Assembly (NCBI GenBank): GCA_020346465.1
Contig: CP070783.1
Span: 1,666,614-1,730,613, forward strand
DNA length: 64,000 nucleotides
DNA from: Deltaproteobacteria bacterium
Lineage (GTDB): Bacteria; Desulfobacterota; Deferrimicrobia; Deferrimicrobiales; Deferrimicrobiaceae
Direction of reading: 5' to 3'
Shown: positions 1-64,000 of the stretch, piece by piece
How positions within the stretch are numbered: position 1 is the first letter of the stretch
Layout of the letters: every line of letters starts with the position of its first letter
The notes under the pieces: model-generated
What the model was told of the DNA's origin: nothing
Seen by the model: only the letters and a program-made list of their open reading frames with translations
Databases searched by the model: none
Translations under genes and position numbers: made by a program

Positions 1-853
1 GGGCGGCGTGCCCGCCCTCCCTGCCCCAGAGCATGTGGGCCGTCCCCGCGAAGGCGCCGCACGCCAGATACAGGAGAAGAAAGGGGAGCCACCCCATCCG
101 GTCCTCGACGTTGTCGGCCAGGACGAGCAGAAAGAGGGCCCCGGCGGCGAGCGGGACCACCCCTGCGTGCAGGAACGGGAAGAAGAGGAGATCGAAAAGG
201 GGGACGTTTTGGAATCCCGCCCCCGAAGGCAGACCGGGAAGCCCCCCGGGAAGCGCGATCGGCCCCCCGCCCATCCGGGCGAACAGATACACGCCCAGGG
301 TGAGCCCGATCAGCAGCCAGGTCGCGACGGGAAACGAGGTGACCGCCGGCCCGTCGTCCCCAAGCGGCACGACGACCGGAAGAGGGATCTGCCCGTCGGA
401 CGCGCGCATGGCGGGACCGTGGGAAAGCTCCATCCGGCGCTTCGTCGCCCCGGCGAGCGACTCCCCCAGCCGGGCGTACGTTTCCCCGTGCTCCCGGGCG
501 AACCGGAACTTTGCGGAAATCGCCGCCGCGGACCGGCGGGTCGCGAGATACCCGCGGCAATCCCGGCAGCGGATGACCGCAATCCCCGTCGTCTGGAAGT
601 CGATCGCCCCCATCCCGCCGCCGCACCGCGGGCAGGAGAGCGACGCCGCCCTCCGGTGCATCCTTCGAAGGAGTCCCTCCGGTGCGTCGTGCGGCGTTTC
701 CTCCCCGGGGTCCGCCGCCAGGCGCCCTTCCGTGAGCTCGCGGACCTCCCCGTAGTCGAACCACAGGGCGCCGCAGGCGAGGCACCGGTCGATCTCCTTC
801 TCCCCCGCAACCACCCGGCGCATGGAGGATATCCGGCAGAACGGGCACTCCAT
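1..853 (-). CDS. Rhomboid-family membrane protein with two N-terminal CxxC zinc-ribbon modules (3' end outside window)
   Basis: Not in the ORF track; translated by hand from ATG 853: MECPFCRISS...DRCLACGALWFDYGE...CPRCGGGM...CRDCRG, then hydrophobic helices with PFLHAG...ADNVEDRMG (rhomboid TM1-TM2 region). Confidence 0.75.
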   Translation of the reverse strand, partial: MECPFCRISSMRRVVAGEKEIDRCLACGALWFDYGEVRELTEGRLAADPGEETPHDAPEGLLRRMHRRAASLSCPRCGGGMGAIDFQTTGIAVIRCRDCRGYLATRRSAAAISAKFRFAREHGETYARLGESLAGATKRRMELSHGPAMRASDGQIPLPVVVPLGDDGPAVTSFPVATWLLIGLTLGVYLFARMGGGPIALPGGLPGLPSGAGFQNVPLFDLLFFPFLHAGVVPLAAGALFLLVLADNVEDRMGWLPFLLLYLACGAFAGTAHMLWGREGGHAA

Positions 854-951
854 CGGCCCAGTATAGCCGGGGCAGAGGAGCCAGTGCGAGTCTTTCACGG
901 CCCCTCCGGTGCTATAGTGGCAGGAAGAGCTGCCTGCGTCGGGAGGTTTGC

Positions 952-1560
952 TTGGACGAGCTGCGCGTGATCGCTGCGTGGACGGCGTTTGCGGTCTTTC
1001 ACAGCCTGACCGTTTCGGAAGGGTACGAGCGGCTGGTCCGCCGGTGGATGGGATCGCGCGCGTTCGACGCGTACCACCGCCTTCTCTTCACCGCGTATTC
1101 CGTCTGTGCATTCCTCGTGCTCGTTTTCTACCTGCGGTCGCTGCCGGACAGTCCCTTGTACCGGCTGGAAAGCCCGGTCCGGCTTCTCTTCCACGCCGTC
1201 CAGCTGTGCGGCGTCGCCTTTCTTTTCTGGACGCCTTGGGACATCCGGGAGTTCGTCGGCATCCGCCAGTGGAAACGGCACCGGAGGGGGGAGCCGGCGG
1301 AACCGGGCCGGAACGATCGCCTCTTCGCGCACAAGGCGTACGGCGTCGTCCGCCACCCGCTCTATTTCGGAATCTCCGTGGTCCTTGCCTTCCACCCCGT
1401 GCAGAGCCGCAATACCTTCCTCTCCACGGTCCTGGTCGTTCTCTACTTCTACGTCGGGACATTCTTCGAGGAACACCGGATGGTCCGAAAATTCGGGGAG
1501 GAGTATCGGAAATACCAGGAGAGAGTCCCCCGGTTCCTTCCGCTTCGTCGGCCCCGGTGA
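952..1560 (+). CDS. Isoprenylcysteine carboxyl methyltransferase/NnrU-like membrane protein
   Basis: Several TM helices; C-terminal AYGVVRHPLYFG...FFEEHRM...GEEYRKYQERVPRFLP motif. Confidence 0.75.
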   Translation: MDELRVIAAWTAFAVFHSLTVSEGYERLVRRWMGSRAFDAYHRLLFTAYSVCAFLVLVFYLRSLPDSPLYRLESPVRLLFHAVQLCGVAFLFWTPWDIREFVGIRQWKRHRRGEPAEPGRNDRLFAHKAYGVVRHPLYFGISVVLAFHPVQSRNTFLSTVLVVLYFYVGTFFEEHRMVRKFGEEYRKYQERVPRFLPLRRPR

Positions 1561-1634
1561 CGAATCCCCCCTGCAACCCGTGATATCAAACAGACGTGCG
1601 CGGTTTACGCGTTCGGAAGAGGGAGGGCCACGTC

Positions 1635-2258
1635 ATGGCAAAACCGGAGCTTCCGGTGACCGTGTTCTCCGATTACATCTGCCCGTTCTGCTACATAGGG
1701 GACAGGCGGCTGGCGCGGCTGGCGGAGCATTACGACCTGAACGTCGACTGGCGCTTCCTCGAGATCCACCCGGAGACGCCCCCCGAGGGGATGCCGCTGT
1801 CGGAACTGGGATACCCGCCGGAACAGTGGCGGCAGATGATGGCAAATCTCTCCCGGATGGCGGGCGAGGAGAAGATCCCCCTCGCCGAACGGGAGATCAC
1901 GACGAACTCCCGCAAGGCGCTGCTTCTCGCCGAGGCGGCGAAGGAAGTTGGGCCGGAGGTCTTCTGCGCCCTCAACGAGAAGCTTTTCGCGGCGTTCTTC
2001 GGAGAGGGGCGAAACATCGGCGACGACGCCGTCCTCCGGAAGCTGGCGGATGAGGCGGGGGTGCCGGCCGATCTCGTGGAGCGGGCGTGGGGGGATCCGG
2101 CCTACGGGGAGACGCTGAGCGCGAACCAGGCCGCCGCCGCGCAGCTGGGGATCACGGGGGTTCCCACCTTTCTCATCGGGAAGCGGATCCTGGTGGGCGC
2201 CGTCCCCGCGGAGGCGCTGCTTGCCGCGGCCCGGGAGGCCCGCCCCCCCGCACCCTGA
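1635..2258 (+). CDS. DsbA-family oxidoreductase (FrnE-like)
   Basis: VFSDYICPFCYIG active site, GITGVPTFLI cis-Pro motif; start moved to MAKPEL after GGAGG. Confidence 0.85.
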   Translation: MAKPELPVTVFSDYICPFCYIGDRRLARLAEHYDLNVDWRFLEIHPETPPEGMPLSELGYPPEQWRQMMANLSRMAGEEKIPLAEREITTNSRKALLLAEAAKEVGPEVFCALNEKLFAAFFGEGRNIGDDAVLRKLADEAGVPADLVERAWGDPAYGETLSANQAAAAQLGITGVPTFLIGKRILVGAVPAEALLAAAREARPPAP

Positions 2259-2284
2259 CGGGATCTGGGAAAGGACGCTTGCCG

Positions 2285-2890
2285 CTATCCGGAAAGCTTC
2301 GCGGCGATCGAGGCCGCGTACTTCCCCTGGAAACGCGCCGCGGCCAGCTCGTTTTCGCTCGGCGTCCGGTCTCCCCCGGCGACGGTGGACGCCCCGTAGG
2401 GGGATCCGCCGGTGATCTCGTCCATGCGCATCTGTCCCTCGAACGCGTACGGCAGCCCCGCCACGATCATCCCCAGGTGCAGCAGGGTGATGTGGAAGCT
2501 CAGGATCGTCGACTCCTGGCCGCCGTGCTGGGTGTTCGAGCTGGCGAAGACGCTGCCCACCTTGCCGACGAGCGCCCCCTTCGTCCAGAGCTTTCCCGCG
2601 GCGTCGAGGAACTGGCGCATCTGGCCGCACATGTTGCCGAACCGGGTGGGGGTGCCGAAGAGGACCGCGTCCGCCTCCCCCAGCTCGGCCACAGTGCAGA
2701 CCGGCACGTGGGCGAACGCCTTCTGGGGCTCCACCGCCCCCATCTTCTGCAGGACCTCCTGGGGCAGGGTCTCCGGAACGCGCCGCAATACCGCCTCCGC
2801 CCCCGGCACCTCCTTCACCCCTTCCGCGACCGCCTCCGCCATCCTGTAGACGTGGCCGTACATGGAGTAGAACACCACCAGGACCTTCAT
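2285..2890 (-). CDS. wrbA: NAD(P)H:quinone oxidoreductase WrbA
   Basis: [44 protein letters not shown]; 3' part of track ORF 2285..4357. Confidence 0.93.
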
Positions 2891-2985
2891 CGCCCGTACC
2901 TCCCTGTTTCCGTCTCTTGTCTCTCCTATACCACGGATGAGCTCCTCACGGGTTCGATTCCGGAAAGGAGGACCCCGGAAAGAGG

Positions 2986-3084
2986 CGAGGCGGCCTGTGG
3001 AGCGAGGAAGGATAGGCTTCGACCGGAACCGGCAGCGGGCGGGCGAAGGTCGCGAGCGTAGCCGAGCGGACTCCCCCGCGAGCC
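2986..3084. repeat. Dispersed ~100-nt intergenic repeat, copy 1
   Basis: GCGGCCTGTGGAGCG-N19-CGGAACCGGCAGCGGGCGGGCGAAGGTCGCGAGCGTAGC...CCGCGAGCC, also at 6352-6466 and, inverted, at 28554-28666. Confidence 0.9.
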
Positions 3085-3195
3085 AGGGGCCCCGGCCGGA
3101 GGATGCCTCGGCCGGAAGCGGCCTCGCAGCGGTGCGCACGGGAACGACACGGGCCAGGGGATGAAAAGTTTTAAGAACGTCCCCGGTTTGGAAAG

Positions 3196-4671
3196 TTACA
3201 TGAGCATGGAGAGGACGGAGCGCTCGGCGATCTCGAGCACGGAGCGGGGGAGGACCCCCAGGACGACCACGACGGCCGCGGAGGCGCACAGGGCCATCGA
3301 GAAGAGGATGCGCGGCGGGCGGGGGACCGGCACCTCGCCCTCCGCCGGGACCATGTACATGGCGACGACCAGCCGCAGGTAGTAGTAGATGGAGGCGGCG
3401 CTGTTGAGCACCCCGATGACCGCCAGCCAGATGTAGCCGTTTTTCACCGCGGCGCTGAAGAGGTAGAACTTCCCGACGAACCCGGCCGTCGGGGGGATCC
3501 CGCCGAGGGAGACCAGGAAGAGGGTGAGGAGGGCCCCCAGCGCCGGATACCGGAAGCCGATCCCCTTCAGGTGCGCGATGTCGTACCCCTCGTCCTCCTT
3601 CCGGGCGATGAGGATCACGACGCCGAACGCGCCCATGTTCATGAAGGCGTACACCAGCAGGTAGAACAGGGAGGCCTGCCCGCCGAGGACGTCGCCGGAG
3701 ACGAGACCGACCAGGACGTACCCGGCGTGGGCGATCGAGGAGTAGGCGAGCAGCCGTTTCACGTTGTCCTGCACGAGCGCCGAGAGGTTCCCCACGGTCA
3801 TCGTCAGCACGGCCAGGGCCCAGAGGACCTTCCACAGGACGGGCTGCATGCCGGGGAGGGCCACCAGGAGGACCCGGATGAGCGCGGCGAAGGCGGCCGC
3901 CTTGACCGCGGCGGACATGAAGGCGGTGACCACCGTCGGGGCTCCCTCGTACGCGTCCGGAGTCCACATGTGGAAGGGGACCAGCGACACCTTGAAGGCG
4001 AACCCCACCAGGAGCAGGCCCGCCCCGACGAGGAAGAGCGGGCTCGCCAGGATCCGCGGGTCGTAGAGCATCGTCGCCAGGATGGGGATCTTCGTCGTTC
4101 CGGTCGCCGCGTAGATCAGGGCGATGCCGTACAGGAGGAACCCCGAGGCGAAGGCCCCGAGGAGGAAATATTTCAGGGCGCCCTCGATCGAGGACATCCG
4201 GTTGCGGTGGAACCCGACGAGGACGTAGATCGGGATCGACAGCGTCTCCAGCCCGAGGAAGACCGTCATCAGGTCGGTCCCCTTGGCCATGAACATCATC
4301 CCCGACGTGGAGAGCAGGAGGAGCGCGTAGAACTCCCCCTTGTGCGTCGCCTCCCACTCGGAGTAGCCGGTCGCCATCATCAGGGTGAGGGCGCAGGCGG
4401 CGAGGATGACGACGTCGAAAAAGGCGCCCATCCCGTCGTGGACGATCATCCCGGAGAACCCCTCGATCCTCCCCTGCCCGAGGGCGACCACGGAGAACAG
4501 GGCGACGACGATGCCGACGAGACTGGCGCCGCAGAGAAGGTTCTTCCTCTCCTCGGGGATCGCCAGGTCGAGGAGGAGGACGAAGAGCGCCGTCGCGACC
4601 ACGGCGATCTCGGGGAGGATGCTGGTGACGCTCGTCAGCAGCGCCCCGCCGTCAATGGCCAGCGGTGCCAT
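3196..4671 (-). CDS. nuoN: NADH-quinone oxidoreductase subunit N (14-subunit cassette)
   Basis: [53 protein letters not shown]. Confidence 0.93.
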
Positions 4672-6253
4672 CGGCCCCTCCCTTCCCCACGTCGAAGTAG
4701 CGGGCGACCAGCGTCTCCCCGGGGGGGGAGTCGGCGAGCGCCGCCTGGCGCTTCGCCTCGATCCGGGCCACGAGGGCCGTGACCGAGGCGTCCATCTTCC
4801 GGAGGAACGTCTGGGGGTAGACGCCGATCCAGAAGACGAAGACGATCAGGGGCAGCATGTAGGCCACCTCCCGGGCGTTCATGTCCGGAAGATGCCGGTT
4901 CTTCTCGTTCGTGATCGTGCCGAACATCACCCGCTGGTACATCCAGAGCAGGTAGACCGCCGCGAAGATGACGCCGCTGGCCGCCACCACCGTGAGCGCC
5001 CTCATCGGCCGGAACGCCCCCACCAGGATGAGGAACTCCCCGACGAAGCCGTTCAGGCCCGGCAGGCCGATCGAGGAGAGCGTGATGACCATGAAGCAGG
5101 CGGCGTACAGGGGAACCACCCGGGACAGCCCGCCGTACTCCGAGATGAGGCGGGTGTGTCGCCTCTCGTAGAGGATCCCGACCAGGAGGAAGAGGGCCCC
5201 CGTCGAGATGCCGTGGTTGACCATCTGGAGGATCCCCCCCTCGATCCCCTGGACGTTGAAGGCGAACAGCCCGAGCATCACGAAGCCGAGGTGGGCCACG
5301 GAGGAGTACGCCACCAGCTTCTTGATGTCCTTCTGGACCATCGCCACGAAGGCCCCGTAGAGGATCCCGATGACCGCGAGCGTCGCCAGGAGGGGCGTCA
5401 GGTCCACCGCGGCCACGGGAAAGAGGGGGATCGCGAAGCGCAGGAACCCGTACGTCCCCATCTTCAGGAGGACCGCCGCCAGGATGACCGACCCCGCCGT
5501 GGGGGCGTCCACGTGGGCGTCGGGCAACCACGTGTGGAACGGGAACATCGGGACCTTGAAGGCGAACGCCAGCGCGAAGGCCGCGAACATCCAGAACTGG
5601 AGCTTCACGGGGATCACGAGCTCGGCCATCGCCAGGAGGTCGGTGGAGTAGACCCCGGTCACCGCGTAATGGTGGAAATAGAGCGCGATGATGGCGACCA
5701 GCATGAGCACCGAGCCCGCGAAGGTGAACAGGAAGAACTTGATCGCCGAGTAGATGCGCCGGTCGCTCCCCCACACCCCGATCAGGAAGTACATCGGGAT
5801 GAGGACGAGCTCCCAGAAGATGTAGAACAGGAAGAGGTCGACCGCGAGGAACACCCCCACCATCCCGACCTCGAGGAGGAGCATGAAGATCATGAACTCC
5901 TTCACGTGCTTCTCGACGGACGTGTAGGTGGACAGGATCGTGATGGGCATCAGGAACGTGGTCAGCATCAGGAGCCACAGGGAGATGCCGTCCACCCCCA
6001 CGTGGTAGCTGATCCCGTACTGCGGGATCCAGGGGACCTTCTCGACGAACTGCATCGCGGCGGTCGACCCGTCGAACAGGATCGCCACGGGGAGGGAGAG
6101 GAGAAAGTCCGCGAGCGTCAGGACGAAGGCCGTGTTCCGCAGGAGCCTCTTGTTCTCCTTCGGGAGGAAGATGAGCAGGAACGCCCCGGCGAGAGGGAGG
6201 AAGATCAGCACGCTCAGCAGGTGCGTCATCAGTGGCTGCGGCAGGGAGGTCAT
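4652..6253 (-). CDS. nuoM: NADH-quinone oxidoreductase subunit M (14-subunit cassette)
   Basis: VGVDGISL, FWELVLIPMYFLIGVWG, FKVPMFPFHTWLPDAHVDAPT; start uncertain (6253 or 6229). Confidence 0.93.
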   Translation of the reverse strand: MTSLPQPLMTHLLSVLIFLPLAGAFLLIFLPKENKRLLRNTAFVLTLADFLLSLPVAILFDGSTAAMQFVEKVPWIPQYGISYHVGVDGISLWLLMLTTFLMPITILSTYTSVEKHVKEFMIFMLLLEVGMVGVFLAVDLFLFYIFWELVLIPMYFLIGVWGSDRRIYSAIKFFLFTFAGSVLMLVAIIALYFHHYAVTGVYSTDLLAMAELVIPVKLQFWMFAAFALAFAFKVPMFPFHTWLPDAHVDAPTAGSVILAAVLLKMGTYGFLRFAIPLFPVAAVDLTPLLATLAVIGILYGAFVAMVQKDIKKLVAYSSVAHLGFVMLGLFAFNVQGIEGGILQMVNHGISTGALFLLVGILYERRHTRLISEYGGLSRVVPLYAACFMVITLSSIGLPGLNGFVGEFLILVGAFRPMRALTVVAASGVIFAAVYLLWMYQRVMFGTITNEKNRHLPDMNAREVAYMLPLIVFVFWIGVYPQTFLRKMDASVTALVARIEAKRQAALADSPPGETLVARYFDVGKGGADGTAGH

Positions 6254-6351
6254 CGGCACACGCTCATGGTGCGGCGTCTCGCAAATGGCTTGGCACACCG
6301 ATCCGCCACCGGGACAGCCCGGGACAGGCGGCCATTCCGCGCACAGGGTGC

Positions 6352-6466
6352 TGCGGGGGGATCCTCGACGCGGCCTGTGGAGCGGGAGAGAAATGGCGTC
6401 GGGCGGAACCGGCAGCGGGCGGGCGCAAGGTCGCGAGCGTAGCGGCGAGGAAGCCCCCCGCGAGCC
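6352..6466. repeat. Dispersed ~100-nt intergenic repeat, copy 2 (between nuoL and nuoM)
   Basis: Same two conserved blocks and same 33-nt block offset as copies 1 and 3; shares an extra TGCGGGGGGWTCC flank with copy 3. Confidence 0.9.
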
Positions 6467-6532
6467 CGTGCGACCGACTCGTCGGTCAATGTGTTTCCGG
6501 GACGCACCACGAGGAATCTCCCTTCACCGTTC

Positions 6533-8569
6533 TTACGGCCAGATCAGGAACCCGACGACGATCACCGCCCCCAGGAGCAGGGAGAGGGCATAGCTTCCCA
6601 CCACGCCGGTCTGCAGGCGCCTCGCCCGCTCGCCCGCGCCCCGGACGAGCGCCCCGACGCCGTTGACGATCCCGTCGATGAACGTCGCGTCGAAGGCCTC
6701 CCACAGCCAGACGGATCCGTTCACGATCCTGCGCACGATGGCGGCGTCGTAGATCTCGTCCACGTAATACTTGTTGAGCACCACGTCGTAGAGGCCCGGC
6801 ACCCTGCCGGCGATCTCCTTCGGCACCCCCGGGCGGGCCCGGTACAGGTACCAGGCGAGCCCGATCCCGCACAGCGCCACGCCCACCGAGCCGGCCATGA
6901 GGAGGTACTCGAGCGCGAGGGAGTGGTGCCCGCCGCCGTGGGCCGCCCCTTCCGTTCCGTGCCCGAAGACGGGGGCGAGCCACGCCTCGAAGTAGTTGTG
7001 CCCCCCCAGCGCCTCGGGGATGCCGATCCAGCCGCCGGCCACCGACAGGACGGCGAGGAGCATGAGCGGAACGGTCATCGAGTACGGGGACTCGTGGACG
7101 TGCCGCTCCACGTCGGGGTCCATCCGCGAATCCCCGAAGAAGGTCAGGAACACCAGGCGGAACATGTAGAACGCGGTGATCCCGGCGGCGGCGGTCCCGA
7201 CCGCCCAGAGCGCCGCGTGCCCGTGCCCCGAGGAGAACGACTTCCACAGGATCTCGTCCTTGGAGAAGAACCCGGACAGCCCCGGGATCCCCGAGATCGC
7301 CAGCGTGGCGATGAACATGGTGGTGAACGTGACCGGCAGGCGCTTCTTGAGCGATCCCATCTTCCGCATGTCCTGCTCGCCGGAGAGGGCGTGGATCACC
7401 GACCCCGAGCCCAGGAACAGGAGCGCCTTGAAGAAGGCGTGCGTCATCAGGTGGAAGATCCCCGCGGCGAAGGCGCCGACGCCGCAGGCCAGGAACATGT
7501 ACCCCAGCTGGGAGACGGTGGAGTACGCCAGCACCCGCTTGATGTCGTTCTGGGTGATCCCGATGGTCGCGGAGAAGATGGCGGTCGCCGCCCCCACCAC
7601 CGCCACCACCGCCATCGAGGTCGGCGCCAGAAGGTAGAGGGCGCTCGTCCGGGCGACCATGTAGACCCCGGCGGTGACCATCGTGGCCGCGTGGATCAGC
7701 GCGGAGACGGGGGTGGGCCCCTCCATCGCGTCCGGCAGCCAGACGTAGAGGGGGATCTGCGCCGACTTCCCCGTGGCCCCCACGAAGAGGAGCAGGGTGA
7801 TCGCGGTGGCGATTCCCGTCGTCAGGACGCCGCGTTCCGATAGGACGGGGATCCGGGCGAAGACCTCGGTGTAGTCGACCGAGCCGAAGGTCCAGAAGAT
7901 GAGGAAGATGGCGACGAGGAACCCGAAGTCGCCCACCCGGTTCACGACGAAGGCCTTCTTTCCCGCGTCGGCGGCGCTCTTCTTCTCGTACCAGTACCCG
8001 ATCAGCAGGTAGGAGCACAGGCCCACCCCCTCCCACCCGACGAACATGACGAGGAAGTTGCTCCCGAGGACGAGCAGAAGCATCGCGAAGGTGAAGAGGT
8101 TGAGGTAGACGAAGTAGCGCGCGAAGGCCTTCTCGTGGGACATGTATCCGACGGAGTAGACGTGGATGAGGAAGCCGACGCCGGTGACCACCAGGATCAT
8201 CACGGCGGAGAGCGGGTCGAGCTGAAGGGCGGCCGGGGCCTGGAACGTCCCCGCCTGGACCCACGGGAAAAGGACCTGGACGAAGAGCCGGTCGTGGGCC
8301 GGGCGCGCGGCCAGGGCGAGGACGGCCAGGACCGAGACGGCGAAGGAGGCCCCCACCACCGCGGGGCCGAGGAACGCGACCAGTTTCCGGTACGGCGGGG
8401 AGGCGTGGTGACCGTGGGCGTCGCCGGCGCCGTGCCCCCCCTCTCCGTGGGCGTTCTCCCGGAGGAGGACCGGGCGCTCGGCGAACAGCGCGATCGCGCT
8501 GTTGACGATCACCCCCAGGAGAGGGAGCGCGGGCACGAGCCAGAGATATTGGAGGATCCCGCCTACCAT
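6533..8569 (-). CDS. nuoL: NADH-quinone oxidoreductase subunit L (14-subunit cassette)
   Basis: [48 protein letters not shown]; lateral helix NKYY..QTG = 57 aa. Confidence 0.95.
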
Positions 8570-8865
8570 TTCAGCACGCTCAGTTCCGTGATGTCGATCG
8601 TCTCCTTCAGGCGGTAGATCGCGATCAGGATCGCCAGCCCCACCGCGGCCTCGGCCGCCGCGACGGTCATGACCATGAAGGCGAACACCCCCCCCGTGAC
8701 GTCGCCCAGGTAGGACCCGATCGCGATGAAGGCGACGTTGACGGCGTTGAGCATGATCTCCACGCTCATGAGGATGATGAGCGCGTTCTTGCGCGCCACC
8801 ACCCCCGTCACGCCGATCCCGAACAGGATCCCGGAGAGGAGCAGGTATGCCGACGGTTCCATCAT
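8563..8865 (-). CDS. nuoK: NADH-quinone oxidoreductase subunit K
   Basis: [24 protein letters not shown]. Confidence 0.93.
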
Positions 8866-8908
8866 GCCAACGGTCTCCGCTTGGGGTGCGCCTTCGTCCC
8901 GCGCACCG

Positions 8909-9397
8909 TCAGATCTTCTTCTTCGCCAGCGCGATCGCCCCGATCACGGCGGCCAGGAGCAGGACCGAGGTGACCTCGAAGGCGAGGAGGTAGTCGGTGA
9001 ACAGCGCGCGTCCCACCGCCTCGACGGAGCCGGAGTCCGCGGCGGGCGTCCCGGCCAGCCCGAAGCGGCGGGCCACCAGGGCCCCCTCGAGGATGAGCAG
9101 TCCCGCGACGATGACCGCCAGGAAGCGCACCCCCGTCAGGCGCTCCACCGGCAGGCGGCTCTCGGGCACGTTGATCAGCATGATGACGAAGATGAACAGG
9201 ACGACCACCGCGCCCGCGTAGACGATGACCTGGATCGCCGCGAGGAAGTGGGCCTGCCGCAGGACGAACAGCGCCGCGACGGCGAAGAGGGTGAGGATCA
9301 GGTAGAGCGCCGAGGCCAGGGGGTGCCGCCGCGTGACCACCATGATCGAGCCGCCCACCGCGATGGCGCCGAAGACGATGAAGAGGATCGGTTCCAT
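8909..9397 (-). CDS. nuoJ: NADH-quinone oxidoreductase subunit J
   Basis: [35 protein letters not shown]. Confidence 0.93.
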
Positions 9398-9404
9398 GGG
9401 CCCC

Positions 9405-9890
9405 CTATTTCTCCAGCAGCATGTCGATCGTGTAGATGAGCTTCTCCCGGGTGTGCTCCGGCGGCGTGAACCACCCGGTGTCCATCCGGATCGCGTCGCA
9501 GGGGCACGCCTCCACGCAATGCCCGCAGAAGACGCACCGGAGCATGTCGATGTCGAACCGCACCGGGTACTTCTCGACCGCCGGGTCGGGGGACTCCCCC
9601 GCGACGATGGTGATGCACACCGCGGGGCACGCGGTGGCGCAGCAGTAGCACGCCACGCACCGGGGCGTCCCGTCGGGCCGCCTCATCAGCCGGTGCAGGC
9701 CGCGGAACCGGGGGGGCATCACCCTCCGGACCTCGGGATACTCGATCGTGGCGATGTTCTCCTGCCGGAAGACGTTCCGGACGAGGTGCCCCATCGTCAC
9801 CCCGAGCCCCCGCAGGATCTCCAGGAGGTAGAGGGTCTCCCCCCCGGACATCTGCCGGGGCCGCGCGACCTTTTTCACTCCGATCGCCAT
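9405..9890 (-). CDS. nuoI: NADH-quinone oxidoreductase subunit I
   Basis: RFRGLH; two ferredoxin motifs [12 protein letters not shown] and [12 protein letters not shown]. Confidence 0.93.
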
Positions 9891-9897
9891 CGTTTCC

Positions 9898-10998
9898 TCA
9901 CGCGCCTCCGCCGATCAGGAGCAGGACAAGCCCCGTCACGAAGATGTTTGCCAGGGACAGGGGCAAGAGCACCTTCCACCCCAGGCGCATCACCTGGTCG
10001 TACCGGAACCGGGGGATCGTCCACCGGACCCAGATGAAGAGCCATGCGAAGAAGAGCAGCTTCCCCACGAACGCCCCGATCCGCAGGAGAAGCACGAGGG
10101 GACCGGGGAGCCCGAGGGCCGCCCCTCCGGGGAGCACGAAGCCGGAGTCGGCGAGGTAGGGGACCTGCCAGCCGCCGAAGAACAGCGTCGCGATCAGGGC
10201 GGAGCCGACCACCATGTGGACGTACTCGGCCATGAAGAAGATCGAGAACTTGAAGGAGCCGTACTCCGTGTGGAACCCCGCGACGATCTCCGACTCCCCC
10301 TCCGGGAGGTCGAAGGGGGTCCGGTTCGCCTCCGCGTAGACCGCCACGAGGAAGAGGAGGAATCCGAGCGGCTGCACGAACACGCCCCACTTCGGCACGA
10401 TCCCCCACAGGAGCGTCCCCTGGGAGGCCACGATCTCCGAGAGACGGACCGACCGGAAGACCATGACCAGGCCGATGATGGAGAGCCCGAGGGAGACCTC
10501 GTAGGAGATCATCTGCGCCGAGGAGCGCAGTCCCCCCAGGAGGGGATACTTGCTGTTGGAGGCCCACCCCGCCAGGATCACGCCGTAGACCGCCAGCCCG
10601 GAGATGGCGAAGATGTAGAGGATCCCCACGTTCAGGTCCGCCACCTGCAGGGCGACCTCGCGGCCCGCGATCACGACCGGCGGCCCGACGGGGACGACGG
10701 CGAAGGTCATCAGCGCCGGGGCCAGGGCGAACATCGGGGCCATCTGGTAGAAGAGCCGGTGGGCGCCGTCGGGGATGAAGTCCTCCTTGAACAGGAGCTT
10801 GAGCGCGTCGGCAAGGGGGTGGAAGAGGCCCCCGAGCGTCAGCCCCAGGATCTTCGCCCGGTTGGGGCCGCGGCGGTCCTGGATGTAGGCCGCGCCCTTG
10901 CGCTCCGCCCACACGAGGATCGGGACGAGGGAGAGGGTGAAGGCGAGCATCACCGCCACCCGCACCACGGAGACCACGAGGTCGAACAGCCCGCTCAT
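9898..10998 (-). CDS. nuoH: NADH-quinone oxidoreductase subunit H
   Basis: [50 protein letters not shown]; start MSGLF overlaps nuoG stop. Confidence 0.93.
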
Positions 10999-12575
10999 CC
11001 TTTCCCTCCCGCGATCTGCCCCAATTCCCCGAGGGACTCGTAGCTCATCCCGGCGAAGGGGGCCTCGGACCGCGCGATCGCCCGGAACACCGACGCCTCC
11101 CCGGCGAACGTCCACCCCGCGCCGAGGCGGTTCGCCAGCCCGACGAGGATCTCGATGCCGCCGCGTGCATTCCCCCGGGGGGGGAACCCCATCCAGAACC
11201 GCTGGACGCGCCCCGCGTGGTTGGTGAACGTCCCCCCGCGCTCGACGAACGACGCGGACGGCAGAACGGCGTGCGCCGCGAGGGAGACGGCCCCCTCGTT
11301 CGTCCCGACCTGGGCGACGAAGGGCACGCGGGAAAGAAGCTCCGCGGTCCTCTCCCCGGGGAAGTCGGCGAGCTCGTTGCCGAAGACGAGCAGGGCCTTT
11401 ACCTCCCCCCCCTCGATCTTCCGGACGATGTCGTCGAACTTCTCCTCGGAGATCCCCAGGAGCTGCGCCCCGCGGGTGTTGGGGTTCTTGTCCGCCTTGA
11501 TGAGGAAGTCGTCCGAGAGCCCGTTCCCCGAAGAGCGCGGGGAGAACCCGACGTTCGGCGTGCGCAGGACCTCCTCCGCCAGCTTCCGCGCGAGGTAGAG
11601 CTCCTCGTTGGAGAACGCGGGCGAGGCGATGACGGCGACCGACGCGGCGCCGTGCGCTTCGACCGTCTCCCAGAGGCGGAACGCGGCAAAGGACAGGGCC
11701 GCCTCCCACGCCTCCGCCTTGAGACCCCCGTTCTCCCGGACCACGGGGGTGAGGAGCCTCGCCTCGTTCGCCTTCTTGTACTCGAGCCTTCCGGGATCGC
11801 ACATCCAGGTCCGGTTGACGTCGTCGTTCCGCCGGGGCTTGAGGCGGTAGACGATGTCCTCCTTGAAGTGCGCCTCCACGTTGCAGCCGTTGGCGCATCC
11901 CGGGCAGATCGACCGGGTGCCCCGCAGGAACCAGACCCGGCACTTGAACCGGAAATCCTTGCTGGTCAGCGCCCCCACGGGGCAGATGTCCGCCAGGTTG
12001 CCCGTGTACTGGTTGTCCAGCGGCCTGCCGGGGAAGATCGAGATCTCCGAGTGGTCCCCCCGCCGGAAAAATTCGAGCTCGGAGGTGCCGGTGACCTCCT
12101 GCAGGAACCGGATGCAGCGGGAGCAGAGGATGCACCGCTCCGCGTCCAGGACGATCTGCCCGCCGATGTCCTGCACCTTCTTCTTGTGCACCTTGTCTTC
12201 GAAGGCGAACCGGCTCTTGTGCAGGCCGTACTTCATGTAGTAGATCTGCAGCCCGCACTCGCCGGCCTGGTCGCAGATCGGGCAGTCGACCGGGTGGTTG
12301 ATGAGCATCAGCTCCAGAACGCCCGTGACCGCCTGCCTCACCTTCTCGGTGTCGGACTTGACCACCATCCCCTCGGTCACGACGGTGTTGCAGGCGATCT
12401 GCAGCTTGGGGAACTTCTCCACCTCCACCAGGCACATGCGGCAGTTCCCCGCGATCGAGAGGTTCGGGTGGTAGCAGTAGTGGGGGATCTCGATCCCCAC
12501 CGTCTTCGCGGCCTGGAGGACGGTCGTCCCCTCGGGGACGTCTACGGAGATTCCGTTGAGCGTGAAGTTCGGCAT
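10995..12575 (-). CDS. nuoG: NADH-quinone oxidoreductase subunit G (short, 526 aa)
   Basis: N1b (HYCY..GNCRMC..AC), N5 (HPVDCPICDQAGEC), N4 (CILCSRC..CPVGAL) and N7-type (CPGCANGC..C) ligand sets. Confidence 0.9.
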   Translation of the reverse strand: MPNFTLNGISVDVPEGTTVLQAAKTVGIEIPHYCYHPNLSIAGNCRMCLVEVEKFPKLQIACNTVVTEGMVVKSDTEKVRQAVTGVLELMLINHPVDCPICDQAGECGLQIYYMKYGLHKSRFAFEDKVHKKKVQDIGGQIVLDAERCILCSRCIRFLQEVTGTSELEFFRRGDHSEISIFPGRPLDNQYTGNLADICPVGALTSKDFRFKCRVWFLRGTRSICPGCANGCNVEAHFKEDIVYRLKPRRNDDVNRTWMCDPGRLEYKKANEARLLTPVVRENGGLKAEAWEAALSFAAFRLWETVEAHGAASVAVIASPAFSNEELYLARKLAEEVLRTPNVGFSPRSSGNGLSDDFLIKADKNPNTRGAQLLGISEEKFDDIVRKIEGGEVKALLVFGNELADFPGERTAELLSRVPFVAQVGTNEGAVSLAAHAVLPSASFVERGGTFTNHAGRVQRFWMGFPPRGNARGGIEILVGLANRLGAGWTFAGEASVFRAIARSEAPFAGMSYESLGELGQIAGGKG

Positions 12576-12582
12576 CCTCGTC

Positions 12583-13851
12583 CTAGAACCGGTTTCCGTA
12601 CGGGCATTTTTTCTCCCGGAGATGCCCGTCGAATTCCTCGCGGAATTTCCAGATGAACGACTGGGCGGGCATCACCGCGGCGTCGGCCAGCGGGCAGATC
12701 GTCCTGCCCAGCATGTTGTCGCAGACCTCCAGGATCAGCTCCACGTCCCCGTTCCGCCCCTGGCCGTTCTCGATGCGGTGCAGGACCTTCGCCAGCCAGC
12801 CGCACCCCTCCCGGCAGGGGGTGCACTGGCCGCACGACTCGTGGGCGTAGAAGTTCATGAGCACGGAGAGGGCGCGGACCATGCAGGTCCCCTCCGGGAT
12901 GACGATGACGCCGCCCGACCCGGCCATCGTGCCGATCTTCTGCATCGATTCGATGTCGAAGCCCACGTCGATCTCGTCGGCCCGCAGCACCGGCGTGGAG
13001 GAGCCGCCGGGGATCACGGCCTTGAGCGCCTTCCCGTCCCGGAGCCCCCCCGCGTGCTCGTAGATGATCGACCGCAGCGACGTCCCCACGGGCAGTTCGT
13101 AGACGCCCGGCTTCTTCACGGGGCCGCTGACGCAGATCAGGCGGGTCCCGCCGTCCTTCTCCACCCCCAGGGAGGCGAATTTCTCCCCCCCGTGGGTGAC
13201 GATCCAGGGGATGTCGGCGATCGTCTCCACGTTGTTCACGATCGTGGGCAGTCCGAACGCCCCTACCGAGGCGGGGAAGGGGGGCTTGACCCGGGGCCAC
13301 CCGCGCTTCCCCTCGAGGGAGTTGATCAGGGAGGTCTCCTCCCCGCAGATGTAGGCGCCGGCGCCGAGGTGGACGGTCACCTCCAGGTCGAATCCCGTGC
13401 CGAGGATCCCCTTGCCCAGGTACCCCTTCGCGGTCGCCTCGTCGATCGCCTCCTGCACGATCTCCGCCTCCCGGACGAACTCCCCGCGGATGTAGACATA
13501 GCAGGTGTGGGCCTCGAGGGCGTAGCAGGTGATGGCGATCCCCTCGATCAGGAGGTGGGGTCCCCGGGTCATGATGAGCCGGTCCTTGAACGTCCCCGGC
13601 TCCCCCTCGTCGGCGTTGATCACCAGGATCCGCGGACGGGAGAGGTCCTTGGGGAGGAACCCCCATTTGACCCCGGCCGGGAAGCCCGCGCCGCCGCGCC
13701 CGCGCAGGTTCGCCTTCCTCACCTCCGCCACGATCTCCTCTTTCGGCATCGAGAGCGCCTTGCGCAGGGCGCCGTACCCGCCGAGCTGCTCGTACGTCTC
13801 CGCGAAGCGGTACCGCTCGTTGCCGAAGTGGGTCGTCAGGACGAGTTCCAT
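12583..13851 (-). CDS. nuoF: NADH-quinone oxidoreductase subunit F
   Basis: LRGRGGAGFP, NADEGEPGTFKDR, YICGEETSL, ESCGQCTPCREG. Confidence 0.95.
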   Translation of the reverse strand: MELVLTTHFGNERYRFAETYEQLGGYGALRKALSMPKEEIVAEVRKANLRGRGGAGFPAGVKWGFLPKDLSRPRILVINADEGEPGTFKDRLIMTRGPHLLIEGIAITCYALEAHTCYVYIRGEFVREAEIVQEAIDEATAKGYLGKGILGTGFDLEVTVHLGAGAYICGEETSLINSLEGKRGWPRVKPPFPASVGAFGLPTIVNNVETIADIPWIVTHGGEKFASLGVEKDGGTRLICVSGPVKKPGVYELPVGTSLRSIIYEHAGGLRDGKALKAVIPGGSSTPVLRADEIDVGFDIESMQKIGTMAGSGGVIVIPEGTCMVRALSVLMNFYAHESCGQCTPCREGCGWLAKVLHRIENGQGRNGDVELILEVCDNMLGRTICPLADAAVMPAQSFIWKFREEFDGHLREKKCPYGNRF

Positions 13852-13869
13852 CGCCTTCGTTCCGATCCC

Positions 13870-14343
13870 CTACCGGAGCCCGTCGAGGATCGCGTCGACC
13901 TTGTCCTCGCTCAGGTCCTCGTAATAGTCGTCGTTCACCTGCATCACCGGGGCGGTGCCGCAGCTTCCCAGGCACTCCACCGTGGAAAGGGTGAACTTCC
14001 CGTCGGCGGTCGTCTCCCCGGGCCGCACGCCCAGCCTCCCCGCCACGTGCTCGATCAGGTGCTCCGCCCCCATCAGGGAGCAGGAGAGGTTCCGGCAGAC
14101 CTGGAGGTGGTACTTCCCCACCGGCTTCCGGTTGTACATGGTGTAGAAGGTCGCCACCCCCTCGACGCGGGCCGGCGTGAACCCGAGCAGGGAGGCGACG
14201 TAGGCGATGGCCTCCGCGCTGAGGTGGCCGAACTCGCGCTGGGCAAGATGGAGGGTGGGGAGGATGGCCGCCTCCCGGTTGGGATAGCGGGCAAGCATCC
14301 TCTCGTGCCTCGCGCGCGTGTCCTCGGAAAAGGCCAGGCTCAC
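13870..14343 (-). CDS. nuoE: NADH-quinone oxidoreductase subunit E
   Basis: VATFYTMY, VCRNLSC, VECLGSC; GTG start overlaps nuoD stop. Confidence 0.92.
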   Translation of the reverse strand: MSLAFSEDTRARHERMLARYPNREAAILPTLHLAQREFGHLSAEAIAYVASLLGFTPARVEGVATFYTMYNRKPVGKYHLQVCRNLSCSLMGAEHLIEHVAGRLGVRPGETTADGKFTLSTVECLGSCGTAPVMQVNDDYYEDLSEDKVDAILDGLR

Positions 14344-15560
14344 CGGTCCAGCTCTCCCGCGATGATGTTGACGCTGCCCAGGACGGCGATGAGGTCCGCG
14401 ATCATCCCCCCCTCGCACAGGTGCGGCATCCCCTGGAACAGGGGAAAGCACGGCGGACGGACCTTGATCTTGTAGGGCCCCCCGCCCCCCTTGCTGACGA
14501 TGTAGTAGCCGAGCTCCCCGTTGGCGGCCTCGGTGGCCGAGTAGACCTCGCCGGCGGGAACCTGGACGCCGTCCATGACGTGCTTGAAGTGGTTCATCAG
14601 CGCCTCGATGTTCTCGTACACGTCGGCCTTCTCCGGCAGGATGAACCGCGGGTCGTCCACGTTGACGGGCCCGCCCGGGAGCGCGTCGAGGGCCTGCTCG
14701 ATGATGCGCAGGGACTGGCGCATCTCCTCCATCCGGACCATGTACCGGTCGCAGGTGTCCCCCTGCTCCCCCACGGGCACGTCGAAGTCGAAGCGGTCGT
14801 ACACGAGGTACGGCTCGTCCTTGCGCAGGTCGAGGGGGACCCCGGCGGCGCGCAGGCACGGGCCGGTGAAGCCGCGGGCGATCGCCTCCTTCGGGGTGAT
14901 GGGCCCCACCCCCATCGTCCGCTCGATGAAGATCCGGTTCTTCGTGAGGAGGGCGTTCACGTCCGCGATCGCGGGGACGATCACGTTCCGGCAGACGTCG
15001 CGGCACTTCTCGACCCAGCCGTCGGGGAGGTCCCACATGAGCCCCCCGATCCGCGTGTAGGCCGTGGTCAGCCGGATCCCCGTCAGCGGCTCGATGAGGT
15101 GCATGTACACCTCTTCGCGGGGCTTCCAGAAGTACCAGAAGTTGGTCAGCGCCCCGATGTCGACCATGTTCGTCCCGATGCAGACCATGTGGTCGATGAT
15201 CCGGGAGAGCTCGCAGATGAGGACGCGGATGTACCGGCACCGCTCGGTGACCTCGATCCCGCAGAGCTTCTCGACGGCCATCACGTACCCGACGTTGTTC
15301 ATCAGGGAGGAGACGTAGTTCAGCCGGTCCGTGTAGGGGATCACCTTGGTCCAGGTGGCGTTTTCGGACTCCTTCTCGAAGCCGCGATGGAGGTACCCGA
15401 ACTCGGGGGTGAGCTTGAGGATCGTCTCCCCGTCCAGCTCCGCGATGAGCCGGAGCGTCGCGTGGGTGGCGGGGTGCGACGGGCCGATGTTGAGGATCAT
15501 CGGCTCGGCCTGCATGTCGAGCTTCCCCGCTTCCCGCCGGTATGCCTCGATCTCCGCCAT
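14340..15560 (-). CDS. nuoD: NADH-quinone oxidoreductase subunit D
   Basis: NIGPSHPATH, GYLHRGFEK, DRLNY, GELDR C-terminus. Confidence 0.95.
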   Translation of the reverse strand: MAEIEAYRREAGKLDMQAEPMILNIGPSHPATHATLRLIAELDGETILKLTPEFGYLHRGFEKESENATWTKVIPYTDRLNYVSSLMNNVGYVMAVEKLCGIEVTERCRYIRVLICELSRIIDHMVCIGTNMVDIGALTNFWYFWKPREEVYMHLIEPLTGIRLTTAYTRIGGLMWDLPDGWVEKCRDVCRNVIVPAIADVNALLTKNRIFIERTMGVGPITPKEAIARGFTGPCLRAAGVPLDLRKDEPYLVYDRFDFDVPVGEQGDTCDRYMVRMEEMRQSLRIIEQALDALPGGPVNVDDPRFILPEKADVYENIEALMNHFKHVMDGVQVPAGEVYSATEAANGELGYYIVSKGGGGPYKIKVRPPCFPLFQGMPHLCEGGMIADLIAVLGSVNIIAGELDR

Positions 15561-15566
15561 GCTCTC

Positions 15567-16058
15567 CTACTCCTGCGGCCCCACGGTCGGCTGGCGCCTG
15601 GCCTTCGGGTAATCCTTGCGCAGGGGGTACCCCTCGAACTGCTCGTACAGCAGGATCCTCTTGAGGTTCGGGTGACCGCGGAAGAGGATCCCGTACATGT
15701 CGTACGCCTCCCGCTCGAACCAGTCCATTCCGACCCAGACCGGGATGACCGAGTCGATCACCGGGTCCTCCTCCGGGACGCGGGCCTTGACCCGCACCCG
15801 GTGCTTCTTTTCCAGGGAATAGAGATGGTAGACCACCTCGAACCGGGGCTCCTCGCCCAGGTAATCCACCCCGGTCAGATCCATCGCGAAGTCGAACCTC
15901 AGGTCCGGGTCGTCCCGAAGGAAGGTGCAGATCTCGACGATCCTCTCCCGCCGGACGAGAGCCGTGTCGTCCCCGAAGTCGGAGTGGGTCGCCACGACGT
16001 CGCTCCCGAACCGCCCGGTCAGCTTCTGCAGCACGATGCTGTTGCGTTCCTCGGCCAT
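15567..16058 (-). CDS. nuoC: NADH-quinone oxidoreductase subunit C
   Basis: WFEREAYDMYGILFRGHPNLKRIL..GYPLRKDYP. Confidence 0.93.
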   Translation of the reverse strand: MAEERNSIVLQKLTGRFGSDVVATHSDFGDDTALVRRERIVEICTFLRDDPDLRFDFAMDLTGVDYLGEEPRFEVVYHLYSLEKKHRVRVKARVPEEDPVIDSVIPVWVGMDWFEREAYDMYGILFRGHPNLKRILLYEQFEGYPLRKDYPKARRQPTVGPQE

Positions 16059-16070
16059 TCCCCGTCCGCC

Positions 16071-16568
16071 TCAGATCTTGATGGGCCAGCGGTCCCGGGC
16101 CCGGGGGGCCCCGGTGTCGATCATCTTCTGGATCAGGACGATGGAGTCGATGATCTGTTCCGGGATCGGCGGGCACCCGGGGATGTAGATGTCGACGGGC
16201 AGGAACTTGTCGATCCCCTGGACCACGGTGTAGTTGTTGTAGAACCCCCCGGAGGAGGCGCACGCCCCCATCGCCACCACCCACTTCGGCTCGAGCATCT
16301 GGTCGTGGATGCGCTGCAGGACCGGCGCCATCTTGTAGTTGATGGTCCCCGCCACGAGCAGCATGTCGGCCTGGCGGGGGGAGAACCGGATGACCTCGGC
16401 CCCGAACCGGGCGATGTCGTAATGGGTCCCGAACGCCCCCATCACCTCGATCCCGCAGCACGCGGTGGCGAAGGTGAACGGCCAGATCGAGAACCTTCGT
16501 CCCCAGGCGAGCAGCGCCTCGAACCGGGTGGTGAAAAACCCCGGGCCGCCGTCTTTCGCGCGGGTCAC
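16071..16568 (-). CDS. nuoB: NADH-quinone oxidoreductase subunit B
   Basis: [32 protein letters not shown]; GTG start overlaps nuoA stop. Confidence 0.93.
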
Positions 16569-16948
16569 TGCCAATCGAGCGCCCCCTTCTTCCAGGCGTA
16601 GATCAGACCCACGAGAAGGATTCCCACGAAGATCGCCATCTCGAGGAAGCCGAACAGGCCGAGATCCCGGAAGAGGACCGCCCACGGGTAGAGGAACGCC
16701 GTCTCCAGATCGAAGAGGATGAAGAGGAGGGCGACCAGGTAGAACTTCACCGACACGCGCACGGAGGCGGACGTGAAAGGGTCCACGCCGCACTCGTAGA
16801 CGCTGTACTTGATCCTCTCATACCGCTTGGGACCCAGGGCCTGGGAGAGGAAGACGAACCCCACCGACATTCCGACGGCGATGATCAGGAGCAGGAGGAT
16901 GGAGAAGTACGGGTCGGAAAACCGGATGGTGGAAACGAGGTTTGCCAC
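16565..16948 (-). CDS. nuoA: NADH-quinone oxidoreductase subunit A (14-subunit cassette)
   Basis: [39 protein letters not shown]. Confidence 0.93.
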
Positions 16949-16961
16949 CGGACCCTCCCTC

Positions 16962-18440
16962 TCAGTTGGTCAGCAGGCGCACAGACGACTCGGCGATGCG
17001 GATCACGGGCTCCCAGTATACCCCGAACAAAAGCGTGGGGACGACCAGGATGGCCAGCATGACCCGCGGCACGAAGGCCACCGTGAGTTCTCCCGTATGC
17101 ACCGGCTCTTCCAGAAACATCACCTTCACGATCCGGGCGTAGTAGTACAGGGAGACCACGCTGTTGAGAGCCGCCACGAGGGCCAGCCAGTAGACTCCCC
17201 GGTTGATCACCTCGGCGAACAGGTAGACCTTGCCGATAAATCCCGAAAACGGCGGAATCCCGGTCAGCGCGAAGAGGAAGACGGCCAGGGAGACCGCGGC
17301 GAGGGGCGCCCGCGTGCCCAGGCCGGAGAAATCGGAGATCTCCTCGCTCCGGCTTCCGTTGGCGACCAGGACGACCACGTAGAAGGCGCCCAGGTTCATG
17401 AAGAGATACACGATCAGGTAGAAGAGGATCGCCTTGAGCCCCACGGAGGTGAGCAGGACGAACCCCATCATCATGTACCCGGCGTGCGCGATCGAGGAGT
17501 AGGCCAGGAGGCGCTTCACGTTGCTCTGGTTGATGGCGACCAGGTTCCCCACCGTCATCGTCACCGCGGACAGCACCGCGAACAGGAAGGGCCAGTCCAC
17601 GGAGGAGGAGAGCTTCCACATCCCCTCGGCTCCCTCGGGGGAGGCGAAGACGGTGTAGAAGAACCGGACCAGGATCGCGAACCCCGCGGCCTTGGGCCCG
17701 ACGGACAGGAAGGCCGTCACGGGGATGGGCGCCCCCTCGTACACGTCGGGGCTCCACATGTGGAACGGCACGGCGGCGATCTTGTACCCGAACCCCACGG
17801 TCACCATCACGGCCGCCAGCAGCGCCGGCAGGGCGGACGTCCCCGAGGCGAGGGCGTTCCCGATCACGGAGATCTGCGTGGAGCCCGTCATGCCGTACAG
17901 GAGCGAAAACCCGTAGATCATCACCCCCGAGGCGGTCGCCCCGTAGACGACGTACTTCGTCGACGCCTCGTTGGACAGGTCTTTCCCCTTGAGGTAGCCG
18001 GCGAGCAGGTACGAGGGGATCGAGACCAGCTCGAGCGCGAGGTAGAGCATCACGATGTCGCTGGCCGAGGAGAGCAGGAACATCCCGAGCAGCACCGAGA
18101 GGAGGAAGATGTAGTACTCGGCCTGCGACTTGTCCGTGAGCTCGTAGCAGTCGATCGACATGAAGACGACGATGAGCGTCGCCAGCGCGGTCAGCACCTT
18201 GAAGAAGACCGCGAAGCCGTCCAGCACGACCATCCCCTCGAACAGCCCCGTTCCCGCCCCCGCGGGGGTCATCCACGCGAAGAAAAGCGCCGACCCCGTT
18301 CCGACCATCGCCAGGAGGGCCGCCGCGGGCGAACGCCGGTTCCTCCCGGCGACGTGGACGACGATGAGCAGCAGGATCGTCGCGGTGACCGCGAACTCCG
18401 GCAGGAAGTAGGGCAGGCTGGCCAGGTTCCCGAGACTCAC
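16962..18440 (-). CDS. nuoN: Complex I subunit N (11-subunit cassette)
   Basis: [46 protein letters not shown]. Confidence 0.92.
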
Positions 18441-18441
18441 C

Positions 18442-19971
18442 TCAGATCACCATGTTCACGACGTCGACCAGCCGGACCAGGGACGCGTTCATCAGGTTGA
18501 GCACCGGCATCGGATACACCCCGAGGAGAAGCGTCATCAGCGCCAGCGGGGAGAGGCAGAACATCTCGCGGGCGTTGATCTCCTCGAGCTGGGCGTACTT
18601 GGGGTTGAGCGGCCCCAGGAAGACCCGCTGGAGCGCCCACAGGTGGAACGCGGCCACGATGATGATCCCCGAGGCGGAGATCATCACGATCGTCCGGAAG
18701 ACGTCGAACGACCCGATGAAAACCATCGCCTCGGCGACGAAGCCGGAGAACCCCGGCAGGCCCAGGGACGCGAAGAAGGCCACGGTGATGTAGAACGTGT
18801 AGACCGGGACGACGGCGCCCAGCCCCCCGAACCCGTCGATGTCGCGGTGGTGCGCCCGGTCGTAGACGACGCCGACCAGGAAGAACAACATGGCGGTGAT
18901 CATGCCGTGGGAGAACATCTGGAACGCCGCCCCGACCATCCCGGCCGGGGTAAGCGCCGCCATCCCCAGGAGGCAGAACCCCATGTGGCTCACCGAGGAG
19001 TAGGCGACCAGCTTCTTGAGGTCGGACTGCGCCATGGCGCACAACGCGCCGTATACGATGTTGATCGCCCCCAGGACGGCCATGGGAATGACGAACCACT
19101 TCGTCACGTCGGGGAACATCGGGAAGGAGATCCGCATCAGCCCGTACGTCCCCATCTTCAGGAGGATCCCCGCCAGGATGACCGAGATGGCGGTCGGCGC
19201 CTCGACGTGGGCGTCCGGAAGCCAGGTGTGGAACGGGAAGAGGGGGACCTTGATCGCGAAGCCGATGAAGAGCCCGAGGAACATGAGGATCCGGATGTCG
19301 AATCCCCGGAGCCACTCGTTGTGGGTCGACTGCTGCATGTAGTGGAGCATGTTGAAGGTGTGTCCGCCCGTCTCCGGGTCGGTCGTGTTGAAATAGAGCG
19401 CCAGCATCACCAGAAGCATCAGGACGGAGCCCAGGAGCGTGTAGAGGAAGAACTTGATCGCCGCGTACTCCCTGCGCGGCCCCCCCCAGATCCCGATGAG
19501 GAAGTACATCGGCAGGAGCATCACTTCCCAGAAGACGTAGAACAGGAAGAAGTCGAGGGCGCAGAAGACCCCCATCATGCCGGTCTCGAGGAGGAGGAGG
19601 AGGGCCATGTATCCCTTGATCTGCTTCTCGATATTCCAGGACCCGATCACCGCCAGGAAGGAGATGATCGCCGTGAGGATGATCATCGGCATCGAGATGC
19701 CGTCGGCCCCCAGGAAGTATTCCACGTTGATCGACGGGATCCAGCGGGTATGCTCCACGAACTGGAACTGGCTCGCCACGTTCACGCCGGCCACCGACCG
19801 GTCGTAGGTGAACCAGAGCTGGACCGCAAGGGGAACCGGCAGGAACGACGCCACGGCGGCGACCGTCTTGACGAGTTCGTCCCTGCCCCCGGGCAGCATG
19901 AGGATGACCGCCGCGCCGGCCAGGGGAAGAAACGTCATCAGGCTCAGGATGTGGCTGTTGATAAAGTCCAC
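18442..19971 (-). CDS. nuoM: Complex I subunit M (11-subunit cassette)
   Basis: GADGISMP, FWEVMLLPMYFLIGIWG, IKVPLFPFHTWLPDAHVEAPT. Confidence 0.93.
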   Translation of the reverse strand: MDFINSHILSLMTFLPLAGAAVILMLPGGRDELVKTVAAVASFLPVPLAVQLWFTYDRSVAGVNVASQFQFVEHTRWIPSINVEYFLGADGISMPMIILTAIISFLAVIGSWNIEKQIKGYMALLLLLETGMMGVFCALDFFLFYVFWEVMLLPMYFLIGIWGGPRREYAAIKFFLYTLLGSVLMLLVMLALYFNTTDPETGGHTFNMLHYMQQSTHNEWLRGFDIRILMFLGLFIGFAIKVPLFPFHTWLPDAHVEAPTAISVILAGILLKMGTYGLMRISFPMFPDVTKWFVIPMAVLGAINIVYGALCAMAQSDLKKLVAYSSVSHMGFCLLGMAALTPAGMVGAAFQMFSHGMITAMLFFLVGVVYDRAHHRDIDGFGGLGAVVPVYTFYITVAFFASLGLPGFSGFVAEAMVFIGSFDVFRTIVMISASGIIIVAAFHLWALQRVFLGPLNPKYAQLEEINAREMFCLSPLALMTLLLGVYPMPVLNLMNASLVRLVDVVNMVI

Positions 19972-19986
19972 GAAGACCTCCTCCGG

Positions 19987-22191
19987 TCAGAAAGCTTTCA
20001 CCAGGAATATGATCAGCACCCCGCCCGCCAGCACGAACACGTAGTGGTAGAGCTTCCCGGTCTGGAACCGGCGGAAGAAGGAGCCGCTGCCGATCGTGAC
20101 GTCGGCCACGCCGTTCACCGCGCCATCGACCACGTGGTTGTCAAATTTTCCGATGAGGAACGAGGCCCAGACGCCCAGCTGCGCGCAGAGGTTGACCAGC
20201 CCGTCGACCACGTACAGGTCGAACCAGCCCAGCGCGCGGGAGAGGGCCTTCGTCCCGTTGACGGCCGTCGCCTCGTACAGTTCGTCGAAGTACCACTTGT
20301 TGAGCAGGAAGGTGTGGACGGGACGGACCGCGGTCGCCACCTTCTCGGGATCGATCCACCGGAACCGGAAGACGACGAACGCCAGCCCGATGCCGAGCGT
20401 GCCGAACAGGACGGAAAGGTACATCGACCAGACGTGGGCCAGGTGATCCAGGTGCGCCTCGTGGGACGCTCCGTGCCCACCGGCCTCCGCTCCGGGCGCG
20501 GCCTCGTGCGGAACGGCCGGGGGATGCTTCTCCCCCTGCGGCGCCGGTACGGCATGTCCCGGCGTCCCGGGCCTTTCGGATGCGGCGGCCGCGTGGGCGG
20601 CCGGCTCGTGGCCCGCCCCCTTCGGCTCCGCGCTCTCCGCGGCGAAGGCGGCCCCGGCCGACGGGACGTGCAGGACGGAGTCGGCCGAGCCGGCGGAAGC
20701 CGGAACGGCATGGACGGCGGGAATCGCCGACGCGGGCGTCTTCACGAGGTCGCCGAACCAGCCGCTGTACCAGAAGGAGAAGGAGAGCCCCGCCAGGACC
20801 ACGAGAGGAACCCACATGTTGGGGGGCGACTCGTGGGCGTGGTCGAACTTGTGGCGGTCCTTCGGCTCCCCGAGGAACGTTCGGATCACCAGCCGGAACA
20901 TGTAGTAGGCCGTCATCCCCGCGGTCAGGAGGGCCCCCGCGAACAGGATCATGTGCTGCGGGTTCTTCATCCCGAACAGGAGGGCCGACTTGAGGATCAT
21001 GTCCTTGCTGTAGAACCCCGAGAAGAGGGGGACCCCCGCGATCGAGAGCGTGGCGATGAGGAAGGTGATGAAGGTGATCGGCATCTTCTTCCGCAGCGCC
21101 CCCATCTCGGTGATCTCCTGGCTGTGGACGGCGTGGATCACCGACCCGGAGCCGAGGAAGAGGCAGGCCTTGAAGGCGGCGTGGGTGGTCAGGTGCGCGA
21201 GACCTGCGGTGAAGCCCCCCACCCCGAGCCCCAGGATCATGTATCCGAGCTGGGAGCACGTGGAGTAGGCGAGGACCTTCTTGATGTCGGTGGCCGTGAG
21301 CGCGATCGTGGCCGTGATGAACAGGGTGAGCAGCCCGGTGTAGGCGATGAAGAGGAAGGCGTCCGGCGTGAAGATCGGGTAGACGCGCCCCACGAGGTAG
21401 ACGCCCGCGGCGACCATCGTCGCCGCATGGATCAGCGCCGAGACGGGGGTGGGGCCCTCCATCGCGTCGGGGAGCCAGACGTGGAGCGGGAATTGCGCGG
21501 ACTTGCCGATGGCGCCGCAGAAGATCCCGATCCCGGCCAGCGTCAGGAGGGTCCCTTCGATCTTTCCCTCCGCGATGCCCCGGAAGACCTCGTCGTACCC
21601 GAGCACCCCGGTCGTGGCGAACAGGAGCAGGAACCCGATCAGGAACCCGAAGTCGCCGATCCGGTTCACGATGAACGCCTTCTTCCCGGCGTCGGCGGCC
21701 GACTTCTTCTCGAACCAGAACCCGATGAGCGCGTAGGAGGAGAACCCGACCAGCTCCCAGAAGATGTAGATGAAGAAGAAACTCTCGGCCAGGACGAGCC
21801 CGAGCATGGAGAAGGAGAAGACGGAGAGGTAGGCGAAGAACCGGCTGTACTTCGGGTCGCCGTGCATGTACCCGACCGAGAACAGGTGGACGAGGAAGGA
21901 GACTCCGGTCACCACGACGAGCATCACGGCCGTCAGATTGTCCACGAGGATCCCCGCATTGATGACGAACCGGCCTTCCAGGGAGAGCCACGGGACCACG
22001 ACGTGGTACCGGAAGTTCGGGTCGTAGATCCGGAAGACCTCGAAAAAGATCACGATCGACATCACGAGCCCCGCGCCGATCGTGGCGAGGGATACCCAGT
22101 CCCCCTTCCGGGGGAGCCGCTTCCCGACCGCGAGGTTGACGAAGAAGGAGAGCAGCGGCAGGAACGGGATGATGTAGGCGTATCGGATCAA
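19987..22191 (-). CDS. nuoL: Complex I subunit L (11-subunit cassette), with extended lateral helix and ~100-aa low-complexity loop
   Basis: [32 protein letters not shown]; NKWY..QTG = 82 aa with FDxxVVDGxVN twice, 26 aa apart. Confidence 0.94.
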   Translation of the reverse strand: MIRYAYIIPFLPLLSFFVNLAVGKRLPRKGDWVSLATIGAGLVMSIVIFFEVFRIYDPNFRYHVVVPWLSLEGRFVINAGILVDNLTAVMLVVVTGVSFLVHLFSVGYMHGDPKYSRFFAYLSVFSFSMLGLVLAESFFFIYIFWELVGFSSYALIGFWFEKKSAADAGKKAFIVNRIGDFGFLIGFLLLFATTGVLGYDEVFRGIAEGKIEGTLLTLAGIGIFCGAIGKSAQFPLHVWLPDAMEGPTPVSALIHAATMVAAGVYLVGRVYPIFTPDAFLFIAYTGLLTLFITATIALTATDIKKVLAYSTCSQLGYMILGLGVGGFTAGLAHLTTHAAFKACLFLGSGSVIHAVHSQEITEMGALRKKMPITFITFLIATLSIAGVPLFSGFYSKDMILKSALLFGMKNPQHMILFAGALLTAGMTAYYMFRLVIRTFLGEPKDRHKFDHAHESPPNMWVPLVVLAGLSFSFWYSGWFGDLVKTPASAIPAVHAVPASAGSADSVLHVPSAGAAFAAESAEPKGAGHEPAAHAAAASERPGTPGHAVPAPQGEKHPPAVPHEAAPGAEAGGHGASHEAHLDHLAHVWSMYLSVLFGTLGIGLAFVVFRFRWIDPEKVATAVRPVHTFLLNKWYFDELYEATAVNGTKALSRALGWFDLYVVDGLVNLCAQLGVWASFLIGKFDNHVVDGAVNGVADVTIGSGSFFRRFQTGKLYHYVFVLAGGVLIIFLVKAF

Positions 22192-22220
22192 CGGTTCACC
22201 CTTTCTGTTCGCCTAGGACG

Positions 22221-22523
22221 TCAGCCCCTGAGCTGGTCGGCCGCGTCCACCTCCACGGTGCCCGTCGTGGAGAAGAGCCGCAGGAAGATGGCCAGCGCAA
22301 CGGCCGCTTCGGCGGCCGCGAGCACGATGACGAACACGGCGAAGATCTGCCCCCCGATGAGATGGGAGACGTAGTGCGAAAACGCCACGAAGTTGATGTT
22401 GGCGGCGTTCAGGACCAGCTCCACCCCCATGAGGACGGCCACCGCGTTGCGCCGCGTCAGGATCGTGTACAGGCCGCAGCAGAACAGGGCGGCGGCGATG
22501 ACGAGAAGCTTGTCCAGAGCCAT
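22221..22523 (-). CDS. nuoK: Complex I subunit K (11-subunit cassette)
   Basis: LMGVELVLNAANIN, LAAAEAAVALAI. Confidence 0.93.
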   Translation of the reverse strand: MALDKLLVIAAALFCCGLYTILTRRNAVAVLMGVELVLNAANINFVAFSHYVSHLIGGQIFAVFVIVLAAAEAAVALAIFLRLFSTTGTVEVDAADQLRG

Positions 22524-23057
22524 CTACTTCGGTTCCTCCATGTCGGGTCTGGCGACGTCGGGCCGGTCCGGCCGCGAAAGGAGCGCCGCCCCGATGAGCG
22601 CGGCGAGCAGCAGCACGGAGGCGACTTCGAACGGGAGCAGGTACCGGGTCATCAGCAGTTCGCCGATCTCGGCCGTGGTCGGCTGGTAGGTGACCCGGGC
22701 CTTCAGGGCGAAGGCCGGGGACACCGCCGTGTACGCAAGCGTGCCGAACAGGACGAGGCAGATCCCCGCCGCGGGAAGTCGGAAGTGGACCGGGTTCGAC
22801 AGCTTGACGGAGGAGATCCGGTTCGACAGGAAGACCGCGAACATGATCAGCACGAGGATCCCGCCGACGTACACGAGCAGCTGCGTGGCAGCCAGGAAGT
22901 CCGCGGAAAGGAGCACGTACAACCCCGCGACGCCTCCGAAGGTGAACAGCAGCGCCACCGCGGAGTAGATGATGTTCCGCAGGGTCGCCACGAGGATCGC
23001 CGACCCCACCGTCATGGCCGCAAGCACGTAGAAGATCAGGTCCGCCGGTCCCTTCAT
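22524..23057 (-). CDS. nuoJ: Complex I subunit J (11-subunit cassette)
   Basis: QLLVYVGGILVLIMFAVFL, LPFEVASVLLLAALIGA. Confidence 0.92.
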   Translation of the reverse strand: MKGPADLIFYVLAAMTVGSAILVATLRNIIYSAVALLFTFGGVAGLYVLLSADFLAATQLLVYVGGILVLIMFAVFLSNRISSVKLSNPVHFRLPAAGICLVLFGTLAYTAVSPAFALKARVTYQPTTAEIGELLMTRYLLPFEVASVLLLAALIGAALLSRPDRPDVARPDMEEPK

Positions 23058-23788
23058 TCCTTCCCCTCCCCGCCCTCATCCCCGGCCTTCGCGGGCTCCT
23101 CTTCCGTCTCCTTCGCGGGCTTCTTCCCCGCCGCGTCGGCCGTTTCGGGATTCCCCGCCGCAAACGCCGGCGCGGCGGGCTGGATGAACGGCGCGGCCTC
23201 CTCTCTCGGGGGCTTCGGCGGGGGGGAAGGATCGGGGGCCTGCGGCGCGTCGGCTGGCTTCGCCGCCTTTTCCGCCTCGCCCTTCTCCGCCTCCGCTTTT
23301 GCCTTCTCCGCTTCCGCCTTCGCCGCGGCTTCCGCCACCTGCTTCGCCACGCGGCCCTTGACCGTCTCCGCATCCTCGGGGACGAAGTGGAGGATCAGTT
23401 CCCCGCGGCTGACCGTCGCCATCTCGTAGCCGCTGGTGTGGACGAGAGACTTCGGGGGGCAGACCTCGACGCAGAGCCCGCAGTACATGCAGCGCCCGAT
23501 GTTGATGTCGTAGGAGGCCAGCACCATCTTCTTGTCGGCGCCCCGGACGGCCTCGAGGGAGATGCAGTCGACCGGGCAGACCCTCACGCACATCGTGCAG
23601 CTCGTGCACCTCTTGATGTCGTTGTGCAGGAACCCCCGATACCGCTCCGACGGCTCCCAGCGCTCCTCCGGGTACTGGAGGGTGATCGTCTCCCTCGGGT
23701 CCACCCCGTACCGCGCGGTGATCCGCATCCCCTTCGCGGTGGTCGCCACCGCTTCCCAGATGTCGTATAGGTACGCTTTGAAGCCCAT
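23054..23788 (-). CDS. nuoI: Complex I subunit I (11-subunit cassette) with ~100-aa Ala/Pro/Glu/Lys tail
   Basis: TLQYPEE, CTSCTMCVRVCP, CMYCGLCVEVCP. Confidence 0.92.
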   Translation of the reverse strand: MGFKAYLYDIWEAVATTAKGMRITARYGVDPRETITLQYPEERWEPSERYRGFLHNDIKRCTSCTMCVRVCPVDCISLEAVRGADKKMVLASYDINIGRCMYCGLCVEVCPPKSLVHTSGYEMATVSRGELILHFVPEDAETVKGRVAKQVAEAAAKAEAEKAKAEAEKGEAEKAAKPADAPQAPDPSPPPKPPREEAAPFIQPAAPAFAAGNPETADAAGKKPAKETEEEPAKAGDEGGEGKE

Positions 23789-23792
23789 CCCG

Positions 23793-24911
23793 TTATCCGA
23801 AAAGCGACGCGATCATCTGGGGGATCCCCCTCCCCTGGAAGAGCAGCAGCCAGAGGGAGACGCCCAGGAGGTTGAAGAACGTGAGCGGAACCAGATACTT
23901 CCACGACATGCGCATGAGCTGGTCCACGCGCAGCCGCGGAAGGGTCCACCGGACCCACATCATGACGACGACGAGGCCCAGCGCCTTGCCGAGGAAGACG
24001 CCCAGCGAGAAGAGGTTGCCCCAGACGGCGGGGAGGGCCTCCGCGTTGAGGAAGGGGACGTGCCACCCTCCCAGGAAGCAGGCGGTCGCCAGGGCGGAGA
24101 CGACGAACATGTCCCCGTACTCGGCGAGGAAGAAGAAGGCGAACCGGATCCCGGAGTATTCGACGTGGTACCCGGCGACCAGCTCCGACTCGGCCTCCGG
24201 GATGTCGAAGGGGGTCCGGTTGGTCTCGGCCAGCGCGGCGACGTAATACAGGAAGAAGGAGAAGAAGGTGAACGGGTTGTGGAAGAGGTTCCACCCGAAG
24301 ATCCCGAACAGCCCCCCCTGGGACCGCACGATGTCCTGCAGGGAGAGGGAGCCGGCGATGAGGACCGCGGGGAGCAGCGCCATCCCCACGGGGATCTCGT
24401 ACGAGACGATCTGGGCCGCCGCGCGCATCCCCCCCAGGAGGGCCCACTTGTTGTTGGAGGCCCATCCCGCGACCAGCACGCCCACCACTACGAGCGAGGT
24501 GATTGCCATCACGTAGTAGATGCCGATGTTGAGGTCCGAGGCGATCAGCCCCACCCCGAAGGGGACGACCACGAAGGCCGCGAAGGAGCCGATGAAGACG
24601 AGGTACGGCGCCAGGACGAAGAGGAAGCGGTCCGCCTTGGCCGGGATGATGTCCTCCTTGAGGAGGAGCTTGATCCCGTCGGCCAGGAACTGGAGGATCC
24701 CCACGGGACCGACCCGGTTCGGACCGATGCGCGCCTGGATGTCGCCGGCCACCTTCCGCTCCACGTAGGTCGCCAGGCCCGCGTACGTCAGCGCGAAGGT
24801 GAGGACGACCGCGGCGACCACGACCATGATCAGGAGGGTGATCGTCCACAGGGGGACTCCCGAGAGCACCGGCACGGCGTCGACGAGGGATATCGCGAGG
24901 GATTCCAGCAT
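23793..24911 (-). CDS. nuoH: Complex I subunit H (11-subunit cassette)
   Basis: ERKVAGDIQARIGPNRVG, RAAAQIVSYE, ETNRTPFDIPEAESELVAGYHVEY. Confidence 0.93.
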   Translation of the reverse strand: MLESLAISLVDAVPVLSGVPLWTITLLIMVVVAAVVLTFALTYAGLATYVERKVAGDIQARIGPNRVGPVGILQFLADGIKLLLKEDIIPAKADRFLFVLAPYLVFIGSFAAFVVVPFGVGLIASDLNIGIYYVMAITSLVVVGVLVAGWASNNKWALLGGMRAAAQIVSYEIPVGMALLPAVLIAGSLSLQDIVRSQGGLFGIFGWNLFHNPFTFFSFFLYYVAALAETNRTPFDIPEAESELVAGYHVEYSGIRFAFFFLAEYGDMFVVSALATACFLGGWHVPFLNAEALPAVWGNLFSLGVFLGKALGLVVVMMWVRWTLPRLRVDQLMRMSWKYLVPLTFFNLLGVSLWLLLFQGRGIPQMIASLFG

Positions 24912-24913
24912 GG

Positions 24914-26044
24914 CTACCGGTCGATCTCCGGGAGGATGATGTCGAAGCTGCCGATGACCGCCACGATGTCGGCGATCATCAGCCCCCTGGTGATCTTCTC
25001 GAAGATGTTCATCGTCACGAAGGAGGGGGCGCGGATCTTGAGCCGGTACGGGTTCACGGTCCCGTCGCTGATCAGGTAGATCCCCGTCTCCCCCCGCGGG
25101 TTCTCGGCGCGGAAGTAGACCTCCCCCACGGGCGGCTTGAACACCCGGGGGACCTTGGCCATCACGGGCCCGTCGGGAATCTGGGCGATCGCCTGGCGCA
25201 GGATCTTCACGCTTTCCCGCATCTCGTTGATCCGCACCATGTACCGGTCGAAGCAGTCCCCCACCGTCCCCCGCTCCCCCGTCCCGACGCAGATGTCGAA
25301 GTCGATCTTCGGGTAGACCGAGTACGGCTCGTTCCTGCGGAGATCGAACCGGACTCCGGACCCCCGCAGGTTCGGCCCCGTGAGCCCGTAGGCGACGGCA
25401 TCCTCGGGCGTTGCCACCGCGACGTTGGCCAGCCGGTGGACGAAGATCTTGTTGTAGGAGATCAGGTCGTTGTACTCGGGGATCTTCGGATCGAAGTAGT
25501 CGAGGAACTCCTTCGTCTTCTCGAGGAACCGGTCCGGCAGGTCGGCCGAGACGCCGCCGATGCGGACGTAGTTGTACGTCAGCCGGTTCCCGCAGATCTC
25601 CTCGAACAGGTCGTTGATCCGCTCCCGCTCGCGGATGGCGTAGAGAAACGGCGTGAAGGCCCCCATGTCGGCGGTGAACGACCCGAAGGCGATCAGGTGG
25701 GAGGAGATCCGGTTCAGCTCGCACACGATCACCCGGATGTATTCCGCCCGCTCGGGAACCTCGATGCCGGCCAGCTTCTCCACGGCCCAGGCCCACGCCG
25801 CGTTGCAGTTCATCGAGGCGAGGTAGTCGAGCCGGTCGGTGAACGGCATGAACTGCGCGTAGGTGACCCGCTCCCCGATCTTTTCCAGCGCCCGGTGCAG
25901 GTACCCCACGTCGGGCCTGGCGTTGACCACGACCTCGCCGTCGGTCCGCAGGATCACCCGGAGCACCCCGTGGGTGCTCGGGTGCTGGGGACCCATGTTG
26001 ATGAGCATCTCCTGGGTGGGGAGCGCTTCCGCGCGGGCTTTCAT
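24914..26044 (-). CDS. nuoD: Complex I subunit D (11-subunit cassette)
   Basis: NMGPQHPSTHGVLR, GYLHRALEK, DRLDY, PEIDR. Confidence 0.94.
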   Translation of the reverse strand: MKARAEALPTQEMLINMGPQHPSTHGVLRVILRTDGEVVVNARPDVGYLHRALEKIGERVTYAQFMPFTDRLDYLASMNCNAAWAWAVEKLAGIEVPERAEYIRVIVCELNRISSHLIAFGSFTADMGAFTPFLYAIRERERINDLFEEICGNRLTYNYVRIGGVSADLPDRFLEKTKEFLDYFDPKIPEYNDLISYNKIFVHRLANVAVATPEDAVAYGLTGPNLRGSGVRFDLRRNEPYSVYPKIDFDICVGTGERGTVGDCFDRYMVRINEMRESVKILRQAIAQIPDGPVMAKVPRVFKPPVGEVYFRAENPRGETGIYLISDGTVNPYRLKIRAPSFVTMNIFEKITRGLMIADIVAVIGSFDIILPEIDR

Positions 26045-26511
26045 ACCTTGATCCCGTGGTAGAACTCGGGGTATTTGTAGTCCTTGCGCAGGGGGTGCCC
26101 CTCCCAGTCCTCCGGGAGAAGGATGCGGCGCAGATCCCAGGACCCCTCGAAGACGATCCCGAACAGGTCGAACGCCTCCCTCTCGTGGAAGTTCGCCGTG
26201 GGCCACACGCCGTCGACGCTGGGAAGGGACGGCGACTCTCTGGGCAGGTATGCCTTGACCCCGATCCGGTGCCCGATCGCAAGGGAGTGGAGGTGGTAGA
26301 CGACGGCGAACCGGTCCGGGTAGTCGACGCCGGACAGGCACATCAGCGAGTCGAACTTCATCGCGGGGTCGTCGCGAAGGAACCGTCCGATCTCACGGAC
26401 CTTCTCCGGGGAGACGACGAGGAACGCCGGGCGGAAGCCCTCCTCCTGGAGCTCCGACACCGCCTCGCCGAACGTTGCCCTGACCGCCTCGAAGATCGCT
26501 TTCGGTTCCAA
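26041..26511 (-). CDS. nuoC: Complex I subunit C (11-subunit cassette)
   Basis: ANFHEREAFDLFGIVFEG..LRRILLPEDWEGHPLRKDY. Confidence 0.93.
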   Translation of the reverse strand: MEPKAIFEAVRATFGEAVSELQEEGFRPAFLVVSPEKVREIGRFLRDDPAMKFDSLMCLSGVDYPDRFAVVYHLHSLAIGHRIGVKAYLPRESPSLPSVDGVWPTANFHEREAFDLFGIVFEGSWDLRRILLPEDWEGHPLRKDYKYPEFYHGIKV

Positions 26512-26520
26512 AAGGTTTCC

Positions 26521-27054
26521 TTACGCCTTCGCCGCCGCCGCGAAATTTCTCTTCTGGTCGATGATCTTCTGGAGCTTGATGATCCCGTCGATGAGCGCCT
26601 CGGGCCGGGGGGGGCACCCGGGGACGTAGACGTCTACCGGGACGAGCAGGTCCACCCCTTTGACCACGCAGTACGAATCCTTGTAGAAGGGCCCGCCCGT
26701 GTTGGCGCATGAGCCCATGGAAATCACGTACTTGGGCTCGGGCATCTGCTCGTACAGGCGGATCAGCCGCTCCGCCATCTTGTGCGTGACAGTCCCCGCG
26801 ACGATCATCAGGTCCGACTGCCGGGGGGTCGCCCGGAAGACGGCGCCGAACCGGTCGAGGTCGTACCGCGAGGCACCGGTCTGCATCAGCTCGATGCCGC
26901 AGCAGGCCGTCGCGAACAGAAGGTACCAGAGCGAGGACCTCCGGCACCAGTTGATGAACTTGTCGGCATTGCCCACCATGACATGCGCTTCGGGGCCGAG
27001 AGCCCCCGGGCCCGCAGCGGGTCCCGGGCCGCCCTGTGCAGGATCCTGGCTCAT
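26521..27054 (-). CDS. nuoB: Complex I subunit B (11-subunit cassette)
   Basis: [34 protein letters not shown]. Confidence 0.93.
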
Positions 27055-27446
27055 TTCCCTTCCTTCGCGGCAGGAGGTTCCTGGAGGGTGCGCACCCAGT
27101 CGAGGTCCCCCTCCTTCCAAAGGTAGGCCAGGCCCGCGAGCAGGATGACGATGAAGATGAACGCCTCCACGAACGCCAGGAGGCCCAGCCGCTTGAAGAC
27201 GACCGCCCACGGGTAGAGGAGCGCCACCTCCACGTCGAAGATGATGAAGATCAGGGCCACCACGTAGAAGCGGATGTTGAACTGCACCCAAGAGGAGCCG
27301 AACGGGACCTCCCCGCACTCGTACGTGGACAGCTTGACCGGCGTGGGGTTCCGGGGCTGGATCAGCCGGGAGATCCCCAGCATGAGGGCCACGGTCACCG
27401 CTCCCAGCAGGATGAACACCAGAACCGTTGCGTAATCAGCGAGCAT
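27051..27446 (-). CDS. nuoA: Complex I subunit A (11-subunit cassette)
   Basis: [39 protein letters not shown]; start 27446 or 27455. Confidence 0.93.
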
Positions 27447-27558
27447 CCCTGGCACACCGCCGGAAATATTCTATTCAAAGCAGAACCCCTCCGCATGACG
27501 AGAAGGGGCGGGCAGATCGCCTCGTTGCGTGGATACAGTATATCTATAACGTCCATTA

Positions 27559-27586
27559 ACATTACTCGACCGCTCGACCAAGTCAA
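27559..27586 (-). promoter_or_regulatory. Candidate sigma70 promoter for the nuo super-operon
   Basis: TTGACT-N16-TAATGT in an AT-rich patch ~110 nt upstream of nuoA. Confidence 0.5.
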
Positions 27587-27675
27587 CCGAAAAAATCACA
27601 CCCCACGCGGAAAATCATCGGAATCGGTTGCTTGCGGCAGGGCGATCGATCCCCCTCACGGGTATAATGGAAGGG

Positions 27676-28524
27676 ATGGGAACCGGCCACCGGATACACG
27701 CGCCCGACCTTCTCGTCCCTGCGGGCAGCCTCGCCGCGGTGGGCTCGGCCCTGTCCGCGGGGGCCGATGCCGTCTACGTCGGCTGCCGGGGGTGGAGCCG
27801 TGACGGGGAGCGCCAGGCGCTTTCGCCCGGGCAGATCCGGCTGGCTGCCGCGATGTGCCGGGAGAAAGGGGCAGCGCTGCACGCGGCGCTCAATACCGTA
27901 CCGGCCGCCGGGGAGGTCTCCTCTTTCCTTGCCACGGTCGCGCAGCTTGCGGAAGACGGCGTCCTGGCGGTGATCCTGTCCGACCCCGGGGCGATCTCCC
28001 TCGTGCGACGGGAACTGCCCTCCTTGCGGATCACGGCGTCCGTGGGGCTCTCCACGCTCAATCCCCCCGAGGCGAGGTTCTACCGGGACCTGGGGGCGGA
28101 CACGGTCGTTCTGCCGACCGCCATTGCCCCCGGGGAGATCCCCCCGATCAAGGCGGAAAGCGGCCTCCGTGTGGAGGTTTTCGTCCACTGCCGGCCGGAA
28201 ATCCTCCTCCATGGGAAGTGCGCGCTGCCCGGGTACGCCCGGGAGGGGAAGGCAGTGGCCGGGCGCCCTCACGCGGAGGGAGCGGGAACGCTGTCCTCCG
28301 CGAAGCGGACCGGCCGGTGCCATCTCGTGTGCCGGGCGATCCCCCTCTCCCGGGACCTCCACTCCATCGAGGGGGAGCTCGCCTCGTGGGTCGCCGCCGG
28401 CGTGGATGCCTTCAAGCTGCAGGGCAGGGATCTTTCGCCCCCCCGCCTGTTCGAGCTGGCCTCCCGGGTCCGCGGAAAGCTCGACGCGGCCGTCGCCGCG
28501 ATCGCAAGAACAAATCCCGCCTGA
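27676..28524 (+). CDS. Peptidase U32-family protein (Fe-S hydroxylase-type family)
   Basis: LLVPAGSL..AGADAVYVG, ITASVGLSTLN, EVFVHC..GKC, GRC..CR, GVDAFKLQGR. Confidence 0.85.
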   Translation: MGTGHRIHAPDLLVPAGSLAAVGSALSAGADAVYVGCRGWSRDGERQALSPGQIRLAAAMCREKGAALHAALNTVPAAGEVSSFLATVAQLAEDGVLAVILSDPGAISLVRRELPSLRITASVGLSTLNPPEARFYRDLGADTVVLPTAIAPGEIPPIKAESGLRVEVFVHCRPEILLHGKCALPGYAREGKAVAGRPHAEGAGTLSSAKRTGRCHLVCRAIPLSRDLHSIEGELASWVAAGVDAFKLQGRDLSPPRLFELASRVRGKLDAAVAAIARTNPA

Positions 28525-28553
28525 CAGGGTCGCCGCCTGTACCGGAGGACCTA

Positions 28554-28666
28554 GGCTCGCGGAGGATTCCCCTCGGCTACGCTCGCGACCTTCGCCCGCT
28601 CGCTGCCGGTTCCGCTCGCCGGATCCGAAATCTCGCTCCACAGGCCGCCTCGCGGAACCCCCCGCA
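28554..28666. repeat. Dispersed ~100-nt intergenic repeat, copy 3 (inverted)
   Basis: Reverse complement of the core in copies 1 and 2, same 33-nt block offset. Confidence 0.9.
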
Positions 28667-28739
28667 TCGCCTCGGTCCCCGGTCGCCGCAGGCCTATGGA
28701 CGGGGCGCACATCCCGGCGTATGCCGCAGGGGATCCCCC

Positions 28740-28776
28740 GAGCGAGGAACCGAAGGCGGAACCGGCGGGGCCCCGG
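28740..28776. repeat. Internally deleted/degenerate copy of the same repeat, forward orientation
   Basis: GAGCGAGGAA..CGGAACCGGC joined directly to GGGGCCCCGG; these three blocks occur in the same order in and just beyond copy 1. Confidence 0.5.
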
Positions 28777-28786
28777 GCAGGGCCTC

Positions 28787-29206
28787 TTACCCGGTCAGTG
28801 CTTTCCGGAGGTCCTTCGGGATGGGGGTCGGCCGCCAGGAGGCGTCGATGGAGCGGCAGGAGATCTTCCCCTCCGCGGCGAGAAGATCCTTTCCCGCCAC
28901 GGTCCGGAAGAGGGAGAACCCGAACGTCGCTCCCTTCTCCTCGACCCGCAGGATGCGGGTCCGCAGGATGAGCAGATCGTCGAACCGGACCGGCGACCGG
29001 TACCGGCACTGCGTGCCGATCACGGGAAATCCGAACCCGCGCTTGACGTTCCGGTAGACCCCGTCGGGGGACTGCCCCCGCGACCGGAGGAACTCGTCCA
29101 TCCCCCGCTTGAAGTAGTCGAGGATGGCGGCAAAGTACGCCACGCCGTACGGGTCGGTCTCCCCGAACCGGACCCGGATTTCGATGGTGTGGGAAGCGGT
29201 GGCCAT
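28787..29206 (-). CDS. Hot-dog fold acyl-CoA thioesterase (YbgC/FadM-like)
   Basis: IRVRFGETDPYGVAYF..Y.DYF; CRYRSPVRFDD. Confidence 0.85.
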   Translation of the reverse strand: MATASHTIEIRVRFGETDPYGVAYFAAILDYFKRGMDEFLRSRGQSPDGVYRNVKRGFGFPVIGTQCRYRSPVRFDDLLILRTRILRVEEKGATFGFSLFRTVAGKDLLAAEGKISCRSIDASWRPTPIPKDLRKALTG

Positions 29207-29290
29207 CGTCCCCCCCGGCATCGCACCGTTTCCGGCATTCATACCACAAAATGCGTGTCCCGCGGGGGGGGAAAAGGATAGAGTAATCGC

Positions 29291-30373
29291 ATGCGGCGCA
29301 TATCGCTTTCCAGAACGACCGGGGGGAGCCTTGTCATCCTGGCCGTCCTCGGCACGATCGCCCTTCTCTACTTCGCCGCGTCGGTTTTCATCACCGTTCT
29401 CTCCTCGATCCTGATCGCCCTGGCGCTGGAGCCGTTCGTCCAGTTCGTCGACCGGAAGGCGAAGGCCGGCCGGAGGGCCTCCAGCATGGTCGTCGGATTT
29501 CTGGCGATCGCCCTCCTCTACGGACTCCTCTACCTGGTCTACCGGAGCGCGCAGCAGCTGTTCTCCGACCTGCCCCTCCTGGTCGAGCAGATCCGGAACG
29601 CCCCTCTGGTGCAGGACATCATCGACCGGATCTACCAGGTCACGGAGACCCTGAGCGAAGCGGGGAGGAGCATCACTCCGCCGCCCGGGTCGGCCGCCGA
29701 AACGGGGAACGAGGTCGTGCTCCGGGGCGGGAACTCCTGGCCCGACGTCGTCTTCCACGGCCTCGGATCGGTGAGCACGATCGTGTTCTCTCTCTCCTTC
29801 ATCCCCTTCCTGGTCTACTTCATCCTCGCGGAGAAGGAGCCGCTCTCCCGGAAAACCCGCGAGCTGTTCCCCGCGGAGCAGCAGGAGATCGCCCGTTCGA
29901 TCATCCACGACATCGAGCGGATGATGCAGCGGTTTCTCATCGGCAACGCGATCGTGGCGGGGATCCTGAGCGTGGTCACCACCCTCCTCTTTCTCGTGGT
30001 GGGGCTGCCCTACTGGGTCGCGCTCGGGATCCTGAGCGGGATCCTCTCCACGATCCCGTACCTGGGCCTCCCGCTCGCCCTCCTGCCCGCGCTGGTCGTG
30101 GGACTGGTCACCTTCGAAAGCGGGGTGCCCATCCTCGTGATCATCATTATCGTCTCCCTGATCCACCTGGTGGCCATCAACTATCTGATCCCGAAGCTCG
30201 TCGGGAGGGGAGTCCGGCTGAACGCGGTCGCGGCGACGGTGTCGATCATGTTCTTCGGGTGGATGTGGGGGGGGATGGGTCTCGTCCTGGGGATTCCGAT
30301 CGTCGCCGTCACGAAATGCATCCTCGAGAACATTCCGGTCACGCAGCATCTCGGCCAGTGGCTCGGGGAGTAA
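29291..30373 (+). CDS. AI-2E family transporter
   Basis: TM pattern; LSTIPYLG, NYLIPKLVG..LN..WGGMGLVLGIP. Confidence 0.85.
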   Translation: MRRISLSRTTGGSLVILAVLGTIALLYFAASVFITVLSSILIALALEPFVQFVDRKAKAGRRASSMVVGFLAIALLYGLLYLVYRSAQQLFSDLPLLVEQIRNAPLVQDIIDRIYQVTETLSEAGRSITPPPGSAAETGNEVVLRGGNSWPDVVFHGLGSVSTIVFSLSFIPFLVYFILAEKEPLSRKTRELFPAEQQEIARSIIHDIERMMQRFLIGNAIVAGILSVVTTLLFLVVGLPYWVALGILSGILSTIPYLGLPLALLPALVVGLVTFESGVPILVIIIIVSLIHLVAINYLIPKLVGRGVRLNAVAATVSIMFFGWMWGGMGLVLGIPIVAVTKCILENIPVTQHLGQWLGE

Positions 30374-30378
30374 AGGAA

Positions 30379-30413
30379 AAAGGCCCGGCGGCCTGAAGAG
30401 CCGCCGGGCCTTT
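30379..30413. terminator. Probable bidirectional intrinsic terminator
   Basis: AAAGGCCCGGCGGC-N7-GCCGCCGGGCCTTT between convergent genes. Confidence 0.85.
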
Positions 30414-30473
30414 CCGTTTCCTGCCGCGGGGATCGTGCCCTCTCCCCGGGCCCCAACCGGTTCTCCGCCTGTC

Positions 30474-32099
30474 TCAGGCCCCCGGCTGGCGCAGCATCCT
30501 GCGCAACAGTTTCCCCACCGCGGTGCGGGGCATGGCGTCGATGAACTCGATCTCCCGCGGGAGCTTGTAGACGGCGATCTTCCCCTTGCAATGCTCGATC
30601 AGCGCTTTTTTCAGGTCGTCCGACGGGGCCGTGCCCGCCTTGAGCACCACGAACGCCTTCGTCTTCTGCCCCATGACCGGGTCGGGGACCCCGACGACGC
30701 CCGCATCGGCCACGGCCGGGTGGGTGACCAGCGCCTCCTCGATCTCCTCCGGCCCGATCCGGTAGCCGGACGACTTGATGAGGTCGTCCTCCCGGGAGAG
30801 GAACTGGACGTTTCCCAGTTCGTCCATCGTCACCACGTCGCCGGCCAGGCACCATCCGTCCCGGACCGCCGACTTCTGCTTGTCGTTGTCCTTCCAGTAG
30901 ATCGTGCCCGTAGGCCCCTGCACGATCATCTTGCCGACCTCGCCCGGCTTGACGTCCTGGAATTCCTCGTTGACGACCTTCACGATGTAGCCCGGGCAGG
31001 CCGAACCGATCCAGCCCGGCTTGACCTTCTTGGTCACCGCCGCGGAGATGAAGACGAACATCATCTCCGTGGTGCCCAGCCCCTCGTAGATCTCGAGCCC
31101 GAACTTCTCCTTCCAGTCGAGGTACGTCTTGGCGGTGAGCGCCTCGCCTCCGCCGGTGCAGAACCGAAGGGAGGAGAAGTCGTACTCCTTGGGGTCGATG
31201 TCGACGAGCATCTTCCGGTACGCGGTGGGCAGCGCCGACATGATCGTGATCTTGTGGTTCTGGATGTTCTTGGCCATCGCCACCGGCTCGAACCGGGGGA
31301 TCAGGGATACGGCCGCCCCGTACCGGAACGGAATGACCGCCACGGTGGAGTAGCCGGCCGCCATGGCGATCGGGGCCGGGCCGCCGATCACGTCCTTGTC
31401 GGTGACCTCCCAGCAGACCTTCCCGAACCCGTCGGCGACGATCAGCGACTCCTCCATGAAGTGGGCCGTCCCCTTGGGCAGACCCGTCGTCCCGGAAGTG
31501 AACAGGAGCACCGAGACGTCCATCCGGTCCCGCTTGACCGCCTCGCACTGGTCCGGGTTCTTCATCAGGTCCGGGTACGGGGTATACCCCTTCGCCCGGA
31601 CCTCGTTCTCGTCCCCGCCGACCACGACGATCGTCTGGACCGTCTTGAGGTCCGGTTTGGCCGCCTCGACCTCGCCGAGCATGGCGGCAGCGACGATCAT
31701 GACCTTTGCCTCGGCCAGGTTCGCCACGTGGGCGATCTCGGTGCGGGCGAACAGCACCGAGGTGGGAAGCGAAACCGCCCCGATCTTGATGATGGCGAAG
31801 TTGCAGACGATCGCGGGAGGGATGTTGGGCATCCGGAGGAGTACCCGGTCGCCCTCCTCGACGCCGAGCTTTTTCAGGCCGTTGGCGACGCGGTTGACGC
31901 TCGCCTGAAGCTGCTTGTAGGTGATCCGCTGCTCATCGAAATAGACGGCGACCTTGTCGCCGTGCGTCGCGGCGGTCTGGTCGAGCAGGACCTCTGTGGA
32001 ATTGAACTTCTGCGGGATGTTCTTGAACTCGTCGAGCGTGTAGACCCGCTTGGGCCGCAGCTCCGGCGGCGGCAGGTAACTCTCGGGTATCTTCCCCAT
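30474..32099 (-). CDS. Acyl/aryl-CoA ligase (benzoate/2-aminobenzoate-CoA ligase-like)
   Basis: LFTSGTTGLPKG, YEGLGTTE, LAGDVV, DDLIKSSGYRIGPEEIE, PRTAVGKLLRR; N-terminal YLPPPEL..F resembles aminobenzoate ligases. Confidence 0.85.
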   Translation of the reverse strand: MGKIPESYLPPPELRPKRVYTLDEFKNIPQKFNSTEVLLDQTAATHGDKVAVYFDEQRITYKQLQASVNRVANGLKKLGVEEGDRVLLRMPNIPPAIVCNFAIIKIGAVSLPTSVLFARTEIAHVANLAEAKVMIVAAAMLGEVEAAKPDLKTVQTIVVVGGDENEVRAKGYTPYPDLMKNPDQCEAVKRDRMDVSVLLFTSGTTGLPKGTAHFMEESLIVADGFGKVCWEVTDKDVIGGPAPIAMAAGYSTVAVIPFRYGAAVSLIPRFEPVAMAKNIQNHKITIMSALPTAYRKMLVDIDPKEYDFSSLRFCTGGGEALTAKTYLDWKEKFGLEIYEGLGTTEMMFVFISAAVTKKVKPGWIGSACPGYIVKVVNEEFQDVKPGEVGKMIVQGPTGTIYWKDNDKQKSAVRDGWCLAGDVVTMDELGNVQFLSREDDLIKSSGYRIGPEEIEEALVTHPAVADAGVVGVPDPVMGQKTKAFVVLKAGTAPSDDLKKALIEHCKGKIAVYKLPREIEFIDAMPRTAVGKLLRRMLRQPGA

Positions 32100-32179
32100 C
32101 CGTCCCTCCCTCCTTCAGTATGCGGTGCGGGCCGCGCGACCCCCCGCTGGCCCGCCTTACCGCTCTTGTTGGTCGACTC

Positions 32180-32554
32180 TCAGGCCTTTTCCAGAAGATT
32201 CTTCAGCGCCTCTTCGCAGCCCAGGGTGCGCTGCAGTTCCTTGTCGGACCGGGGAAAGGCTTCCACCGGGTAGCGGTCCGTCTCCTTCTCGAACACCAGG
32301 AGGGCAGGCACGGTCTTCCCGAAGTCTTCCTGGAGCGCCCCCTTCGCGCCGAACACCGCGCGCACCTGCGCCTTGGGACCCGTAAGCGCCGAGTTGTACG
32401 TCATGAAGGCGACCTGCTCGCCCTTTAGGTCGATGGCCTTGGCGTTTACGCCCTTGGCCGCAAGCTGATTCACGAGCTCGACCGCCTTCGCGTTGTTGGT
32501 GGTGAACGTGGCGCCGGGAGGAACCGTGCTGTCGTAATAGAATTCCACTTTCAT
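32180..32554 (-). CDS. Hypothetical protein, 124 aa (possibly thioredoxin-like fold)
   Basis: GGAGG RBS, GC3-biased codons; VEFYY..VPALLVF pattern. Confidence 0.7.
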   Translation of the reverse strand: MKVEFYYDSTVPPGATFTTNNAKAVELVNQLAAKGVNAKAIDLKGEQVAFMTYNSALTGPKAQVRAVFGAKGALQEDFGKTVPALLVFEKETDRYPVEAFPRSDKELQRTLGCEEALKNLLEKA

Positions 32555-32601
32555 GATCGTAGACCCTCCTTTGAAGAGATGGATGGAAGATTACCCCTCT
32601 T

Positions 32602-32657
32602 AAAAGGCAAAATCCACGGCCGCACCCGATTCTGCCCAAGGCGGCCGTGGATTTGCC
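32602..32657 (-). terminator. Intrinsic terminator-like hairpin
   Basis: GGCAAATCCACGGCCGC-N17-GCGGCCGTGGATTTTGCC followed by TTTT on the minus strand. Confidence 0.7.
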
Positions 32658-32705
32658 GCGTCGCTACTCTACCAGACCGGCGACGGTCGGTTCAAGAGAA
32701 CTTTT

Positions 32706-32879
32706 TTACTTCTTCTCGAAGAAGCCGCACTCCCCTTCGATCCCGTCGTCCTTCGGGATATTGATGGCGTAGGGCCACTCGAGCTTCATGCACGCCCCGA
32801 TGTAGACCTTGCTGATCTCGGGGTCGAGAGCCTTGCTGAAATGTTTGCAATTCTGGCAATCGGGAACAATTTTTGCCAC
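32706..32879 (-). CDS. Small four-cysteine protein, 57 aa (not in ORF track)
   Basis: GGAGG RBS, GTG start, MAKIVPDCQNCKHFSKALDPEISKVYIGACMKLEWPYAINIPKDDGIEGECGFFEKK, TAA. Confidence 0.8.
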   Translation of the reverse strand: MAKIVPDCQNCKHFSKALDPEISKVYIGACMKLEWPYAINIPKDDGIEGECGFFEKK

Positions 32880-32915
32880 GGTAATCCCTCCTATCGTAAA
32901 AAAATGGTCAAGCGA

Positions 32916-33311
32916 TCAGATGCCCGTGTAGAACATTTTCGGGATGCTCCCGATCAGGTCATCGCCCGTAAGCGGGGAACCGGAAACGGCCTTCCCGCGG
33001 ACGCTCTTCTTGATCGGGATCGGTTTCCCCTGGAAGTCCTCCCGGGCCTGCGGCGCGTCGGCCACCTTCCCCTTGGTTGTGATCGGCTTCCAGTCCTTCG
33101 ACTGGGCAAAGCCGGGCAGCTTGTCGTGCGGCGGCTTCCCTTCCTTCGGGGGCCCCTGCCGGTGGCCGTTTTCCAACGCGTACTCCCAGATCGCGTCGCA
33201 CCCGGCGCACTTGATCTTCCCCTTGAAGTTCCAGAACGTGAACGGGTCGAGATAGTTTATCGTGTCACACTTGGGGCATTGGAGTATGAGTGACGCTTCC
33301 TTAAATGGCAT
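32916..33311 (-). CDS. Zinc-ribbon protein of unknown function, 131 aa
   Basis: CPKC-x19-CAGC, followed by a Lys/Pro-rich C-terminal part. Confidence 0.8.
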   Translation of the reverse strand: MPFKEASLILQCPKCDTINYLDPFTFWNFKGKIKCAGCDAIWEYALENGHRQGPPKEGKPPHDKLPGFAQSKDWKPITTKGKVADAPQAREDFQGKPIPIKKSVRGKAVSGSPLTGDDLIGSIPKMFYTGI

Positions 33312-33334
33312 CGATTTTCCCCCTTATCGAGTCG

Positions 33335-34702
33335 TTAGGTGATCTCTTTCTCTTCCAGTTCCTTGATCCTGGAACCGCTGAACCCGCACAGCTTCGCGAG
33401 GATGTACTCGTTGTCCGCGCCGACCGGCTTGAAGGTCCACCGGACGCGGGGCGGCGTTTCGGACATCAGGCAGGGAAGCACCTGCGTCTGCACGTCGCCG
33501 AAGGTCGGGTCGTCGATCCAGGCCAGCGACCCGCGGAGGTGGAAGTGCTCCTGGCTCGAGACCTCCTTGGAGTTCCACACCGGCTGGGAGACGAGCCCGG
33601 CCTTCTTGAACTCCTCCCATACCTGCTCTTTGGTCTTGTCGGCCGCCCACTTGTCCAGCTCGGGGTAGATGGCGCTCTGCGCGTCCGCTCCCACCCGGTC
33701 CGCGTGGGTCGGGTATTTCTTCGCAAGGTCCGGCTTCCCGATGACCTTGCACAGATTCGCGAAGTCCTCGTCCTTGTAGGCCGACACGAAGCAGAAGCCG
33801 ACCTCCTGCTCCTGCGGGTTCTTCGAGTTCGGGTAGGAGGACTTCCCGCACTTGAGGATCCCGTGCACGCAGAGGAGCGGTTCCCAGTTCCCGAACCGCT
33901 GGGCGACGATGCCGGTCCTTCCGTAAAGAGCGATAAGATCGGTCAGGTGCCGCTGGGCGCCGTGCACCTGGGAGTACTCCAGGAAGTTCCCCTTGTTCGA
34001 AACGTTGTCCCGCCAGTAGAGGCAGGCGATGATGTTGAACGCCGAGATGGCGCCGCCCCAGTAGTCCATGATCCAGATGGTCTGCTTGGAGGGCATCCCG
34101 CCGTATTCCTTGTGCCATCCGGTGATCGAGAAGCAGCCGCCCTGGGCCTGGCCGAGGATGTCGTAGGAGGCGCGGTTACGCCCCGGCCCCCAGCCCCCGA
34201 ACCCCCCCATCCACTGGTAGACGACCCGGGGGTTGACCTGTGCGTGCTGCCGGTACCCGATTCCCCACCGGTCGAAGGTGCCCGCCCGGTAGTTCTCGCA
34301 GAAGACGTCGGTTTTGGCCGCCAGACGCTTCATGATCTGGATCGCTTCCGGCTTGTGGAAGTCGAGCGACATGAAGTATTCGTTCGGGTTGGCGCCGAAG
34401 AAGCCCAGCCCCGTCCCCTTGTCCGGCATCCACCGGGAGAGGGGATAAAGGAAAGGCTCGTTGAACGGGGTGGTGTGCCGCATCGGCTCGCCCCGCTTGG
34501 GAAGCTCTACCTTGATCGTCTCGGCGCCCAGCTCGGCGAGGTAGCTCGCGCAGGAGGGACCGAGGATGTACTGGGTCGTGGAGACGGCCCGGATACCTTT
34601 CAGCGTCTCGGGCTTCTCGAACCGCTTCGTCGTGTCGAAGACGGTCCGGCAGAAATCCTCGAACGTCATATCCTTCAGGTTTTTGCTGACCGCTGCAGTC
34701 AT
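33335..34702 (-). CDS. Family III (CaiB/BaiF) CoA-transferase, subunit B
   Basis: LKGIRAV..GPSCASYLAELGAETIKVE, RASYDILGQAQGG, IMDYWGG; ATG overlaps upstream TAA. Confidence 0.9.
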   Translation of the reverse strand: MTAAVSKNLKDMTFEDFCRTVFDTTKRFEKPETLKGIRAVSTTQYILGPSCASYLAELGAETIKVELPKRGEPMRHTTPFNEPFLYPLSRWMPDKGTGLGFFGANPNEYFMSLDFHKPEAIQIMKRLAAKTDVFCENYRAGTFDRWGIGYRQHAQVNPRVVYQWMGGFGGWGPGRNRASYDILGQAQGGCFSITGWHKEYGGMPSKQTIWIMDYWGGAISAFNIIACLYWRDNVSNKGNFLEYSQVHGAQRHLTDLIALYGRTGIVAQRFGNWEPLLCVHGILKCGKSSYPNSKNPQEQEVGFCFVSAYKDEDFANLCKVIGKPDLAKKYPTHADRVGADAQSAIYPELDKWAADKTKEQVWEEFKKAGLVSQPVWNSKEVSSQEHFHLRGSLAWIDDPTFGDVQTQVLPCLMSETPPRVRWTFKPVGADNEYILAKLCGFSGSRIKELEEKEIT

Positions 34703-36129
34703 TAGATCACCCCTCCCTTCCTGAGAGCTGCCAATTTCTCGCGGTCCAGGCCGGCGAGGCGGCGATACACGTCCTCGTTGTCCTGGCCGATCGTGCGGCC
34801 GATCCACTTGATCCGGCCCGGTGTGTTGCTGCCGATGAAGCTGGAGGCCCCGAGAAGGACCTTCCCGTAATTGACGTCGTCGCAGATCTCGATGTGTCCG
34901 CGGTATTTGTAGTGCGGGAATTCGCACACCTCGTCGAGGAAGGAAACGCCGCCGGACGCGACTTCCTCTTCCTGCAGCGCCTTTTCGCACTCGGCCCGGG
35001 TCTTGTCCTTGGTCCAGTCGCACATGGTCGTGTAGGTCTCGACCTGCATGTAGTGCGGCAGCCGGTCGGTCACCACGCGCAGCTTCGGGTCTTCACAGAT
35101 GTGCTGCTCGAGCTCGGGCCTGTCTTTGCCCACGGTCCGCCAGATCCGGAACCAGAGCCGGTCGTGCCCGCCGCCGACCATGATCTGCCCGTCGGCGCAC
35201 GGGTTCACCGCGTAGATGTTGATCGCCAGGTCCCAGTTCCCGTAACGCGGACGTACGGAGCCGTCCATGCCGTACCAGCCCCAGTTGTAGTCGATGATCC
35301 GGACGACGCCTTCGGCCGCCGTCCCTTCCACGAACTGGCCTTTCCCGAGAAACCTTTCCCGGGCGTAGAGGGCTGCCATCGCGCCCATCGCCGCGAAGGT
35401 GCCGCCGACCTGGTCGGCAAGCCACCACCCGGAGCGGGTCGGGGTGCCACCGAACGATACGGGGGCGCCGGTGCCGTGAACGAAACCCATCGAGCACTGC
35501 CCGACCGGGTCCATCGCCCCCGGCTGGTCCTTGAGCGGGCCCCACTGGCCGCGCTCGCCCACCCAGAGGTAGACGAGACGGGGGTTGATTTCGGAAAGCT
35601 GCCGGTAGCCGATCCCCAGCTTGTCGTAGTGCCCCGGCGGGGCGTTCTCGATCAGGATGTCGACCTGCGGGATGATCGATTTGAGCAGCGCCTGACCCTC
35701 TTTCGTCTCCACGTTGAGTGTGATGGAGAGTTTGTTCCTCGCCTCGGCGAGGAACCGCGGGCTGCACTTCTCGCCGTTGGCCGCGGCAAACTTGTATTCC
35801 TCACGACCGAAGGGCGCCCACTGGCGAAGCGGGTCGCCGCCCGTCGGCTCGACCATGATGACCTCCGCCCCCAGCTCCGAGAAGTGGGAGGAGCACCAGT
35901 GGCCGATGATCTGGCTCGTCGTCATGTCCAAGACGCGGATCCCGTCCAACGACTCCGGTTTGTCGGCGTTGAACTGCTGCCGGACCTGGGCTTCCACCCA
36001 CAGGGAGTATTCCTTCCGCTTCTCGTCCACGCCGGCATAAACCTCGTCGACCGTCGGCACTGGGACGGCGGGCCACGGAAGGACCTTGATTGTCGGCCGT
36101 TTTTTCTCAGTACGCCACTTTTCAGCCAT
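34702..36129 (-). CDS. Family III (CaiB/BaiF) CoA-transferase, subunit A
   Basis: LDGIRVLDMT, ELGAEVIMVEPTGGDPLR, RNKLSITLN, DILIEN, LADQVGG. Confidence 0.9.
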   Translation of the reverse strand: MAEKWRTEKKRPTIKVLPWPAVPVPTVDEVYAGVDEKRKEYSLWVEAQVRQQFNADKPESLDGIRVLDMTTSQIIGHWCSSHFSELGAEVIMVEPTGGDPLRQWAPFGREEYKFAAANGEKCSPRFLAEARNKLSITLNVETKEGQALLKSIIPQVDILIENAPPGHYDKLGIGYRQLSEINPRLVYLWVGERGQWGPLKDQPGAMDPVGQCSMGFVHGTGAPVSFGGTPTRSGWWLADQVGGTFAAMGAMAALYARERFLGKGQFVEGTAAEGVVRIIDYNWGWYGMDGSVRPRYGNWDLAINIYAVNPCADGQIMVGGGHDRLWFRIWRTVGKDRPELEQHICEDPKLRVVTDRLPHYMQVETYTTMCDWTKDKTRAECEKALQEEEVASGGVSFLDEVCEFPHYKYRGHIEICDDVNYGKVLLGASSFIGSNTPGRIKWIGRTIGQDNEDVYRRLAGLDREKLAALRKGGVI

Positions 36130-36360
36130 TCTCCCCCTCCTTCAAAAATTTACCTGCAAAAGCGCACTTCACAAACGTAACTCACACAGTAGGCTTTGCG
36201 CCCGGTTACTCTCTTTTCCCCCGCTAATCCCCCCTTTCCGTTTTCCCCAGGACAGGCCAAAAATCAAGACCCATCCCCGTCGGTTAAGATCGGGAAAACC
36301 CCAATAAAATCAACCTTTTTTTGCCGGGTGAGACGAACTGCTTTTAGAAATATGTTTTAT

Positions 36361-36390
36361 TTTATATCCTTGAAGGTGCTGGCCTGTCAA
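36361..36390 (-). promoter_or_regulatory. Candidate sigma70 promoter for the CoA-transferase operon
   Basis: TTGACA-N18-TATAAA with AT-rich upstream tract; implies a ~225-nt leader. Confidence 0.6.
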
Positions 36391-36401
36391 GCGAATTTTT
36401 A

Positions 36402-36608
36402 TTATAAAACCTCTTTTTGCCGCTTGAGGATCATCTGGCTCCCCACCGTGCCGTACGCGATGCCGTCGCGGTTCGGCGCGATGAGCGGGATGGCGGAAAC
36501 GAGCTCCCACCCGTTCCTTCCCGCCTCGTGCAGCCACTCCATGTCCGCCGTCAACCCCTCGGCCGTCTCCTTGAACATCACGATTTTTTCCATGTATTCA
36601 AATACCAT
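36402..36608 (-). CDS. Small DUF4177-like protein
   Basis: FEY.EK..L.EAGRNGWELVS..ILKR pattern. Confidence 0.65.
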   Translation of the reverse strand: MVFEYMEKIVMFKETAEGLTADMEWLHEAGRNGWELVSAIPLIAPNRDGIAYGTVGSQMILKRQKEVL

Positions 36609-36611
36609 AGG

Positions 36612-37976
36612 TCAGTTTTCCTCCTCCCCCAGGGTGTGGAGCGGTATCCCCGTGTTCTCCGCGATCATCGCGCGGATGGCGTCGAACATCTTCTGCCTTT
36701 CCTCCGCCCCGGAAGACATCATCCGCAGGGCGGCAACCGTGACCTGGTCGTAGAGCCTCTTTACCCCCTCCCCTTCCTGCCCGCCGCCCGAAATTTTCAA
36801 TATCGAACCGTGGTTGGAGACAAACGCTTCCTTCGTCAGGAACGAGATCTGCCGGCCGGCGTCCCCCAGTTCCCCGGGGGAGGAGGAGTGGAGGAACCGG
36901 GCGAGATGACGCGCCATCATCGCGGAGTCCATCCGGGCGTTGTCCTCCCGCAGGAGGCGCAGTTTCTCCTCTTCGGGCATCAGTTTCCACACGAGGAAGG
37001 AGACCGGCTTCGTCATGGCCATCCTTCCCGTGGAGTACCGGTCGAAAAAGTACGAGATCAGCCGGTCGTCGACGGATCCGGCTACCGCCAGGATCAGTTC
37101 CCTCAGAGGGTTTCCCGGGATTTCATAAAAGGAAGGGAACCGGGTCATGAACGGGGAAACGATCTCCCGAACCTCCTCGGTGGTCAGGATGTCCATGTGG
37201 ACGAGTGCGGACAGGCGCAGGTCCTTGAGCGACATCGTCTCCAGGGTCAGGCGCAGTTCCCTGAGTTTCCACCCCGGGGGGGCCTCCCGGGGATACCTCT
37301 CCATCCCGGGGCCAAGCAGAGTCTCCGGGTCGGCGGGAAGCCCCGCGACCCCGGCGGCGACGGTCCGGATTTGGGGCAGGATCTTTTCGCACTCTTCGAT
37401 CGACTTCGCCGAGACGGCTTTTGCCACCAGAGGCGCGATCTCGCGGGCGGCGGCGCGCAGATGCTCCAGGGAGACCGGCGCAAGGCGGTCCAGGAGGTCG
37501 AAATACAACGCGAATTCCAGAACCCCCTCGTTGAATCCGGGATCCGAGAGCATGTACGGCCGGAAGAGCATCCCCATCCGCGCGATCTCGCGGCACAGCC
37601 GCAGGGGGGAGACATCCCCGGGATGTTCCGCGATCTTGGGCCACTTCTCCCGGACCGCCATCTCCTGGTACTCTTCCTCTGTGAGGTACGGGGGGACGAA
37701 ACGCTCCCCTTCCTTTTTTTTCTCCAGAAGTTCCGCGATCGCGTATTCGGTGTAGGCCGGCACGAAGCCCTTCGCGAAGGCCCGAAGCTCCTGTTCGGTC
37801 CAATACTCCGTGTAGCCCGACAGGAGCCTGCCGCGCGCCTCCTCGTCGAGGCAGTCCCCGAAGATCCGCATGGTGAAGCGGAGTTGATCCTCTCCGAGCT
37901 TTTCCAGGTTGGCGATGATGTTGGCGCTGCGGTCCTCGAGACGGCGCCGCACCAGCTCGACGTACGATTCGATCAT
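36612..37976 (-). CDS. Hypothetical all-helical protein (~454 aa)
   Basis: Long ORF with normal protein composition; start 37976 or 38009; no family recognised. Confidence 0.75.
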   Translation of the reverse strand: MIESYVELVRRRLEDRSANIIANLEKLGEDQLRFTMRIFGDCLDEEARGRLLSGYTEYWTEQELRAFAKGFVPAYTEYAIAELLEKKKEGERFVPPYLTEEEYQEMAVREKWPKIAEHPGDVSPLRLCREIARMGMLFRPYMLSDPGFNEGVLEFALYFDLLDRLAPVSLEHLRAAAREIAPLVAKAVSAKSIEECEKILPQIRTVAAGVAGLPADPETLLGPGMERYPREAPPGWKLRELRLTLETMSLKDLRLSALVHMDILTTEEVREIVSPFMTRFPSFYEIPGNPLRELILAVAGSVDDRLISYFFDRYSTGRMAMTKPVSFLVWKLMPEEEKLRLLREDNARMDSAMMARHLARFLHSSSPGELGDAGRQISFLTKEAFVSNHGSILKISGGGQEGEGVKRLYDQVTVAALRMMSSGAEERQKMFDAIRAMIAENTGIPLHTLGEEEN

Positions 37977-38074
37977 CCTGCAAGCGCCTCGACGGAAGCG
38001 TTCCGGCATGTCAGGGACAAGGAGAGCTCCTTATCAGCAATAGAACCCGGCAAAATCCCAATCCGGTAGCCCGG

Positions 38075-38443
38075 CTACTTGCCTTCCCCCCCCACCTTCC
38101 GGCGGAGCATGCCCACCATCCGGTCGGCGAGGAACGCCTCCATCCCGCTCTTGTAATACTCGTCCTCGAGCCACTCCGCGATGTGCGCGCGGAGTTCCCG
38201 CACGATGTTGAGCTCCCGGTCCAGCACGAAGACGACGATGCACCGGTCGTCCCCGTCGTAGAACCGGAACGCGAAAAGACCGTCCGGAATGGGCTGGAGG
38301 TCGATACCCACCACATCCGCCCCGTGCAGGTCGAGCGCACGCTTGAGTTCGACGGACGTGTAGATCCTGTCCCCGACGGCGACGGAATCCCCTCCGGACC
38401 AGAGCGGGCCACACTCTTTTTCTATCTGCTCTTTTTCGCTCAA
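38075..38443 (-). CDS. Hypothetical acidic protein, 122 aa
   Basis: Compact ORF with protein-like composition; no family recognised. Confidence 0.7.
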   Translation of the reverse strand: MSEKEQIEKECGPLWSGGDSVAVGDRIYTSVELKRALDLHGADVVGIDLQPIPDGLFAFRFYDGDDRCIVVFVLDRELNIVRELRAHIAEWLEDEYYKSGMEAFLADRMVGMLRRKVGGEGK

Positions 38444-38599
38444 GCGCTCCGCATCCTTTCCCCGTGCGCCCCCCGCGTTCCGGGCGGGCGGTCACCGAAT
38501 GTTAATATGTACACTTCGGGTTCCCGCCGTGTCAAGCCAAACCGAAATATCCTTTTGCGACATATGGAAAACCGTTTGGAATTCCAACGGATACTCCCC

Positions 38600-38629
38600 T
38601 TGACACCCTGCCCGGACAACGGATACAAT
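38600..38629 (+). promoter_or_regulatory. Candidate sigma70 promoter for hemL-atp
   Basis: TTGACA-N18-TACAAT ~50 nt upstream of hemL. Confidence 0.7.
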
Positions 38630-38676
38630 TCGCCATCCTTTTCCCGTTCCCGGAAAGGGCAAGGAGGGGAGTCCGG

Positions 38677-39972
38677 ATGAATACGTCGATCTCGAAAAAA
38701 CTGTTCCGGCAGGCGCAGAAAGTGATCCCGGGGGGGGTCAACTCGCCGGTTCGGGCGTTCCGTTCGGTCGGGGGTACACCCCTCTTCGTGGCAAAGGCGA
38801 AGGGGGCCACCGTGACCGACGCGGACGGGAACACCTTCCTCGACTACGTCTCCTCCTGGGGCCCGATGATCCTCGGCCACGCCCACCCGAAGATCGTCTC
38901 CGCAATCCGGAGAGCCGCGGAGCGGGGGACGAGCTACGGCGCGCCCACGGCCGGGGAGATCGCGCTCGCAGGCCTGATCCGCAAGGCCTTTCCCTCGATC
39001 GAGAAGGTCCGGCTCGTCTCCTCGGGGACCGAGGCGGCGATGAGCGCCGTCCGGCTTGCGCGGGGGTTCACGGGGCGGGACAAGATCGTGAAGTTCGAGG
39101 GGTGCTACCACGGCCACGCCGACCCGATGCTGGTCAAGGCGGGCTCGGGAGCGCTCACGTTCGGGCAGCCGGACTCCCCGGGCGTTCCGGCTGACACCGC
39201 GAAGCACACCCTGACCGCCACCTTCAACGACGCCGCCTCGGTGCGGCAGCTCTTCGACAGAAACCGGGGGCAGATCGCCGCCGTGATCGTCGAGCCGATC
39301 CCCGGGAACATGGGGGTGGTACCGCCGACGCCGGGATTTCTGGACGAGCTGCGGGAGATCACCCGCACGGCGGGGACCCTCCTCGTGTTCGACGAGGTGA
39401 TCACCGGCTTCCGGGTCGCCTTCGGCGGCGCGCAGGAGCTGTTCGGGATCGTGCCCGACCTCACCATCCTCGGGAAGATCATCGGGGGGGGGCTGCCCGT
39501 GGGGGCATTCGGAGGGAGACGGGACGTGATGGACGCCCTCTCCCCCGAGGGTCCGGTCTACCAGGCGGGGACCCTTTCGGGGAACCCCCTGGCCGTGGCC
39601 GCCGGGATCGCCGCCCTGACCGAGCTTTCGAAGAGGGGAACCTACCGGAACCTTGCCGAAAAGGCCGACTATCTCGGCGAGGGACTCCAGGGGATCTTCC
39701 GGAAGTCCGGGGGGCCGACCTGGACCAACCGGGTCGGGTCGATGTGGACCACCTTCTTCCAGGAGGGGCCCGTCGTCGACTACGCGACGGCGAAAAAGAG
39801 CGACACGGCCGCCTACGGCAGATATTTCCACGGGATGCTCCGCCGGGGCGTCTACCTCGCCCCCTCGCAGTTCGAGGCGGGGTTCGTCTCCCTGGCGCAC
39901 ACCCGGCGGGACCTCGACAGGACGATCGGGGCGGCGCGGGAGGTCCTTGCCGGGCGGCCCGCCGGCCGGTGA
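38677..39972 (+). CDS. hemL: Glutamate-1-semialdehyde 2,1-aminomutase
   Basis: [53 protein letters not shown]. Confidence 0.96.
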
Positions 39973-40062
39973 CCCCGCTGCGGGGATCTGCCGGGGACCC
40001 GCGCACGGTTTTCCGGTTGACGGCCGTTCCGGGTTTGTGATAGGTAACTGGGGTTTATCGAC

Positions 40063-40341
40063 GTGACCGACAAACAGGACCGCAGGGCGCTTTTCCGGGA
40101 ACTGGGCAGGTACAGCGCCCTGGGCCTCGAGCTGGCCATCGCGGTCGTGATCGGCCTGGCCATCGGGTATTACCTGGACAAGTGGCTCGGGACCGGTCCC
40201 TGGATGACGGTGATCTGGCTCGCGATCGGGTTCGCGGCGGGAGTGCGAAGCCTCTACCGCGCCGCACTCCGGTCCGGGGAAGATCTGGAAAAGCTGGAAA
40301 AGAAGGACGAAGAGAGGAAGAGGAAGCCCGGTGGAGGGTGA
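40063..40341 (+). CDS. atpZ: AtpZ/AtpI-family protein
   Basis: GLELAIAVVIG..GYYLDKWLGT.PW..GFAAG; upstream of atpB. Confidence 0.8.
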   Translation: MTDKQDRRALFRELGRYSALGLELAIAVVIGLAIGYYLDKWLGTGPWMTVIWLAIGFAAGVRSLYRAALRSGEDLEKLEKKDEERKRKPGGG

Positions 40342-40708
40342 CGGCGCGGGAATCCTCACCTCCCGCTCCCTGGAGAGAAAGATCCTTCTCTGCGCCGGGG
40401 TGATCCTCGCCGGGATCACGATCGTCGGACGGTACGGCATGCTCCCGGGAGCGGCGTGCGGGGCGGCGATCGCCTACGGGAACTTCTACCTGATCCGGAA
40501 GATCCTGGGGAAGGCGTTCTCGGTCGAGGGGGGTGTGGGGAAAGGGTTTGTCGTCCAGTACGTCCTGAAGTTCCTCGCCCTGGTGGCCGTGGTCTACCTC
40601 GTGGTCCGATCGGGACGTTTCGACCTACTGGGGTTCCTGCTCGGCCTGTCGGCGCTGGTGTTCGGCGTCCTGCTCGAGGGGGCCTCCCGGGCCGTGGAGA
40701 CGAAGTAA
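40331..40708 (+). CDS. atpI: ATP synthase subunit I (Fo accessory)
   Basis: Four TM helices, GAAIAYGNF..LK; position before atpB. Confidence 0.75.
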   Translation: MEGDGAGILTSRSLERKILLCAGVILAGITIVGRYGMLPGAACGAAIAYGNFYLIRKILGKAFSVEGGVGKGFVVQYVLKFLALVAVVYLVVRSGRFDLLGFLLGLSALVFGVLLEGASRAVETK

Positions 40709-40729
40709 GGAAAGCGGAGGGTTCGCACG

Positions 40730-41485
40730 ATGCGCAGAAGGGCAGGTGTGCTCCTGGGGGTTCTGCTGTGGCCGGGCACGGCCCTGGCGGCCGGCGGCCA
40801 CAAGGCGTTTTCCTGGTTCGACCGGCTCCCTTTCCACATCCCGCAATACGTCCTTTCCGCGATCATGATCGCGGTCCTGCTCGTCGCCGTCTCCGCCGCC
40901 TCCTTCGGGAGGAAGAAGCCGGCCGACCTGGTCGTCCCCGAGCCGAGGCTCACGCTGCGCAACCTGTTCGAGATCATCCTGTCGTTCCTCGTGAACCTCG
41001 CGGAGGACATCATCGGGCACAAGGCGAAGACGTACATCCCCCTGCTCGCCACCTGCTTCATCTTCATCCTCTGCATGAACCTGCTGGGGCTCATCCCCGG
41101 CTTTCTCCCGCCGACCGACAAGATGAACATCACCGTCGGCCTGGCGGTCGTCATCTTCCTGTCGACGCACTACTACGGGGTGCGGGAGCACGGGATCGCC
41201 TACTTCAAGCACTTTCTGGGGCCGGTCTGGTGGATGGCCCCGATCATGCTGCCGATCGAGATCGTCTCCCACCTCGCCCGGCCGCTCTCCCTGTCGCTCA
41301 GGCTCTTCGGGAACATCACCGGCGACCATCTCGTCGTCGGAATCTTCCTGGGGCTGGTCCCCTTCGTCGTCCCGTCGATCTTCTACGGCCTGGGCGTCTT
41401 CGTCTCGTTCATGCAGGCGTTCATCTTCACGGTGCTCTCCATGATCTACATCTCGGGTGCGGTCGCGCACGAAGAGGAGCATTAA
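40730..41485 (+). CDS. atpB: ATP synthase Fo subunit a
   Basis: NLLGLIPG..PT, IEIVSHLARPLSLSLRLFGNI, QAFIFTVLS.IY. Confidence 0.95.
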   Translation: MRRRAGVLLGVLLWPGTALAAGGHKAFSWFDRLPFHIPQYVLSAIMIAVLLVAVSAASFGRKKPADLVVPEPRLTLRNLFEIILSFLVNLAEDIIGHKAKTYIPLLATCFIFILCMNLLGLIPGFLPPTDKMNITVGLAVVIFLSTHYYGVREHGIAYFKHFLGPVWWMAPIMLPIEIVSHLARPLSLSLRLFGNITGDHLVVGIFLGLVPFVVPSIFYGLGVFVSFMQAFIFTVLSMIYISGAVAHEEEH

Positions 41486-41570
41486 CGGGGTTTTTCCGTC
41501 CGGCATCAACCCCGCCGGGGGGGCGGAACCACCCGGCGGGATCCTATACCATCGCAAAGGGGGGTACCCG

Positions 41571-41900
41571 ATGTTCCGCAAAGTTTCCTTCACTTTTCTG
41601 CTCGCACTGCTCTTCGTAGCAGTGGCCACCGTGGCCTTCGCGCAAGAAGGGGCTGAAGCCGGGATGGGCGACAGCGTCAAGACCTTCATCGCGCTGGCCG
41701 CCGGGTTTGGCATAGCCATCGCATCCTTCGGAGGGGCGCTCGGCCAGGGGAGGGCGATCGCCGCCGGGCTGGAGGGGATTGCCCGCAATCCTTCCGCCCA
41801 GCCCAAGATCTTCATCCCGATGATCGTCGGTCTCGCGCTGATCGAGTCGCTGGTCATCTACGCCCTGGTCATCTCGTTCATCCTCGTCGGGAAGCTGTAG
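41571..41900 (+). CDS. atpE: ATP synthase Fo subunit c with N-terminal extension
   Basis: GGALGQG..IARNP..LALIESLVIY. Confidence 0.95.
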   Translation: MFRKVSFTFLLALLFVAVATVAFAQEGAEAGMGDSVKTFIALAAGFGIAIASFGGALGQGRAIAAGLEGIARNPSAQPKIFIPMIVGLALIESLVIYALVISFILVGKL

Positions 41901-41934
41901 ATCCGGCGCAGCGAGCGGGGCGCAGCGGATTGCG

Positions 41935-41960
41935 AAAAGGGCTCCCTCGGGAGCCCTTTT
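41935..41960 (+). terminator. Intrinsic terminator after atpE
   Basis: AAAAGGGCTCC-CTCG-GGAGCCCTTTT. Confidence 0.85.
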
Positions 41961-42170
41961 CCATTCCTCCCGGGGGTCACCTGCGGAGCATCCGTGGTCG
42001 CACCGTTTGCCTATCTCCCGGGATATTCGCAAATCCGGCCCGAAGGCGCTCGGAGGGTCGCCGAAACACTTTTTTGGGGGCCATTTCCGGTTTGGAAGAG
42101 GGCGGAATGGTTTAGTATGATGATCTTCAAACAATCCGGGAGCGCTGGCTTCCCCGGAAAGGAGCGACCC

Positions 42171-42605
42171 GTGGCGATCCGCGCCAAGAGCTACAAGTAC
42201 GTGACATCCGTCCGGTGGACGGGGGAGAAGAAGGGGATGATGACCATCGCGGGGAAGCCGCCCGTCGAGGTCGCCACGCCGCCCGAGTTCAAGGGACACG
42301 AGGGGATCTGGTCGCCCGAGGACCTCTACGTCGCCTCGGTGAACAGCTGCATCATGACGACCTTCCTGGCGTTCGCCGGACGGGCGGGGATCGCCTTCGA
42401 GGGGTACGAGAGCGAGGCGGAAGGGGTGCTCGAGTTCGTGGACGGAAAGTTCCTGTTCACGACGATCACCGTCCGCCCCCGGATCGTGCTCCGCCCCGGC
42501 GAGGACCGCGCCAGGGCGGAGGAGATCCTCCACAAGGCGGAAGCGCAATGCCTCATCTCGAACTCCATCCGGACCAAGGTGACGCTCGAGCCGGCGTTCG
42601 CGTGA
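42171..42605 (+). CDS. OsmC-family protein
   Basis: WSPEDLYVASVNSCIMTTF..AEAQCLISNSI (two OsmC Cys); GTG start after AAGGAG. Confidence 0.85.
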   Translation: MAIRAKSYKYVTSVRWTGEKKGMMTIAGKPPVEVATPPEFKGHEGIWSPEDLYVASVNSCIMTTFLAFAGRAGIAFEGYESEAEGVLEFVDGKFLFTTITVRPRIVLRPGEDRARAEEILHKAEAQCLISNSIRTKVTLEPAFA

Positions 42606-42698
42606 TTCCGCTGCACCCTTTTCTGTTTCCCCTCGAACCGATGTTTGTATAATATCCACTTGCAACGACTATCCGGAAGCGAAGAGGTGGACTGCCCG

Positions 42699-43256
42699 AT
42701 GAAGATCGACCCGCACCTGTTCTCCGCGAAGTTCCCCGACCAATGCCGTCTCGACCTGTGCCGGAGCCGGTGCTGCCGGTTCGGCGTCTGGGTGGACATC
42801 GAGGAGCAGAAAACGATCCTTGCGAACCAGGAGCTTTTCGTCCCCTATCTTCGCCCGGAGGCCAGGGACCCGGAGACCTGGTTCGGCAAGACGGAAAAGG
42901 ACCCGGACTGCCCGAGCGGTATCGCGGTGGAGACGCAGGAGGTCGCCGGCGCGTGCTCCTTCTACAACCCCCACCACGGATGCGTCCTGCAGAAGGGGGC
43001 TGCGGAGGCGGGCCGCCACGAGTGGGCCATCAAGCCGAGGTTCTGCATCATGTTCCCGCTGGTCGTCTCCGGCGGGGAACTGACGGTCGACGAGGACATG
43101 AAGAGTCTCTGGTGCATGAAGGAGAAGAACCGCACGCGCCCCATCCTCGACGCCGTGCGGAAAGAGGTGGAGTTCCTGTTCGAAGAGGAGGAAGTACGCC
43201 GGCTGAACGCCGAGGAAGAGCCGCTGCCGGCCGTAAAGGCGAGGGCAATCCGGTAG
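42699..43256 (+). CDS. Cys-rich DUF3109/YkgJ-like metal-binding protein
   Basis: C..C...CC..GV, ACSF..GCVLQ..KP..C.MFPL. Confidence 0.7.
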   Translation: MKIDPHLFSAKFPDQCRLDLCRSRCCRFGVWVDIEEQKTILANQELFVPYLRPEARDPETWFGKTEKDPDCPSGIAVETQEVAGACSFYNPHHGCVLQKGAAEAGRHEWAIKPRFCIMFPLVVSGGELTVDEDMKSLWCMKEKNRTRPILDAVRKEVEFLFEEEEVRRLNAEEEPLPAVKARAIR

Positions 43257-43278
43257 GGGCCGTCGGCCTCACCCACCC

Positions 43279-46122
<2,844 letters not shown>

Positions 46123-46127
46123 GGCGG

Positions 46128-47117
46128 CTACCTGCGCGCGGCCATGCCCGCGGCCATGCGGATGGCGGCAAGGAGGCTCCCGGGGCTGGCCGCTCCCTTC
46201 CCCGCGATGTCGTAGGCGGTGCCGTGGTCGACCGAGGTGCGGATGACGGGGAGTCCCATCGTCACGTTGACCCCGTCCTCGAAGTGGACGAGCTTCAGGG
46301 GGATGAGGCCGTGGTCGTGCGTCATCGCAACCACCACGTCGAACTCCCCCTTGTACGCCCGGTGGAAGACGGTGTCGGGGGGCCAGGGGCCCGACGCGTC
46401 CATTCCTTCCCGGCGGCAGGCGGCGACCGCGGGTGCAATCATCCTTTCCTCCTCGTCGCCGAACATCCCCCCCTCGCCCGCATGCGGGTTGACCCCCGCC
46501 ACCGCGATCCGGGGAGCATCCGTTCCCATGTACCTCCGGAAGAAGGCGTCCGTGATCCGGACCGTACGTTCGATGAGCGGGGCGGACAGAAGTTCCAGGG
46601 CCTCCCGCAAGGCGACGTGGATGGTGACCAGCGCGACCCGGAGGCGATCCCCGGCGAGCATCATCGCGACGTCCGCGCCCCCGCACAGATCCGCGAGGAA
46701 CTCGGTGTGCCCGGGAAAGGGGACGCCGGCGATCCGGAGCCCCTCCTTCGCGATCGGGCAGGTGACCACCGCGTCGATGCGGCCCGCGAGCGCGTCCCGG
46801 GCCGCCCCCCGGATGTAGTCCGCCATCGCGCGGGACCCCGGCTCCGAGATCCTGCCGAACGGCGCGTCGCCGGGGGAGAGGGCGGAGAGAGGTCGGACGG
46901 CGATCCGGGCCGGCCCCGGCTCCACCCCTTCGCCTGCGTCGATCGTCGTTCCCAGGACGGCCGCCGCCCGGCGAAGGATCCCCGCGTCCCCGTACACCAC
47001 GGGCCGGCAGACGGAAAAGACCTCCCGGGAACGGTGCGCGAGGACGACGATTTCCGGCCCGATCCCCCCCGGGTCCCCCATCGTGATGCCGATCACAGGC
47101 CGCTTCGCCTTCCCCAA
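46128..47117 (-). CDS. pdxA: 4-hydroxythreonine-4-phosphate dehydrogenase
   Basis: [43 protein letters not shown]. Confidence 0.95.
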
Positions 47118-47127
47118 CGCCGTTCCT

Positions 47128-47661
47128 CTACTTCCCCAGGCTCCGGAGGATCCTTTCGATCTGCGGATGGTGCTGCCTCTCGTGCTCCCGGATGATCCGG
47201 TGAGGCCACTCGTAGAGGTTCATGCTCCCGAAGAAGGGGTGGGGAAACTCCGCGCTCCGGGGATCCGCGCCGGCCAGCATCGCCAGGGAGTCCCGGGTCG
47301 CTTCCCGGGTCTGGGCGGCGAGCCGGAGGATCTCCTCCTTCCCGAGGGAACCCTTGGGGCGCGCGACCTCGGGCGCCTCCGTCATCCGTTCGCGGGAGGG
47401 GGCCGTCTCCCGGATTGCGAGGACCGTGTCGTCGGCCGGATAAGGGGGAAGCTTCCCCGTATTTTCCTTCAGCATCTTCCGGATGACCTTGCTCGTCCCC
47501 GTCTCGGCCAGAACGAGGTGCTCGAGGATCCCGGCGATCGACCACTCCCCTTCCTCCCGATGGACGAATTCCGCATCGGAAAGGCCGGCGACCATCCCCA
47601 GGGTAATCCTCCGGTTCTCCTCCATCCCCTCCCAAAGCTCCAGCAGTTTTCGCGGAAGCAC
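47128..47661 (-). CDS. DinB-superfamily protein
   Basis: WSIAGILEHL..E; HPFFG..W..HERQH. Confidence 0.8.
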   Translation of the reverse strand: MLPRKLLELWEGMEENRRITLGMVAGLSDAEFVHREEGEWSIAGILEHLVLAETGTSKVIRKMLKENTGKLPPYPADDTVLAIRETAPSRERMTEAPEVARPKGSLGKEEILRLAAQTREATRDSLAMLAGADPRSAEFPHPFFGSMNLYEWPHRIIREHERQHHPQIERILRSLGK

Positions 47662-47682
47662 TCCCCCTCCTTTGCGTTTCCT

Positions 47683-48660
47683 TTACAGCTGGATGTCGAC
47701 CGTTGCGGCCTTCTTGAGTTCCCCCAGGATGTCGGCGAACGCCTTCTCGCTGCGCCGGTCCGTCAGTTCCTCCTTCAGCGAATCCTTCACCGAGGAAAAC
47801 TCCGGGAGTGTCCCCCCGCGGCGATCCAGCACCTTGACCAGATGGACCCCCTCCTTGACGAAGATGGGGGCGGAGGTTTCCCCCGTCTTCAGGCGGTGGA
47901 CCTCCTTCCCGATTTCCGGGACCAGGTCCTCCTCCTTGACGAAATCGGACGAGATCACATCGACCCCGGGCACGACGGAAGAGAGCATCCCGGACGCCTC
48001 CCCGAGGGTCGTCCCGGACCGGATGGAGTCCGACGCCCGCTGCGCGGCAATGCGGATGCGCACGTCGTTGTCGGTCCCCGCTTCCCCGGCCGGGAACGGG
48101 AGGACGAGGACTTCGAGCCGGACCTCGGCGCCGACCAGGAATCTCTCCTCGTTCTCCCGGAAGTACGCCCGCACCTCCTCCTCCGTGACGGTCACCTCTT
48201 TCAGCTTCTTCGACCGGACGACGGCACCACGCTCGAGCTGCCACCGGATCCGCCTCCGGTAGCCCTCCAGGCTCAGGCCTTCCTGTTCGAGCAGCGCCTG
48301 GAAATCGGCCTCCGACAGGTTGCTGGTCTTCCTCACCGACTCCACGGCCCGGTCCACTTCTTTCTCGCCGACGGACTCGCCGATCCTCTTGAGCTCCTGG
48401 CGGACGAGGACGGTCTCGATCAGCTTCTCGAGACCCGTCAGGATCCTTCCCCTGTCCTTCTCTTCCCGAAGGTAGATGTCGGCGTCCCCCTCCGGGATTC
48501 CCAGGGTTTCCGCGACGGATTCCCGGTACTCGGAGAAGGTGATCGGCTCGTTGTTCACCACCGCGACGACGCCGTCGACGACCCTTGCGCCGGCCGTCGA
48601 CCCCGCCGCGACGAGCAGCAGGACGAGGACCAGCGCCGGAAAGCACTTCCCGGGCCTCAC
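47683..48660 (-). CDS. surA: SurA-like periplasmic chaperone/PPIase
   Basis: Signal peptide; VDGVVAVVNNEPIT; rotamase domain; precedes pdxA. Confidence 0.75.
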   Translation of the reverse strand: MRPGKCFPALVLVLLLVAAGSTAGARVVDGVVAVVNNEPITFSEYRESVAETLGIPEGDADIYLREEKDRGRILTGLEKLIETVLVRQELKRIGESVGEKEVDRAVESVRKTSNLSEADFQALLEQEGLSLEGYRRRIRWQLERGAVVRSKKLKEVTVTEEEVRAYFRENEERFLVGAEVRLEVLVLPFPAGEAGTDNDVRIRIAAQRASDSIRSGTTLGEASGMLSSVVPGVDVISSDFVKEEDLVPEIGKEVHRLKTGETSAPIFVKEGVHLVKVLDRRGGTLPEFSSVKDSLKEELTDRRSEKAFADILGELKKAATVDIQL

Positions 48661-49649
48661 TTCCCCCCTCCCGTCAGTCCTGCGACGATCTCCTCCTGGA
48701 CCTTGACCTGCGCCTTGCCGACCTCCGCATCGAGCCATTTCCGGAACGCCTCTTCCCTGCGCTGGCCGATCAGCTCCCTGCGGATCTCCGGCGCCTTCTC
48801 CCCGTAGGAATACGGACCGCGAGGCGCTTTCCCCACCACGAGGAAGAGGCAGAACGCGCGGTCCCGCCTGATGACGCGGCTCACCCCGCCCGCCGGCAGG
48901 GCGAACAGTTCCCCGGCAACCTCCTCCGGCAGCTCCTCGCGGCCGAGAAACCCGAGGTCGATCGTAAGCGGCGCGCTCTCCGCAGAGGAAAACCGCTTCA
49001 CGACGTCGTCCGGGGAAGCCCCCTCGGCCAGCTCCACCCGCGCCGCGGCGGCCGTCTCCGGGGCATCGAAGAGGAACTGGCGGACCCGGATCCGCTCCGG
49101 CCGCGTGGACTTCCCGTACGTTTCCCGGTACACCTTCTCCACCTCCTCCTCCGTCACCGTGGCGAGCGGTCGGGCGATCGCCTCGGCGGATTTCCGGTAG
49201 AGGATCGATTGCCGAAGGCCCTCCCGCCACTGCTCCGCATCCACCCCCCCCTGGAGGAGCGCCTTTTCCAGCCCTCCCGGAGGGAAGTCGGTCCGGTACC
49301 GCCGGATCTCGTCGTCGACCTCGGCTTGTCCCGCCGAAACACCCAGCCGTTCCCCTTCCCTCAGGACCACGGCCCGTTCGACCAGCTGCCGAAGGGCGCG
49401 GGACACCTCCGTCCGGGTGCCGCTGGTGGCCGGAGCGGAAGGGGTGACCCCCCGGATCCGGGCGATCTCGGTTTTCAAATCTTTGAGCGTGATCCCGGCA
49501 CCGTCGACGGTCGCGACGACGATCTCGGAGTCGTCAGGGGGATCCGGGGTCCTCGCGCAGGAAACGAGGCATGCCGTCACGATCCAGGCGGCCATCATCA
49601 TGCGACTCGCGCGAATCCCGGGGTGCATCATGCGGCAAGAGGCGTTCAA
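48657..49649 (-). CDS. Parvulin-type peptidyl-prolyl isomerase
   Basis: VVATVDG..IT; IDLGFLGREELPEE..GVSRVI; start uncertain. Confidence 0.8.
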   Translation of the reverse strand: MNASCRMMHPGIRASRMMMAAWIVTACLVSCARTPDPPDDSEIVVATVDGAGITLKDLKTEIARIRGVTPSAPATSGTRTEVSRALRQLVERAVVLREGERLGVSAGQAEVDDEIRRYRTDFPPGGLEKALLQGGVDAEQWREGLRQSILYRKSAEAIARPLATVTEEEVEKVYRETYGKSTRPERIRVRQFLFDAPETAAAARVELAEGASPDDVVKRFSSAESAPLTIDLGFLGREELPEEVAGELFALPAGGVSRVIRRDRAFCLFLVVGKAPRGPYSYGEKAPEIRRELIGQRREEAFRKWLDAEVGKAQVKVQEEIVAGLTGGGK

Positions 49650-50560
49650 CGGCCTCCTTGGGGGGTACTCCCTCCGCCCGCCGGGGCCTCACCCCCCTCC
49701 GTTGGCGGGACGGGGGGCCTCCCTTCGCCCGCGGGGGCAGCCTGCAGGCTGATCTTTGCTTGTTTCTTAAGCCCGTTCACCAGGTTATCGAATGCCTCCC
49801 GCTGTGCTTCCTCCCGCAGGCCTTCGGCGATCTTCGCTTTCACCTCCTCGAAGGACGGCAGGCCGGCGGGCCGCTTCTCCAGAACCTGGAGGACGTGATA
49901 GCCGTAGATCGTCTTGACGGGGCCCGCGATCGACCGCTCCGGCGCGTCGAACGCGGCTTTTTCGAAGTCCTTGTCGTACGCTCCCCGCTCGATCAGTCCG
50001 AGGTCCGCCGTCGTCCCGCCGGAAGCCTCGGCTTCTTTCATCAACGTATCGAACGGCTCCCCTTTTTTCGCTCTCCGGGCCGTCTTCCGCGCCTGGTCCT
50101 CGTCCTTGAACAGGATGTGGCGCACCCGGACACGCTCGCCCTCCTCGAAGCTTGCCTTGTTCTCCTCGTAATACTTCCGGACCGCCTCGTCGGACAGGCC
50201 CGGCGCATTCTCCGAAACCTCCCGGAGAAGGGCTTCCAGTAGAATCGCCTTCCGCGCCTGGTCGAGACGGGCGCGCACCTCGTCCCGCCGGTCGAACCCG
50301 CGGCGCAGCGCCTCCCGCAACAGAAGGTCGCGGGTGATCAGGCTTTCCAGAAATTGCCTCCTCCCCTCCGGGGTATCCACGACCGGGCGGATGTACGGCG
50401 GGAGGTTCTCCGCCTCCCTCCGGAAGAGCGATTCGGTGATCCGGTCGCCGTCCACCACCGCGAGAACGGCGTCCCGCTCCTTCTTCTCCCCGCTCCCGCA
50501 GGCGAAAAGGGACGGGACCGCCACGGCCAAGAGAATATAGACCCAGACAATCTTTCGCAT
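49646..50560 (-). CDS. Parvulin-type PPIase lipoprotein (PrsA/PpiC-like)
   Basis: Lipobox LFAC; VRVRHIL, DLGLI, PVKTIYGYHVL. Confidence 0.85.
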   Translation of the reverse strand: MRKIVWVYILLAVAVPSLFACGSGEKKERDAVLAVVDGDRITESLFRREAENLPPYIRPVVDTPEGRRQFLESLITRDLLLREALRRGFDRRDEVRARLDQARKAILLEALLREVSENAPGLSDEAVRKYYEENKASFEEGERVRVRHILFKDEDQARKTARRAKKGEPFDTLMKEAEASGGTTADLGLIERGAYDKDFEKAAFDAPERSIAGPVKTIYGYHVLQVLEKRPAGLPSFEEVKAKIAEGLREEAQREAFDNLVNGLKKQAKISLQAAPAGEGRPPVPPTEGGEAPAGGGSTPQGGR

Positions 50561-50609
50561 CCGGCGGTTCTCCTTCCGGCATGATCGACCGGTCCTGATC
50601 CGGGAAAGG

Positions 50610-53600
50610 TTATATGCTACCGCCCGCGGATAACCGGTTCAACAGGTTTTTGGCCGCCGCGAGCACGTCGGGGGGGGAGTTGCCGGGCAGGCGCATGGAA
50701 AGCATCTCCCCGCGCGCGAAGGAGAACGTGCGCCTCTCCTTCGTCACCAGTCGCACGAGGACCGAGCGGTCGATCCCCGAACGCCCGGAAAGGGCGAGGA
50801 AGAGCGCTCCGTTCCCACGCTTCATCTCCTTGACCCCCGCCTCCCGCATCTGCGCCCGCAGCCGCGTCAGATCGCACAGAGCCTCCGCGGGAGCGGGGAG
50901 GCGCCCGAAGCGGTCCAGCAGCTCCATCTCGAGCTCGTCGGCTTCCGGAACGGAGCGCGAAGTGGCGAGCTTCCGGTAGAAGTCCAGCCTCATCCCCGCC
51001 TCCGGGATGAAGTCGTCCGGGAGGAACGCCGGGATCCGGAGGTCGAGCTCGGGCTCCTCGTCCTCCCGGGGTTCCCGTCCGGAGATCTCCGCCACCGCCT
51101 CGGACAGCAGCTGCGTGTACAGCTCGTATCCGACCTGGTGGATGTGGCCGGACTGATCCTTGCCGAGCAGGTTCCCCCCGCCGCGGATCTCCAGATCGTG
51201 AGAGGCGATCCGGAATCCCGAACCAAGCTCCGTGAGCTCGGCGATCACCGCCAGGCGCTGCGTCGCCTCCTTCGTCATCGCCACCTCCCGGGGCAGAAGG
51301 AAATAGGCGTAGGCGCGATGGCGGTCGCGCCCCACCCGCCCGCGGAGCTGATAGAGCTGGGCAAGCCCGAAGCGGTGCGCCTCGCTGACGAGGATCGTGT
51401 TCGCGTTCGCGATGTCCAGCCCCGCCTCGATGATGGCGGTGCAGAGAAGAAGGTCGGCCCGACGGCCGGCGAAGTCGTCCATGGCGATCGCCAGCTCCTC
51501 CTCGTCCATCTGGCCGTGGCCCGCGACGATCCGGACGTGGGGGAGGATCTCCCGCAGGAAGCGCTCCATGGCCGGCAAGGTCTCCACCCGGTTGTGCACG
51601 AAGAAGACCTGCCCCCCGCGGCGGATCTCCCGGTCCACCGCCTCGCGGATGACGTCCCCGGAGAAGGGGAGGACAAACGTCCGGATCGAAAGCCGGTCCT
51701 CGGGAGGGGTCGCGATCACGCTGATATCCCGGATGCCCGACAGGGCCATGTGCAGAGTCCGGGGAATGGGTGTCGCCGTGAGGGTGAGGACATCCACCGA
51801 GGCGCGCATCCGCTTCATCTTCTCCTTGTGGGAGACGCCGAACCGCTGCTCCTCGTCGATGATGACGAGCCCCAGGTCCCGGAAGGCGATGTCCTTCTGC
51901 AGAAGCCGGTGGGTGCCGATCACGATGTCCACCTTCCCTTCGGCCAGATCCGCCACCACCTCGGCCTGCTCCTTCCGGGACCGGAAGCGCGAGAGGCTCT
52001 CCACGCGGACCGGGTACCCGCCAAGACGCTCCCGGAAGGTCCGGAAATGCTGTTCGGCGAGCACGGTCGTGGGGACGAGGACCGCCGTCTGCCGGCCGTC
52101 GAGCACCACCTTGAACGCCGCCCGGACCGCCACCTCCGTCTTCCCGTACCCCACGTCCCCGCAGACGAGCCGGTCCATCGGCTTCTCCGACGCCAGGTCC
52201 GCGAGCACCTCCTCGATCACCCTCTGCTGGTCGGGCGTCTCCTCGTGGGCGAACCCCGTCTCGAACTCCCGGTAGACGGCGTCCGGCGGGGAGTTCGGGG
52301 GGCGCGTGGCGATCTGCCTCCGCGCGTACAGCTCCACGAGTTCCTGCGCCATCGCCAGCAGGGAGTCCCGGACCTTTCTCTTGGCGCGCTGCCAGGCGGT
52401 GCCGCCCAGGCGCGCCAGCCCGGGGCGGGCTTCCTCGGAGGCGACGTAGCGCTGCACCCGCGCCATCTTCTCCACCGGCACGAAGAGCCGGTCCCCCCCG
52501 GCGTACTCCAGCACGAGGAAATCCCCTTCCACGCCCGCCGCGACGCGCCGCAGCAGCCCGCGGTAAACCCCGATGCCGTGGTCGACATGGACCGCGAGGT
52601 CGTTCACCCGCAGCTCGCGCAGCGAGAACTCCTCGAGCGGAGCGGACGTCTCCCTCCGGCGCTTCCGGACACGGGCCTTCTCCCCGAACACCTCCGCCTC
52701 GGTGACGACCGCCACCCCGAGCTCCGGCATCCGGAACCCCCTCGCCACGTCGGAGCGGCAAAGGGCGACGCCCTTGCCTCCCAGCACAAAATCCCGCAGC
52801 GATCCGGCGCGCGCGAACGGAAGGGGGTACCGGGACAGAAGCTCCTCCATCCGGTCGGCCTGCGAGGGGGAAAGCGACGTGATCGCGAAGCGGGCTCCCC
52901 GTTTCCACCACTCCTTCGCCTCGGTGACCAGCGGGAGAAGAAGCCCCTCGGAGGGGGAGGAGGCGGTCGTGCGGCGGATCTCCTCGTTCCCCTCGATGTC
53001 CATCTCCCCCCGGTGGGAGGGCTTCCGCCCGAACGGGGCGATCTCGAGGGAATCGAAGCAAAGGAGGGGGAACCCTGCGAGGGTGCGGGCCAGCTCCTCC
53101 GGTGGCACGAAGAGCTCGCCGGGGACGGGAAGGCCTTTCTCCTGACCCGCGAGGAGGAAATTCTCCTGCGCCTCGGCGAAAAGATTCCCCGCCGCGGCCA
53201 GGCACGCCGGGGAGTCCTCGGCGACGACCACGCTCCCCTCGCCGAGGTGACCGAAGACGGAGTCGGCGCGGCCGTAGAGGCGGGGAACCATCACATCGGC
53301 CCCGTGGTACCGGATCCCCTGCCGGAGGAGGTCGGAACCGGCCCCGGGGACCGCGGAGGTGGCCGCGAGGAGGAACTCCCCGCGGGTGATGACCTGGGAG
53401 CAGGGGATGACGGTCAGCTCCCCTCCCTCCGAGCCCGTCCGCTGGGTCTCCGGGTCGAACCAGCGGATCGACTCGACCCGGTCTTCGTCCAGCGAAATCC
53501 GGGCGGGACGGGGATGGGCGGGGCTGTACACGTCCACGATCCCCCCGCGCACGGAGAAATCCCCCGGATCGGAAGTGGCGGGCAGCCGCGCGTAGCCCAG

Positions 53601-54095
53601 CTCGGCGAGACGCCGCGCGAAGCCGTCCCTGTCGATCTCCTCTCCCGCCGCCAGCCGGAAGGTCGATGCGGCGAAGACCTCCGGCGGAATCGTCTTCTCC
53701 AGCGCCGCCCTGACCGGGCAGACGACCACGAGAGCGCCTCCGCCCGACGCTGCTTCGCGGACGCGGGAGAGGCGGAACAGGGACCGCATCCGGTCGTGGA
53801 CGGCCACCGGGTAGGGGGAGAGGGTTTCGTACGGTGCGACTTCCACGGAGGGGAAACGGAACGCCTGCCCCGGCCCGAGGTAGGTGGAGATCTCCCGGAA
53901 CATCTCCTCCGCCCCGGCGTCCGACGGGGACAGGACCAGGACCGGTCTCTCCAGCCTGCGGGCAAGCGAAGCGATCAGGAACGACCGGGCCCCGGGGGGC
54001 ACGTTCATCGCCTGGAGACAGGGGGCGTCCGACGCCTTCGCGAAGGCGCGGGCGATATGCTCGAACGACAGGGTCGGGACGGACCGAAGCATCAT
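50610..54095 (-). CDS. mfd: Transcription-repair coupling factor
   Basis: VRGGIVD, VHVDHGIG, MDRLVCGDVGYGKTEV, DEEQRFGV, QLRGRVGR, DLEIRGGGNLLG. Confidence 0.97.
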   Translation of the reverse strand: MMLRSVPTLSFEHIARAFAKASDAPCLQAMNVPPGARSFLIASLARRLERPVLVLSPSDAGAEEMFREISTYLGPGQAFRFPSVEVAPYETLSPYPVAVHDRMRSLFRLSRVREAASGGGALVVVCPVRAALEKTIPPEVFAASTFRLAAGEEIDRDGFARRLAELGYARLPATSDPGDFSVRGGIVDVYSPAHPRPARISLDEDRVESIRWFDPETQRTGSEGGELTVIPCSQVITRGEFLLAATSAVPGAGSDLLRQGIRYHGADVMVPRLYGRADSVFGHLGEGSVVVAEDSPACLAAAGNLFAEAQENFLLAGQEKGLPVPGELFVPPEELARTLAGFPLLCFDSLEIAPFGRKPSHRGEMDIEGNEEIRRTTASSPSEGLLLPLVTEAKEWWKRGARFAITSLSPSQADRMEELLSRYPLPFARAGSLRDFVLGGKGVALCRSDVARGFRMPELGVAVVTEAEVFGEKARVRKRRRETSAPLEEFSLRELRVNDLAVHVDHGIGVYRGLLRRVAAGVEGDFLVLEYAGGDRLFVPVEKMARVQRYVASEEARPGLARLGGTAWQRAKRKVRDSLLAMAQELVELYARRQIATRPPNSPPDAVYREFETGFAHEETPDQQRVIEEVLADLASEKPMDRLVCGDVGYGKTEVAVRAAFKVVLDGRQTAVLVPTTVLAEQHFRTFRERLGGYPVRVESLSRFRSRKEQAEVVADLAEGKVDIVIGTHRLLQKDIAFRDLGLVIIDEEQRFGVSHKEKMKRMRASVDVLTLTATPIPRTLHMALSGIRDISVIATPPEDRLSIRTFVLPFSGDVIREAVDREIRRGGQVFFVHNRVETLPAMERFLREILPHVRIVAGHGQMDEEELAIAMDDFAGRRADLLLCTAIIEAGLDIANANTILVSEAHRFGLAQLYQLRGRVGRDRHRAYAYFLLPREVAMTKEATQRLAVIAELTELGSGFRIASHDLEIRGGGNLLGKDQSGHIHQVGYELYTQLLSEAVAEISGREPREDEEPELDLRIPAFLPDDFIPEAGMRLDFYRKLATSRSVPEADELEMELLDRFGRLPAPAEALCDLTRLRAQMREAGVKEMKRGNGALFLALSGRSGIDRSVLVRLVTKERRTFSFARGEMLSMRLPGNSPPDVLAAAKNLLNRLSAGGSI

Positions 54096-54105
54096 GCCTT
54101 CCGCA

Positions 54106-55032
54106 TCAGGAGACGTCGCGCGGAACGCGGAGCATCGCTTCCAGGGCGGACAGCGCCTTCCGGCGGATGTCCGGGGGGACCGTCACGACGGGGGAAAGGG
54201 CGACGAGGGCGTCGCGGACGTCCTCGAGGGTCGTGATCTTCATGTTCGGGCAGATGAGCGCGCGGGAGGCAAGGTGAAAGATCTTGCCGGGGTTCTCCTT
54301 CCGGAGCCGGTAGAGGAGTCCCATTTCCGTGCCGACGAGGAACTCCTTCGCCCCGGACCGGCGGCAGTAGGAGACCATCCCCGAGGTGGAGAGGACGGCG
54401 TCCGCCATCTCCACTACCTCCGGCGGGCACTCCGGGTGGACCACGAGCACCGCACCGGGGTGGGCCTCGCGCGCGCGAACGGTGGCCTCGATGGTGAGCC
54501 GCTCGTGCGTGGGACAGTACCCGTCCCACCAGGTGAGCCTCCTGCCGGACGCCTTCTGGACGTAGTGCGCGAGATTCCGGTCCGGCACCATGTAGATCCC
54601 CTTGTCCTCGGGGACGGAGCGGACCACGTTGACCGCGTTGCCGGAGGTGCAGCAGACGTCGGAGAGCGCCTTGACCTCCGCGGACGAGTTGACGTAGGTG
54701 ACCACCACCGACTCCGGGTGAGAGGCCCGGTAGGCGCGCAGGTCGTCGGCCGTGATCATGTCGGCCATCGGGCATCCCGCTTCCAGCCGGGGCAAGAGGA
54801 CCGTCTTGTCGGGCGAGAGGATGGCGGCGCTCTCCGCCATGAAGTGCACGCCGCAGAAGACGATGACGTCCTCCTTGCACCGCGCCGCCTCCTGGCTCAG
54901 GCCCAGGGAGTCTCCCGTGATGTCGGCGATCTCCTGGATCTCGTCCCGCTGGTAGTTATGGGCGAGCATCACGGCGTTGCGCTCCCGGAGAAGCTCCCGG
55001 ATCTCCTGTTTCAGCCCGTCCTGCCTTGCCAT
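54106..55032 (-). CDS. nadA: Quinolinate synthase
   Basis: [45 protein letters not shown]. Confidence 0.96.
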
Positions 55033-55035
55033 CCG

Positions 55036-56052
55036 TCAATCCCTCTCTCTCCGCAGGGCCCGCGAGAAGAGTTCGGTGACCGCGGTCCTGACGTTCTTGC
55101 CCTCATGCAAGATGAGATGCACCTGCTCGGAGATCGGCATCGCCACTTCCGTTCGCCGGGAGAGATCGACCGCCGCGCTCGCGGTCCTCACCCCCTCCGC
55201 GACCATCCGCATGCCCGCGAGGATGTCGGTGATCCTCTCCCCTTTTCCGACCCGCACGCCCACCATCCGGTTCCGCGAGAGATCCCCCGTGCAGGTGAGC
55301 ACGAGGTCTCCCAGCCCGGAGAGTCCGAAGAACGTCTGCGGGTCCGCGCCGAGGCGGTTCCCGACGCGGGAGATCTCGGCCAGGCCGCGGGTGATCAGGA
55401 GGGCCCGGGCATTGTGCCCGAAGCCGAGGCCGTCGGACATCCCCGCCGCGATCGCCATCACGTTTTTGAGCGCCGCCCCGATCTCGATGCCGGTCACGTC
55501 CGTGGCCGCGTATACGCGGAACCGCTGCCCGGAGAACGTCGCCTGGAGGGCCGTCGCGACCGTCAGGTCCTGCGACGCCACGGTCGCTCCGGAGGGGATC
55601 CCCGCCGCGACCTCCCTCGCGAACGTCGGCCCGGACAGGACGGCAAGCCGTGCCCGGGCCACCGGAAGGACCTGCGCCAGGACCTCCGTCATCCGGAGAA
55701 GCGTTCCGCTCTCCAGACCCTTCGCCAGGGAGACGACGATTGCCCCCGGATCGAGATGCGGGGCGCACTGTTCCCCCACGTCGCGCATGTGCTGCGAGGG
55801 AACCGCAAGGGCGACGATCCGCCTCCCGGCAAGGGCCGCCCCCAGCTTCGTCGTCGGACGGACCGCCTCCGGCAGCTGCACGCCGGGGAGGAACGCCCGG
55901 TTCTCCCGGTTCGAAAGGATTCCCGCGCAGACCTCCGGCTCGCGCACCCAGAGGGCGATGTCCTCGTGCCGCTCCGCCAGCATCGCGGCGAACGCCGTCC
56001 CCCACGACCCGCCTCCGACCACCGCGATCCGCTCTCCGCTTTCCGCCGTCAT
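55036..56052 (-). CDS. gpsA: NAD(P)H-dependent glycerol-3-phosphate dehydrogenase
   Basis: GGGSWGTA, SGPTFA.E, ALKNVMAIAAG, GLGDLVLTC..SRN. Confidence 0.96.
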   Translation of the reverse strand: MTAESGERIAVVGGGSWGTAFAAMLAERHEDIALWVREPEVCAGILSNRENRAFLPGVQLPEAVRPTTKLGAALAGRRIVALAVPSQHMRDVGEQCAPHLDPGAIVVSLAKGLESGTLLRMTEVLAQVLPVARARLAVLSGPTFAREVAAGIPSGATVASQDLTVATALQATFSGQRFRVYAATDVTGIEIGAALKNVMAIAAGMSDGLGFGHNARALLITRGLAEISRVGNRLGADPQTFFGLSGLGDLVLTCTGDLSRNRMVGVRVGKGERITDILAGMRMVAEGVRTASAAVDLSRRTEVAMPISEQVHLILHEGKNVRTAVTELFSRALRRERD

Positions 56053-56092
56053 TCGCCTTGTCCTCCGGAGGTCTCCCCTGCGGCAGGGACGT

Positions 56093-56929
56093 TCACTCCG
56101 CGTTCAGCCGTTTTCTGATGCGCTCCACCTTCTGGGCGATGTAGTCGGGGTCTTCCCAATCCTCCCGGATCGCCTCGTACTGGGCAAGCGCCGCCCCGAG
56201 GTTCCCCTCCCCTTCCATCGCCTGCGCCATCCCCCAGCGCGCCCGCGCGGCATCTCTCCGGTCGGAGACCAGATAAAGGATCTTCCGAAATTCCCGGTCC
56301 GCCTCCGCGTACCGCGCCTGCGCGAGGAGCTGATAGGCGTTCATCCATCGCGCCTCCATCGCCCGCGGGGAATCCGGGTACCTCTCGATCAGGTCGGAAA
56401 GGACCCTCGCCTGTCTCGCCGGGTCGGGCAGGCCCCCGTATGCCTTCGCCAGCAGAAACATCACCCGGTCCTCCTCCGCGAATCCGGGAACCTTCTTCCG
56501 GATCAGCTCGAGGTCCGCCACCGCGGAGGCGTAGTCGAAAAACTGGAACAGCCTGATCTCCGCCCTCCGCACGAGCGCGTGCGGGGCCTCCGGGGACCGG
56601 GGGTAGTTGAACAGGAGCGAGCCGTACGCCTCCACGGCGGCCTCGGCATTCCGGTAGTACGAGCCGAAAAGATCCCCCTGCCGAAGGAGAGCGGCGGGCG
56701 CATACCGGGACTGGGGATAATCGATCGGGATCGACCGGTAGTCGGCCAGGGCGGCGTCCATCCTCTTTTCGAGGAACGCCTTCTGCCCCCGTTCAAACCG
56801 CTCCCGCGCGGGGTCCGCGCAGGACGGCAGGGAACCGGCCGCGAACGCGAGCAGCAGGAGGGCGCAGGCCGAAAGGGACGCCGGGCGTCTCGTGTCCCGG
56901 GGACGGGGGGAGGCCGCAGGGTGCCTCAT
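56093..56929 (-). CDS. Tetratricopeptide-repeat lipoprotein (BamD/CpoB-like)
   Basis: Signal with LPSC lipobox; repeated Y..L...YP.S...A TPR units. Confidence 0.75.
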   Translation of the reverse strand: MRHPAASPRPRDTRRPASLSACALLLLAFAAGSLPSCADPARERFERGQKAFLEKRMDAALADYRSIPIDYPQSRYAPAALLRQGDLFGSYYRNAEAAVEAYGSLLFNYPRSPEAPHALVRRAEIRLFQFFDYASAVADLELIRKKVPGFAEEDRVMFLLAKAYGGLPDPARQARVLSDLIERYPDSPRAMEARWMNAYQLLAQARYAEADREFRKILYLVSDRRDAARARWGMAQAMEGEGNLGAALAQYEAIREDWEDPDYIAQKVERIRKRLNAE

Positions 56930-56940
56930 GCCGCCGCCGC

Positions 56941-59373
56941 CTATTCTTCCTTCTCCGCCAGCCGGGCGAGGGATGCGACGTGCTCGTTCTCCTCCATGCC
57001 GATCAGGCGCACCCCCTGGGTGTTCCGGCCGCTGATGCGGATCTCCGCGACGGGCATCCGGATGATCTTGCCGCCGTCGGTGACCAGCATCACGTCGTCC
57101 TCCTCGGAGACCTGCGCCACCCCGAGGACGGCCCCGGTCTTCCCGGTCACCTTCAGGGTGATGACGCCCTTCCCGCCCCGGGACTGAATGCGGTATTCCT
57201 CCACGGCGGAGCGCTTCCCGAATCCGTTCTCCGTGACGGTCAGCATGGTCCCCCGGGGCCGAAGGATCTCCATCCCCACGACTTCGTCCCCCTCCTCCAG
57301 CGCGATCCCCCGCACTCCCACCGCGGTGCGCCCCATCGGGCGGACGTCGCTCTCCCGGAAGCGGATCGACATCCCCTGTTTCGTCAGGAGGAAGATGGCG
57401 TCCTCGCCCGCCGTGATCTCGGTGGCGATCAGGGAATCGCCGTCGTTCAGCCCCAGTGCGATGATCCCGCCGGCCCTTGGCCGGGAAAACTCCATGAGGT
57501 CGGTCTTCTTCACCGTCCCCTGGGCGGTCGCCATGACGACGTATTCCCCTTCCGTGAACTGCCGGACGGGAAGGATCGCGGAGATCCCCTCCCCCGGGGA
57601 GAGGTTCAGGAGGTTCACGATCGCCTTCCCCTTCGCCGCCCGTCCCGCCTCGGGGATTTCGTGGACCTTGAGCCAGTGCACTCTCCCCGTGTTCGTGAAG
57701 AACATGATGTAGGTGTGCATGGTGGCGACGAACAGCAGGGAGACGAAATCCTCCTCCTTCGTCCCCATTCCTACTTTCCCCCGCCCTCCCCGTCGTTGCG
57801 TGCGGTAGAGGCTGATCGGGTTTCTCTTGATGTACCCCGAGTGGGAGACCGTGACCACCATCTCCTCGTCCACGATCAGGTCCTCGATCTCGAGAGCCCG
57901 CACCTCGTGGACGATCTGGGAGCGCCGCTCGTCCGCGTACGCCTCCCGGATCTCCCGGAACTCCTCCGCGATCACCCTGAGGAGCTCCGTCTCCTCCGCC
58001 AGGATCTTCCTCAGCCGCGCAATCTCCTTCTGCACCTCCTTCAGCTCCTCGAGGATCTTCTCCCGCTCGAGTCCGGTCAGGCGCTGCAACCGCATGTCGA
58101 GGATCGCCTGGGCCTGGATCTCGGAGAGGGCGAATTTCCTCACCAGCCCTTCCTTTGCCTCCTTCGGGTCCTTCGATGCCCGGATCAGCTTGATCACCGC
58201 GTCCAGATTCGACAGGGCGATCTTCAGGCCCTCCAGGATGTGGGCCCGGCTTTCCGCCTTCCGGAGGAGGAAGAGGGAGCGCCTGGTGACCACCTCCCTC
58301 CGGTAGGCGAGGAATTCCTCGAGCGTCTGCTTGAGCGTGAGCGTCCTGGGCTGGTTCTGCACGATCGCCAGAAGCTGCACCCCGAAGGAGACCTGCATCT
58401 GGGTCAGCTTGTAGAGGTTGTTCAGGACCACCTCGGCAACGGCGTCCTTCTTCAGTTCGATCACCACCCGCGTCCCGTCGCGGTCGGACTCGTCCCGCAG
58501 GTCGGAGATCTCCTCGATCTGCCGGTCCCGGGCCAGCTCCGCAATCCGCTCGAGGAGGCGGGCCTTGTTCACCTGGTAGGGGATCTCGGTGACCACGATC
58601 GACTCCCGGTCCCCTTTCTTCGTCTTCTCGACGAAGGCCCGGGCGCGGATCTGGACGTTCCCCTTCCCCGTCCGGTACGCCTCCCGGACCCCCTCGAGCC
58701 CGTAGAGGATGCCGCCCGTGGGAAAGTCGGGGGCCGGGACGAACTGCATCAGCTCCTCGACCGTGAGGTCGGGGTTTTCGACCAGGGCGAGCAGAGCGTC
58801 GACCACCTCCCCCATGTTGTGGGGGGGAATCGAGGTGGCCATCCCGACGGCGATGCCGGAACTGCCGTTGACCAGGAGCGCGGGGATCCGTGCCGGAAGG
58901 ACCCGCGGCTCGGTAAGGGACCCGTCGTAGTTCGGCACCGTCTCCACCGTCTCCTTGTCGAGATCGGAGAGGAGTTCGGAGGCGATCTGCGCGAGGCGCA
59001 CCTCGGTGTACCGCATCGCGGCGGCGGAGTCGCCGTCCATCGAGCCGAAGTTCCCCTGCCCGTCGACCAGGGGGTAGCGAAGGGAAAACTCCTGGACCAT
59101 CCGCACGAGGGCATCGTAGACCGCCGTGTCACCGTGGGGATGGTACTTCCCGATCACGTCCCCCACGATGCGGGCCGATTTCTTGTACGGTTTCCCGTAC
59201 TCGTTGCCCAGTTCGTGCATCGCGTAGAGGATGCGGCGCTGGACGGGCTTGAGCCCGTCCCGCACGTCGGGAAGGGCACGGCCGATGATCACGCTCATCG
59301 CGTAATCGAGGTAGCTCTGGCGCATCTCGTCCTGGACGGTGCGCGCCACGGCCTGTTTGGCGAATAGGTCCAT
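56941..59373 (-). CDS. gyrA: DNA gyrase subunit A
   Basis: [30 protein letters not shown], GyrA-box QRRGGRG. Confidence 0.97.
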
Positions 59374-59441
59374 CTCGCTCCTAGTGCTCCCGCCGGGATC
59401 GGGGCTTCGTGCGATCCGTTCCGGGGTGAATTAAATGTGCA

Positions 59442-59450
59442 ATTCTATCA
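59442..59450 (-). promoter_or_regulatory. Candidate extended -10 promoter for gyrA
   Basis: TGATAGAAT (TGn + TAGAAT) ~70 nt upstream of gyrA in an AT-rich patch. Confidence 0.5.
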
Positions 59451-59493
59451 TGGAACGGGACCCGGATCGTCCCGTGTGATCTGCGGGGAACCC

Positions 59494-59937
59494 TCAGCTG
59501 GGCCTGCCCCCGGGCTGCGCGCCGCGCCAGCCGTCCATGATCCGTTCACATTCCTCCTCCAGGCCCGGATCGGCGCAAAGGACGATGCCCAGGCCGTTCC
59601 AGGCGCTCGAGTGCTCCTTGCAGGCGCCGAGCAGCCGAAGGGTGTCCTCCTTCGCAACCGGCTCCTCCCTGAGGAGGGATCGAACGACCGGGACCGCGGC
59701 CAGGATCACGGGGGTCGGCCTTTCCCGCTCCATGATCTCGAGAAGGCGGAGGTTGACCTCGAGGCTGGCATGGGACGCCCCCGTGGCAAGCTCGTATCCG
59801 ACCATCAGGGCCGCGTTGTCGGAAATGGAGCATCCCAGGCGGGTCACCTCTTCGTACTCCGCGTCGGTGTTGAAGAGGAACCCGGCGTCGACGGCCTGGA
59901 TGAACTCGGCCTCCTCCATCTGGGGATGGAACTCCAT
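59494..59937 (-). CDS. Hypothetical acidic protein, 147 aa, between gyrB and gyrA
   Basis: GGAGG RBS, ATG 59937, MEFHPQMEEAEFIQAVDAGFLF...; no family recognised. Confidence 0.75.
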   Translation of the reverse strand: MEFHPQMEEAEFIQAVDAGFLFNTDAEYEEVTRLGCSISDNAALMVGYELATGASHASLEVNLRLLEIMERERPTPVILAAVPVVRSLLREEPVAKEDTLRLLGACKEHSSAWNGLGIVLCADPGLEEECERIMDGWRGAQPGGRPS

Positions 59938-60040
59938 GTTCGCTTTCCTCCTTGGTCTGTTTGGGCAATGGGCACGCGGGTCAGGCGACGCGAGTCGCGG
60001 CAACACGGGCTCTCGTTACGGCCGATGCAAGAACATCCCC

Positions 60041-62521
<2,481 letters not shown>

Positions 62522-62572
62522 TTAATCGATTTATTATACTACGGAACGGTTCTTGTGGGGGAAATCTCTTCG

Positions 62573-63718
62573 CTACAGGATCCTCATCGGCATGATGATG
62601 GCCAGGTAGTTCTTCTCGGTCGCCGGCCTCACGATCACCTGGGACACCTCGTCCTTCAGCTCCATGCGGACCGTGTCCTCGGAGATCCCGGAAAGGGCGT
62701 CCTGGAGGTACCGTCCGTTGAACCCGACCTTGACCGGCGCCCCCTCGAACTCGATCGGCAGCAGATCGCGCGCTTCGCCCAGGTCCGGGCTGGTGGTGGA
62801 CACTTCCAGCTGCTTCCCCGAAAACGAGAGCCTGACGCTGTGCACCTTCTCCGGCGCCATGACGCTGACCCGCTTCAGGACGTCGAGGAACGGCACCCGC
62901 GGGACGGTCGCCACGATCCGGTTCTCCCTGGGGACGACCTGCCGGTAATCCGGGAACTCCGCGTCGAGAAGCCGCACCCAAACCTCCGTGTCCCCCTTTC
63001 CGGCGAACAGGAACTTCTCCGTGGCGGACAACTCCAGGGAGCCCGGCCCCCCGTCGGACAGCTTCCGGATTTCGATCAGCCCCTTTCTCGGGACGAGCAC
63101 CCTCCTTTCGCCCAGCAGACCCCCGAGATCCGGAACCTCTCCGTCCGCGATCGCGAGCCGGTGTCCGTCCGTGGCCACCATGCGGAGCAGCGACGTTTCC
63201 TCCTCCTGTTTCTCCAGAAGGACTCCGGACAGGTTGTATCTCGTCTCGTCGCCCGTGGCAAAGGGACTGACACGGTCCACGAGCTTGCGGAACGTTTCCG
63301 CATCGACGGCGACGGGTTTTCCCTTCGGCCTCTCCGGCATCTCGGGAAACTCTCCGCTTCCCAGACCCGCGAGACGAAAGTGCCCGCGTCCCGCCGAGAT
63401 CTCCACGTAATTCCCCTCGCGCCCCGCCACCGTCACCGCCCCTTTGGGGAGGACCTTCGCGATGTCGAACAGCTTCCGCGCCGGGAGGGCGACGGAACCG
63501 GGCTCGACCACGTCCACCGGCTGGGAGCATCGGATGACGATCTCGAGATCGGAGGCCACGAGCGTGAGTCCCGGATTTCCCGTCGGCCCCGCCTTGGGAC
63601 CCACGGTGAGAAGGGTGTGCGACAGGATCGGCATGGTATGCCGCCTCTCCGCCACTCCCTGGATGCGGGCAAGGATTTCCTCGAACGGGTCACGATCCAC
63701 GGTAAAGTTCATCGTCAT
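62573..63718 (-). CDS. dnaN: DNA polymerase III beta clamp
   Basis: RRHTMPILSH, ASDLEI, VATDGHRL, FPDYRQVVP, GFNGRYL, IIMPMR. Confidence 0.96.
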   Translation of the reverse strand: MTMNFTVDRDPFEEILARIQGVAERRHTMPILSHTLLTVGPKAGPTGNPGLTLVASDLEIVIRCSQPVDVVEPGSVALPARKLFDIAKVLPKGAVTVAGREGNYVEISAGRGHFRLAGLGSGEFPEMPERPKGKPVAVDAETFRKLVDRVSPFATGDETRYNLSGVLLEKQEEETSLLRMVATDGHRLAIADGEVPDLGGLLGERRVLVPRKGLIEIRKLSDGGPGSLELSATEKFLFAGKGDTEVWVRLLDAEFPDYRQVVPRENRIVATVPRVPFLDVLKRVSVMAPEKVHSVRLSFSGKQLEVSTTSPDLGEARDLLPIEFEGAPVKVGFNGRYLQDALSGISEDTVRMELKDEVSQVIVRPATEKNYLAIIMPMRIL

Positions 63719-63730
63719 CCTCTTCTTCTG

Positions 63731-63788
63731 TTATTCATTATATTCATAAAGATCGTAGTTGCAGTAGGGGTTGTGGGTTTGTGGATAA
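63731..63788. other. oriC unwinding module (tandem DnaA boxes, DnaA-trios, AT-rich tract)
   Basis: Minus strand reads TTATCCACA/AAACCCACA-ACCC-CTACTGCAACTAC-GATCTTTATGAATATAATGAATAA between dnaA and dnaN. Confidence 0.85.
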
Positions 63789-63903
63789 CACCCGGAAGTC
63801 CGCCCTCCCCTTCCGGAAAGCGGGAGAACAACATGCGCACAATCCGTGCGGCGCCGCACAGGGGTCCTTGGGAACACAAACCATCCGCAATCCCCTCACA
63901 GGG

Positions 63904-64000
63904 TTATCCGTTGATCGATTTCCGCAGCGTCTCGATGCTGTGTTTCAACGATACATCGTCTTTCGTTTTTTTCTCTATCATTTTTACGGCGTACATGACG
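63904..64000 (-). CDS. dnaA: Chromosomal replication initiator DnaA, C-terminal fragment
   Basis: Hand translation VMYAVKMIEKKTKDDVSLKHSIETLRKSING*, matching the end of domain IV; directly upstream of dnaN. Confidence 0.85.
   Translation of the reverse strand, partial: VMYAVKMIEKKTKDDVSLKHSIETLRKSING

Follow-up and report, generated by a model that had tools for sequence, protein, structure and literature searches.

Three copies of a dispersed repeat lie in the window, by which we mean the whole 64,000-nt stretch of DNA that was analyzed, from a genome of 2.32 Mb (G000). As an initial annotation had reported, the two sequence blocks that mark the repeat each occur exactly three times, block A at 2990 (+), 6370 (+) and 28648 (-) with a chance expectation of 0.49, and block B at 3024 (+), 6404 (+) and 28614 (-) with a chance expectation of 0.02. 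The observation that every copy closely follows the 3′ end of a gene, and is oriented alike with respect to it, also proved correct (nuoN-type, nuoL and peptidase U32 genes, by Pfam), and in all three cases the G-rich strand is antisense to the gene whose 3′ end it adjoins. The copies, and the parts of the third, are as follows.

2985..3094, + strand: copy 1, decayed (nhmmer match, model positions 33-142)
6334..6479, + strand: copy 2, full-length core (covariance model, 131.3 bits, model positions 1-145)
28540..28684, - strand: copy 3, full-length core (covariance model, 141 bits)
28684-28649, - strand: copy 3, 5′ arm
28648-28634, - strand: copy 3, block A
28633-28615, - strand: copy 3, variable tip
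28614-28576, - strand: copy 3, block B
28575-28540, - strand: copy 3, 3′ arm

Copy 1 has as neighbors a nuoN-type gene with its stop at 3196 (-) and an FMN-reductase gene at 2285-2869 (-), both by Pfam. For copy 2, the neighbors are nuoL, with its stop at 6533, and a nuoM-type gene that starts at ~6250; for copy 3, they are genes for peptidase U32 (27628-28524, +) and an AI-2E transporter (29291-30373, +), by Pfam. Each of these two copies is antisense to the genes on either side of it.

We found that the unit is ~145 nt in length rather than the ~100 nt first reported, which had missed the 5′ arm and the 3′ tail. These two outer segments pair with each other, and the termini are complementary (GGGGACCC.../...GGGTCCCC). 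The G-rich strand folds into a long closing rod (helices P1, P1b and P2) leading to a three-way junction from which two arms extend, P3, whose tip is variable in sequence and discrete in length, and P4, a short hairpin. The junction is built from blocks A and B, with strand lengths of 1, 1 and 3 nt, and forms a nearly invariant core of ~60 nt, which carries four CGAG/CGAG tandem G·A motifs 16-17 nt apart and a GNRA-like tip. P3 can hold an optional expansion hairpin, which itself covaries, and one G·U pair is invariant. In the three window copies blocks A and B are separated by a 19-nt spacer, as reported, although their start-to-start offset is 34 nt and not 33 nt. This spacing is not fixed across the family, in which the spacer (the P3 tip) falls into length classes of 18-20, 41-44 and 61 nt. 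A peptide-coding role was ruled out, since tip lengths of 19-20, 41-44 and 61 nt are not multiples of three.

In the closing stems, pairing is kept while the sequence drifts. Mutual information on a MAFFT alignment was confounded by misregister and by subfamilies, and we used instead a covariance-model alignment of 107 sequences, in which 93.1% of paired cells were complementary, compared to 87.6% in shuffles and 32-46% in slid controls. Double changes occurred in 24 of 41 pairs (10.6 expected), a count that none of 500 shuffles equaled and that compares to 8-12 pairs in slid controls, counts to be read in light of an alignment fitted to the model and of copies related by descent. Moreover, the arms of a given copy pair better with each other than with non-self arms. 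Thus, the covariation is significant, and the initial suggestion of selection for structure was upheld, although for a long-range helix and not for the small local hairpin in which covariation had been proposed. Across the family, no more than 48-62% of cells in that hairpin are paired and double changes number 4-5, and we rejected the hairpin because the same segment covaries with the 5′ arm as the long-range helix P2, which is 87-98% paired. Because G·U exceeds A·C (109 vs. 35, binomial P = 5e-10), we conclude that the fold is kept on the G-rich strand, which folding z-scores also favor.

The window copies differ in how much of this fold they retain. Copy 3 folds as a rod (-82.1 kcal/mol, z = -3.55, with 0 of 200 shuffles as good), with a z of -2.02 for its complement. 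Copy 2 belongs to a subfamily with the outer stem CGCACAGGG/CCCGTGCG. Copy 1 has a deletion of ~12 nt in the 5′ strand of P2 but retains blocks A and B and the 3′ arm in full; its covariance-model match is limited to model positions 32-115 (72.9 bits), and its folding energy shows no excess (z = +0.09).

Copies of the repeat are spread over genomes from a single uncultured family of bacteria, in which named hosts are Deferrimicrobiaceae / CSP1-8 MAGs. The genome of the window holds 11 full copies and several partial ones (14 covariance-model hits), while G007 and G009, from sister species, hold at least 63 copies each, such that copy number spreads about five-fold inside one genus. The copies are single and dispersed round the chromosome. 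The family was found in 6 of the 13 genera of Ca. Deferrimicrobiaceae, and among 91 genera sampled across the phylum only the window's own genus scored with the covariance model, in keeping with the lineage specificity proposed at the outset; viral contigs and plasmids held no copies. Rfam gave no match at the gathering score in the window and none at E ≤ 1 on four element-bearing loci, and repeats of this type go unmentioned in the MBNT15 genome paper. A tRNA or tmRNA origin was ruled out, since ARAGORN found neither in the window. A comparison of GC skew with element orientation, as a link to replication, yielded no usable signal. We favor, with some reserve, the reading that this is a previously undescribed, non-autonomous, structured, intergenic repeat family that is restricted to some members of Ca. 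Deferrimicrobiaceae (the MBNT15 / CSP1-8 lineage). In kind it is a new example of a familiar type of genomic repeat, with a core conserved above expectation.

In its behavior the repeat resembles a small mobile element, with copies gained and lost at orthologous intergenic sites. At the g664214 site, a copy is present in G000 and G002, the site is empty in G001, G005, G007, G008, G010 and G011, and a different repeat occupies it in G003 and G012. Likewise, for many of the copies carried by relatives, the matching site in G000 is empty. This variation, along with that in copy number, agrees with the earlier description of the repeat as dispersed and REP/MITE-like. Copies also settle beside gene 3′ ends and avoid divergent promoter regions: 93 gene ends but only 48 gene starts face a copy, divergent-promoter regions hold 2 of 48 copies (P = 3e-4), and near gene 3′ ends orientation is biased 73:38, such that two thirds of copies have a G-rich strand that is antisense to the gene beside it. 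All orientation counts are based on crude GC3-based ORF calls.

The core changes far more slowly than the remainder. Among copies inside one genome, identity is ~95% in the core, ~70% in the arms and ~50% in the tip. In pairs of copies at the same site in different genomes, the core is 96.7% identical, compared to 87.2% for arms plus tip and 88.1% for the flanks (Fisher P = 6e-7 with all six pairs included, 1e-4 with the five that are independent), such that core divergence is about four-fold below that of the arms and flanks. Conservation of the resident core in excess of that predicted for a purely selfish element points to either host-level function or gene conversion between copies.

We considered that the host itself might maintain the copies as a cis-acting element, the fold being a regulatory or processing module at particular gene ends or between cistrons (for instance, a site of RNase entry or protection, an insulator of convergent transcripts or a protein-binding site), with mobility being merely the mode of arrival. 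This possibility, which we regard as rather unlikely, would account for the low divergence of the core at shared sites, for the placement and orientation bias near gene 3′ ends, for the retention of the fold on one strand, and for the persistence of the nuoL-nuoM copy, which three or more species retain within an essential operon. It fits less well with highly variable site occupancy among species, in which other repeat families can take the same site, with copy numbers of 14 to more than 63 in genomes of equal size, and with visible decay of residents, as in the loss from the 5′ arm of copy 1 and the three block A changes in the G002 copy. Furthermore, the structured strand is antisense in two thirds of cases and is therefore outside the mRNA of the adjoining gene, and gene conversion between copies could mimic constraint in situ.

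The nuoL-nuoM copy, with orthologs in G005 and G007, revealed a second level of organization. Alignment of the filled sites (G000, G005 and G007) with the empty site in G001, which lacks the insertion at nuoL-nuoM, delimited a composite unit of ~245 nt around copy 2:

6265..6513, + strand: composite unit carrying copy 2
6270-6286: left TIR, TGCGGCGTCTCGCAAAT
6493-6509: right TIR, GTTTCCGGGACGCACCA

The flanking tetranucleotides of this unit are CATG (6265-6268) and CGAG (6510-6513), degenerate 4-bp flanks that are CTAG-like, while the empty site in G001 reads CCGG. Thus, some copies, the nuoL-nuoM copy included, ride as cargo in a TIR-bounded MITE. Conserved TIRs in the true sense are confined to this composite carrier. 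The TIR motif adjoins 17 of 150 copies overall and about 15 of 64 in G007, and the TIR family numbers 51 in G007, 77 in G009 and 2 in G000 (reversed control about 0). An autonomous member of the TIR family was ruled out, since the two TIRs of a pair are never separated by 1 kb or more. The initial statement that the repeat has neither TIRs nor target duplications therefore needs dividing: the first part fails, with complementary termini in the element and copy 2 inside a TIR-bounded unit, whereas the second holds for the bare core but not for the composite with its 4-bp flanks. Specifically, the bare core has no target-site duplication; its adjoining tetranucleotides (CAGG on the 3′ side and CNNG on the 5′ side) are not direct repeats, and a CTAG target duplication was not supported. 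For the bare core there is no near-identical filled/empty pair of the kind that would define exact insertion boundaries. The idea that P1 is a pre-existing palindromic target was rejected, as GGGGACCC is about as frequent as chance predicts and unoccupied palindromes are essentially absent.

No mobilizing enzyme for the element was found, and G000 has no multi-copy IS. A RAYT partner, raised as a possibility in the initial annotation, was ruled out: the single Y1_Tnp match in G000 (460.5 kb) has a different, AT-rich repeat around it, and across genera Y1_Tnp does not co-occur with the element, since genera without the element have it and G005, G011 and G019, which carry the element, do not. 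DDE transposases (IS4/IS5-type) gave four matches each in G007 and G009 and none in the low-copy genomes G000, G002, G005 and G011, but such genes also occur in element-free genera, and the DDE_Tnp_1 loci examined in G007 and G009 have neither TIRs nor any element sequence. With so loose a correlation and loci without matching ends, we rejected a DDE transposase as partner of the element.

These results bear on whether the element is simply an ordinary DDE-type MITE, in which P1 is a terminal inverted repeat and the core is conserved only because the copies are young. The complementary termini, the subset of copies in true TIR-and-TSD units and the IS4/IS5-type transposases of the high-copy genomes would all suit such an origin, which we nonetheless consider improbable: conservation is lowest at the termini, and these covary, the reverse of what holds for TIRs bound by a transposase; the bare core lacks a target duplication; the uneven conservation of core, arms and tip is not expected of uniformly young copies; and no IS with matching ends was found.

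It is more improbable still that the copies are independent small structured RNAs, such as self-cleaving ribozymes or guide-type RNAs, made in multiple copies from the G-rich strand. Their pattern of conservation, with covarying helices around a junction and loops that do not vary, an optional covarying hairpin and an invariant G·U, does resemble that of a functional RNA, which in the absence of an Rfam match would therefore be a new class. However, the conserved unit has no promoter-like or terminator-like sequence, both orientations relative to neighboring genes are tolerated, and copies decay and turn over as repeats do. Moreover, the junction lengths are unlike those of the hammerhead core and no ribozyme model scores at E ≤ 1; by inspection, a hammerhead-like reading of CUGUGGA...GGAA misfits in both junction lengths and core bases.

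Returning to the non-autonomous structured repeat that we favor, we suggest that the invariant core may serve in cis as a recognition module that a trans-acting factor reads in folded, single-stranded form (ssDNA or RNA), in which case the only requirement on the outer stems would be to present the core. The TIR-bounded carriers are probably moved by the IS4/IS5-type DDE transposases present in both high-copy genomes. Resident copies might be co-transcribed with their neighbors as long hairpins and, by analogy with ERIC and Correia elements, could change mRNA processing or stability. Beyond this, it is possible, if doubtful, that the ~60-nt core is an undescribed functional nucleic-acid module, either a new RNA class (a ribozyme or protein-recruiting RNA) or a folded, single-stranded recognition site of a non-DDE, non-RAYT mobilization system, selected at resident sites and borne by several carriers.

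It is routine to treat small repeats of this dispersed kind as litter in the genome, although mRNA stability, operon polarity and genome plasticity are all shaped by ERIC, Correia and REP elements. In its host lineage, which is uncultured, widespread in the environment and iron-cycling, the family described here is the dominant repeat, and it lies within core operons such as nuo. Its inverted conservation, with an invariant branched core and ends that are free in sequence yet paired, together with the constraint on the core at resident sites, makes it a reasonable candidate for a new mobilization mechanism or a new structured RNA. Knowledge of its extent is also of practical use, for annotation because the repeat is a source of many spurious ORFs, and for MAG assembly because contig breaks coincide with it.

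Among known systems, an integron attC site was ruled out, as the termini CCGGGGACCC / GGGTCCCCGG lack R''/R' boxes (RYYYAAC ... GTTRRRY) and the copies lie singly, not in cassette arrays. The ERIC/IRU elements of Enterobacteriaceae are ~127-bp imperfect palindromes that are reported to affect mRNA decay when co-transcribed, and the element resembles them in size, in location in transcribed intergenic DNA near gene 3′ ends, in forming a long imperfect hairpin, and in high cross-species conservation with species-variable copy number (PMC3184786). ERIC elements are described with TIRs and a TA flank (PMC3184786), whereas the element bears no sequence relationship to them, has no target duplication at its bare core, is most variable at its termini and has a branched three-way center in place of a simple palindrome. 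The Correia (CREE/NEMIS) elements of Neisseria, MITEs of 104-157 bp, are similar in size, abundance, adjoining genes, the long hairpin formed if transcribed and presence or absence among close relatives as a sign of mobility (PMC3184786), but their conserved 26-bp TIRs, TA duplication and IHF site have no counterpart in the bare core, and TIRs with 4-bp flanks occur here only in the composite carrier of copy 2. REP/REPIN sequences are likewise GC-rich hairpin repeats at gene ends, inherited vertically within a lineage and with single-strand structure; the element, however, is not assembled from a 20-40-nt palindrome or from a pair of inverted REPs, since neither of blocks A and B is an inverted copy of the other and the core branches as a three-way junction, and no RAYT is associated, the single Y1 transposase having its own AT-rich repeat. 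By description, the BOX elements of Streptococcus pneumoniae (boxA-B-C) are also similar, combining conserved and optional modules with no known transposase (PMC3184786). The BOX-like optional modules of the element are the P3 hairpin, the flanking modules and the TIR carriers. BOX modules are tandem and linear, whereas the element described here is a single fold with an invariant junction core.

We found that the two conserved blocks described in the initial annotation are present in all three copies of the element in the window: the stretch contains exactly three instances of block A (GCGGCCTGTGGAGCG) and three of block B (CGGAACCGGCAGCGRGCGGGCG), compared to chance expectations of 0.49 and 0.02, respectively. 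The fixed spacing reported between them is seen as a 19-nt spacer in all three copies, although the start-to-start offset is 34 nt, rather than 33 nt. By contrast, the extent of ~100 nt had to be revised. Alignment of all copies in G000, the window's own genome (a single contig of 2.32 Mb, 64.6% G+C), revealed a conserved 5' arm (CCGGGGACCCGGGGCGATGCGGGGGGTTCCGCGA) and a conserved 3' tail (CCAGGGTCCCCGG) outside that segment; since these flank it, the unit is ~145 nt. Copies 2 and 3 were delimited with a covariance model built here and neighboring genes were identified with Pfam, as follows:

2285-2869, minus strand: FMN reductase gene
3196-4671, minus strand: nuoN-type gene
4652-6250, minus strand: nuoM-type gene
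6334-6479, plus strand: copy 2
6533-8569, minus strand: nuoL
27628-28524, plus strand: peptidase U32 gene
28540-28684, minus strand: copy 3
29291-30373, plus strand: AI-2E transporter gene

Copy 1 is decayed, having lost ~12 nt of the 5' arm, such that only positions 32-115 of the covariance model matched; we found no excess in its folding energy.

Inspection of ~120 copies showed that the segment 3' of block B varies in step with the 5' arm, with matched variants such as TTCCGCAGA/GGATGCGGAA, TCCTAAGCA/TGCTTAGGA, TTCCAC/GTGGAA and GGGGAGTCC/GGACTTCCCC. Moreover, in an alignment-free test, self arms paired better than non-self arms in both helix P2 (-23.9 vs. -20.9 kcal/mol) and helix P1 (-25.9 vs. 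-20.5 kcal/mol). We modelled the element as a rod (P1, P1b and P2) that closes a three-way junction from which arms P3 and P4 extend. Of the cells in the model alignment, which comprised 107 sequences, 93.1% were paired; the corresponding values were 87.6% for shuffles and 32-46% for slid controls. Changes occurred on both sides in 24 of 41 pairs (10.6 expected), a value reached in none of 500 shuffles. The few compensatory changes within the otherwise invariant core (blocks A and B) fell in the base of P3 and in P4; distal P3 stays a prediction, because its sequence never varies. The small covarying hairpin proposed initially did not hold up, being paired in just 48-62% of cells across the family. 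The "freely varying 19-nt spacer" is indeed variable and corresponds to the tip of P3, but its length is 18-20, 41-44 or 61 nt family-wide; the two longer classes contain an extra hairpin, whose stem covaries too. CGAG also lies opposite CGAG in each helix (starts 17, 16, 17 and 27 nt apart), forming potential tandem G·A motifs, as judged from sequence.

To which strand does this fold belong? G·U cells outnumbered A·C cells by 203 to 35, and by 109 to 35 if one invariant G·U pair was left out (binomial P = 5e-10). In every copy, the G-rich strand, on which the element was originally written, folded 13-20 kcal/mol better than its complement, with better z-scores. Thus, we conclude that the fold is maintained on the G-rich strand, as RNA or single-stranded DNA.

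Among G000 paralogues, blocks A and B are ~95% identical, but identity falls to ~70% for the arms and ~50% for the tip, and therefore these copies are not uniformly young. In six pairs of copies at the same site in different genomes, the core was 96.7% identical, compared to 87.2% for arms plus tip and 88.1% for the flanks, which are largely coding (Fisher P = 6e-7 over all six pairs; 1e-4 over five independent pairs); for comparison, nuoL and nuoM were 76-85% identical at third codon positions. The core is thus conserved in situ beyond what would be expected of a purely selfish repeat, although gene conversion between copies might also account for this. Some resident copies are clearly decaying.

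G000 contains 11 full copies and several partial ones. The element was found in every genome of the window's genus, with at least 63 copies in ~2.2 Mb in each of two relatives, G007 and G009, and in five more genera of the family; seven genera lacked it. Among 91 genera sampled across the phylum, only the window's own genus scored. Named records with the element are MAGs of Ca. Deferrimicrobiaceae or "Deltaproteobacteria CSP1-8", and one MAG is deposited under the label Limnocylindria. Searches of viral contigs and plasmids yielded zero copies, the proposed Rfam check of the element gave no family match even at E <= 1, and repeats of this kind go unmentioned in the one genome paper on the lineage. 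At L005:4946-5052, a weak, sub-threshold match to Rfam Termite-flg (29.1 bits, gathering score 40, E = 0.16) is probably due to chance and unrelated to the element.

All three window copies lie just past the stop codon of a gene, with the G-rich strand antisense to it. This same orientation to the adjoining gene, noted initially, is only a bias family-wide (73 antisense vs. 38 sense with crude, GC3-based gene calls, P = 0.001). With the same calls, the neighbor sides facing copies were 93 gene ends (median distance 70 nt) vs. 48 gene starts, and divergent-gene intervals held 2 of the 48 copies with both neighbors called.

For many copies in relatives, the corresponding place in G000 is a short intergenic stretch that lacks the element. 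With joined-flank probes, one G000 site (g664214) was filled in three genomes (G000, G002 and G006), empty in six (G001, G005, G007, G008, G010 and G011) and occupied by another repeat module in G003 and G012. This third module, CTCACTGCGCCCC(n)CTCCT(T/G)CGGCTGCTGCGCC, which in those two genomes sits at the intergenic site holding the element in G000 and G002, is often directly 5' of the element, or 3' in reverse complement, in relatives (e.g., L046, L059, L079, L186 and L187). For the bare core, we looked for a target duplication and found none, nor was there any sign that P1 was a pre-existing target; boundaries are inexact because intergenic DNA diverges fast and no near-identical filled/empty pair was available. 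At L189 (G006:C237:10600-11420; flanks ~98% identical to G000 1409052-1409450), a 166-nt block of other repeat modules is inserted precisely at the element's outer stem, with 10 bp (GGGACCCSGG) duplicated on both sides. At G000 51399-51426, GGGGACCCTGGCTCGCGGAGGGGTCCCC looks, by its sequence, like a solo remnant of the terminal arms only.

Copy 2 lies within a ~245-nt composite unit bounded by a TIR (TGCRGCGTCTCGYAAAT) with 4-bp flanks. Since the nuoL-nuoM interval in G001 is an empty site (CCGG), we conclude that this unit inserted between nuoL and nuoM; it is kept in G000, G005 and G007. The insertion lengthens the spacer from ~37 nt in G001 to ~280 nt (window 6250-6533) and places the ancestral ribosome-binding stretch, which is purine-rich, farther from the nuoM start; even so, three or more species have retained it. 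It may alter polarity or translational coupling within the nuo operon. TIR-family sites number 77 in G009, 51 in G007 and two in G000, and inverted pairs are spaced 158, ~243, ~421 or ~495 nt apart, with none separated by 1 kb or more. In G007 and G009, where the family reads TGCA(C/G)CGTCTCG(C/T)AAAT, the ~243-nt form carries the core, and ~158-nt core-less, ~421-nt and ~495-nt forms also occur (e.g., G007:C21:22335-22493 and G007:C1:26926-27421); no autonomous copy was seen.

We looked among IS, Y1 and DDE_Tnp_1 genes for a mobilizing enzyme and identified none. No multi-copy IS was found in G000, and its single Y1 transposase, rather than being flanked by the element as a RAYT might be, has copies of another, AT-rich repeat around it; across genera, Y1 presence does not follow element presence. 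DDE_Tnp_1 genes number four in each of the two high-copy genomes, whereas four low-copy genomes have none, but such genes are found in genera without the element as well, and the examined loci were without matching ends. The AT-rich repeat, CATTAAAAAGTTTAAGAACGTCCCCG, occurs in this 65% G+C genome at window 3161-3187, in the 458.9-464.5 kb region of G000 and at 20 or more further sites, often as inverted pairs with 65-120 nt between; five copies surround the only Y1 (IS200/RAYT-type) match (G000:C1:460480-460800, minus strand), making the two a candidate RAYT with its REP/REPIN.

We conclude that the copies represent a genuine, undescribed family of intergenic repeats that are structured and mobile. 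This family failed the specific tests for a classical MITE and for a REP/RAYT system, and belongs in the same general category as the ERIC, Correia, BOX and REP elements (review PMC3184786).

Follow-up and report, generated by a model that had tools for sequence, protein, structure and literature searches.

Whether two complex I gene sets that lie end to end encode two enzymes or the exchangeable parts of one, and whether they are expressed as a single unit, is the question raised by a locus in the genome of an uncultured iron-reducing bacterium (MBNT15/Deferrimicrobiaceae). In the window, the 64,000 nt stretch of DNA that was analysed, Pfam scans place nuoABCDHIJKLMN on the minus strand from 27446 to 16962, followed by a full nuoA-N set from 16948 to 3196. 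Cassette 1 comprises eleven genes (nuoA, B, C, D, H, I, J, K, L, M and N) and contains no nuoE, nuoF or nuoG, while cassette 2 comprises 14 genes, nuoA to nuoN, in canonical order. All 25 genes share the minus strand. Both content and coordinates agree with the first-pass annotation, which had described an EFG-less 11-gene set adjoining a complete one. A second nuoM is absent from both cassettes. The peptidase U32 gene upstream of nuoA1 lies on the plus strand (start 27628, end 28524) and is thus divergent, which fixes the position of the first promoter to the intergenic region 27447..27627; on the minus strand this region would hold the nuoA1 promoter and 5' leader and includes a hairpin and U-rich run (27507-27486). 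The explanation considered probable here is that the locus encodes two proton-pumping complex I enzymes, each separate and complete, as one head-to-tail array on one transcript, with ferredoxin as the donor of the first.

Sequence comparison supports the view that the cassettes are distinct complex I gene sets whose divergence is ancient. BLASTP identity between the paralogues of a pair is 30-52%, and a NuoD tree resolves reciprocally monophyletic Nuo11 and Nuo14 clades (support 95/96), with NuoD1 inside the former and NuoD2 inside the latter. The earlier claim of divergent copies that do not stem from a recent duplication is thereby borne out, by identity as well as by the two NuoD clades. 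The topologies of the clades broadly mirror each other (Ignavibacteriota/Bacteroidota, Latescibacterota/Gemmatimonadota, Binatia/Acidobacteriota/Verrucomicrobiota and the MBNT15 lineage), a parallel diversification that spans about 10 phyla and marks them as an old, non-redundant pair.

Cassette 1 opens with nuoA1 (27051..27446, 131 aa; PF00507, E = 1.6e-38; alternative GTG start at 27455), which shares an ATGA overlap with nuoB1 (26521..27054, 177 aa; PF01058, E = 1.4e-30). In alignments NuoB1 retains all four cluster-N2 cysteines and the CCGIE, GSC and GCPP motifs. It is followed by nuoC1 (26041..26511, 156 aa; PF00329, E = 4.4e-45) and nuoD1 (24914..26044, 376 aa), whose PF00346 match (E = 5.8e-97) is split at profile positions 174/196. 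NuoD1 keeps the quinone-site HPSTHG and DRLDY motifs, shows no NiFe CxxC motifs in the alignment, and is 25 aa short relative to NuoD2 in a segment present in every Nuo14-type NuoD; its best PDB match is the cyanobacterial NdhH (6hum_H). Next come nuoH1 (23793..24911, 372 aa; PF00146, E = 2.6e-117) and nuoI1 (23054..23788, 244 aa; Fer4 families), the product of which carries two CxxCxxCxxxCP motifs and, by alignment with NuoI2, a 100 aa C-terminal tail rich in Ala, Glu, Lys and Pro (23057-23356). The membrane subunits are encoded by nuoJ1 (22524..23057, 177 aa; PF00499, E = 3.6e-35), nuoK1 (22221..22523, 100 aa; PF00420; both membrane glutamates kept in the alignment), nuoL1 (19987..22191, 734 aa; PF00361 and PF00662), nuoM1 (18442..19971, 509 aa; PF00361 and PF01059; TM5 Glu, TM7 Lys and TM12 Glu kept) and, as the last gene, nuoN1 (16962..18440, 492 aa; PF00361, E = 3.2e-73; pumping residues kept). 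Alignment with outgroup NuoL reveals a 97 aa insert in NuoL1 rich in Ala, Pro and His (20440-20730), and across NuoL, NuoM and NuoN the TM5 Glu, TM7 Lys and TM12 Lys/Glu/Lys are retained. All eleven reading frames are intact, with orthologues in relatives up to 96% identical. Judged from its Fe-S ligands, quinone-site His/Tyr and pumping residues, all of which are kept, cassette 1 is functional-looking.

The Nuo11 of Ignavibacteriota, Chlorobiaceae and Bacteroidota consists of the same 11 genes, identically ordered, likewise lacks NuoEFG and has an intact Q-module and P-module. NuoD1 falls in one clade with the copies from these groups, and their NuoN proteins match NuoN1 at 48-51% identity. 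In those groups the cassette stands alone as an operon; the present lineage has it fused to a Nuo14 operon and adds the His/Pro/Ala-rich NuoL1 insert and the long acidic/basic NuoI1 tail.

Cassette 2 begins with nuoA2 (16565..16948, 127 aa; GTG start; PF00507, E = 6.1e-38), nuoB2 (16071..16574, 167 aa; PF01058), for which the start is a chosen one, nuoC2 (15567..16058, 163 aa; PF00329, E = 7.8e-48) and nuoD2 (14340..15560, 406 aa), whose PF00346 match is unsplit (E = 4.6e-108). The N-module follows: nuoE2 (13870..14343, 157 aa; 2Fe-2S_thioredx, PF01257, E = 8.2e-58), nuoF2 with the NADH/FMN site (12583..13851, 422 aa; Complex1_51K, PF01512; SLBB; NADH_4Fe-4S, PF10589) and nuoG2 (10995..12575, 526 aa; PF13510, PF10588, PF22117, PF04879 and PF00384, with Fer2_4, NADH-G_4Fe-4S_3, Fer4_Nqo3 and Molybdopterin domains). 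The remaining genes are nuoH2 (9898..10998, 366 aa; PF00146, E = 6.9e-114), nuoI2 (9405..9890, 161 aa; Fer4 families), nuoJ2 (8909..9397, 162 aa; PF00499), nuoK2 (8563..8865, 100 aa; PF00420), nuoL2 (6533..8569, 678 aa; PF00361, PF00662 and PF01010), nuoM2 (4652..6253, 533 aa; PF00361, E = 2.7e-79; alternative starts up to 6298) and nuoN2 (3196..4671, 491 aa; PF00361, E = 6e-78), the last gene of the unit. In gene number and order cassette 2 resembles the canonical NDH-1 of Thermus thermophilus (Nqo1-14) and E. coli (NuoA-N), and T. thermophilus Nqo4 is the best solved relative of NuoD2 (E = 5e-111). It differs from canonical NDH-1 in its short NuoG2 of only 526 aa, a length about equalled by the tblastn matches in relatives, and in having no obvious promoter of its own, starting as it does 13 nt past the last gene of another operon.

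An alternative to two separate enzymes is that NuoEFG (or, for example, NuoM2) docks on the cassette 1 core to form hybrid complexes, in which case the fusion would serve subunit stoichiometry. This is very improbable. Among 15 sampled genomes from other phyla with the Nuo11 type, 14 also carry Nuo14, with NuoF beside NuoD, and the co-diversification of the paralogues would fit such sharing too, but the Nuo11 cassette is self-sufficient and mostly distant from Nuo14, and one sampled Neomarinimicrobiota genome is without any NuoF. The missing 25 aa segment of NuoD1 and the 30-52% identity of the core subunits also make interchangeable interfaces unlikely. A further point for sharing was the lateral helix of NuoL1, a segment of 82 aa (20056-20301) against 57 aa in NuoL2, with about 25 extra residues between NKWY and QTG. 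Chadwick and colleagues reportedly described, in ISME J in 2018, a '2M' complex I that has a fourth pump subunit and a lengthened NuoL helix, and the extra helix length in those enzymes is said to be about 25 residues, as in NuoL1. Unlike the 2M enzyme, neither cassette here has a second nuoM, and all nine stand-alone Nuo11 outgroup cassettes in the alignment, which have one nuoM apiece, also encode the long helix. The helix is therefore unrelated to the cassette fusion, and as a hint of a borrowed pump subunit it was rejected, being a clade-wide trait. In green sulfur bacteria the 11-subunit Nuo11 is the sole complex I (PMC3362086). Nothing was found in favour of the earlier ideas that the complexes share NuoEFG or exchange subunits, cassette 1 being a complete Nuo11 member, or that they divide forward and reverse electron transport between them.

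For the two-enzyme reading, the electron donor of cassette 1 is probably ferredoxin reduced by 2-oxoacid:ferredoxin oxidoreductases. The genome holds six POR_N-type genes for such enzymes and no Rnf or Nqr. The donor of Nuo11 has been established in no organism studied so far (PMC11238625).

The two cassettes meet at a 13-nt junction (16949..16961, minus strand), which reads ...ACC AAC TGA GAGGGAGGG TCCG GTG GCA AAC... The nuoN1 stop codon (16964-16962) is directly abutted by the Shine-Dalgarno GAGGGAGGG, with TCCG separating it from the nuoA2 GTG at 16948; the gap of 13 bp and the abutting ribosome-binding site noted in the first-pass annotation are both read in the sequence. DNA contigs from three independent studies cross the junction with 0 (X1), 6 (X9) and 5 (X10) differences over 2 kb, and the same junction occurs in 13 independently assembled relatives. 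The junction is genuine and not an assembly join. That it was mis-assembled, or that cassette 1 is a degenerating copy, is an explanation for which no supporting evidence was found, and the contigs, the 13 assemblies and the intact frames, catalytic residues and close orthologues of cassette 1 leave it a negligible probability.

RNA-library contigs from three metatranscriptome studies also cross the junction (X26, 16901-17096; X27, 16917-17181; X28, 16925-17172), each with 2-3 differences; these are unstranded assembler contigs of patchy coverage, from a type of library that can contain DNA. Both cassettes are represented in the RNA libraries of these studies, and four further RNA runs gave no contig across the junction. 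A strict sigma-70 consensus scan detected no promoter-like site in 2500-28600, and since it was silent even upstream of nuoA1, its silence at the junction carries little weight. No terminator-like site was found in the nuoN1-nuoA2 gap, the nearest weak call lying within nuoA2 (16878-16861). With that caveat on the promoter scan, the results match the earlier statement that neither element is visible between the cassettes. Because RNA contigs cross the junction and no promoter- or terminator-like site is found there, it is likely that both cassettes are co-transcribed by read-through. The short conserved gap with its Shine-Dalgarno and the crossing contigs thus make the earlier claim of co-expression likely.

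Long respiratory operons often contain internal promoters, and one buried in the 3' part of cassette 1, in nuoM1 or nuoN1, might drive cassette 2 separately, with read-through adding to it; the 13-nt gap would then reflect tight packing rather than obligatory co-expression. The consensus scan is blind to the promoters of this organism, as it also misses the one needed upstream of nuoA1, and the crossing RNA contigs cover no more than 135-220 nt of nuoN1, so that transcripts beginning further upstream would look alike. Against this stand the failure to detect a promoter-like hexamer pair and the synonymous sites of nuoN1, at the 3' end of which no raised conservation was found (third-codon-position conservation of 0.54-0.63 over the last 250 nt, against a gene mean of 0.67). 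Separate regulation of this kind is unlikely, though far from negligible, and is also opposed by the long persistence of the abutment in two classes, even though other phyla tolerate insertions.

Independently assembled genomes show the tandem order at 13 loci. Both nuoD copies lie on one contig in 22 genomes of the same family, and in all of these they share a strand at a distance of 10.2-10.8 kb, the Nuo11 nuoD being the upstream copy. The order recurs in family f2 (G192, G029) and, outside the class, in a family of a different one (G002, G048); every scorable relative from these three families, two in the class and one outside it, has it with a gap of 13-52 nt. All relatives' junctions that were read out contain a purine-rich Shine-Dalgarno. 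Synteny thus bears out the cassette order and short gap across related genomes of two classes, and it indicates that direct abutment has long been maintained in these two classes of the phylum, the array being kept head-to-tail through most of the lineage. In other phyla the Nuo11 cassette is usually far from Nuo14, and insertions between the cassettes are tolerated.

Under the favoured reading of two co-transcribed enzymes, transcription would start in the 180 nt that separate nuoA1 from the divergent gene and read through the 13-nt junction, where ribosomes on the strong GAGGGAGGG site would initiate nuoA2, yielding a single transcript of about 24.3 kb and 25 genes. Cassette 1, a member of the widespread Nuo11 clade without an N-module, would feed electrons from a non-NADH donor, presumably reduced ferredoxin made by several 2-oxoacid:ferredoxin oxidoreductases, into the quinone pool, and cassette 2 would act as an ordinary NADH:quinone oxidoreductase. 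One such transcript would mean that the ferredoxin- and NADH-linked respiratory entry points are produced together.

The tandem layout is already published, together with the divergence and the ferredoxin idea, for a relative, Candidatus Deferrimicrobium borealis SHF-111, which has two adjacent nuo clusters and for which ferredoxin was proposed as donor (Begmatov et al. 2022, Front Microbiol 13:951761, PMC9386147). Both fall in one family-level lineage, the relatives of nuoN1 being labelled Deferrimicrobiaceae/Deferrimicrobium; the SHF-111 genome measures 2.68 Mb in six contigs, against 2.32 Mb in one contig here. Added here, and absent from that paper, are the order of the genes, the Shine-Dalgarno junction of 13 nt, the evidence on transcription, the occurrence across the class and further, and the parallel phylogeny. 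Full and EFG-less nuo clusters also neighbour each other, conserved within the lineage, in Candidatus Actinomarinales (Lopez-Perez et al. 2020, PMC7771536), but there heliorhodopsin and iron-uptake genes lie between them in place of a direct fusion, and the truncated set, from a different phylum, resembles the F420H2 dehydrogenase type (PMC7771536).

Within cassette 2 the 234-nt spacer between nuoL2 and nuoM2 (6299..6532, minus strand) holds one copy of an intergenic repeat of about 115 nt (6352-6466) that occurs in 12 copies in the genome. In relatives nuoL2 and nuoM2 are spaced by about 30-45 nt, and in G132 and G068 the tblastn matches end 33-44 nt apart. The repeat element between these genes was counted against one uninterrupted transcript. 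A further copy (2986-3084) lies in the 305 nt of non-coding DNA 3' of nuoN2.

The window carries two complex I gene sets in tandem, with every gene of both on the minus strand. As the genome is about 66% G+C and therefore rich in spurious open frames, the true frames of the nuo genes were fixed by Pfam matches. Cassette 1 is an 11-gene set of the Nuo11 type and comprises nuoA1 (27446-27051), nuoB1 (27054-26521), nuoC1 (26511-26041), nuoD1 (26044-24914), nuoH1 (24911-23793), nuoI1 (23788-23054), nuoJ1 (23057-22524), nuoK1 (22523-22221), nuoL1 (22191-19987), nuoM1 (19971-18442) and nuoN1 (18440-16962), with no nuoE, nuoF or nuoG among the Pfam assignments. Cassette 2, of the Nuo14 type, runs in canonical order from nuoA2 to nuoN2 (16948 to 3196) and holds all 14 genes nuoA-N, including an N-module composed of NuoE with its 2Fe-2S domain (PF01257), NuoF with the FMN/NADH site (PF01512, PF10589) and NuoG with its Fe-S domains (PF13510, PF10588, PF22117, PF00384). 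The junction between the two reads ACC AAC TGA-GAGGGAGGG-TCCG-GTG, so that the 13-nt gap is almost wholly Shine-Dalgarno sequence. By BLASTP the paralogous subunits share from 30% (NuoI) to 52% (NuoB) identity. The first-pass annotation had reported these gene sets, the 13-nt gap and the divergence of the paralogues, and the Pfam matches, junction sequence and BLASTP comparison bear it out in every element. NuoG2 (10995-12575) is just 526 aa long, with all N-terminal Fe-S domains present and the molybdopterin-like part truncated, and its tblastn match in relatives is about equally long.

The junction is real DNA. Logan metagenome contigs from three separate studies traverse it, namely X1 (1908 nt, with no differences over 16000-17087), X9 (3807 nt) and X10 (7908 nt), and together with independently assembled relatives they rule out an assembly join, which had been named as one finding that would undo the proposed fusion. 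The source genome is itself a single contig of 2.32 Mb.

The fused order is also conserved. A scan with NuoN1, taking one genome per species, showed the nearest relatives (74-88% identity) to be MAGs that carry the labels Candidatus Deferrimicrobiaceae, Deferrimicrobium and 'Deltaproteobacteria CSP1-8', which together represent the MBNT15 lineage, and all 25 proteins were then placed on 80 fetched loci. Genes of both cassettes are found in 11 of the 14 MBNT15-type loci; two more (L011 and L016) hold only nuoN1 followed by nuoA2, and the last (L032) ends inside nuoN1. In all 13 loci that reach past nuoN1, nuoA2 follows directly after an intergenic sequence of 13 to about 32 nt, each with a purine-rich Shine-Dalgarno sequence. 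When 78 genomes of the class were searched with the NuoD family, 22 same-family genomes proved to have both nuoD copies on one contig. In every one of these (22/22) the copies share a strand, the Nuo11-type copy is the upstream one and the distance between them is 10.2-10.8 kb; the other genomes say nothing on this point, as their copies are on separate contigs, most of them short. The fused order extends to a second family of the class, where the gap is about 52 nt in genome G192 and the cassettes of G029 (locus L017) are split only by a contig end, and, within the same GTDB phylum, to a family of a different class (G002 and G048, gap about 19 nt). The synteny comparison that had been suggested as a check thus finds the same arrangement within the family, in a second family and in another class.

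Several features suggest that the 25 genes form one transcription unit. They share a strand and are separated by short gaps with no terminator between the cassettes, and the sole long internal gap, 234 nt between nuoL2 and nuoM2, is due to a repeat insertion. No promoter-like site was found in 2500-28600 by a consensus scan, and no terminator-like hairpin in the nuoN1-nuoA2 gap, the nearest weak match being inside nuoA2. These scans agree with the earlier observation that neither signal is visible between the cassettes, but the silence of the strict sigma-70 scan at the junction carries little weight and cannot discriminate, since the scan is equally silent upstream of nuoA1, where a promoter must exist. 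As the peptidase U32 gene upstream of nuoA1 (27628-28524) lies on the opposite strand, the promoter of cassette 1 must be located in 27447-27627. This leader also contains a terminator-like hairpin (CCCTTCTCGTCATGCGGAGGGG then TTCTGCTTTG) at 27486-27507 on the minus strand, about 40 nt upstream of nuoA1, which might act as an attenuator or represent a leader structure. The possibility of a promoter embedded in the end of nuoN1 was addressed by third-codon-position conservation among eight relatives, which over the last 250 nt is 0.54-0.63 and thus below the gene mean of 0.67, giving no sign of an overlapping conserved signal.

Public metatranscriptome runs with near-identical sequence provide the RNA evidence, in the form of unstranded assembler contigs that may include DNA carry-over. 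In three runs from three studies an RNA-library contig of this kind crosses the junction: X26 (16901-17096, 3 differences), X27 (16917-17181, 2 differences) and X28 (16925-17172, 2 differences). Coverage of both cassettes in these three libraries is patchy, and four further RNA runs yielded contigs on either side of the junction and none across it. The contigs support read-through transcription across the junction; they do not prove it. Of the interpretation first put on this locus, co-expression of the two complexes is likely to be right, whereas the accompanying proposal that they share subunits is unsupported.

Cassette 1 is intact and, judging from its residues, looks catalytically competent. 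In alignments NuoB1 has the four cluster-N2 cysteines and NuoI1 both CxxCxxCxxxCP motifs, so that the redox chain of the Q-module is complete. NuoK1 has both glutamates, and a six-way comparison of the antiporter-like subunits L, M and N shows that L1, M1 and N1 retain the TM5 Glu, TM7 Lys and TM12 Lys/Glu/Lys pattern. NuoD1 is of the quinone-reductase type, with HPSTHG (HPxxHG) and DRLDY motifs and none of the CxxC pairs of NiFe hydrogenases in the alignment, and it matches complex I/NDH-1 chains with E values of 1e-110 to 1e-85 compared to 3e-59 for MbhL. A degenerate or 'pseudo' complex I is ruled out by this retention of Fe-S, quinone-site and pumping residues. Among solved structures, NuoD1 is closest to the cyanobacterial NdhH (6hum_H) from the ferredoxin-dependent NDH-1 and NuoD2 to Nqo4 of T. 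thermophilus. NuoI1 additionally carries a 100-aa Ala/Glu/Lys/Pro-rich C-terminal tail (residues 145-244, 23057-23356) that NuoI2 lacks; it is probably disordered and shows little conservation even among close relatives, in which the tblastn match extends over no more than the first ~147 aa. Ahead of its last helices NuoL1 contains a low-complexity insert of 97 aa rich in Ala, Pro, His and Gly (residues 488-584, 20440-20730), which the close relative L007 also has and which is missing from 9/9 outgroup Nuo11 NuoL proteins.

A fusion of this kind might be maintained by a physical or stoichiometric coupling of the two enzymes, for example if the single NuoEFG module docked reversibly on either Q-module or if the two complexes formed a supercomplex. 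This would allow the cell to switch between NADH-driven and ferredoxin-driven quinone reduction, or to reverse one enzyme, with a single set of input subunits, and the near-universal co-occurrence and co-diversification of Nuo11 and Nuo14 across about ten phyla is compatible with such coupling without requiring it. Beyond co-occurrence nothing favours the sharing of NuoEFG or the exchange of subunits, and several points speak against it: the Nuo11 cassette is complete, self-contained and usually far from Nuo14; in green sulfur bacteria the 11-subunit set is the only one (PMC3362086); one sampled Neomarinimicrobiota genome lacks any NuoF homologue; the core subunits are just 30-52% identical; and NuoD1 is missing a segment found in all Nuo14-type NuoD proteins. 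Sharing and coupling alike are considered very improbable. The genome encodes only one complex-I-linked NuoF, that of cassette 2. The sole other NuoF-like gene lies outside the window (C1:869869-872091), and its product, which by eye is of the HydB/HoxF type with a thioredoxin-like N-terminus, a NuoF core and a C-terminal 2x[4Fe-4S] domain, probably belongs to an NAD-linked hydrogenase or formate dehydrogenase rather than to complex I.

The segment absent from NuoD1 corresponds to 25 aa of NuoD2 (EKADVYENIEALMNHFKHVMDGVQV), and the site is at ~25132, after residue 304 and at profile positions ~175-195. NuoD2 is of the unsplit canonical type and matches PF00346 positions 1-271 in one stretch, whereas every phylum sampled shows a split match (profile 1-~174 plus ~195-271) in its Nuo11-type NuoD. 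The split match hence marks the Nuo11 clade and might be used to recognise its members simply from sequence. Mapping of this deletion onto the NuoG interface found no answer at residue level in the E. coli structure paper.

The lateral-helix segment of NuoL (NKWY...QTG) is longer in NuoL1 (82 aa, residues 631-712, 20056-20301) than in NuoL2 (57 aa), the extra length being a duplicated FDxxVVDGxVN motif. This matches the ~25-aa NuoL extension of the 2M-type complex I, an enzyme with a fourth pump subunit; unlike that enzyme, which has a second nuoM, each cassette here encodes a single M subunit, as do the outgroup cassettes. The long helix was considered as a sign that cassette 1 borrows NuoM2, and this was rejected because the helix is not specific to this locus and so is uninformative about borrowing: it occurs clade-wide and is seen in all nine NuoL proteins aligned from stand-alone Nuo11 cassettes, none of which has more than one nuoM. 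The NuoL proteins of I. album and Chlorobiaceae have a further ~55-aa insert.

Outside the lineages with the fusion the Nuo11 cassette stands alone, among others in Nitrospinota, Poribacteria, Latescibacterota, Gemmatimonadota, Ignavibacteriota, Chlorobiaceae, Bacteroidota and Binatia. Of the 15 genomes sampled that carry a stand-alone Nuo11, 14 have a Nuo14 cassette as well, and NuoF likewise, which fits side-by-side inheritance and renders a search for Nuo11 genomes without NuoF uninformative as a test of independence from NuoEFG; the Neomarinimicrobiota genome is the one in which no NuoF homologue was found. A few MAGs have a Nuo14 set on the same contig as Nuo11 at a distance of 7-40 kb, which is ~7 kb in Marinimicrobia (L085), ~9 kb in Acidiferrales (L075), ~16 kb in Verrucomicrobiia (G202) and ~40 kb in Binatia (G203). 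This suggests either an old linkage that is eroding or repeated convergence towards linkage. In L085, L075 and G202 the cassettes share a strand, with Nuo11 upstream.

A maximum-likelihood tree of 45 NuoD sequences, including both copies from the same genome where possible, separates a Nuo11 from a Nuo14 clade with 95/96 support. NuoD1 falls in a clade with the 11-subunit copies of Ignavibacterium album, Chlorobiaceae and Bacteroidota (95/96) and NuoD2 groups with the Nuo14 copies. Several groupings largely recur in both clades: Ignavibacteriota with Chlorobiaceae and Bacteroidota; Latescibacterota with Gemmatimonadota; Binatia, Acidiferrales, Verrucomicrobiia and a Myxococcota-labelled MAG; and the two MBNT15 families. 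The copies of G002 and Nitrospinota are placed differently in the two halves of the tree. The recurring groupings indicate that the duplication predates these phyla and that the paralogues have largely been inherited side by side.

The fused layout is already known in substance, since it has been described for Ca. Deferrimicrobium borealis SHF-111 (Begmatov et al. 2022; PMC9386147) and neighbouring 14-gene and 11-gene nuo clusters have been reported in Ca. Actinomarinales, where, unlike here, other genes lie between the two (PMC7771536). In SHF-111 the nuo paralogues share 31-60% identity and are not the product of a recent duplication, and the EFG-less set was proposed to receive electrons possibly from reduced ferredoxin (PMC9386147). 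The value of the present analysis is mainly confirmatory, as the layout is published for a relative and the organism is uncultured; it adds the exact junction, its conservation within the class and outside it, the RNA-library contigs that span it, the intact catalytic residues and the mirrored NuoD phylogeny. The locus touches on two wider questions, namely what donates electrons to the widespread 11-subunit complex I, whose donor is not established in any organism (PMC11238625), and why many bacteria keep Nuo11 beside a normal complex I. Throughout a candidate class both enzymes remain together in what appears to be one transcription unit, and the paralogues are inherited together across many phyla, which argues for complementary and simultaneously needed roles, for example ferredoxin and NADH entry into the quinone pool. 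With six POR_N-type 2-oxoacid:ferredoxin oxidoreductase genes and no Rnf or Nqr in the genome, oxidative metabolism would yield reduced ferredoxin and NADH together, and having a ferredoxin-type and an NADH-type quinone reductase in a single operon would make both entry points available at the same time. The same gene content is indirect evidence that cassette 1 may use an electron donor other than NADH.

Downstream of nuoN2, at a distance of 305 nt, lies a minus-strand gene named from its sequence as a WrbA-like flavodoxin-fold protein (2285-2890). It was rejected as a conserved partner or donor, not being found downstream of nuoN2 in three relatives (G132, G068 and G002). The region 3' of nuoN2 folds no better than shuffled sequence (z = 0.08). 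The repeat between nuoL2 and nuoM2, where relatives have only ~30-45 nt, belongs to a ~115-nt intergenic family with 12 copies of 73-91% identity in the 2.32-Mb genome, three of them in the window (6352-6466, 2986-3084 and 28554-28666) and nine elsewhere. In this family a strongly conserved core (GCTACGCTCGCGACCTTGCGCCCGCTCGCTGCCGGTTCCGCTCG ... CTCGCTCCACAGGCCGC) lies between G/C-rich inverted ends, and Rfam gave no matches in 1-32000 or in the nuoL2-nuoM2 spacer, repeat included. Nine of the 12 copies are located 30-110 nt downstream of a gene and in the orientation of that gene, and RNA-library depth is high over the repeat copy at 28368-28751.

Follow-up and report, generated by a model that had tools for sequence, protein, structure and literature searches.

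Why is a NuoL whose lateral helix has the length known from complexes with two NuoM subunits encoded beside a single nuoM gene? This question was raised by a nuo cluster on contig CP070783.1 of a Deltaproteobacteria bacterium (GCA_020346465.1), which was analysed within a window of 64,000 nt (contig positions 1,666,614-1,730,613). According to papers citing Chadwick et al. (2018) (PMC6606698, PMC9040806, PMC7117926), the lateral helix (HL) of NuoL in 2M complex I contains an insertion of 26 aa, a second nuoM is present, and nuoE and nuoF are missing from most of these clusters. Published work reports the insertion in every cluster examined that has a second pumping subunit.

A long helix with one nuoM is not new. 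It is already in print for Complex_I_1 and Complex_I_2 of Ca. Manganitrophaceae (Nitrospirota), two one-nuoM clusters with the HL insertion whose gene content and order were described as canonical (Yu et al., 2022, mBio; PMC9040806). Compared by that description only, these complexes come from a different phylum and pose the same puzzle, with the same alternatives, as the window.

Gene content of the window

The window contained two nuo clusters in tandem, with the following features.

22221..27455, minus strand: nuoA-B-C-D-H-I-J-K of the 11-subunit cluster, without nuoE, F and G (ORF translations)
19987..22191, minus strand: nuoL of the 11-subunit (nuoEFG-less) cluster, 734 aa, TTG start
18442..19971, minus strand: nuoM, sole copy in the 11-subunit cluster, 509 aa (TIGR01972, 602.5 bits)
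16962..18440, minus strand: nuoN of the 11-subunit cluster, 492 aa (TIGR01770, 403.8 bits, vs. NDH_I_M, 172.3 bits)
3196..16948, minus strand: 14-subunit nuoA-N cluster, downstream (ORF translations, phmmer, NCBIfam)
6533..8569, minus strand: nuoL of the 14-subunit cluster, with a canonical one-motif helix of 57 aa (aa 599-655, 6605-6775)

The 11-subunit cluster had the order nuoABCDHIJKLMN, with nuoD adjoining nuoH and with nuoE, F and G absent inside it; its relatives L001 and L002 had the identical order by Pfam labels. Its NuoL exceeded the cut-offs of both curated NCBIfam models (NF005141, 647.6 bits, cut-off 556; TIGR01974, 618.5 bits, cut-off 407.5) and scored far below the cut-offs of the MrpA and MrpD models. 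Green complex I, the rhizobial form in which two MrpD-like genes replace NuoL, was not matched, the window having a single gene that scored best as NuoL. Adjacent nuoABCDHIJKLMN and nuoA-N clusters like those of the window are known from Ca. Deferrimicrobium borealis SHF-111 (Begmatov et al., 2022; PMC9386147); in that paper the length of the NuoL helix goes unmentioned. Nitrospira clade 3, a 2M form, lacks nuoH according to PMC6606698, whereas the window cluster has it.

The sequence-only reading of this locus had held that L, M and N are contiguous and leave no room for a second nuoM. This proved correct, with gaps of 15 nt between nuoL and nuoM and 1 nt between nuoM and nuoN. When L, M and N were searched with phmmer against six-frame ORFs of at least 80 aa, only six antiporter-like ORFs were recovered across the 64 kb. 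These are the L, M and N genes of the two clusters, and a third nuoM was absent from the window. The 11-subunit cluster, with its L-M-N arrangement, is missing the second nuoM that defines 2M complex I, although its HL insertion matches the 2M insertion in length and place as far as the published descriptions go. That the additional span is filled by an oversized subunit (NuoM, N, J, K or A) or by a further small gene was ruled out by ordinary sizes and by the same two gaps.

The same reading had suggested that NuoM may be borrowed from the 14-subunit cassette. More broadly, a fourth antiporter-like position could be filled in trans, by that NuoM or by an unlinked nuoM or mrpD-like gene elsewhere in the genome. 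The two cassettes lie 13 nt apart (nuoN of the first to nuoA of the second), a promoter and terminator scan found nothing separating them and no terminator-like site in the 13-nt gap, the tandem is conserved in relatives, and NuoM of one cassette is clearly related to that of the other (phmmer 4.7e-129). Against this, the window holds no nuoM or antiporter-like ORF beyond both clusters, and for the near-complete SHF-111 genome exactly one nuoM per cluster is listed in the curated gene table (PMC9386147). Additionally, the long helix occurs with one nuoM in many phyla where unrelated genes follow nuoN: CinA and a cation-efflux gene at locus L122, and ATP synthase genes at L123. Borrowing from the neighbouring cassette thus found no specific support, and supply in trans is quite improbable.

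A duplicated unit in the lateral helix

The C-terminal part of the 11-subunit-cluster NuoL was divided as follows.

20479..20712, minus strand: low-complexity insert rich in Ala, Pro, His and Gly between TM14 and TM15 (aa ~494-571; pLDDT <50 in both AF2 models)
20365..20478, minus strand: TM15 region (aa 572-609; AF2 helix 572-609, pLDDT >90)
20056..20301, minus strand: lateral amphipathic helix HL, NKWY to QTG (aa 631-712, 82 aa)
20146..20223, minus strand: repeat unit 1, FDLYVVDGLVNLCAQLGVWASFLIGK, beginning FDLYVVDGLVN (aa 657-682), additional to the single unit of canonical NuoL
20068..20145, minus strand: repeat unit 2, FDNHVVDGAVNGVADVTIGSGSFFRR, beginning FDNHVVDGAVN (aa 683-708), continuing into RRFQTG and TM16
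19993..20055, minus strand: TM16, the C-terminal anchor helix (aa 713-733; AF2 helix 713-733)

From NKWY to QTG the helix measured 82 aa in the 11-subunit-cluster NuoL and 57 aa in the 14-subunit-cluster NuoL, so that coordinates and translations bore out the difference first noticed from the sequence alone. The repeat has a period of 26 aa and the unit pattern FDxxVVDGxVN. The tandem duplication noted earlier was also confirmed, and the coordinates given for it, 20146-20223, are exactly those of unit 1. The ungapped BLOSUM62 score between the units was 41, a value reached by none of 20000 shuffles. Units 1 and 2 agreed at 10 of their 26 residues and, in the DNA, at 40 of 78 positions. The repeat is a genuine but old tandem duplication.

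Helix length was nearly constant among homologues whose total length ranged from 647 to 750 aa. Of the 120 closest NuoL homologues, all at least 72% identical and all from Ca. Deferrimicrobiaceae, 116 had exactly 82 aa; among the best 150 cluster representatives 102 had 82 aa and 17 had 83 aa. A 40-sequence C-terminal alignment from many lineages contained no gaps, and the Asp, Val and Gly positions were invariant in both motifs. Unit 1 was as strongly conserved as unit 2 (D33, D38 and V41 invariant), and both copies kept separate conserved patterns across the sampled lineages. Had the two units changed in parallel, identical partners or gene conversion could be suspected; within-protein parallelism at variable positions was absent (0.091 vs. 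0.092; 2980 of 5000 permutations reached the observed value), which together with the copy-specific patterns indicates a single old duplication. In the family profile the extra unit was amphipathic and not transmembrane-like, and TM16 had a mean hydrophobicity of 0.7-0.9.

Canonical complex I and NDH-1 structures (Paracoccus 8qby, T. thermophilus 4he8, E. coli 3rko, M. smegmatis 8e9g, cyanobacterial NDH-1L 6hum) share with the window protein the NuoL fold, the TM15-HL-TM16 arrangement, the NKWYFDELY helix start and the RRxQTG helix end. They contain one FDxxVIDGxVN motif in 57-58 aa, whereas the window NuoL contains two in 82 aa. Every solved NuoL, ND5 or NdhF chain that matched the family profile had a single motif, and both halves of the profile mapped to that one identical motif. 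Unit 2 aligned to the sole motif of Paracoccus NuoL (8qby_L). The motif itself aligned with E. coli R562-D563-P564-L565-N566, a stretch described as a helix kink and NuoM contact in PMC3274701.

Predicted structure of NuoL

With a deeper alignment (76 more diverse sequences), AF2 predicted a single uninterrupted 79-residue helix at aa 632-710, along which pLDDT dropped from 88 to 62, with values of 62-72 over unit 2; the model is of the NuoL monomer, and an isolated amphipathic repeat tends to come out straight anyway. An earlier run with 43 close homologues, in which confidence fell below 50 over unit 2, was superseded by the more diverse alignment. The predicted fold resembled NdhF1 and NuoL chains (TM-score 0.7-0.85). 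The helices predicted at 572-609, 632-710 and 713-733 correspond to the NuoL C-terminal extension of TM15, long amphipathic helix and TM16. On the point of whether the insert lengthens the helix or loops out, the prediction extended the helix, through 632-710.

Distribution of the two-motif helix and number of nuoM genes

Species-representative genomes were scanned for the double motif with a degenerate DNA pattern, which returned 119 loci from roughly 20 phyla; viral contigs gave no match. Cultured organisms among the hits were Melioribacter sp. OK-6-Me, Solitalea longa, Fontivita pretiosa, Parapedobacter sp. SGR-10 and Flexithrix dorotheae, each with a one-nuoM, two-motif cluster. Among the 82 loci that could be evaluated for nuoM number, 79 had L-M-N and three had L-M-M-N, and about 96% of the sampled two-motif species had no second nuoM gene. 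The combination of a two-motif helix (82-83 aa) with a single nuoM, found also at the 11-subunit cluster of the window, is an association from the present survey and not a published definition. A single nuoM beside the long helix, which had been taken as unusual at this locus, is the rule in this family.

Upstream genes were visible at 25 loci. The gene directly upstream of nuoH was nuoD at 20 of these, nuoA at five and nuoG at none; the canonical nuoG-nuoH junction was therefore absent throughout, and nuoEFG was absent from all 25. The nuoEFG-less family included Bacteroidota, Chlorobi, Ignavibacteria, Acidobacteriota, Planctomycetota and Deferrimicrobiaceae.

The three two-nuoM clusters (L060, L116 and L118) had helices of likewise exactly 82 aa, which agrees with the earlier statement that the insertion fits the published 2M insertion in size, as it does in position. 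Within each of these clusters the two nuoM were mutual closest relatives (52% and 44% identity). In a neighbor-joining (NJ) tree L060 and L116 formed one small clade nested among one-nuoM lineages. The nuoM pairs are rare, lineage-specific and independent duplications inside the long-helix family.

The window NuoL grouped in the same tree with Deferrimicrobiaceae and then with Chlorobi, Calditrichota, Ignavibacteria and Bacteroidota, and a second nuoM was seen in none of these lineages. This placement bears on the proposal that the window cluster descends from a 2M complex by loss of one nuoM. The 2M length of the helix agrees with such a loss. Its position among one-nuoM lineages does not, nor does the separate clade of L060 and L116, the presence of two lineage-specific nuoM paralogues at only three of 82 loci, or the single nuoM in all family contexts examined. 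The 15-nt and 1-nt gaps additionally leave no nuoM pseudogene remnant between nuoL and nuoN in the window. A lost nuoM is accordingly very hard to credit.

Longer helices were found as well. Three- and four-unit helices, always with the 26-aa period, occurred in one-nuoM operons, and a five-unit variant likewise exists without added genes. In the helix of P0310 two units were identical, indicating a recent and evidently tolerated duplication. A baseline of 82 aa for three-subunit complexes with 108 aa for two-nuoM complexes was ruled out, since two-nuoM clusters had 82 aa and the 108- and 134-aa helices were in one-nuoM clusters. By estimate, a straight four-unit helix (~134 aa, ~200 Å) would be longer than a three-antiporter arm.

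These variants fit a complex that has three antiporter-like subunits only, with a helix that is kinked, curved or partly slack and a repeat number that drifted while proton stoichiometry stayed unchanged. The L-M-N content of 79 of 82 clusters, the Gly in the motif and the location of the motif at a known kink point the same way, as does the tolerance of 6-7 residue insertions at some helix positions in E. coli complex I, as given in PMC3274701. A neutral length is harder to reconcile with 82-83 aa fixed across ~20 phyla in a gapless alignment, and the equal conservation of unit 1 argues for a specific packing partner. The uninterrupted helix predicted by AF2 also counts against slack, and a neutral length would not lead one to expect the insertion that published work reports in every two-nuoM cluster examined. 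Overall, a slack helix on an ordinary arm seems rather unlikely.

Interpretation

The window NuoL is very probably the family-typical NuoL of a nuoEFG-less nuoABCDHIJKLMN complex I-like enzyme in which an ancient 26-residue duplication has become fixed. The family unit motif FDxxV(V/I)DGxVN corresponds to the E. coli kink that touches NuoM, so the helix has two such docking units where canonical NuoL has one. The 26 extra residues add ~39 Å if fully helical, roughly the width of one antiporter-like subunit. Within this family the window cluster is unexceptional. It is not a hybrid, as had been proposed, and not a degenerate 2M complex: the window NuoL groups with lineages in which no second nuoM was seen, and the two-nuoM clusters are rare, lineage-specific duplications. 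As a typical member showing an already published curiosity, the locus itself carries little weight. More consequential is that an insertion taken as the signature of a fourth pump mostly occurs without a second nuoM.

The reading tentatively favoured here, at somewhat less than an even chance, is that the helix and TM16 form a clamp over four antiporter-like positions, L-M-M-N, with the product of the single nuoM in both middle ones. Two copies of its own NuoM had been one of the possibilities raised in the sequence-only reading. The helix with its TM16 anchor would act as clamp and ruler across the four positions. A later duplication of nuoM, as in 2M clusters, would let the copies share out two existing positions and leave helix length unchanged.

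This four-position arrangement is suggested by three sets of observations. The insertion is reported in published work for all second-pump clusters, and the helix measures 82 aa in the three two-nuoM clusters found here. The nuoM pairs arose inside the long-helix family, with L060 and L116 nested among one-nuoM lineages. Finally, three- and four-unit helices occur at 26-aa steps with one nuoM, and a straight four-unit helix is estimated to outreach a three-antiporter arm. Counting against it, we know of no precedent for one gene product occupying two non-equivalent positions in complex I. By analogy, the insertions tolerated in E. coli possibly indicate some slack in the helix, and it could be unequal crossing-over among the repeats, as the identical units of P0310 illustrate, and not selection for a ruler, that made the larger variants grow in strict steps of 26 aa. 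If the four-position arrangement is true, one more proton would be moved per two electrons than in canonical complex I, or, in reverse mode, one more would be consumed towards a low-potential acceptor.

The NuoK/J/A bundle, too, is about 39 Å wide, and NuoH has an antiporter-like half-channel, making the arm quasi-periodic. With three antiporter-like subunits, the helix could therefore pass NuoN and TM16 could anchor at NuoK/J/A-NuoH, clamping the whole membrane arm. Such an anchor fits the general structure of the arm and would explain one-nuoM clusters without unusual stoichiometry. It would, however, mean that the docking partner of TM16 differs between closely related enzymes, two-nuoM clusters also having 82 aa; the RRxQTG-TM16 segment is conserved as in canonical NuoL, and four-unit helices are estimated to overshoot the arm. 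Anchoring beyond NuoN is unlikely.

Going beyond the four positions favoured above, the lateral helix might be a modular ruler of 26-residue NuoM-docking units, with NuoM incorporated once per unit: twice here and three to four times in some lineages. This extension is doubtful. If it holds, a widespread class of complex I-like enzymes would have four or more pumping modules from three antiporter genes, and 2M clusters would be cases of later gene-level duplication of the repeated subunit.

The lack of a second nuoM in ~96% of the sampled species leaves two alternatives. Helix length may be independent of how many pumping subunits there are, and the structural argument for 2M complexes would then be weakened. 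Otherwise, the pumping modules of complex I would outnumber its antiporter genes in many bacteria, and the H+/e- ratio assumed for their respiratory or reverse-electron-transport chains would change.

Gene Layout and the Lengthened NuoL Helix

NuoL of the 11-subunit nuo cluster was shown to carry a fixed, ancient, family-wide duplication of a clamp-helix unit that putatively docks NuoM, and the cluster to be an ordinary member of a two-motif family. In the window (66% G+C), 25 minus-strand nuo genes formed two clusters arranged head to tail:

27455 down to 16962, minus: 11-subunit cluster nuoA-B-C-D-H-I-J-K-L-M-N, without nuoE, F, G
16949-16961: inter-cluster gap, 13 nt
16948 down to 3196, minus: 14-subunit nuoA-N cluster, 13 nt beyond the 11-subunit cluster
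19987-22191, minus: nuoL of the 11-subunit cluster, 734 aa
20056-20301, minus: lateral helix from NKWY to QTG, aa 631-712, 82 residues
20146-20223, minus: unit beginning FDLYVVDGLVN, 26 residues
20068-20145, minus: unit beginning FDNHVVDGAVN, 26 residues, directly after the FDLYVVDGLVN unit

NCBIfam confirmed the assignment of all six antiporter-like genes, and phmmer against all six-frame ORFs of at least 80 aa in the 64-kb window found no seventh. The nearest NuoL homologues (72–99% identity) were named Ca. Deferrimicrobiaceae (= MBNT15). On long contigs, two relatives (L001, L002) likewise carried the clusters in tandem, each cluster with one nuoM, and the Ca. Deferrimicrobium borealis genome paper (PMC9386147) also describes both clusters and lists one nuoM for each. 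Because the gap is 13 nt, a promoter/terminator scan of the window found no terminator-like site between the clusters, and the tandem is conserved, the 25 nuo genes probably form one transcription unit. The tandem was kept across Deferrimicrobiaceae (also L042). The nuoI of the 11-subunit cluster (23054-23788, minus) encoded 244 aa, with an Ala-, Glu-, Lys-, and Pro-rich C-terminal tail of ~90 residues that was absent from the 161-aa NuoI of the 14-subunit cluster.

The NKWY-to-QTG span was 82 residues, versus 57 in the window's other NuoL, and the two units were identical at 10/26 residues and 40/78 nucleotides. None of 20,000 shuffles reached the unit-versus-unit score. The tandem duplication is real and old, and the lengths, the 26-aa repeat, and its position (20146-20223) were correctly described in the sequence-only reading.

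AlphaFold2 with 43 close homologues modeled unit 2 poorly; with 76 more diverse two-motif sequences it reached pLDDT 81.9 and pTM 0.79. The latter model had an unbroken 79-residue helix at 632-710, along which pLDDT dropped from 88 to 62, with TM16 next at 713-733; its fold matched NdhF1 and NuoL. In the family profile the extra unit shared the amphipathic character of the remaining helix and differed from TM16. The extra residues were thus modeled as helix and not as the loop that would have spoken against an extension, this being a monomer model, which gives no view of what lies beneath the helix. Between TM14 and TM15, a low-complexity insert of ~80 residues rich in Ala, Pro, His, and Gly (20479-20712, minus; aa ~494-571) was disordered in both models and aligned weakly with a His/Glu/Ala-rich stretch of Paracoccus NuoL. 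NuoL homologues were 647 to 750 aa long.

Breadth of the Two-Motif Helix

An exhaustive HMMER search with the last 147 residues of NuoL against 1.84 billion cluster representatives gave 761 matches below 1e-10. Helix length among the best 150 of these was 82 residues in 102 and 83 in 17; it was exactly 82 in 116 of the 120 closest NuoL homologues. Forty diverse members aligned without gaps, with Asp, Val, and Gly positions invariant in both motifs. The two units resembled each other no more within one protein than between proteins, and across the lineages sampled each had a conserved pattern of its own. A single ancient duplication with later divergence is thus indicated, and not repeated recent events or gene conversion.

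A degenerate DNA pattern requiring two motifs at a spacing of exactly 78 nt was run over GTDB species, one genome each, and matched at least 119 loci, against ~0.01 matches expected by chance on our information-content estimate. Hosts among the matches listed included: Acidobacteriota, Bacteroidota, Ignavibacteria, Chlorobi, Planctomycetota, Myxococcota, Chloroflexota, Zixibacteria, Omnitrophota, Armatimonadota, Binatia, Actinomycetota, Hyphomicrobiales, one archaeon, and others.

nuoM Number and Cluster Context

ORFs at the listed loci were classified against the window's 25 subunits, and the gene after the first nuoM was determinable in 82 loci. Among these matches the order was L-M-N in 79 and L-M-M-N in three (L060, L116, L118). 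NCBIfam confirmed NuoM followed by NuoN in Fontivita pretiosa, Solitalea longa, and one Bacteroidetes chromosome. Where visible among the matches listed, the gene before nuoH was nuoD (20 loci) or nuoA (five loci), and never nuoG. The two-motif helix thus accompanies nuoEFG-less clusters with a single nuoM as the usual partner, so that one nuoM beside a long helix is not the oddity it had been taken for.

Homologues of nuoE, F, or G were visible at just one of the 119 matches listed, a Hyphomicrobiales MAG (L029), where nuoE- and nuoF-like genes came directly after nuoN. In five loci (L030, L039, L062, L066, L110; three Anaerolineae/Anaerolineales MAGs, one Caldilineaceae MAG, and one unclassified bacterium) nuoA led directly into nuoH-J-K-L-M, fitting the published arrangement of cultured Chloroflexi with nuoB, C, D, and I located elsewhere. 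Where the next gene was visible (L039 and L043, the latter from Anaerolineae with nuoA out of view), one nuoM was followed by nuoN.

The helix was also 82 residues in the three two-nuoM loci. Paired NuoM copies were mutual closest relatives in each two-nuoM lineage (52% and 44% identity). In a neighbor-joining tree of 81 two-motif NuoL sequences, where loci with undeterminable nuoM count carry a default one-nuoM label, L060 and L116, the two-nuoM pair present there, grouped as a single small clade amid Acidobacteriota lineages that carry the one-nuoM score. The window NuoL grouped with Deferrimicrobiaceae, then Chlorobi, Calditrichota, Ignavibacteria, and Bacteroidota, and no second nuoM was seen in these lineages of the tree. 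This grouping and the lineage-specific NuoM pairs speak against loss of one nuoM from a former 2M complex, a very improbable reading. The archaeal two-nuoM locus (L118, Methanobacteriota MAG; oriented 494-3988) paired a two-motif NuoL with nuoM copies of 44% mutual identity; the contig of a related archaeon (L121) ended after the first nuoM.

In 2M clusters the helix HL insertion accompanies a second nuoM; the 11-subunit cluster has the insertion and one nuoM. As described in PMC9040806, the 2M lengthening is a 26-residue insertion in HL, reported in all two-nuoM clusters and postulated to span four pumping subunits. There, Yu et al. (2022) mention as a curiosity that two clusters of Ca. Manganitrophaceae whose gene content is canonical also encode NuoL with this insertion, and give the alternatives that the sequence-only reading proposed. 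That idea therefore has published precedent, and the underlying puzzle is already in the literature. The locus fits a known type. The observation stands, and its interpretation holds in part.

The NuoM-Docking Kink and the Added Length

A helix-region profile run against all PDB sequences matched NdhF1, NdhF3, chloroplast NdhF, and Paracoccus, mycobacterial, and Thermus NuoL above threshold, and plant Nad5 weakly. Chains matched by both profile halves had the halves on one and the same motif, and no two-motif chain was found among these solved structures. Paracoccus NuoL, from a three-antiporter complex, has 58 residues over the span versus 82 here. By alignment the motif falls on R562-D563-P564-L565-N566 of E. 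coli NuoL, a stretch that Belevich et al. (PMC3274701) describe as a helix kink touching NuoM in 3RKO. On this alignment, the extra unit therefore duplicates the NuoM-docking kink.

Tentatively, two NuoM protomers from the single nuoM gene may occupy the extra ~39 Å. Two protomers are favored because both docking motifs are equally conserved, helix length is rigidly fixed, published two-nuoM clusters all reportedly carry the insertion, and independent nuoM duplications left helix length unchanged. A helix kinked or slack over three subunits is unlikely, and one extending past NuoN is more doubtful. Supply in trans, including the hybrid with NuoM of the 14-subunit cassette, is improbable: the same architecture occurs where unrelated genes come after nuoN, which leaves the hybrid unsupported. 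The one-nuoM, two-motif pattern is open to experimental test.

Helices With More Than Two Units

In other lineages, some NuoL proteins exceeded two units, having three, four, or five at an invariable period of 26 residues:

Loci: L122, 9001-11067; L123, 9001-11040; L124, 1764-3830
Representative-library proteins: P0149, P0271, P0310, P0274, P0143

Two three-unit contexts and one four-unit context read A-B-C-D-H-I-J-K-L, then one NuoM and one NuoN; unit number is therefore uncoupled from nuoM gene number. This breadth (79/82 species among the matches listed, and multi-unit helices with one nuoM) far exceeds the single family for which a report was found. Two of the three units of P0310 were identical, indicating recent duplication. 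The last four units of P0143 were almost identical, as either a recent expansion or an artifact of assembly could explain. In two NuoL fragments from the same library (P0180, P0236) the motifs lay 87–91 residues apart. The spacer between them contained two TM-like hydrophobic segments, so that the lateral helix looks as though it had gained a membrane hairpin.
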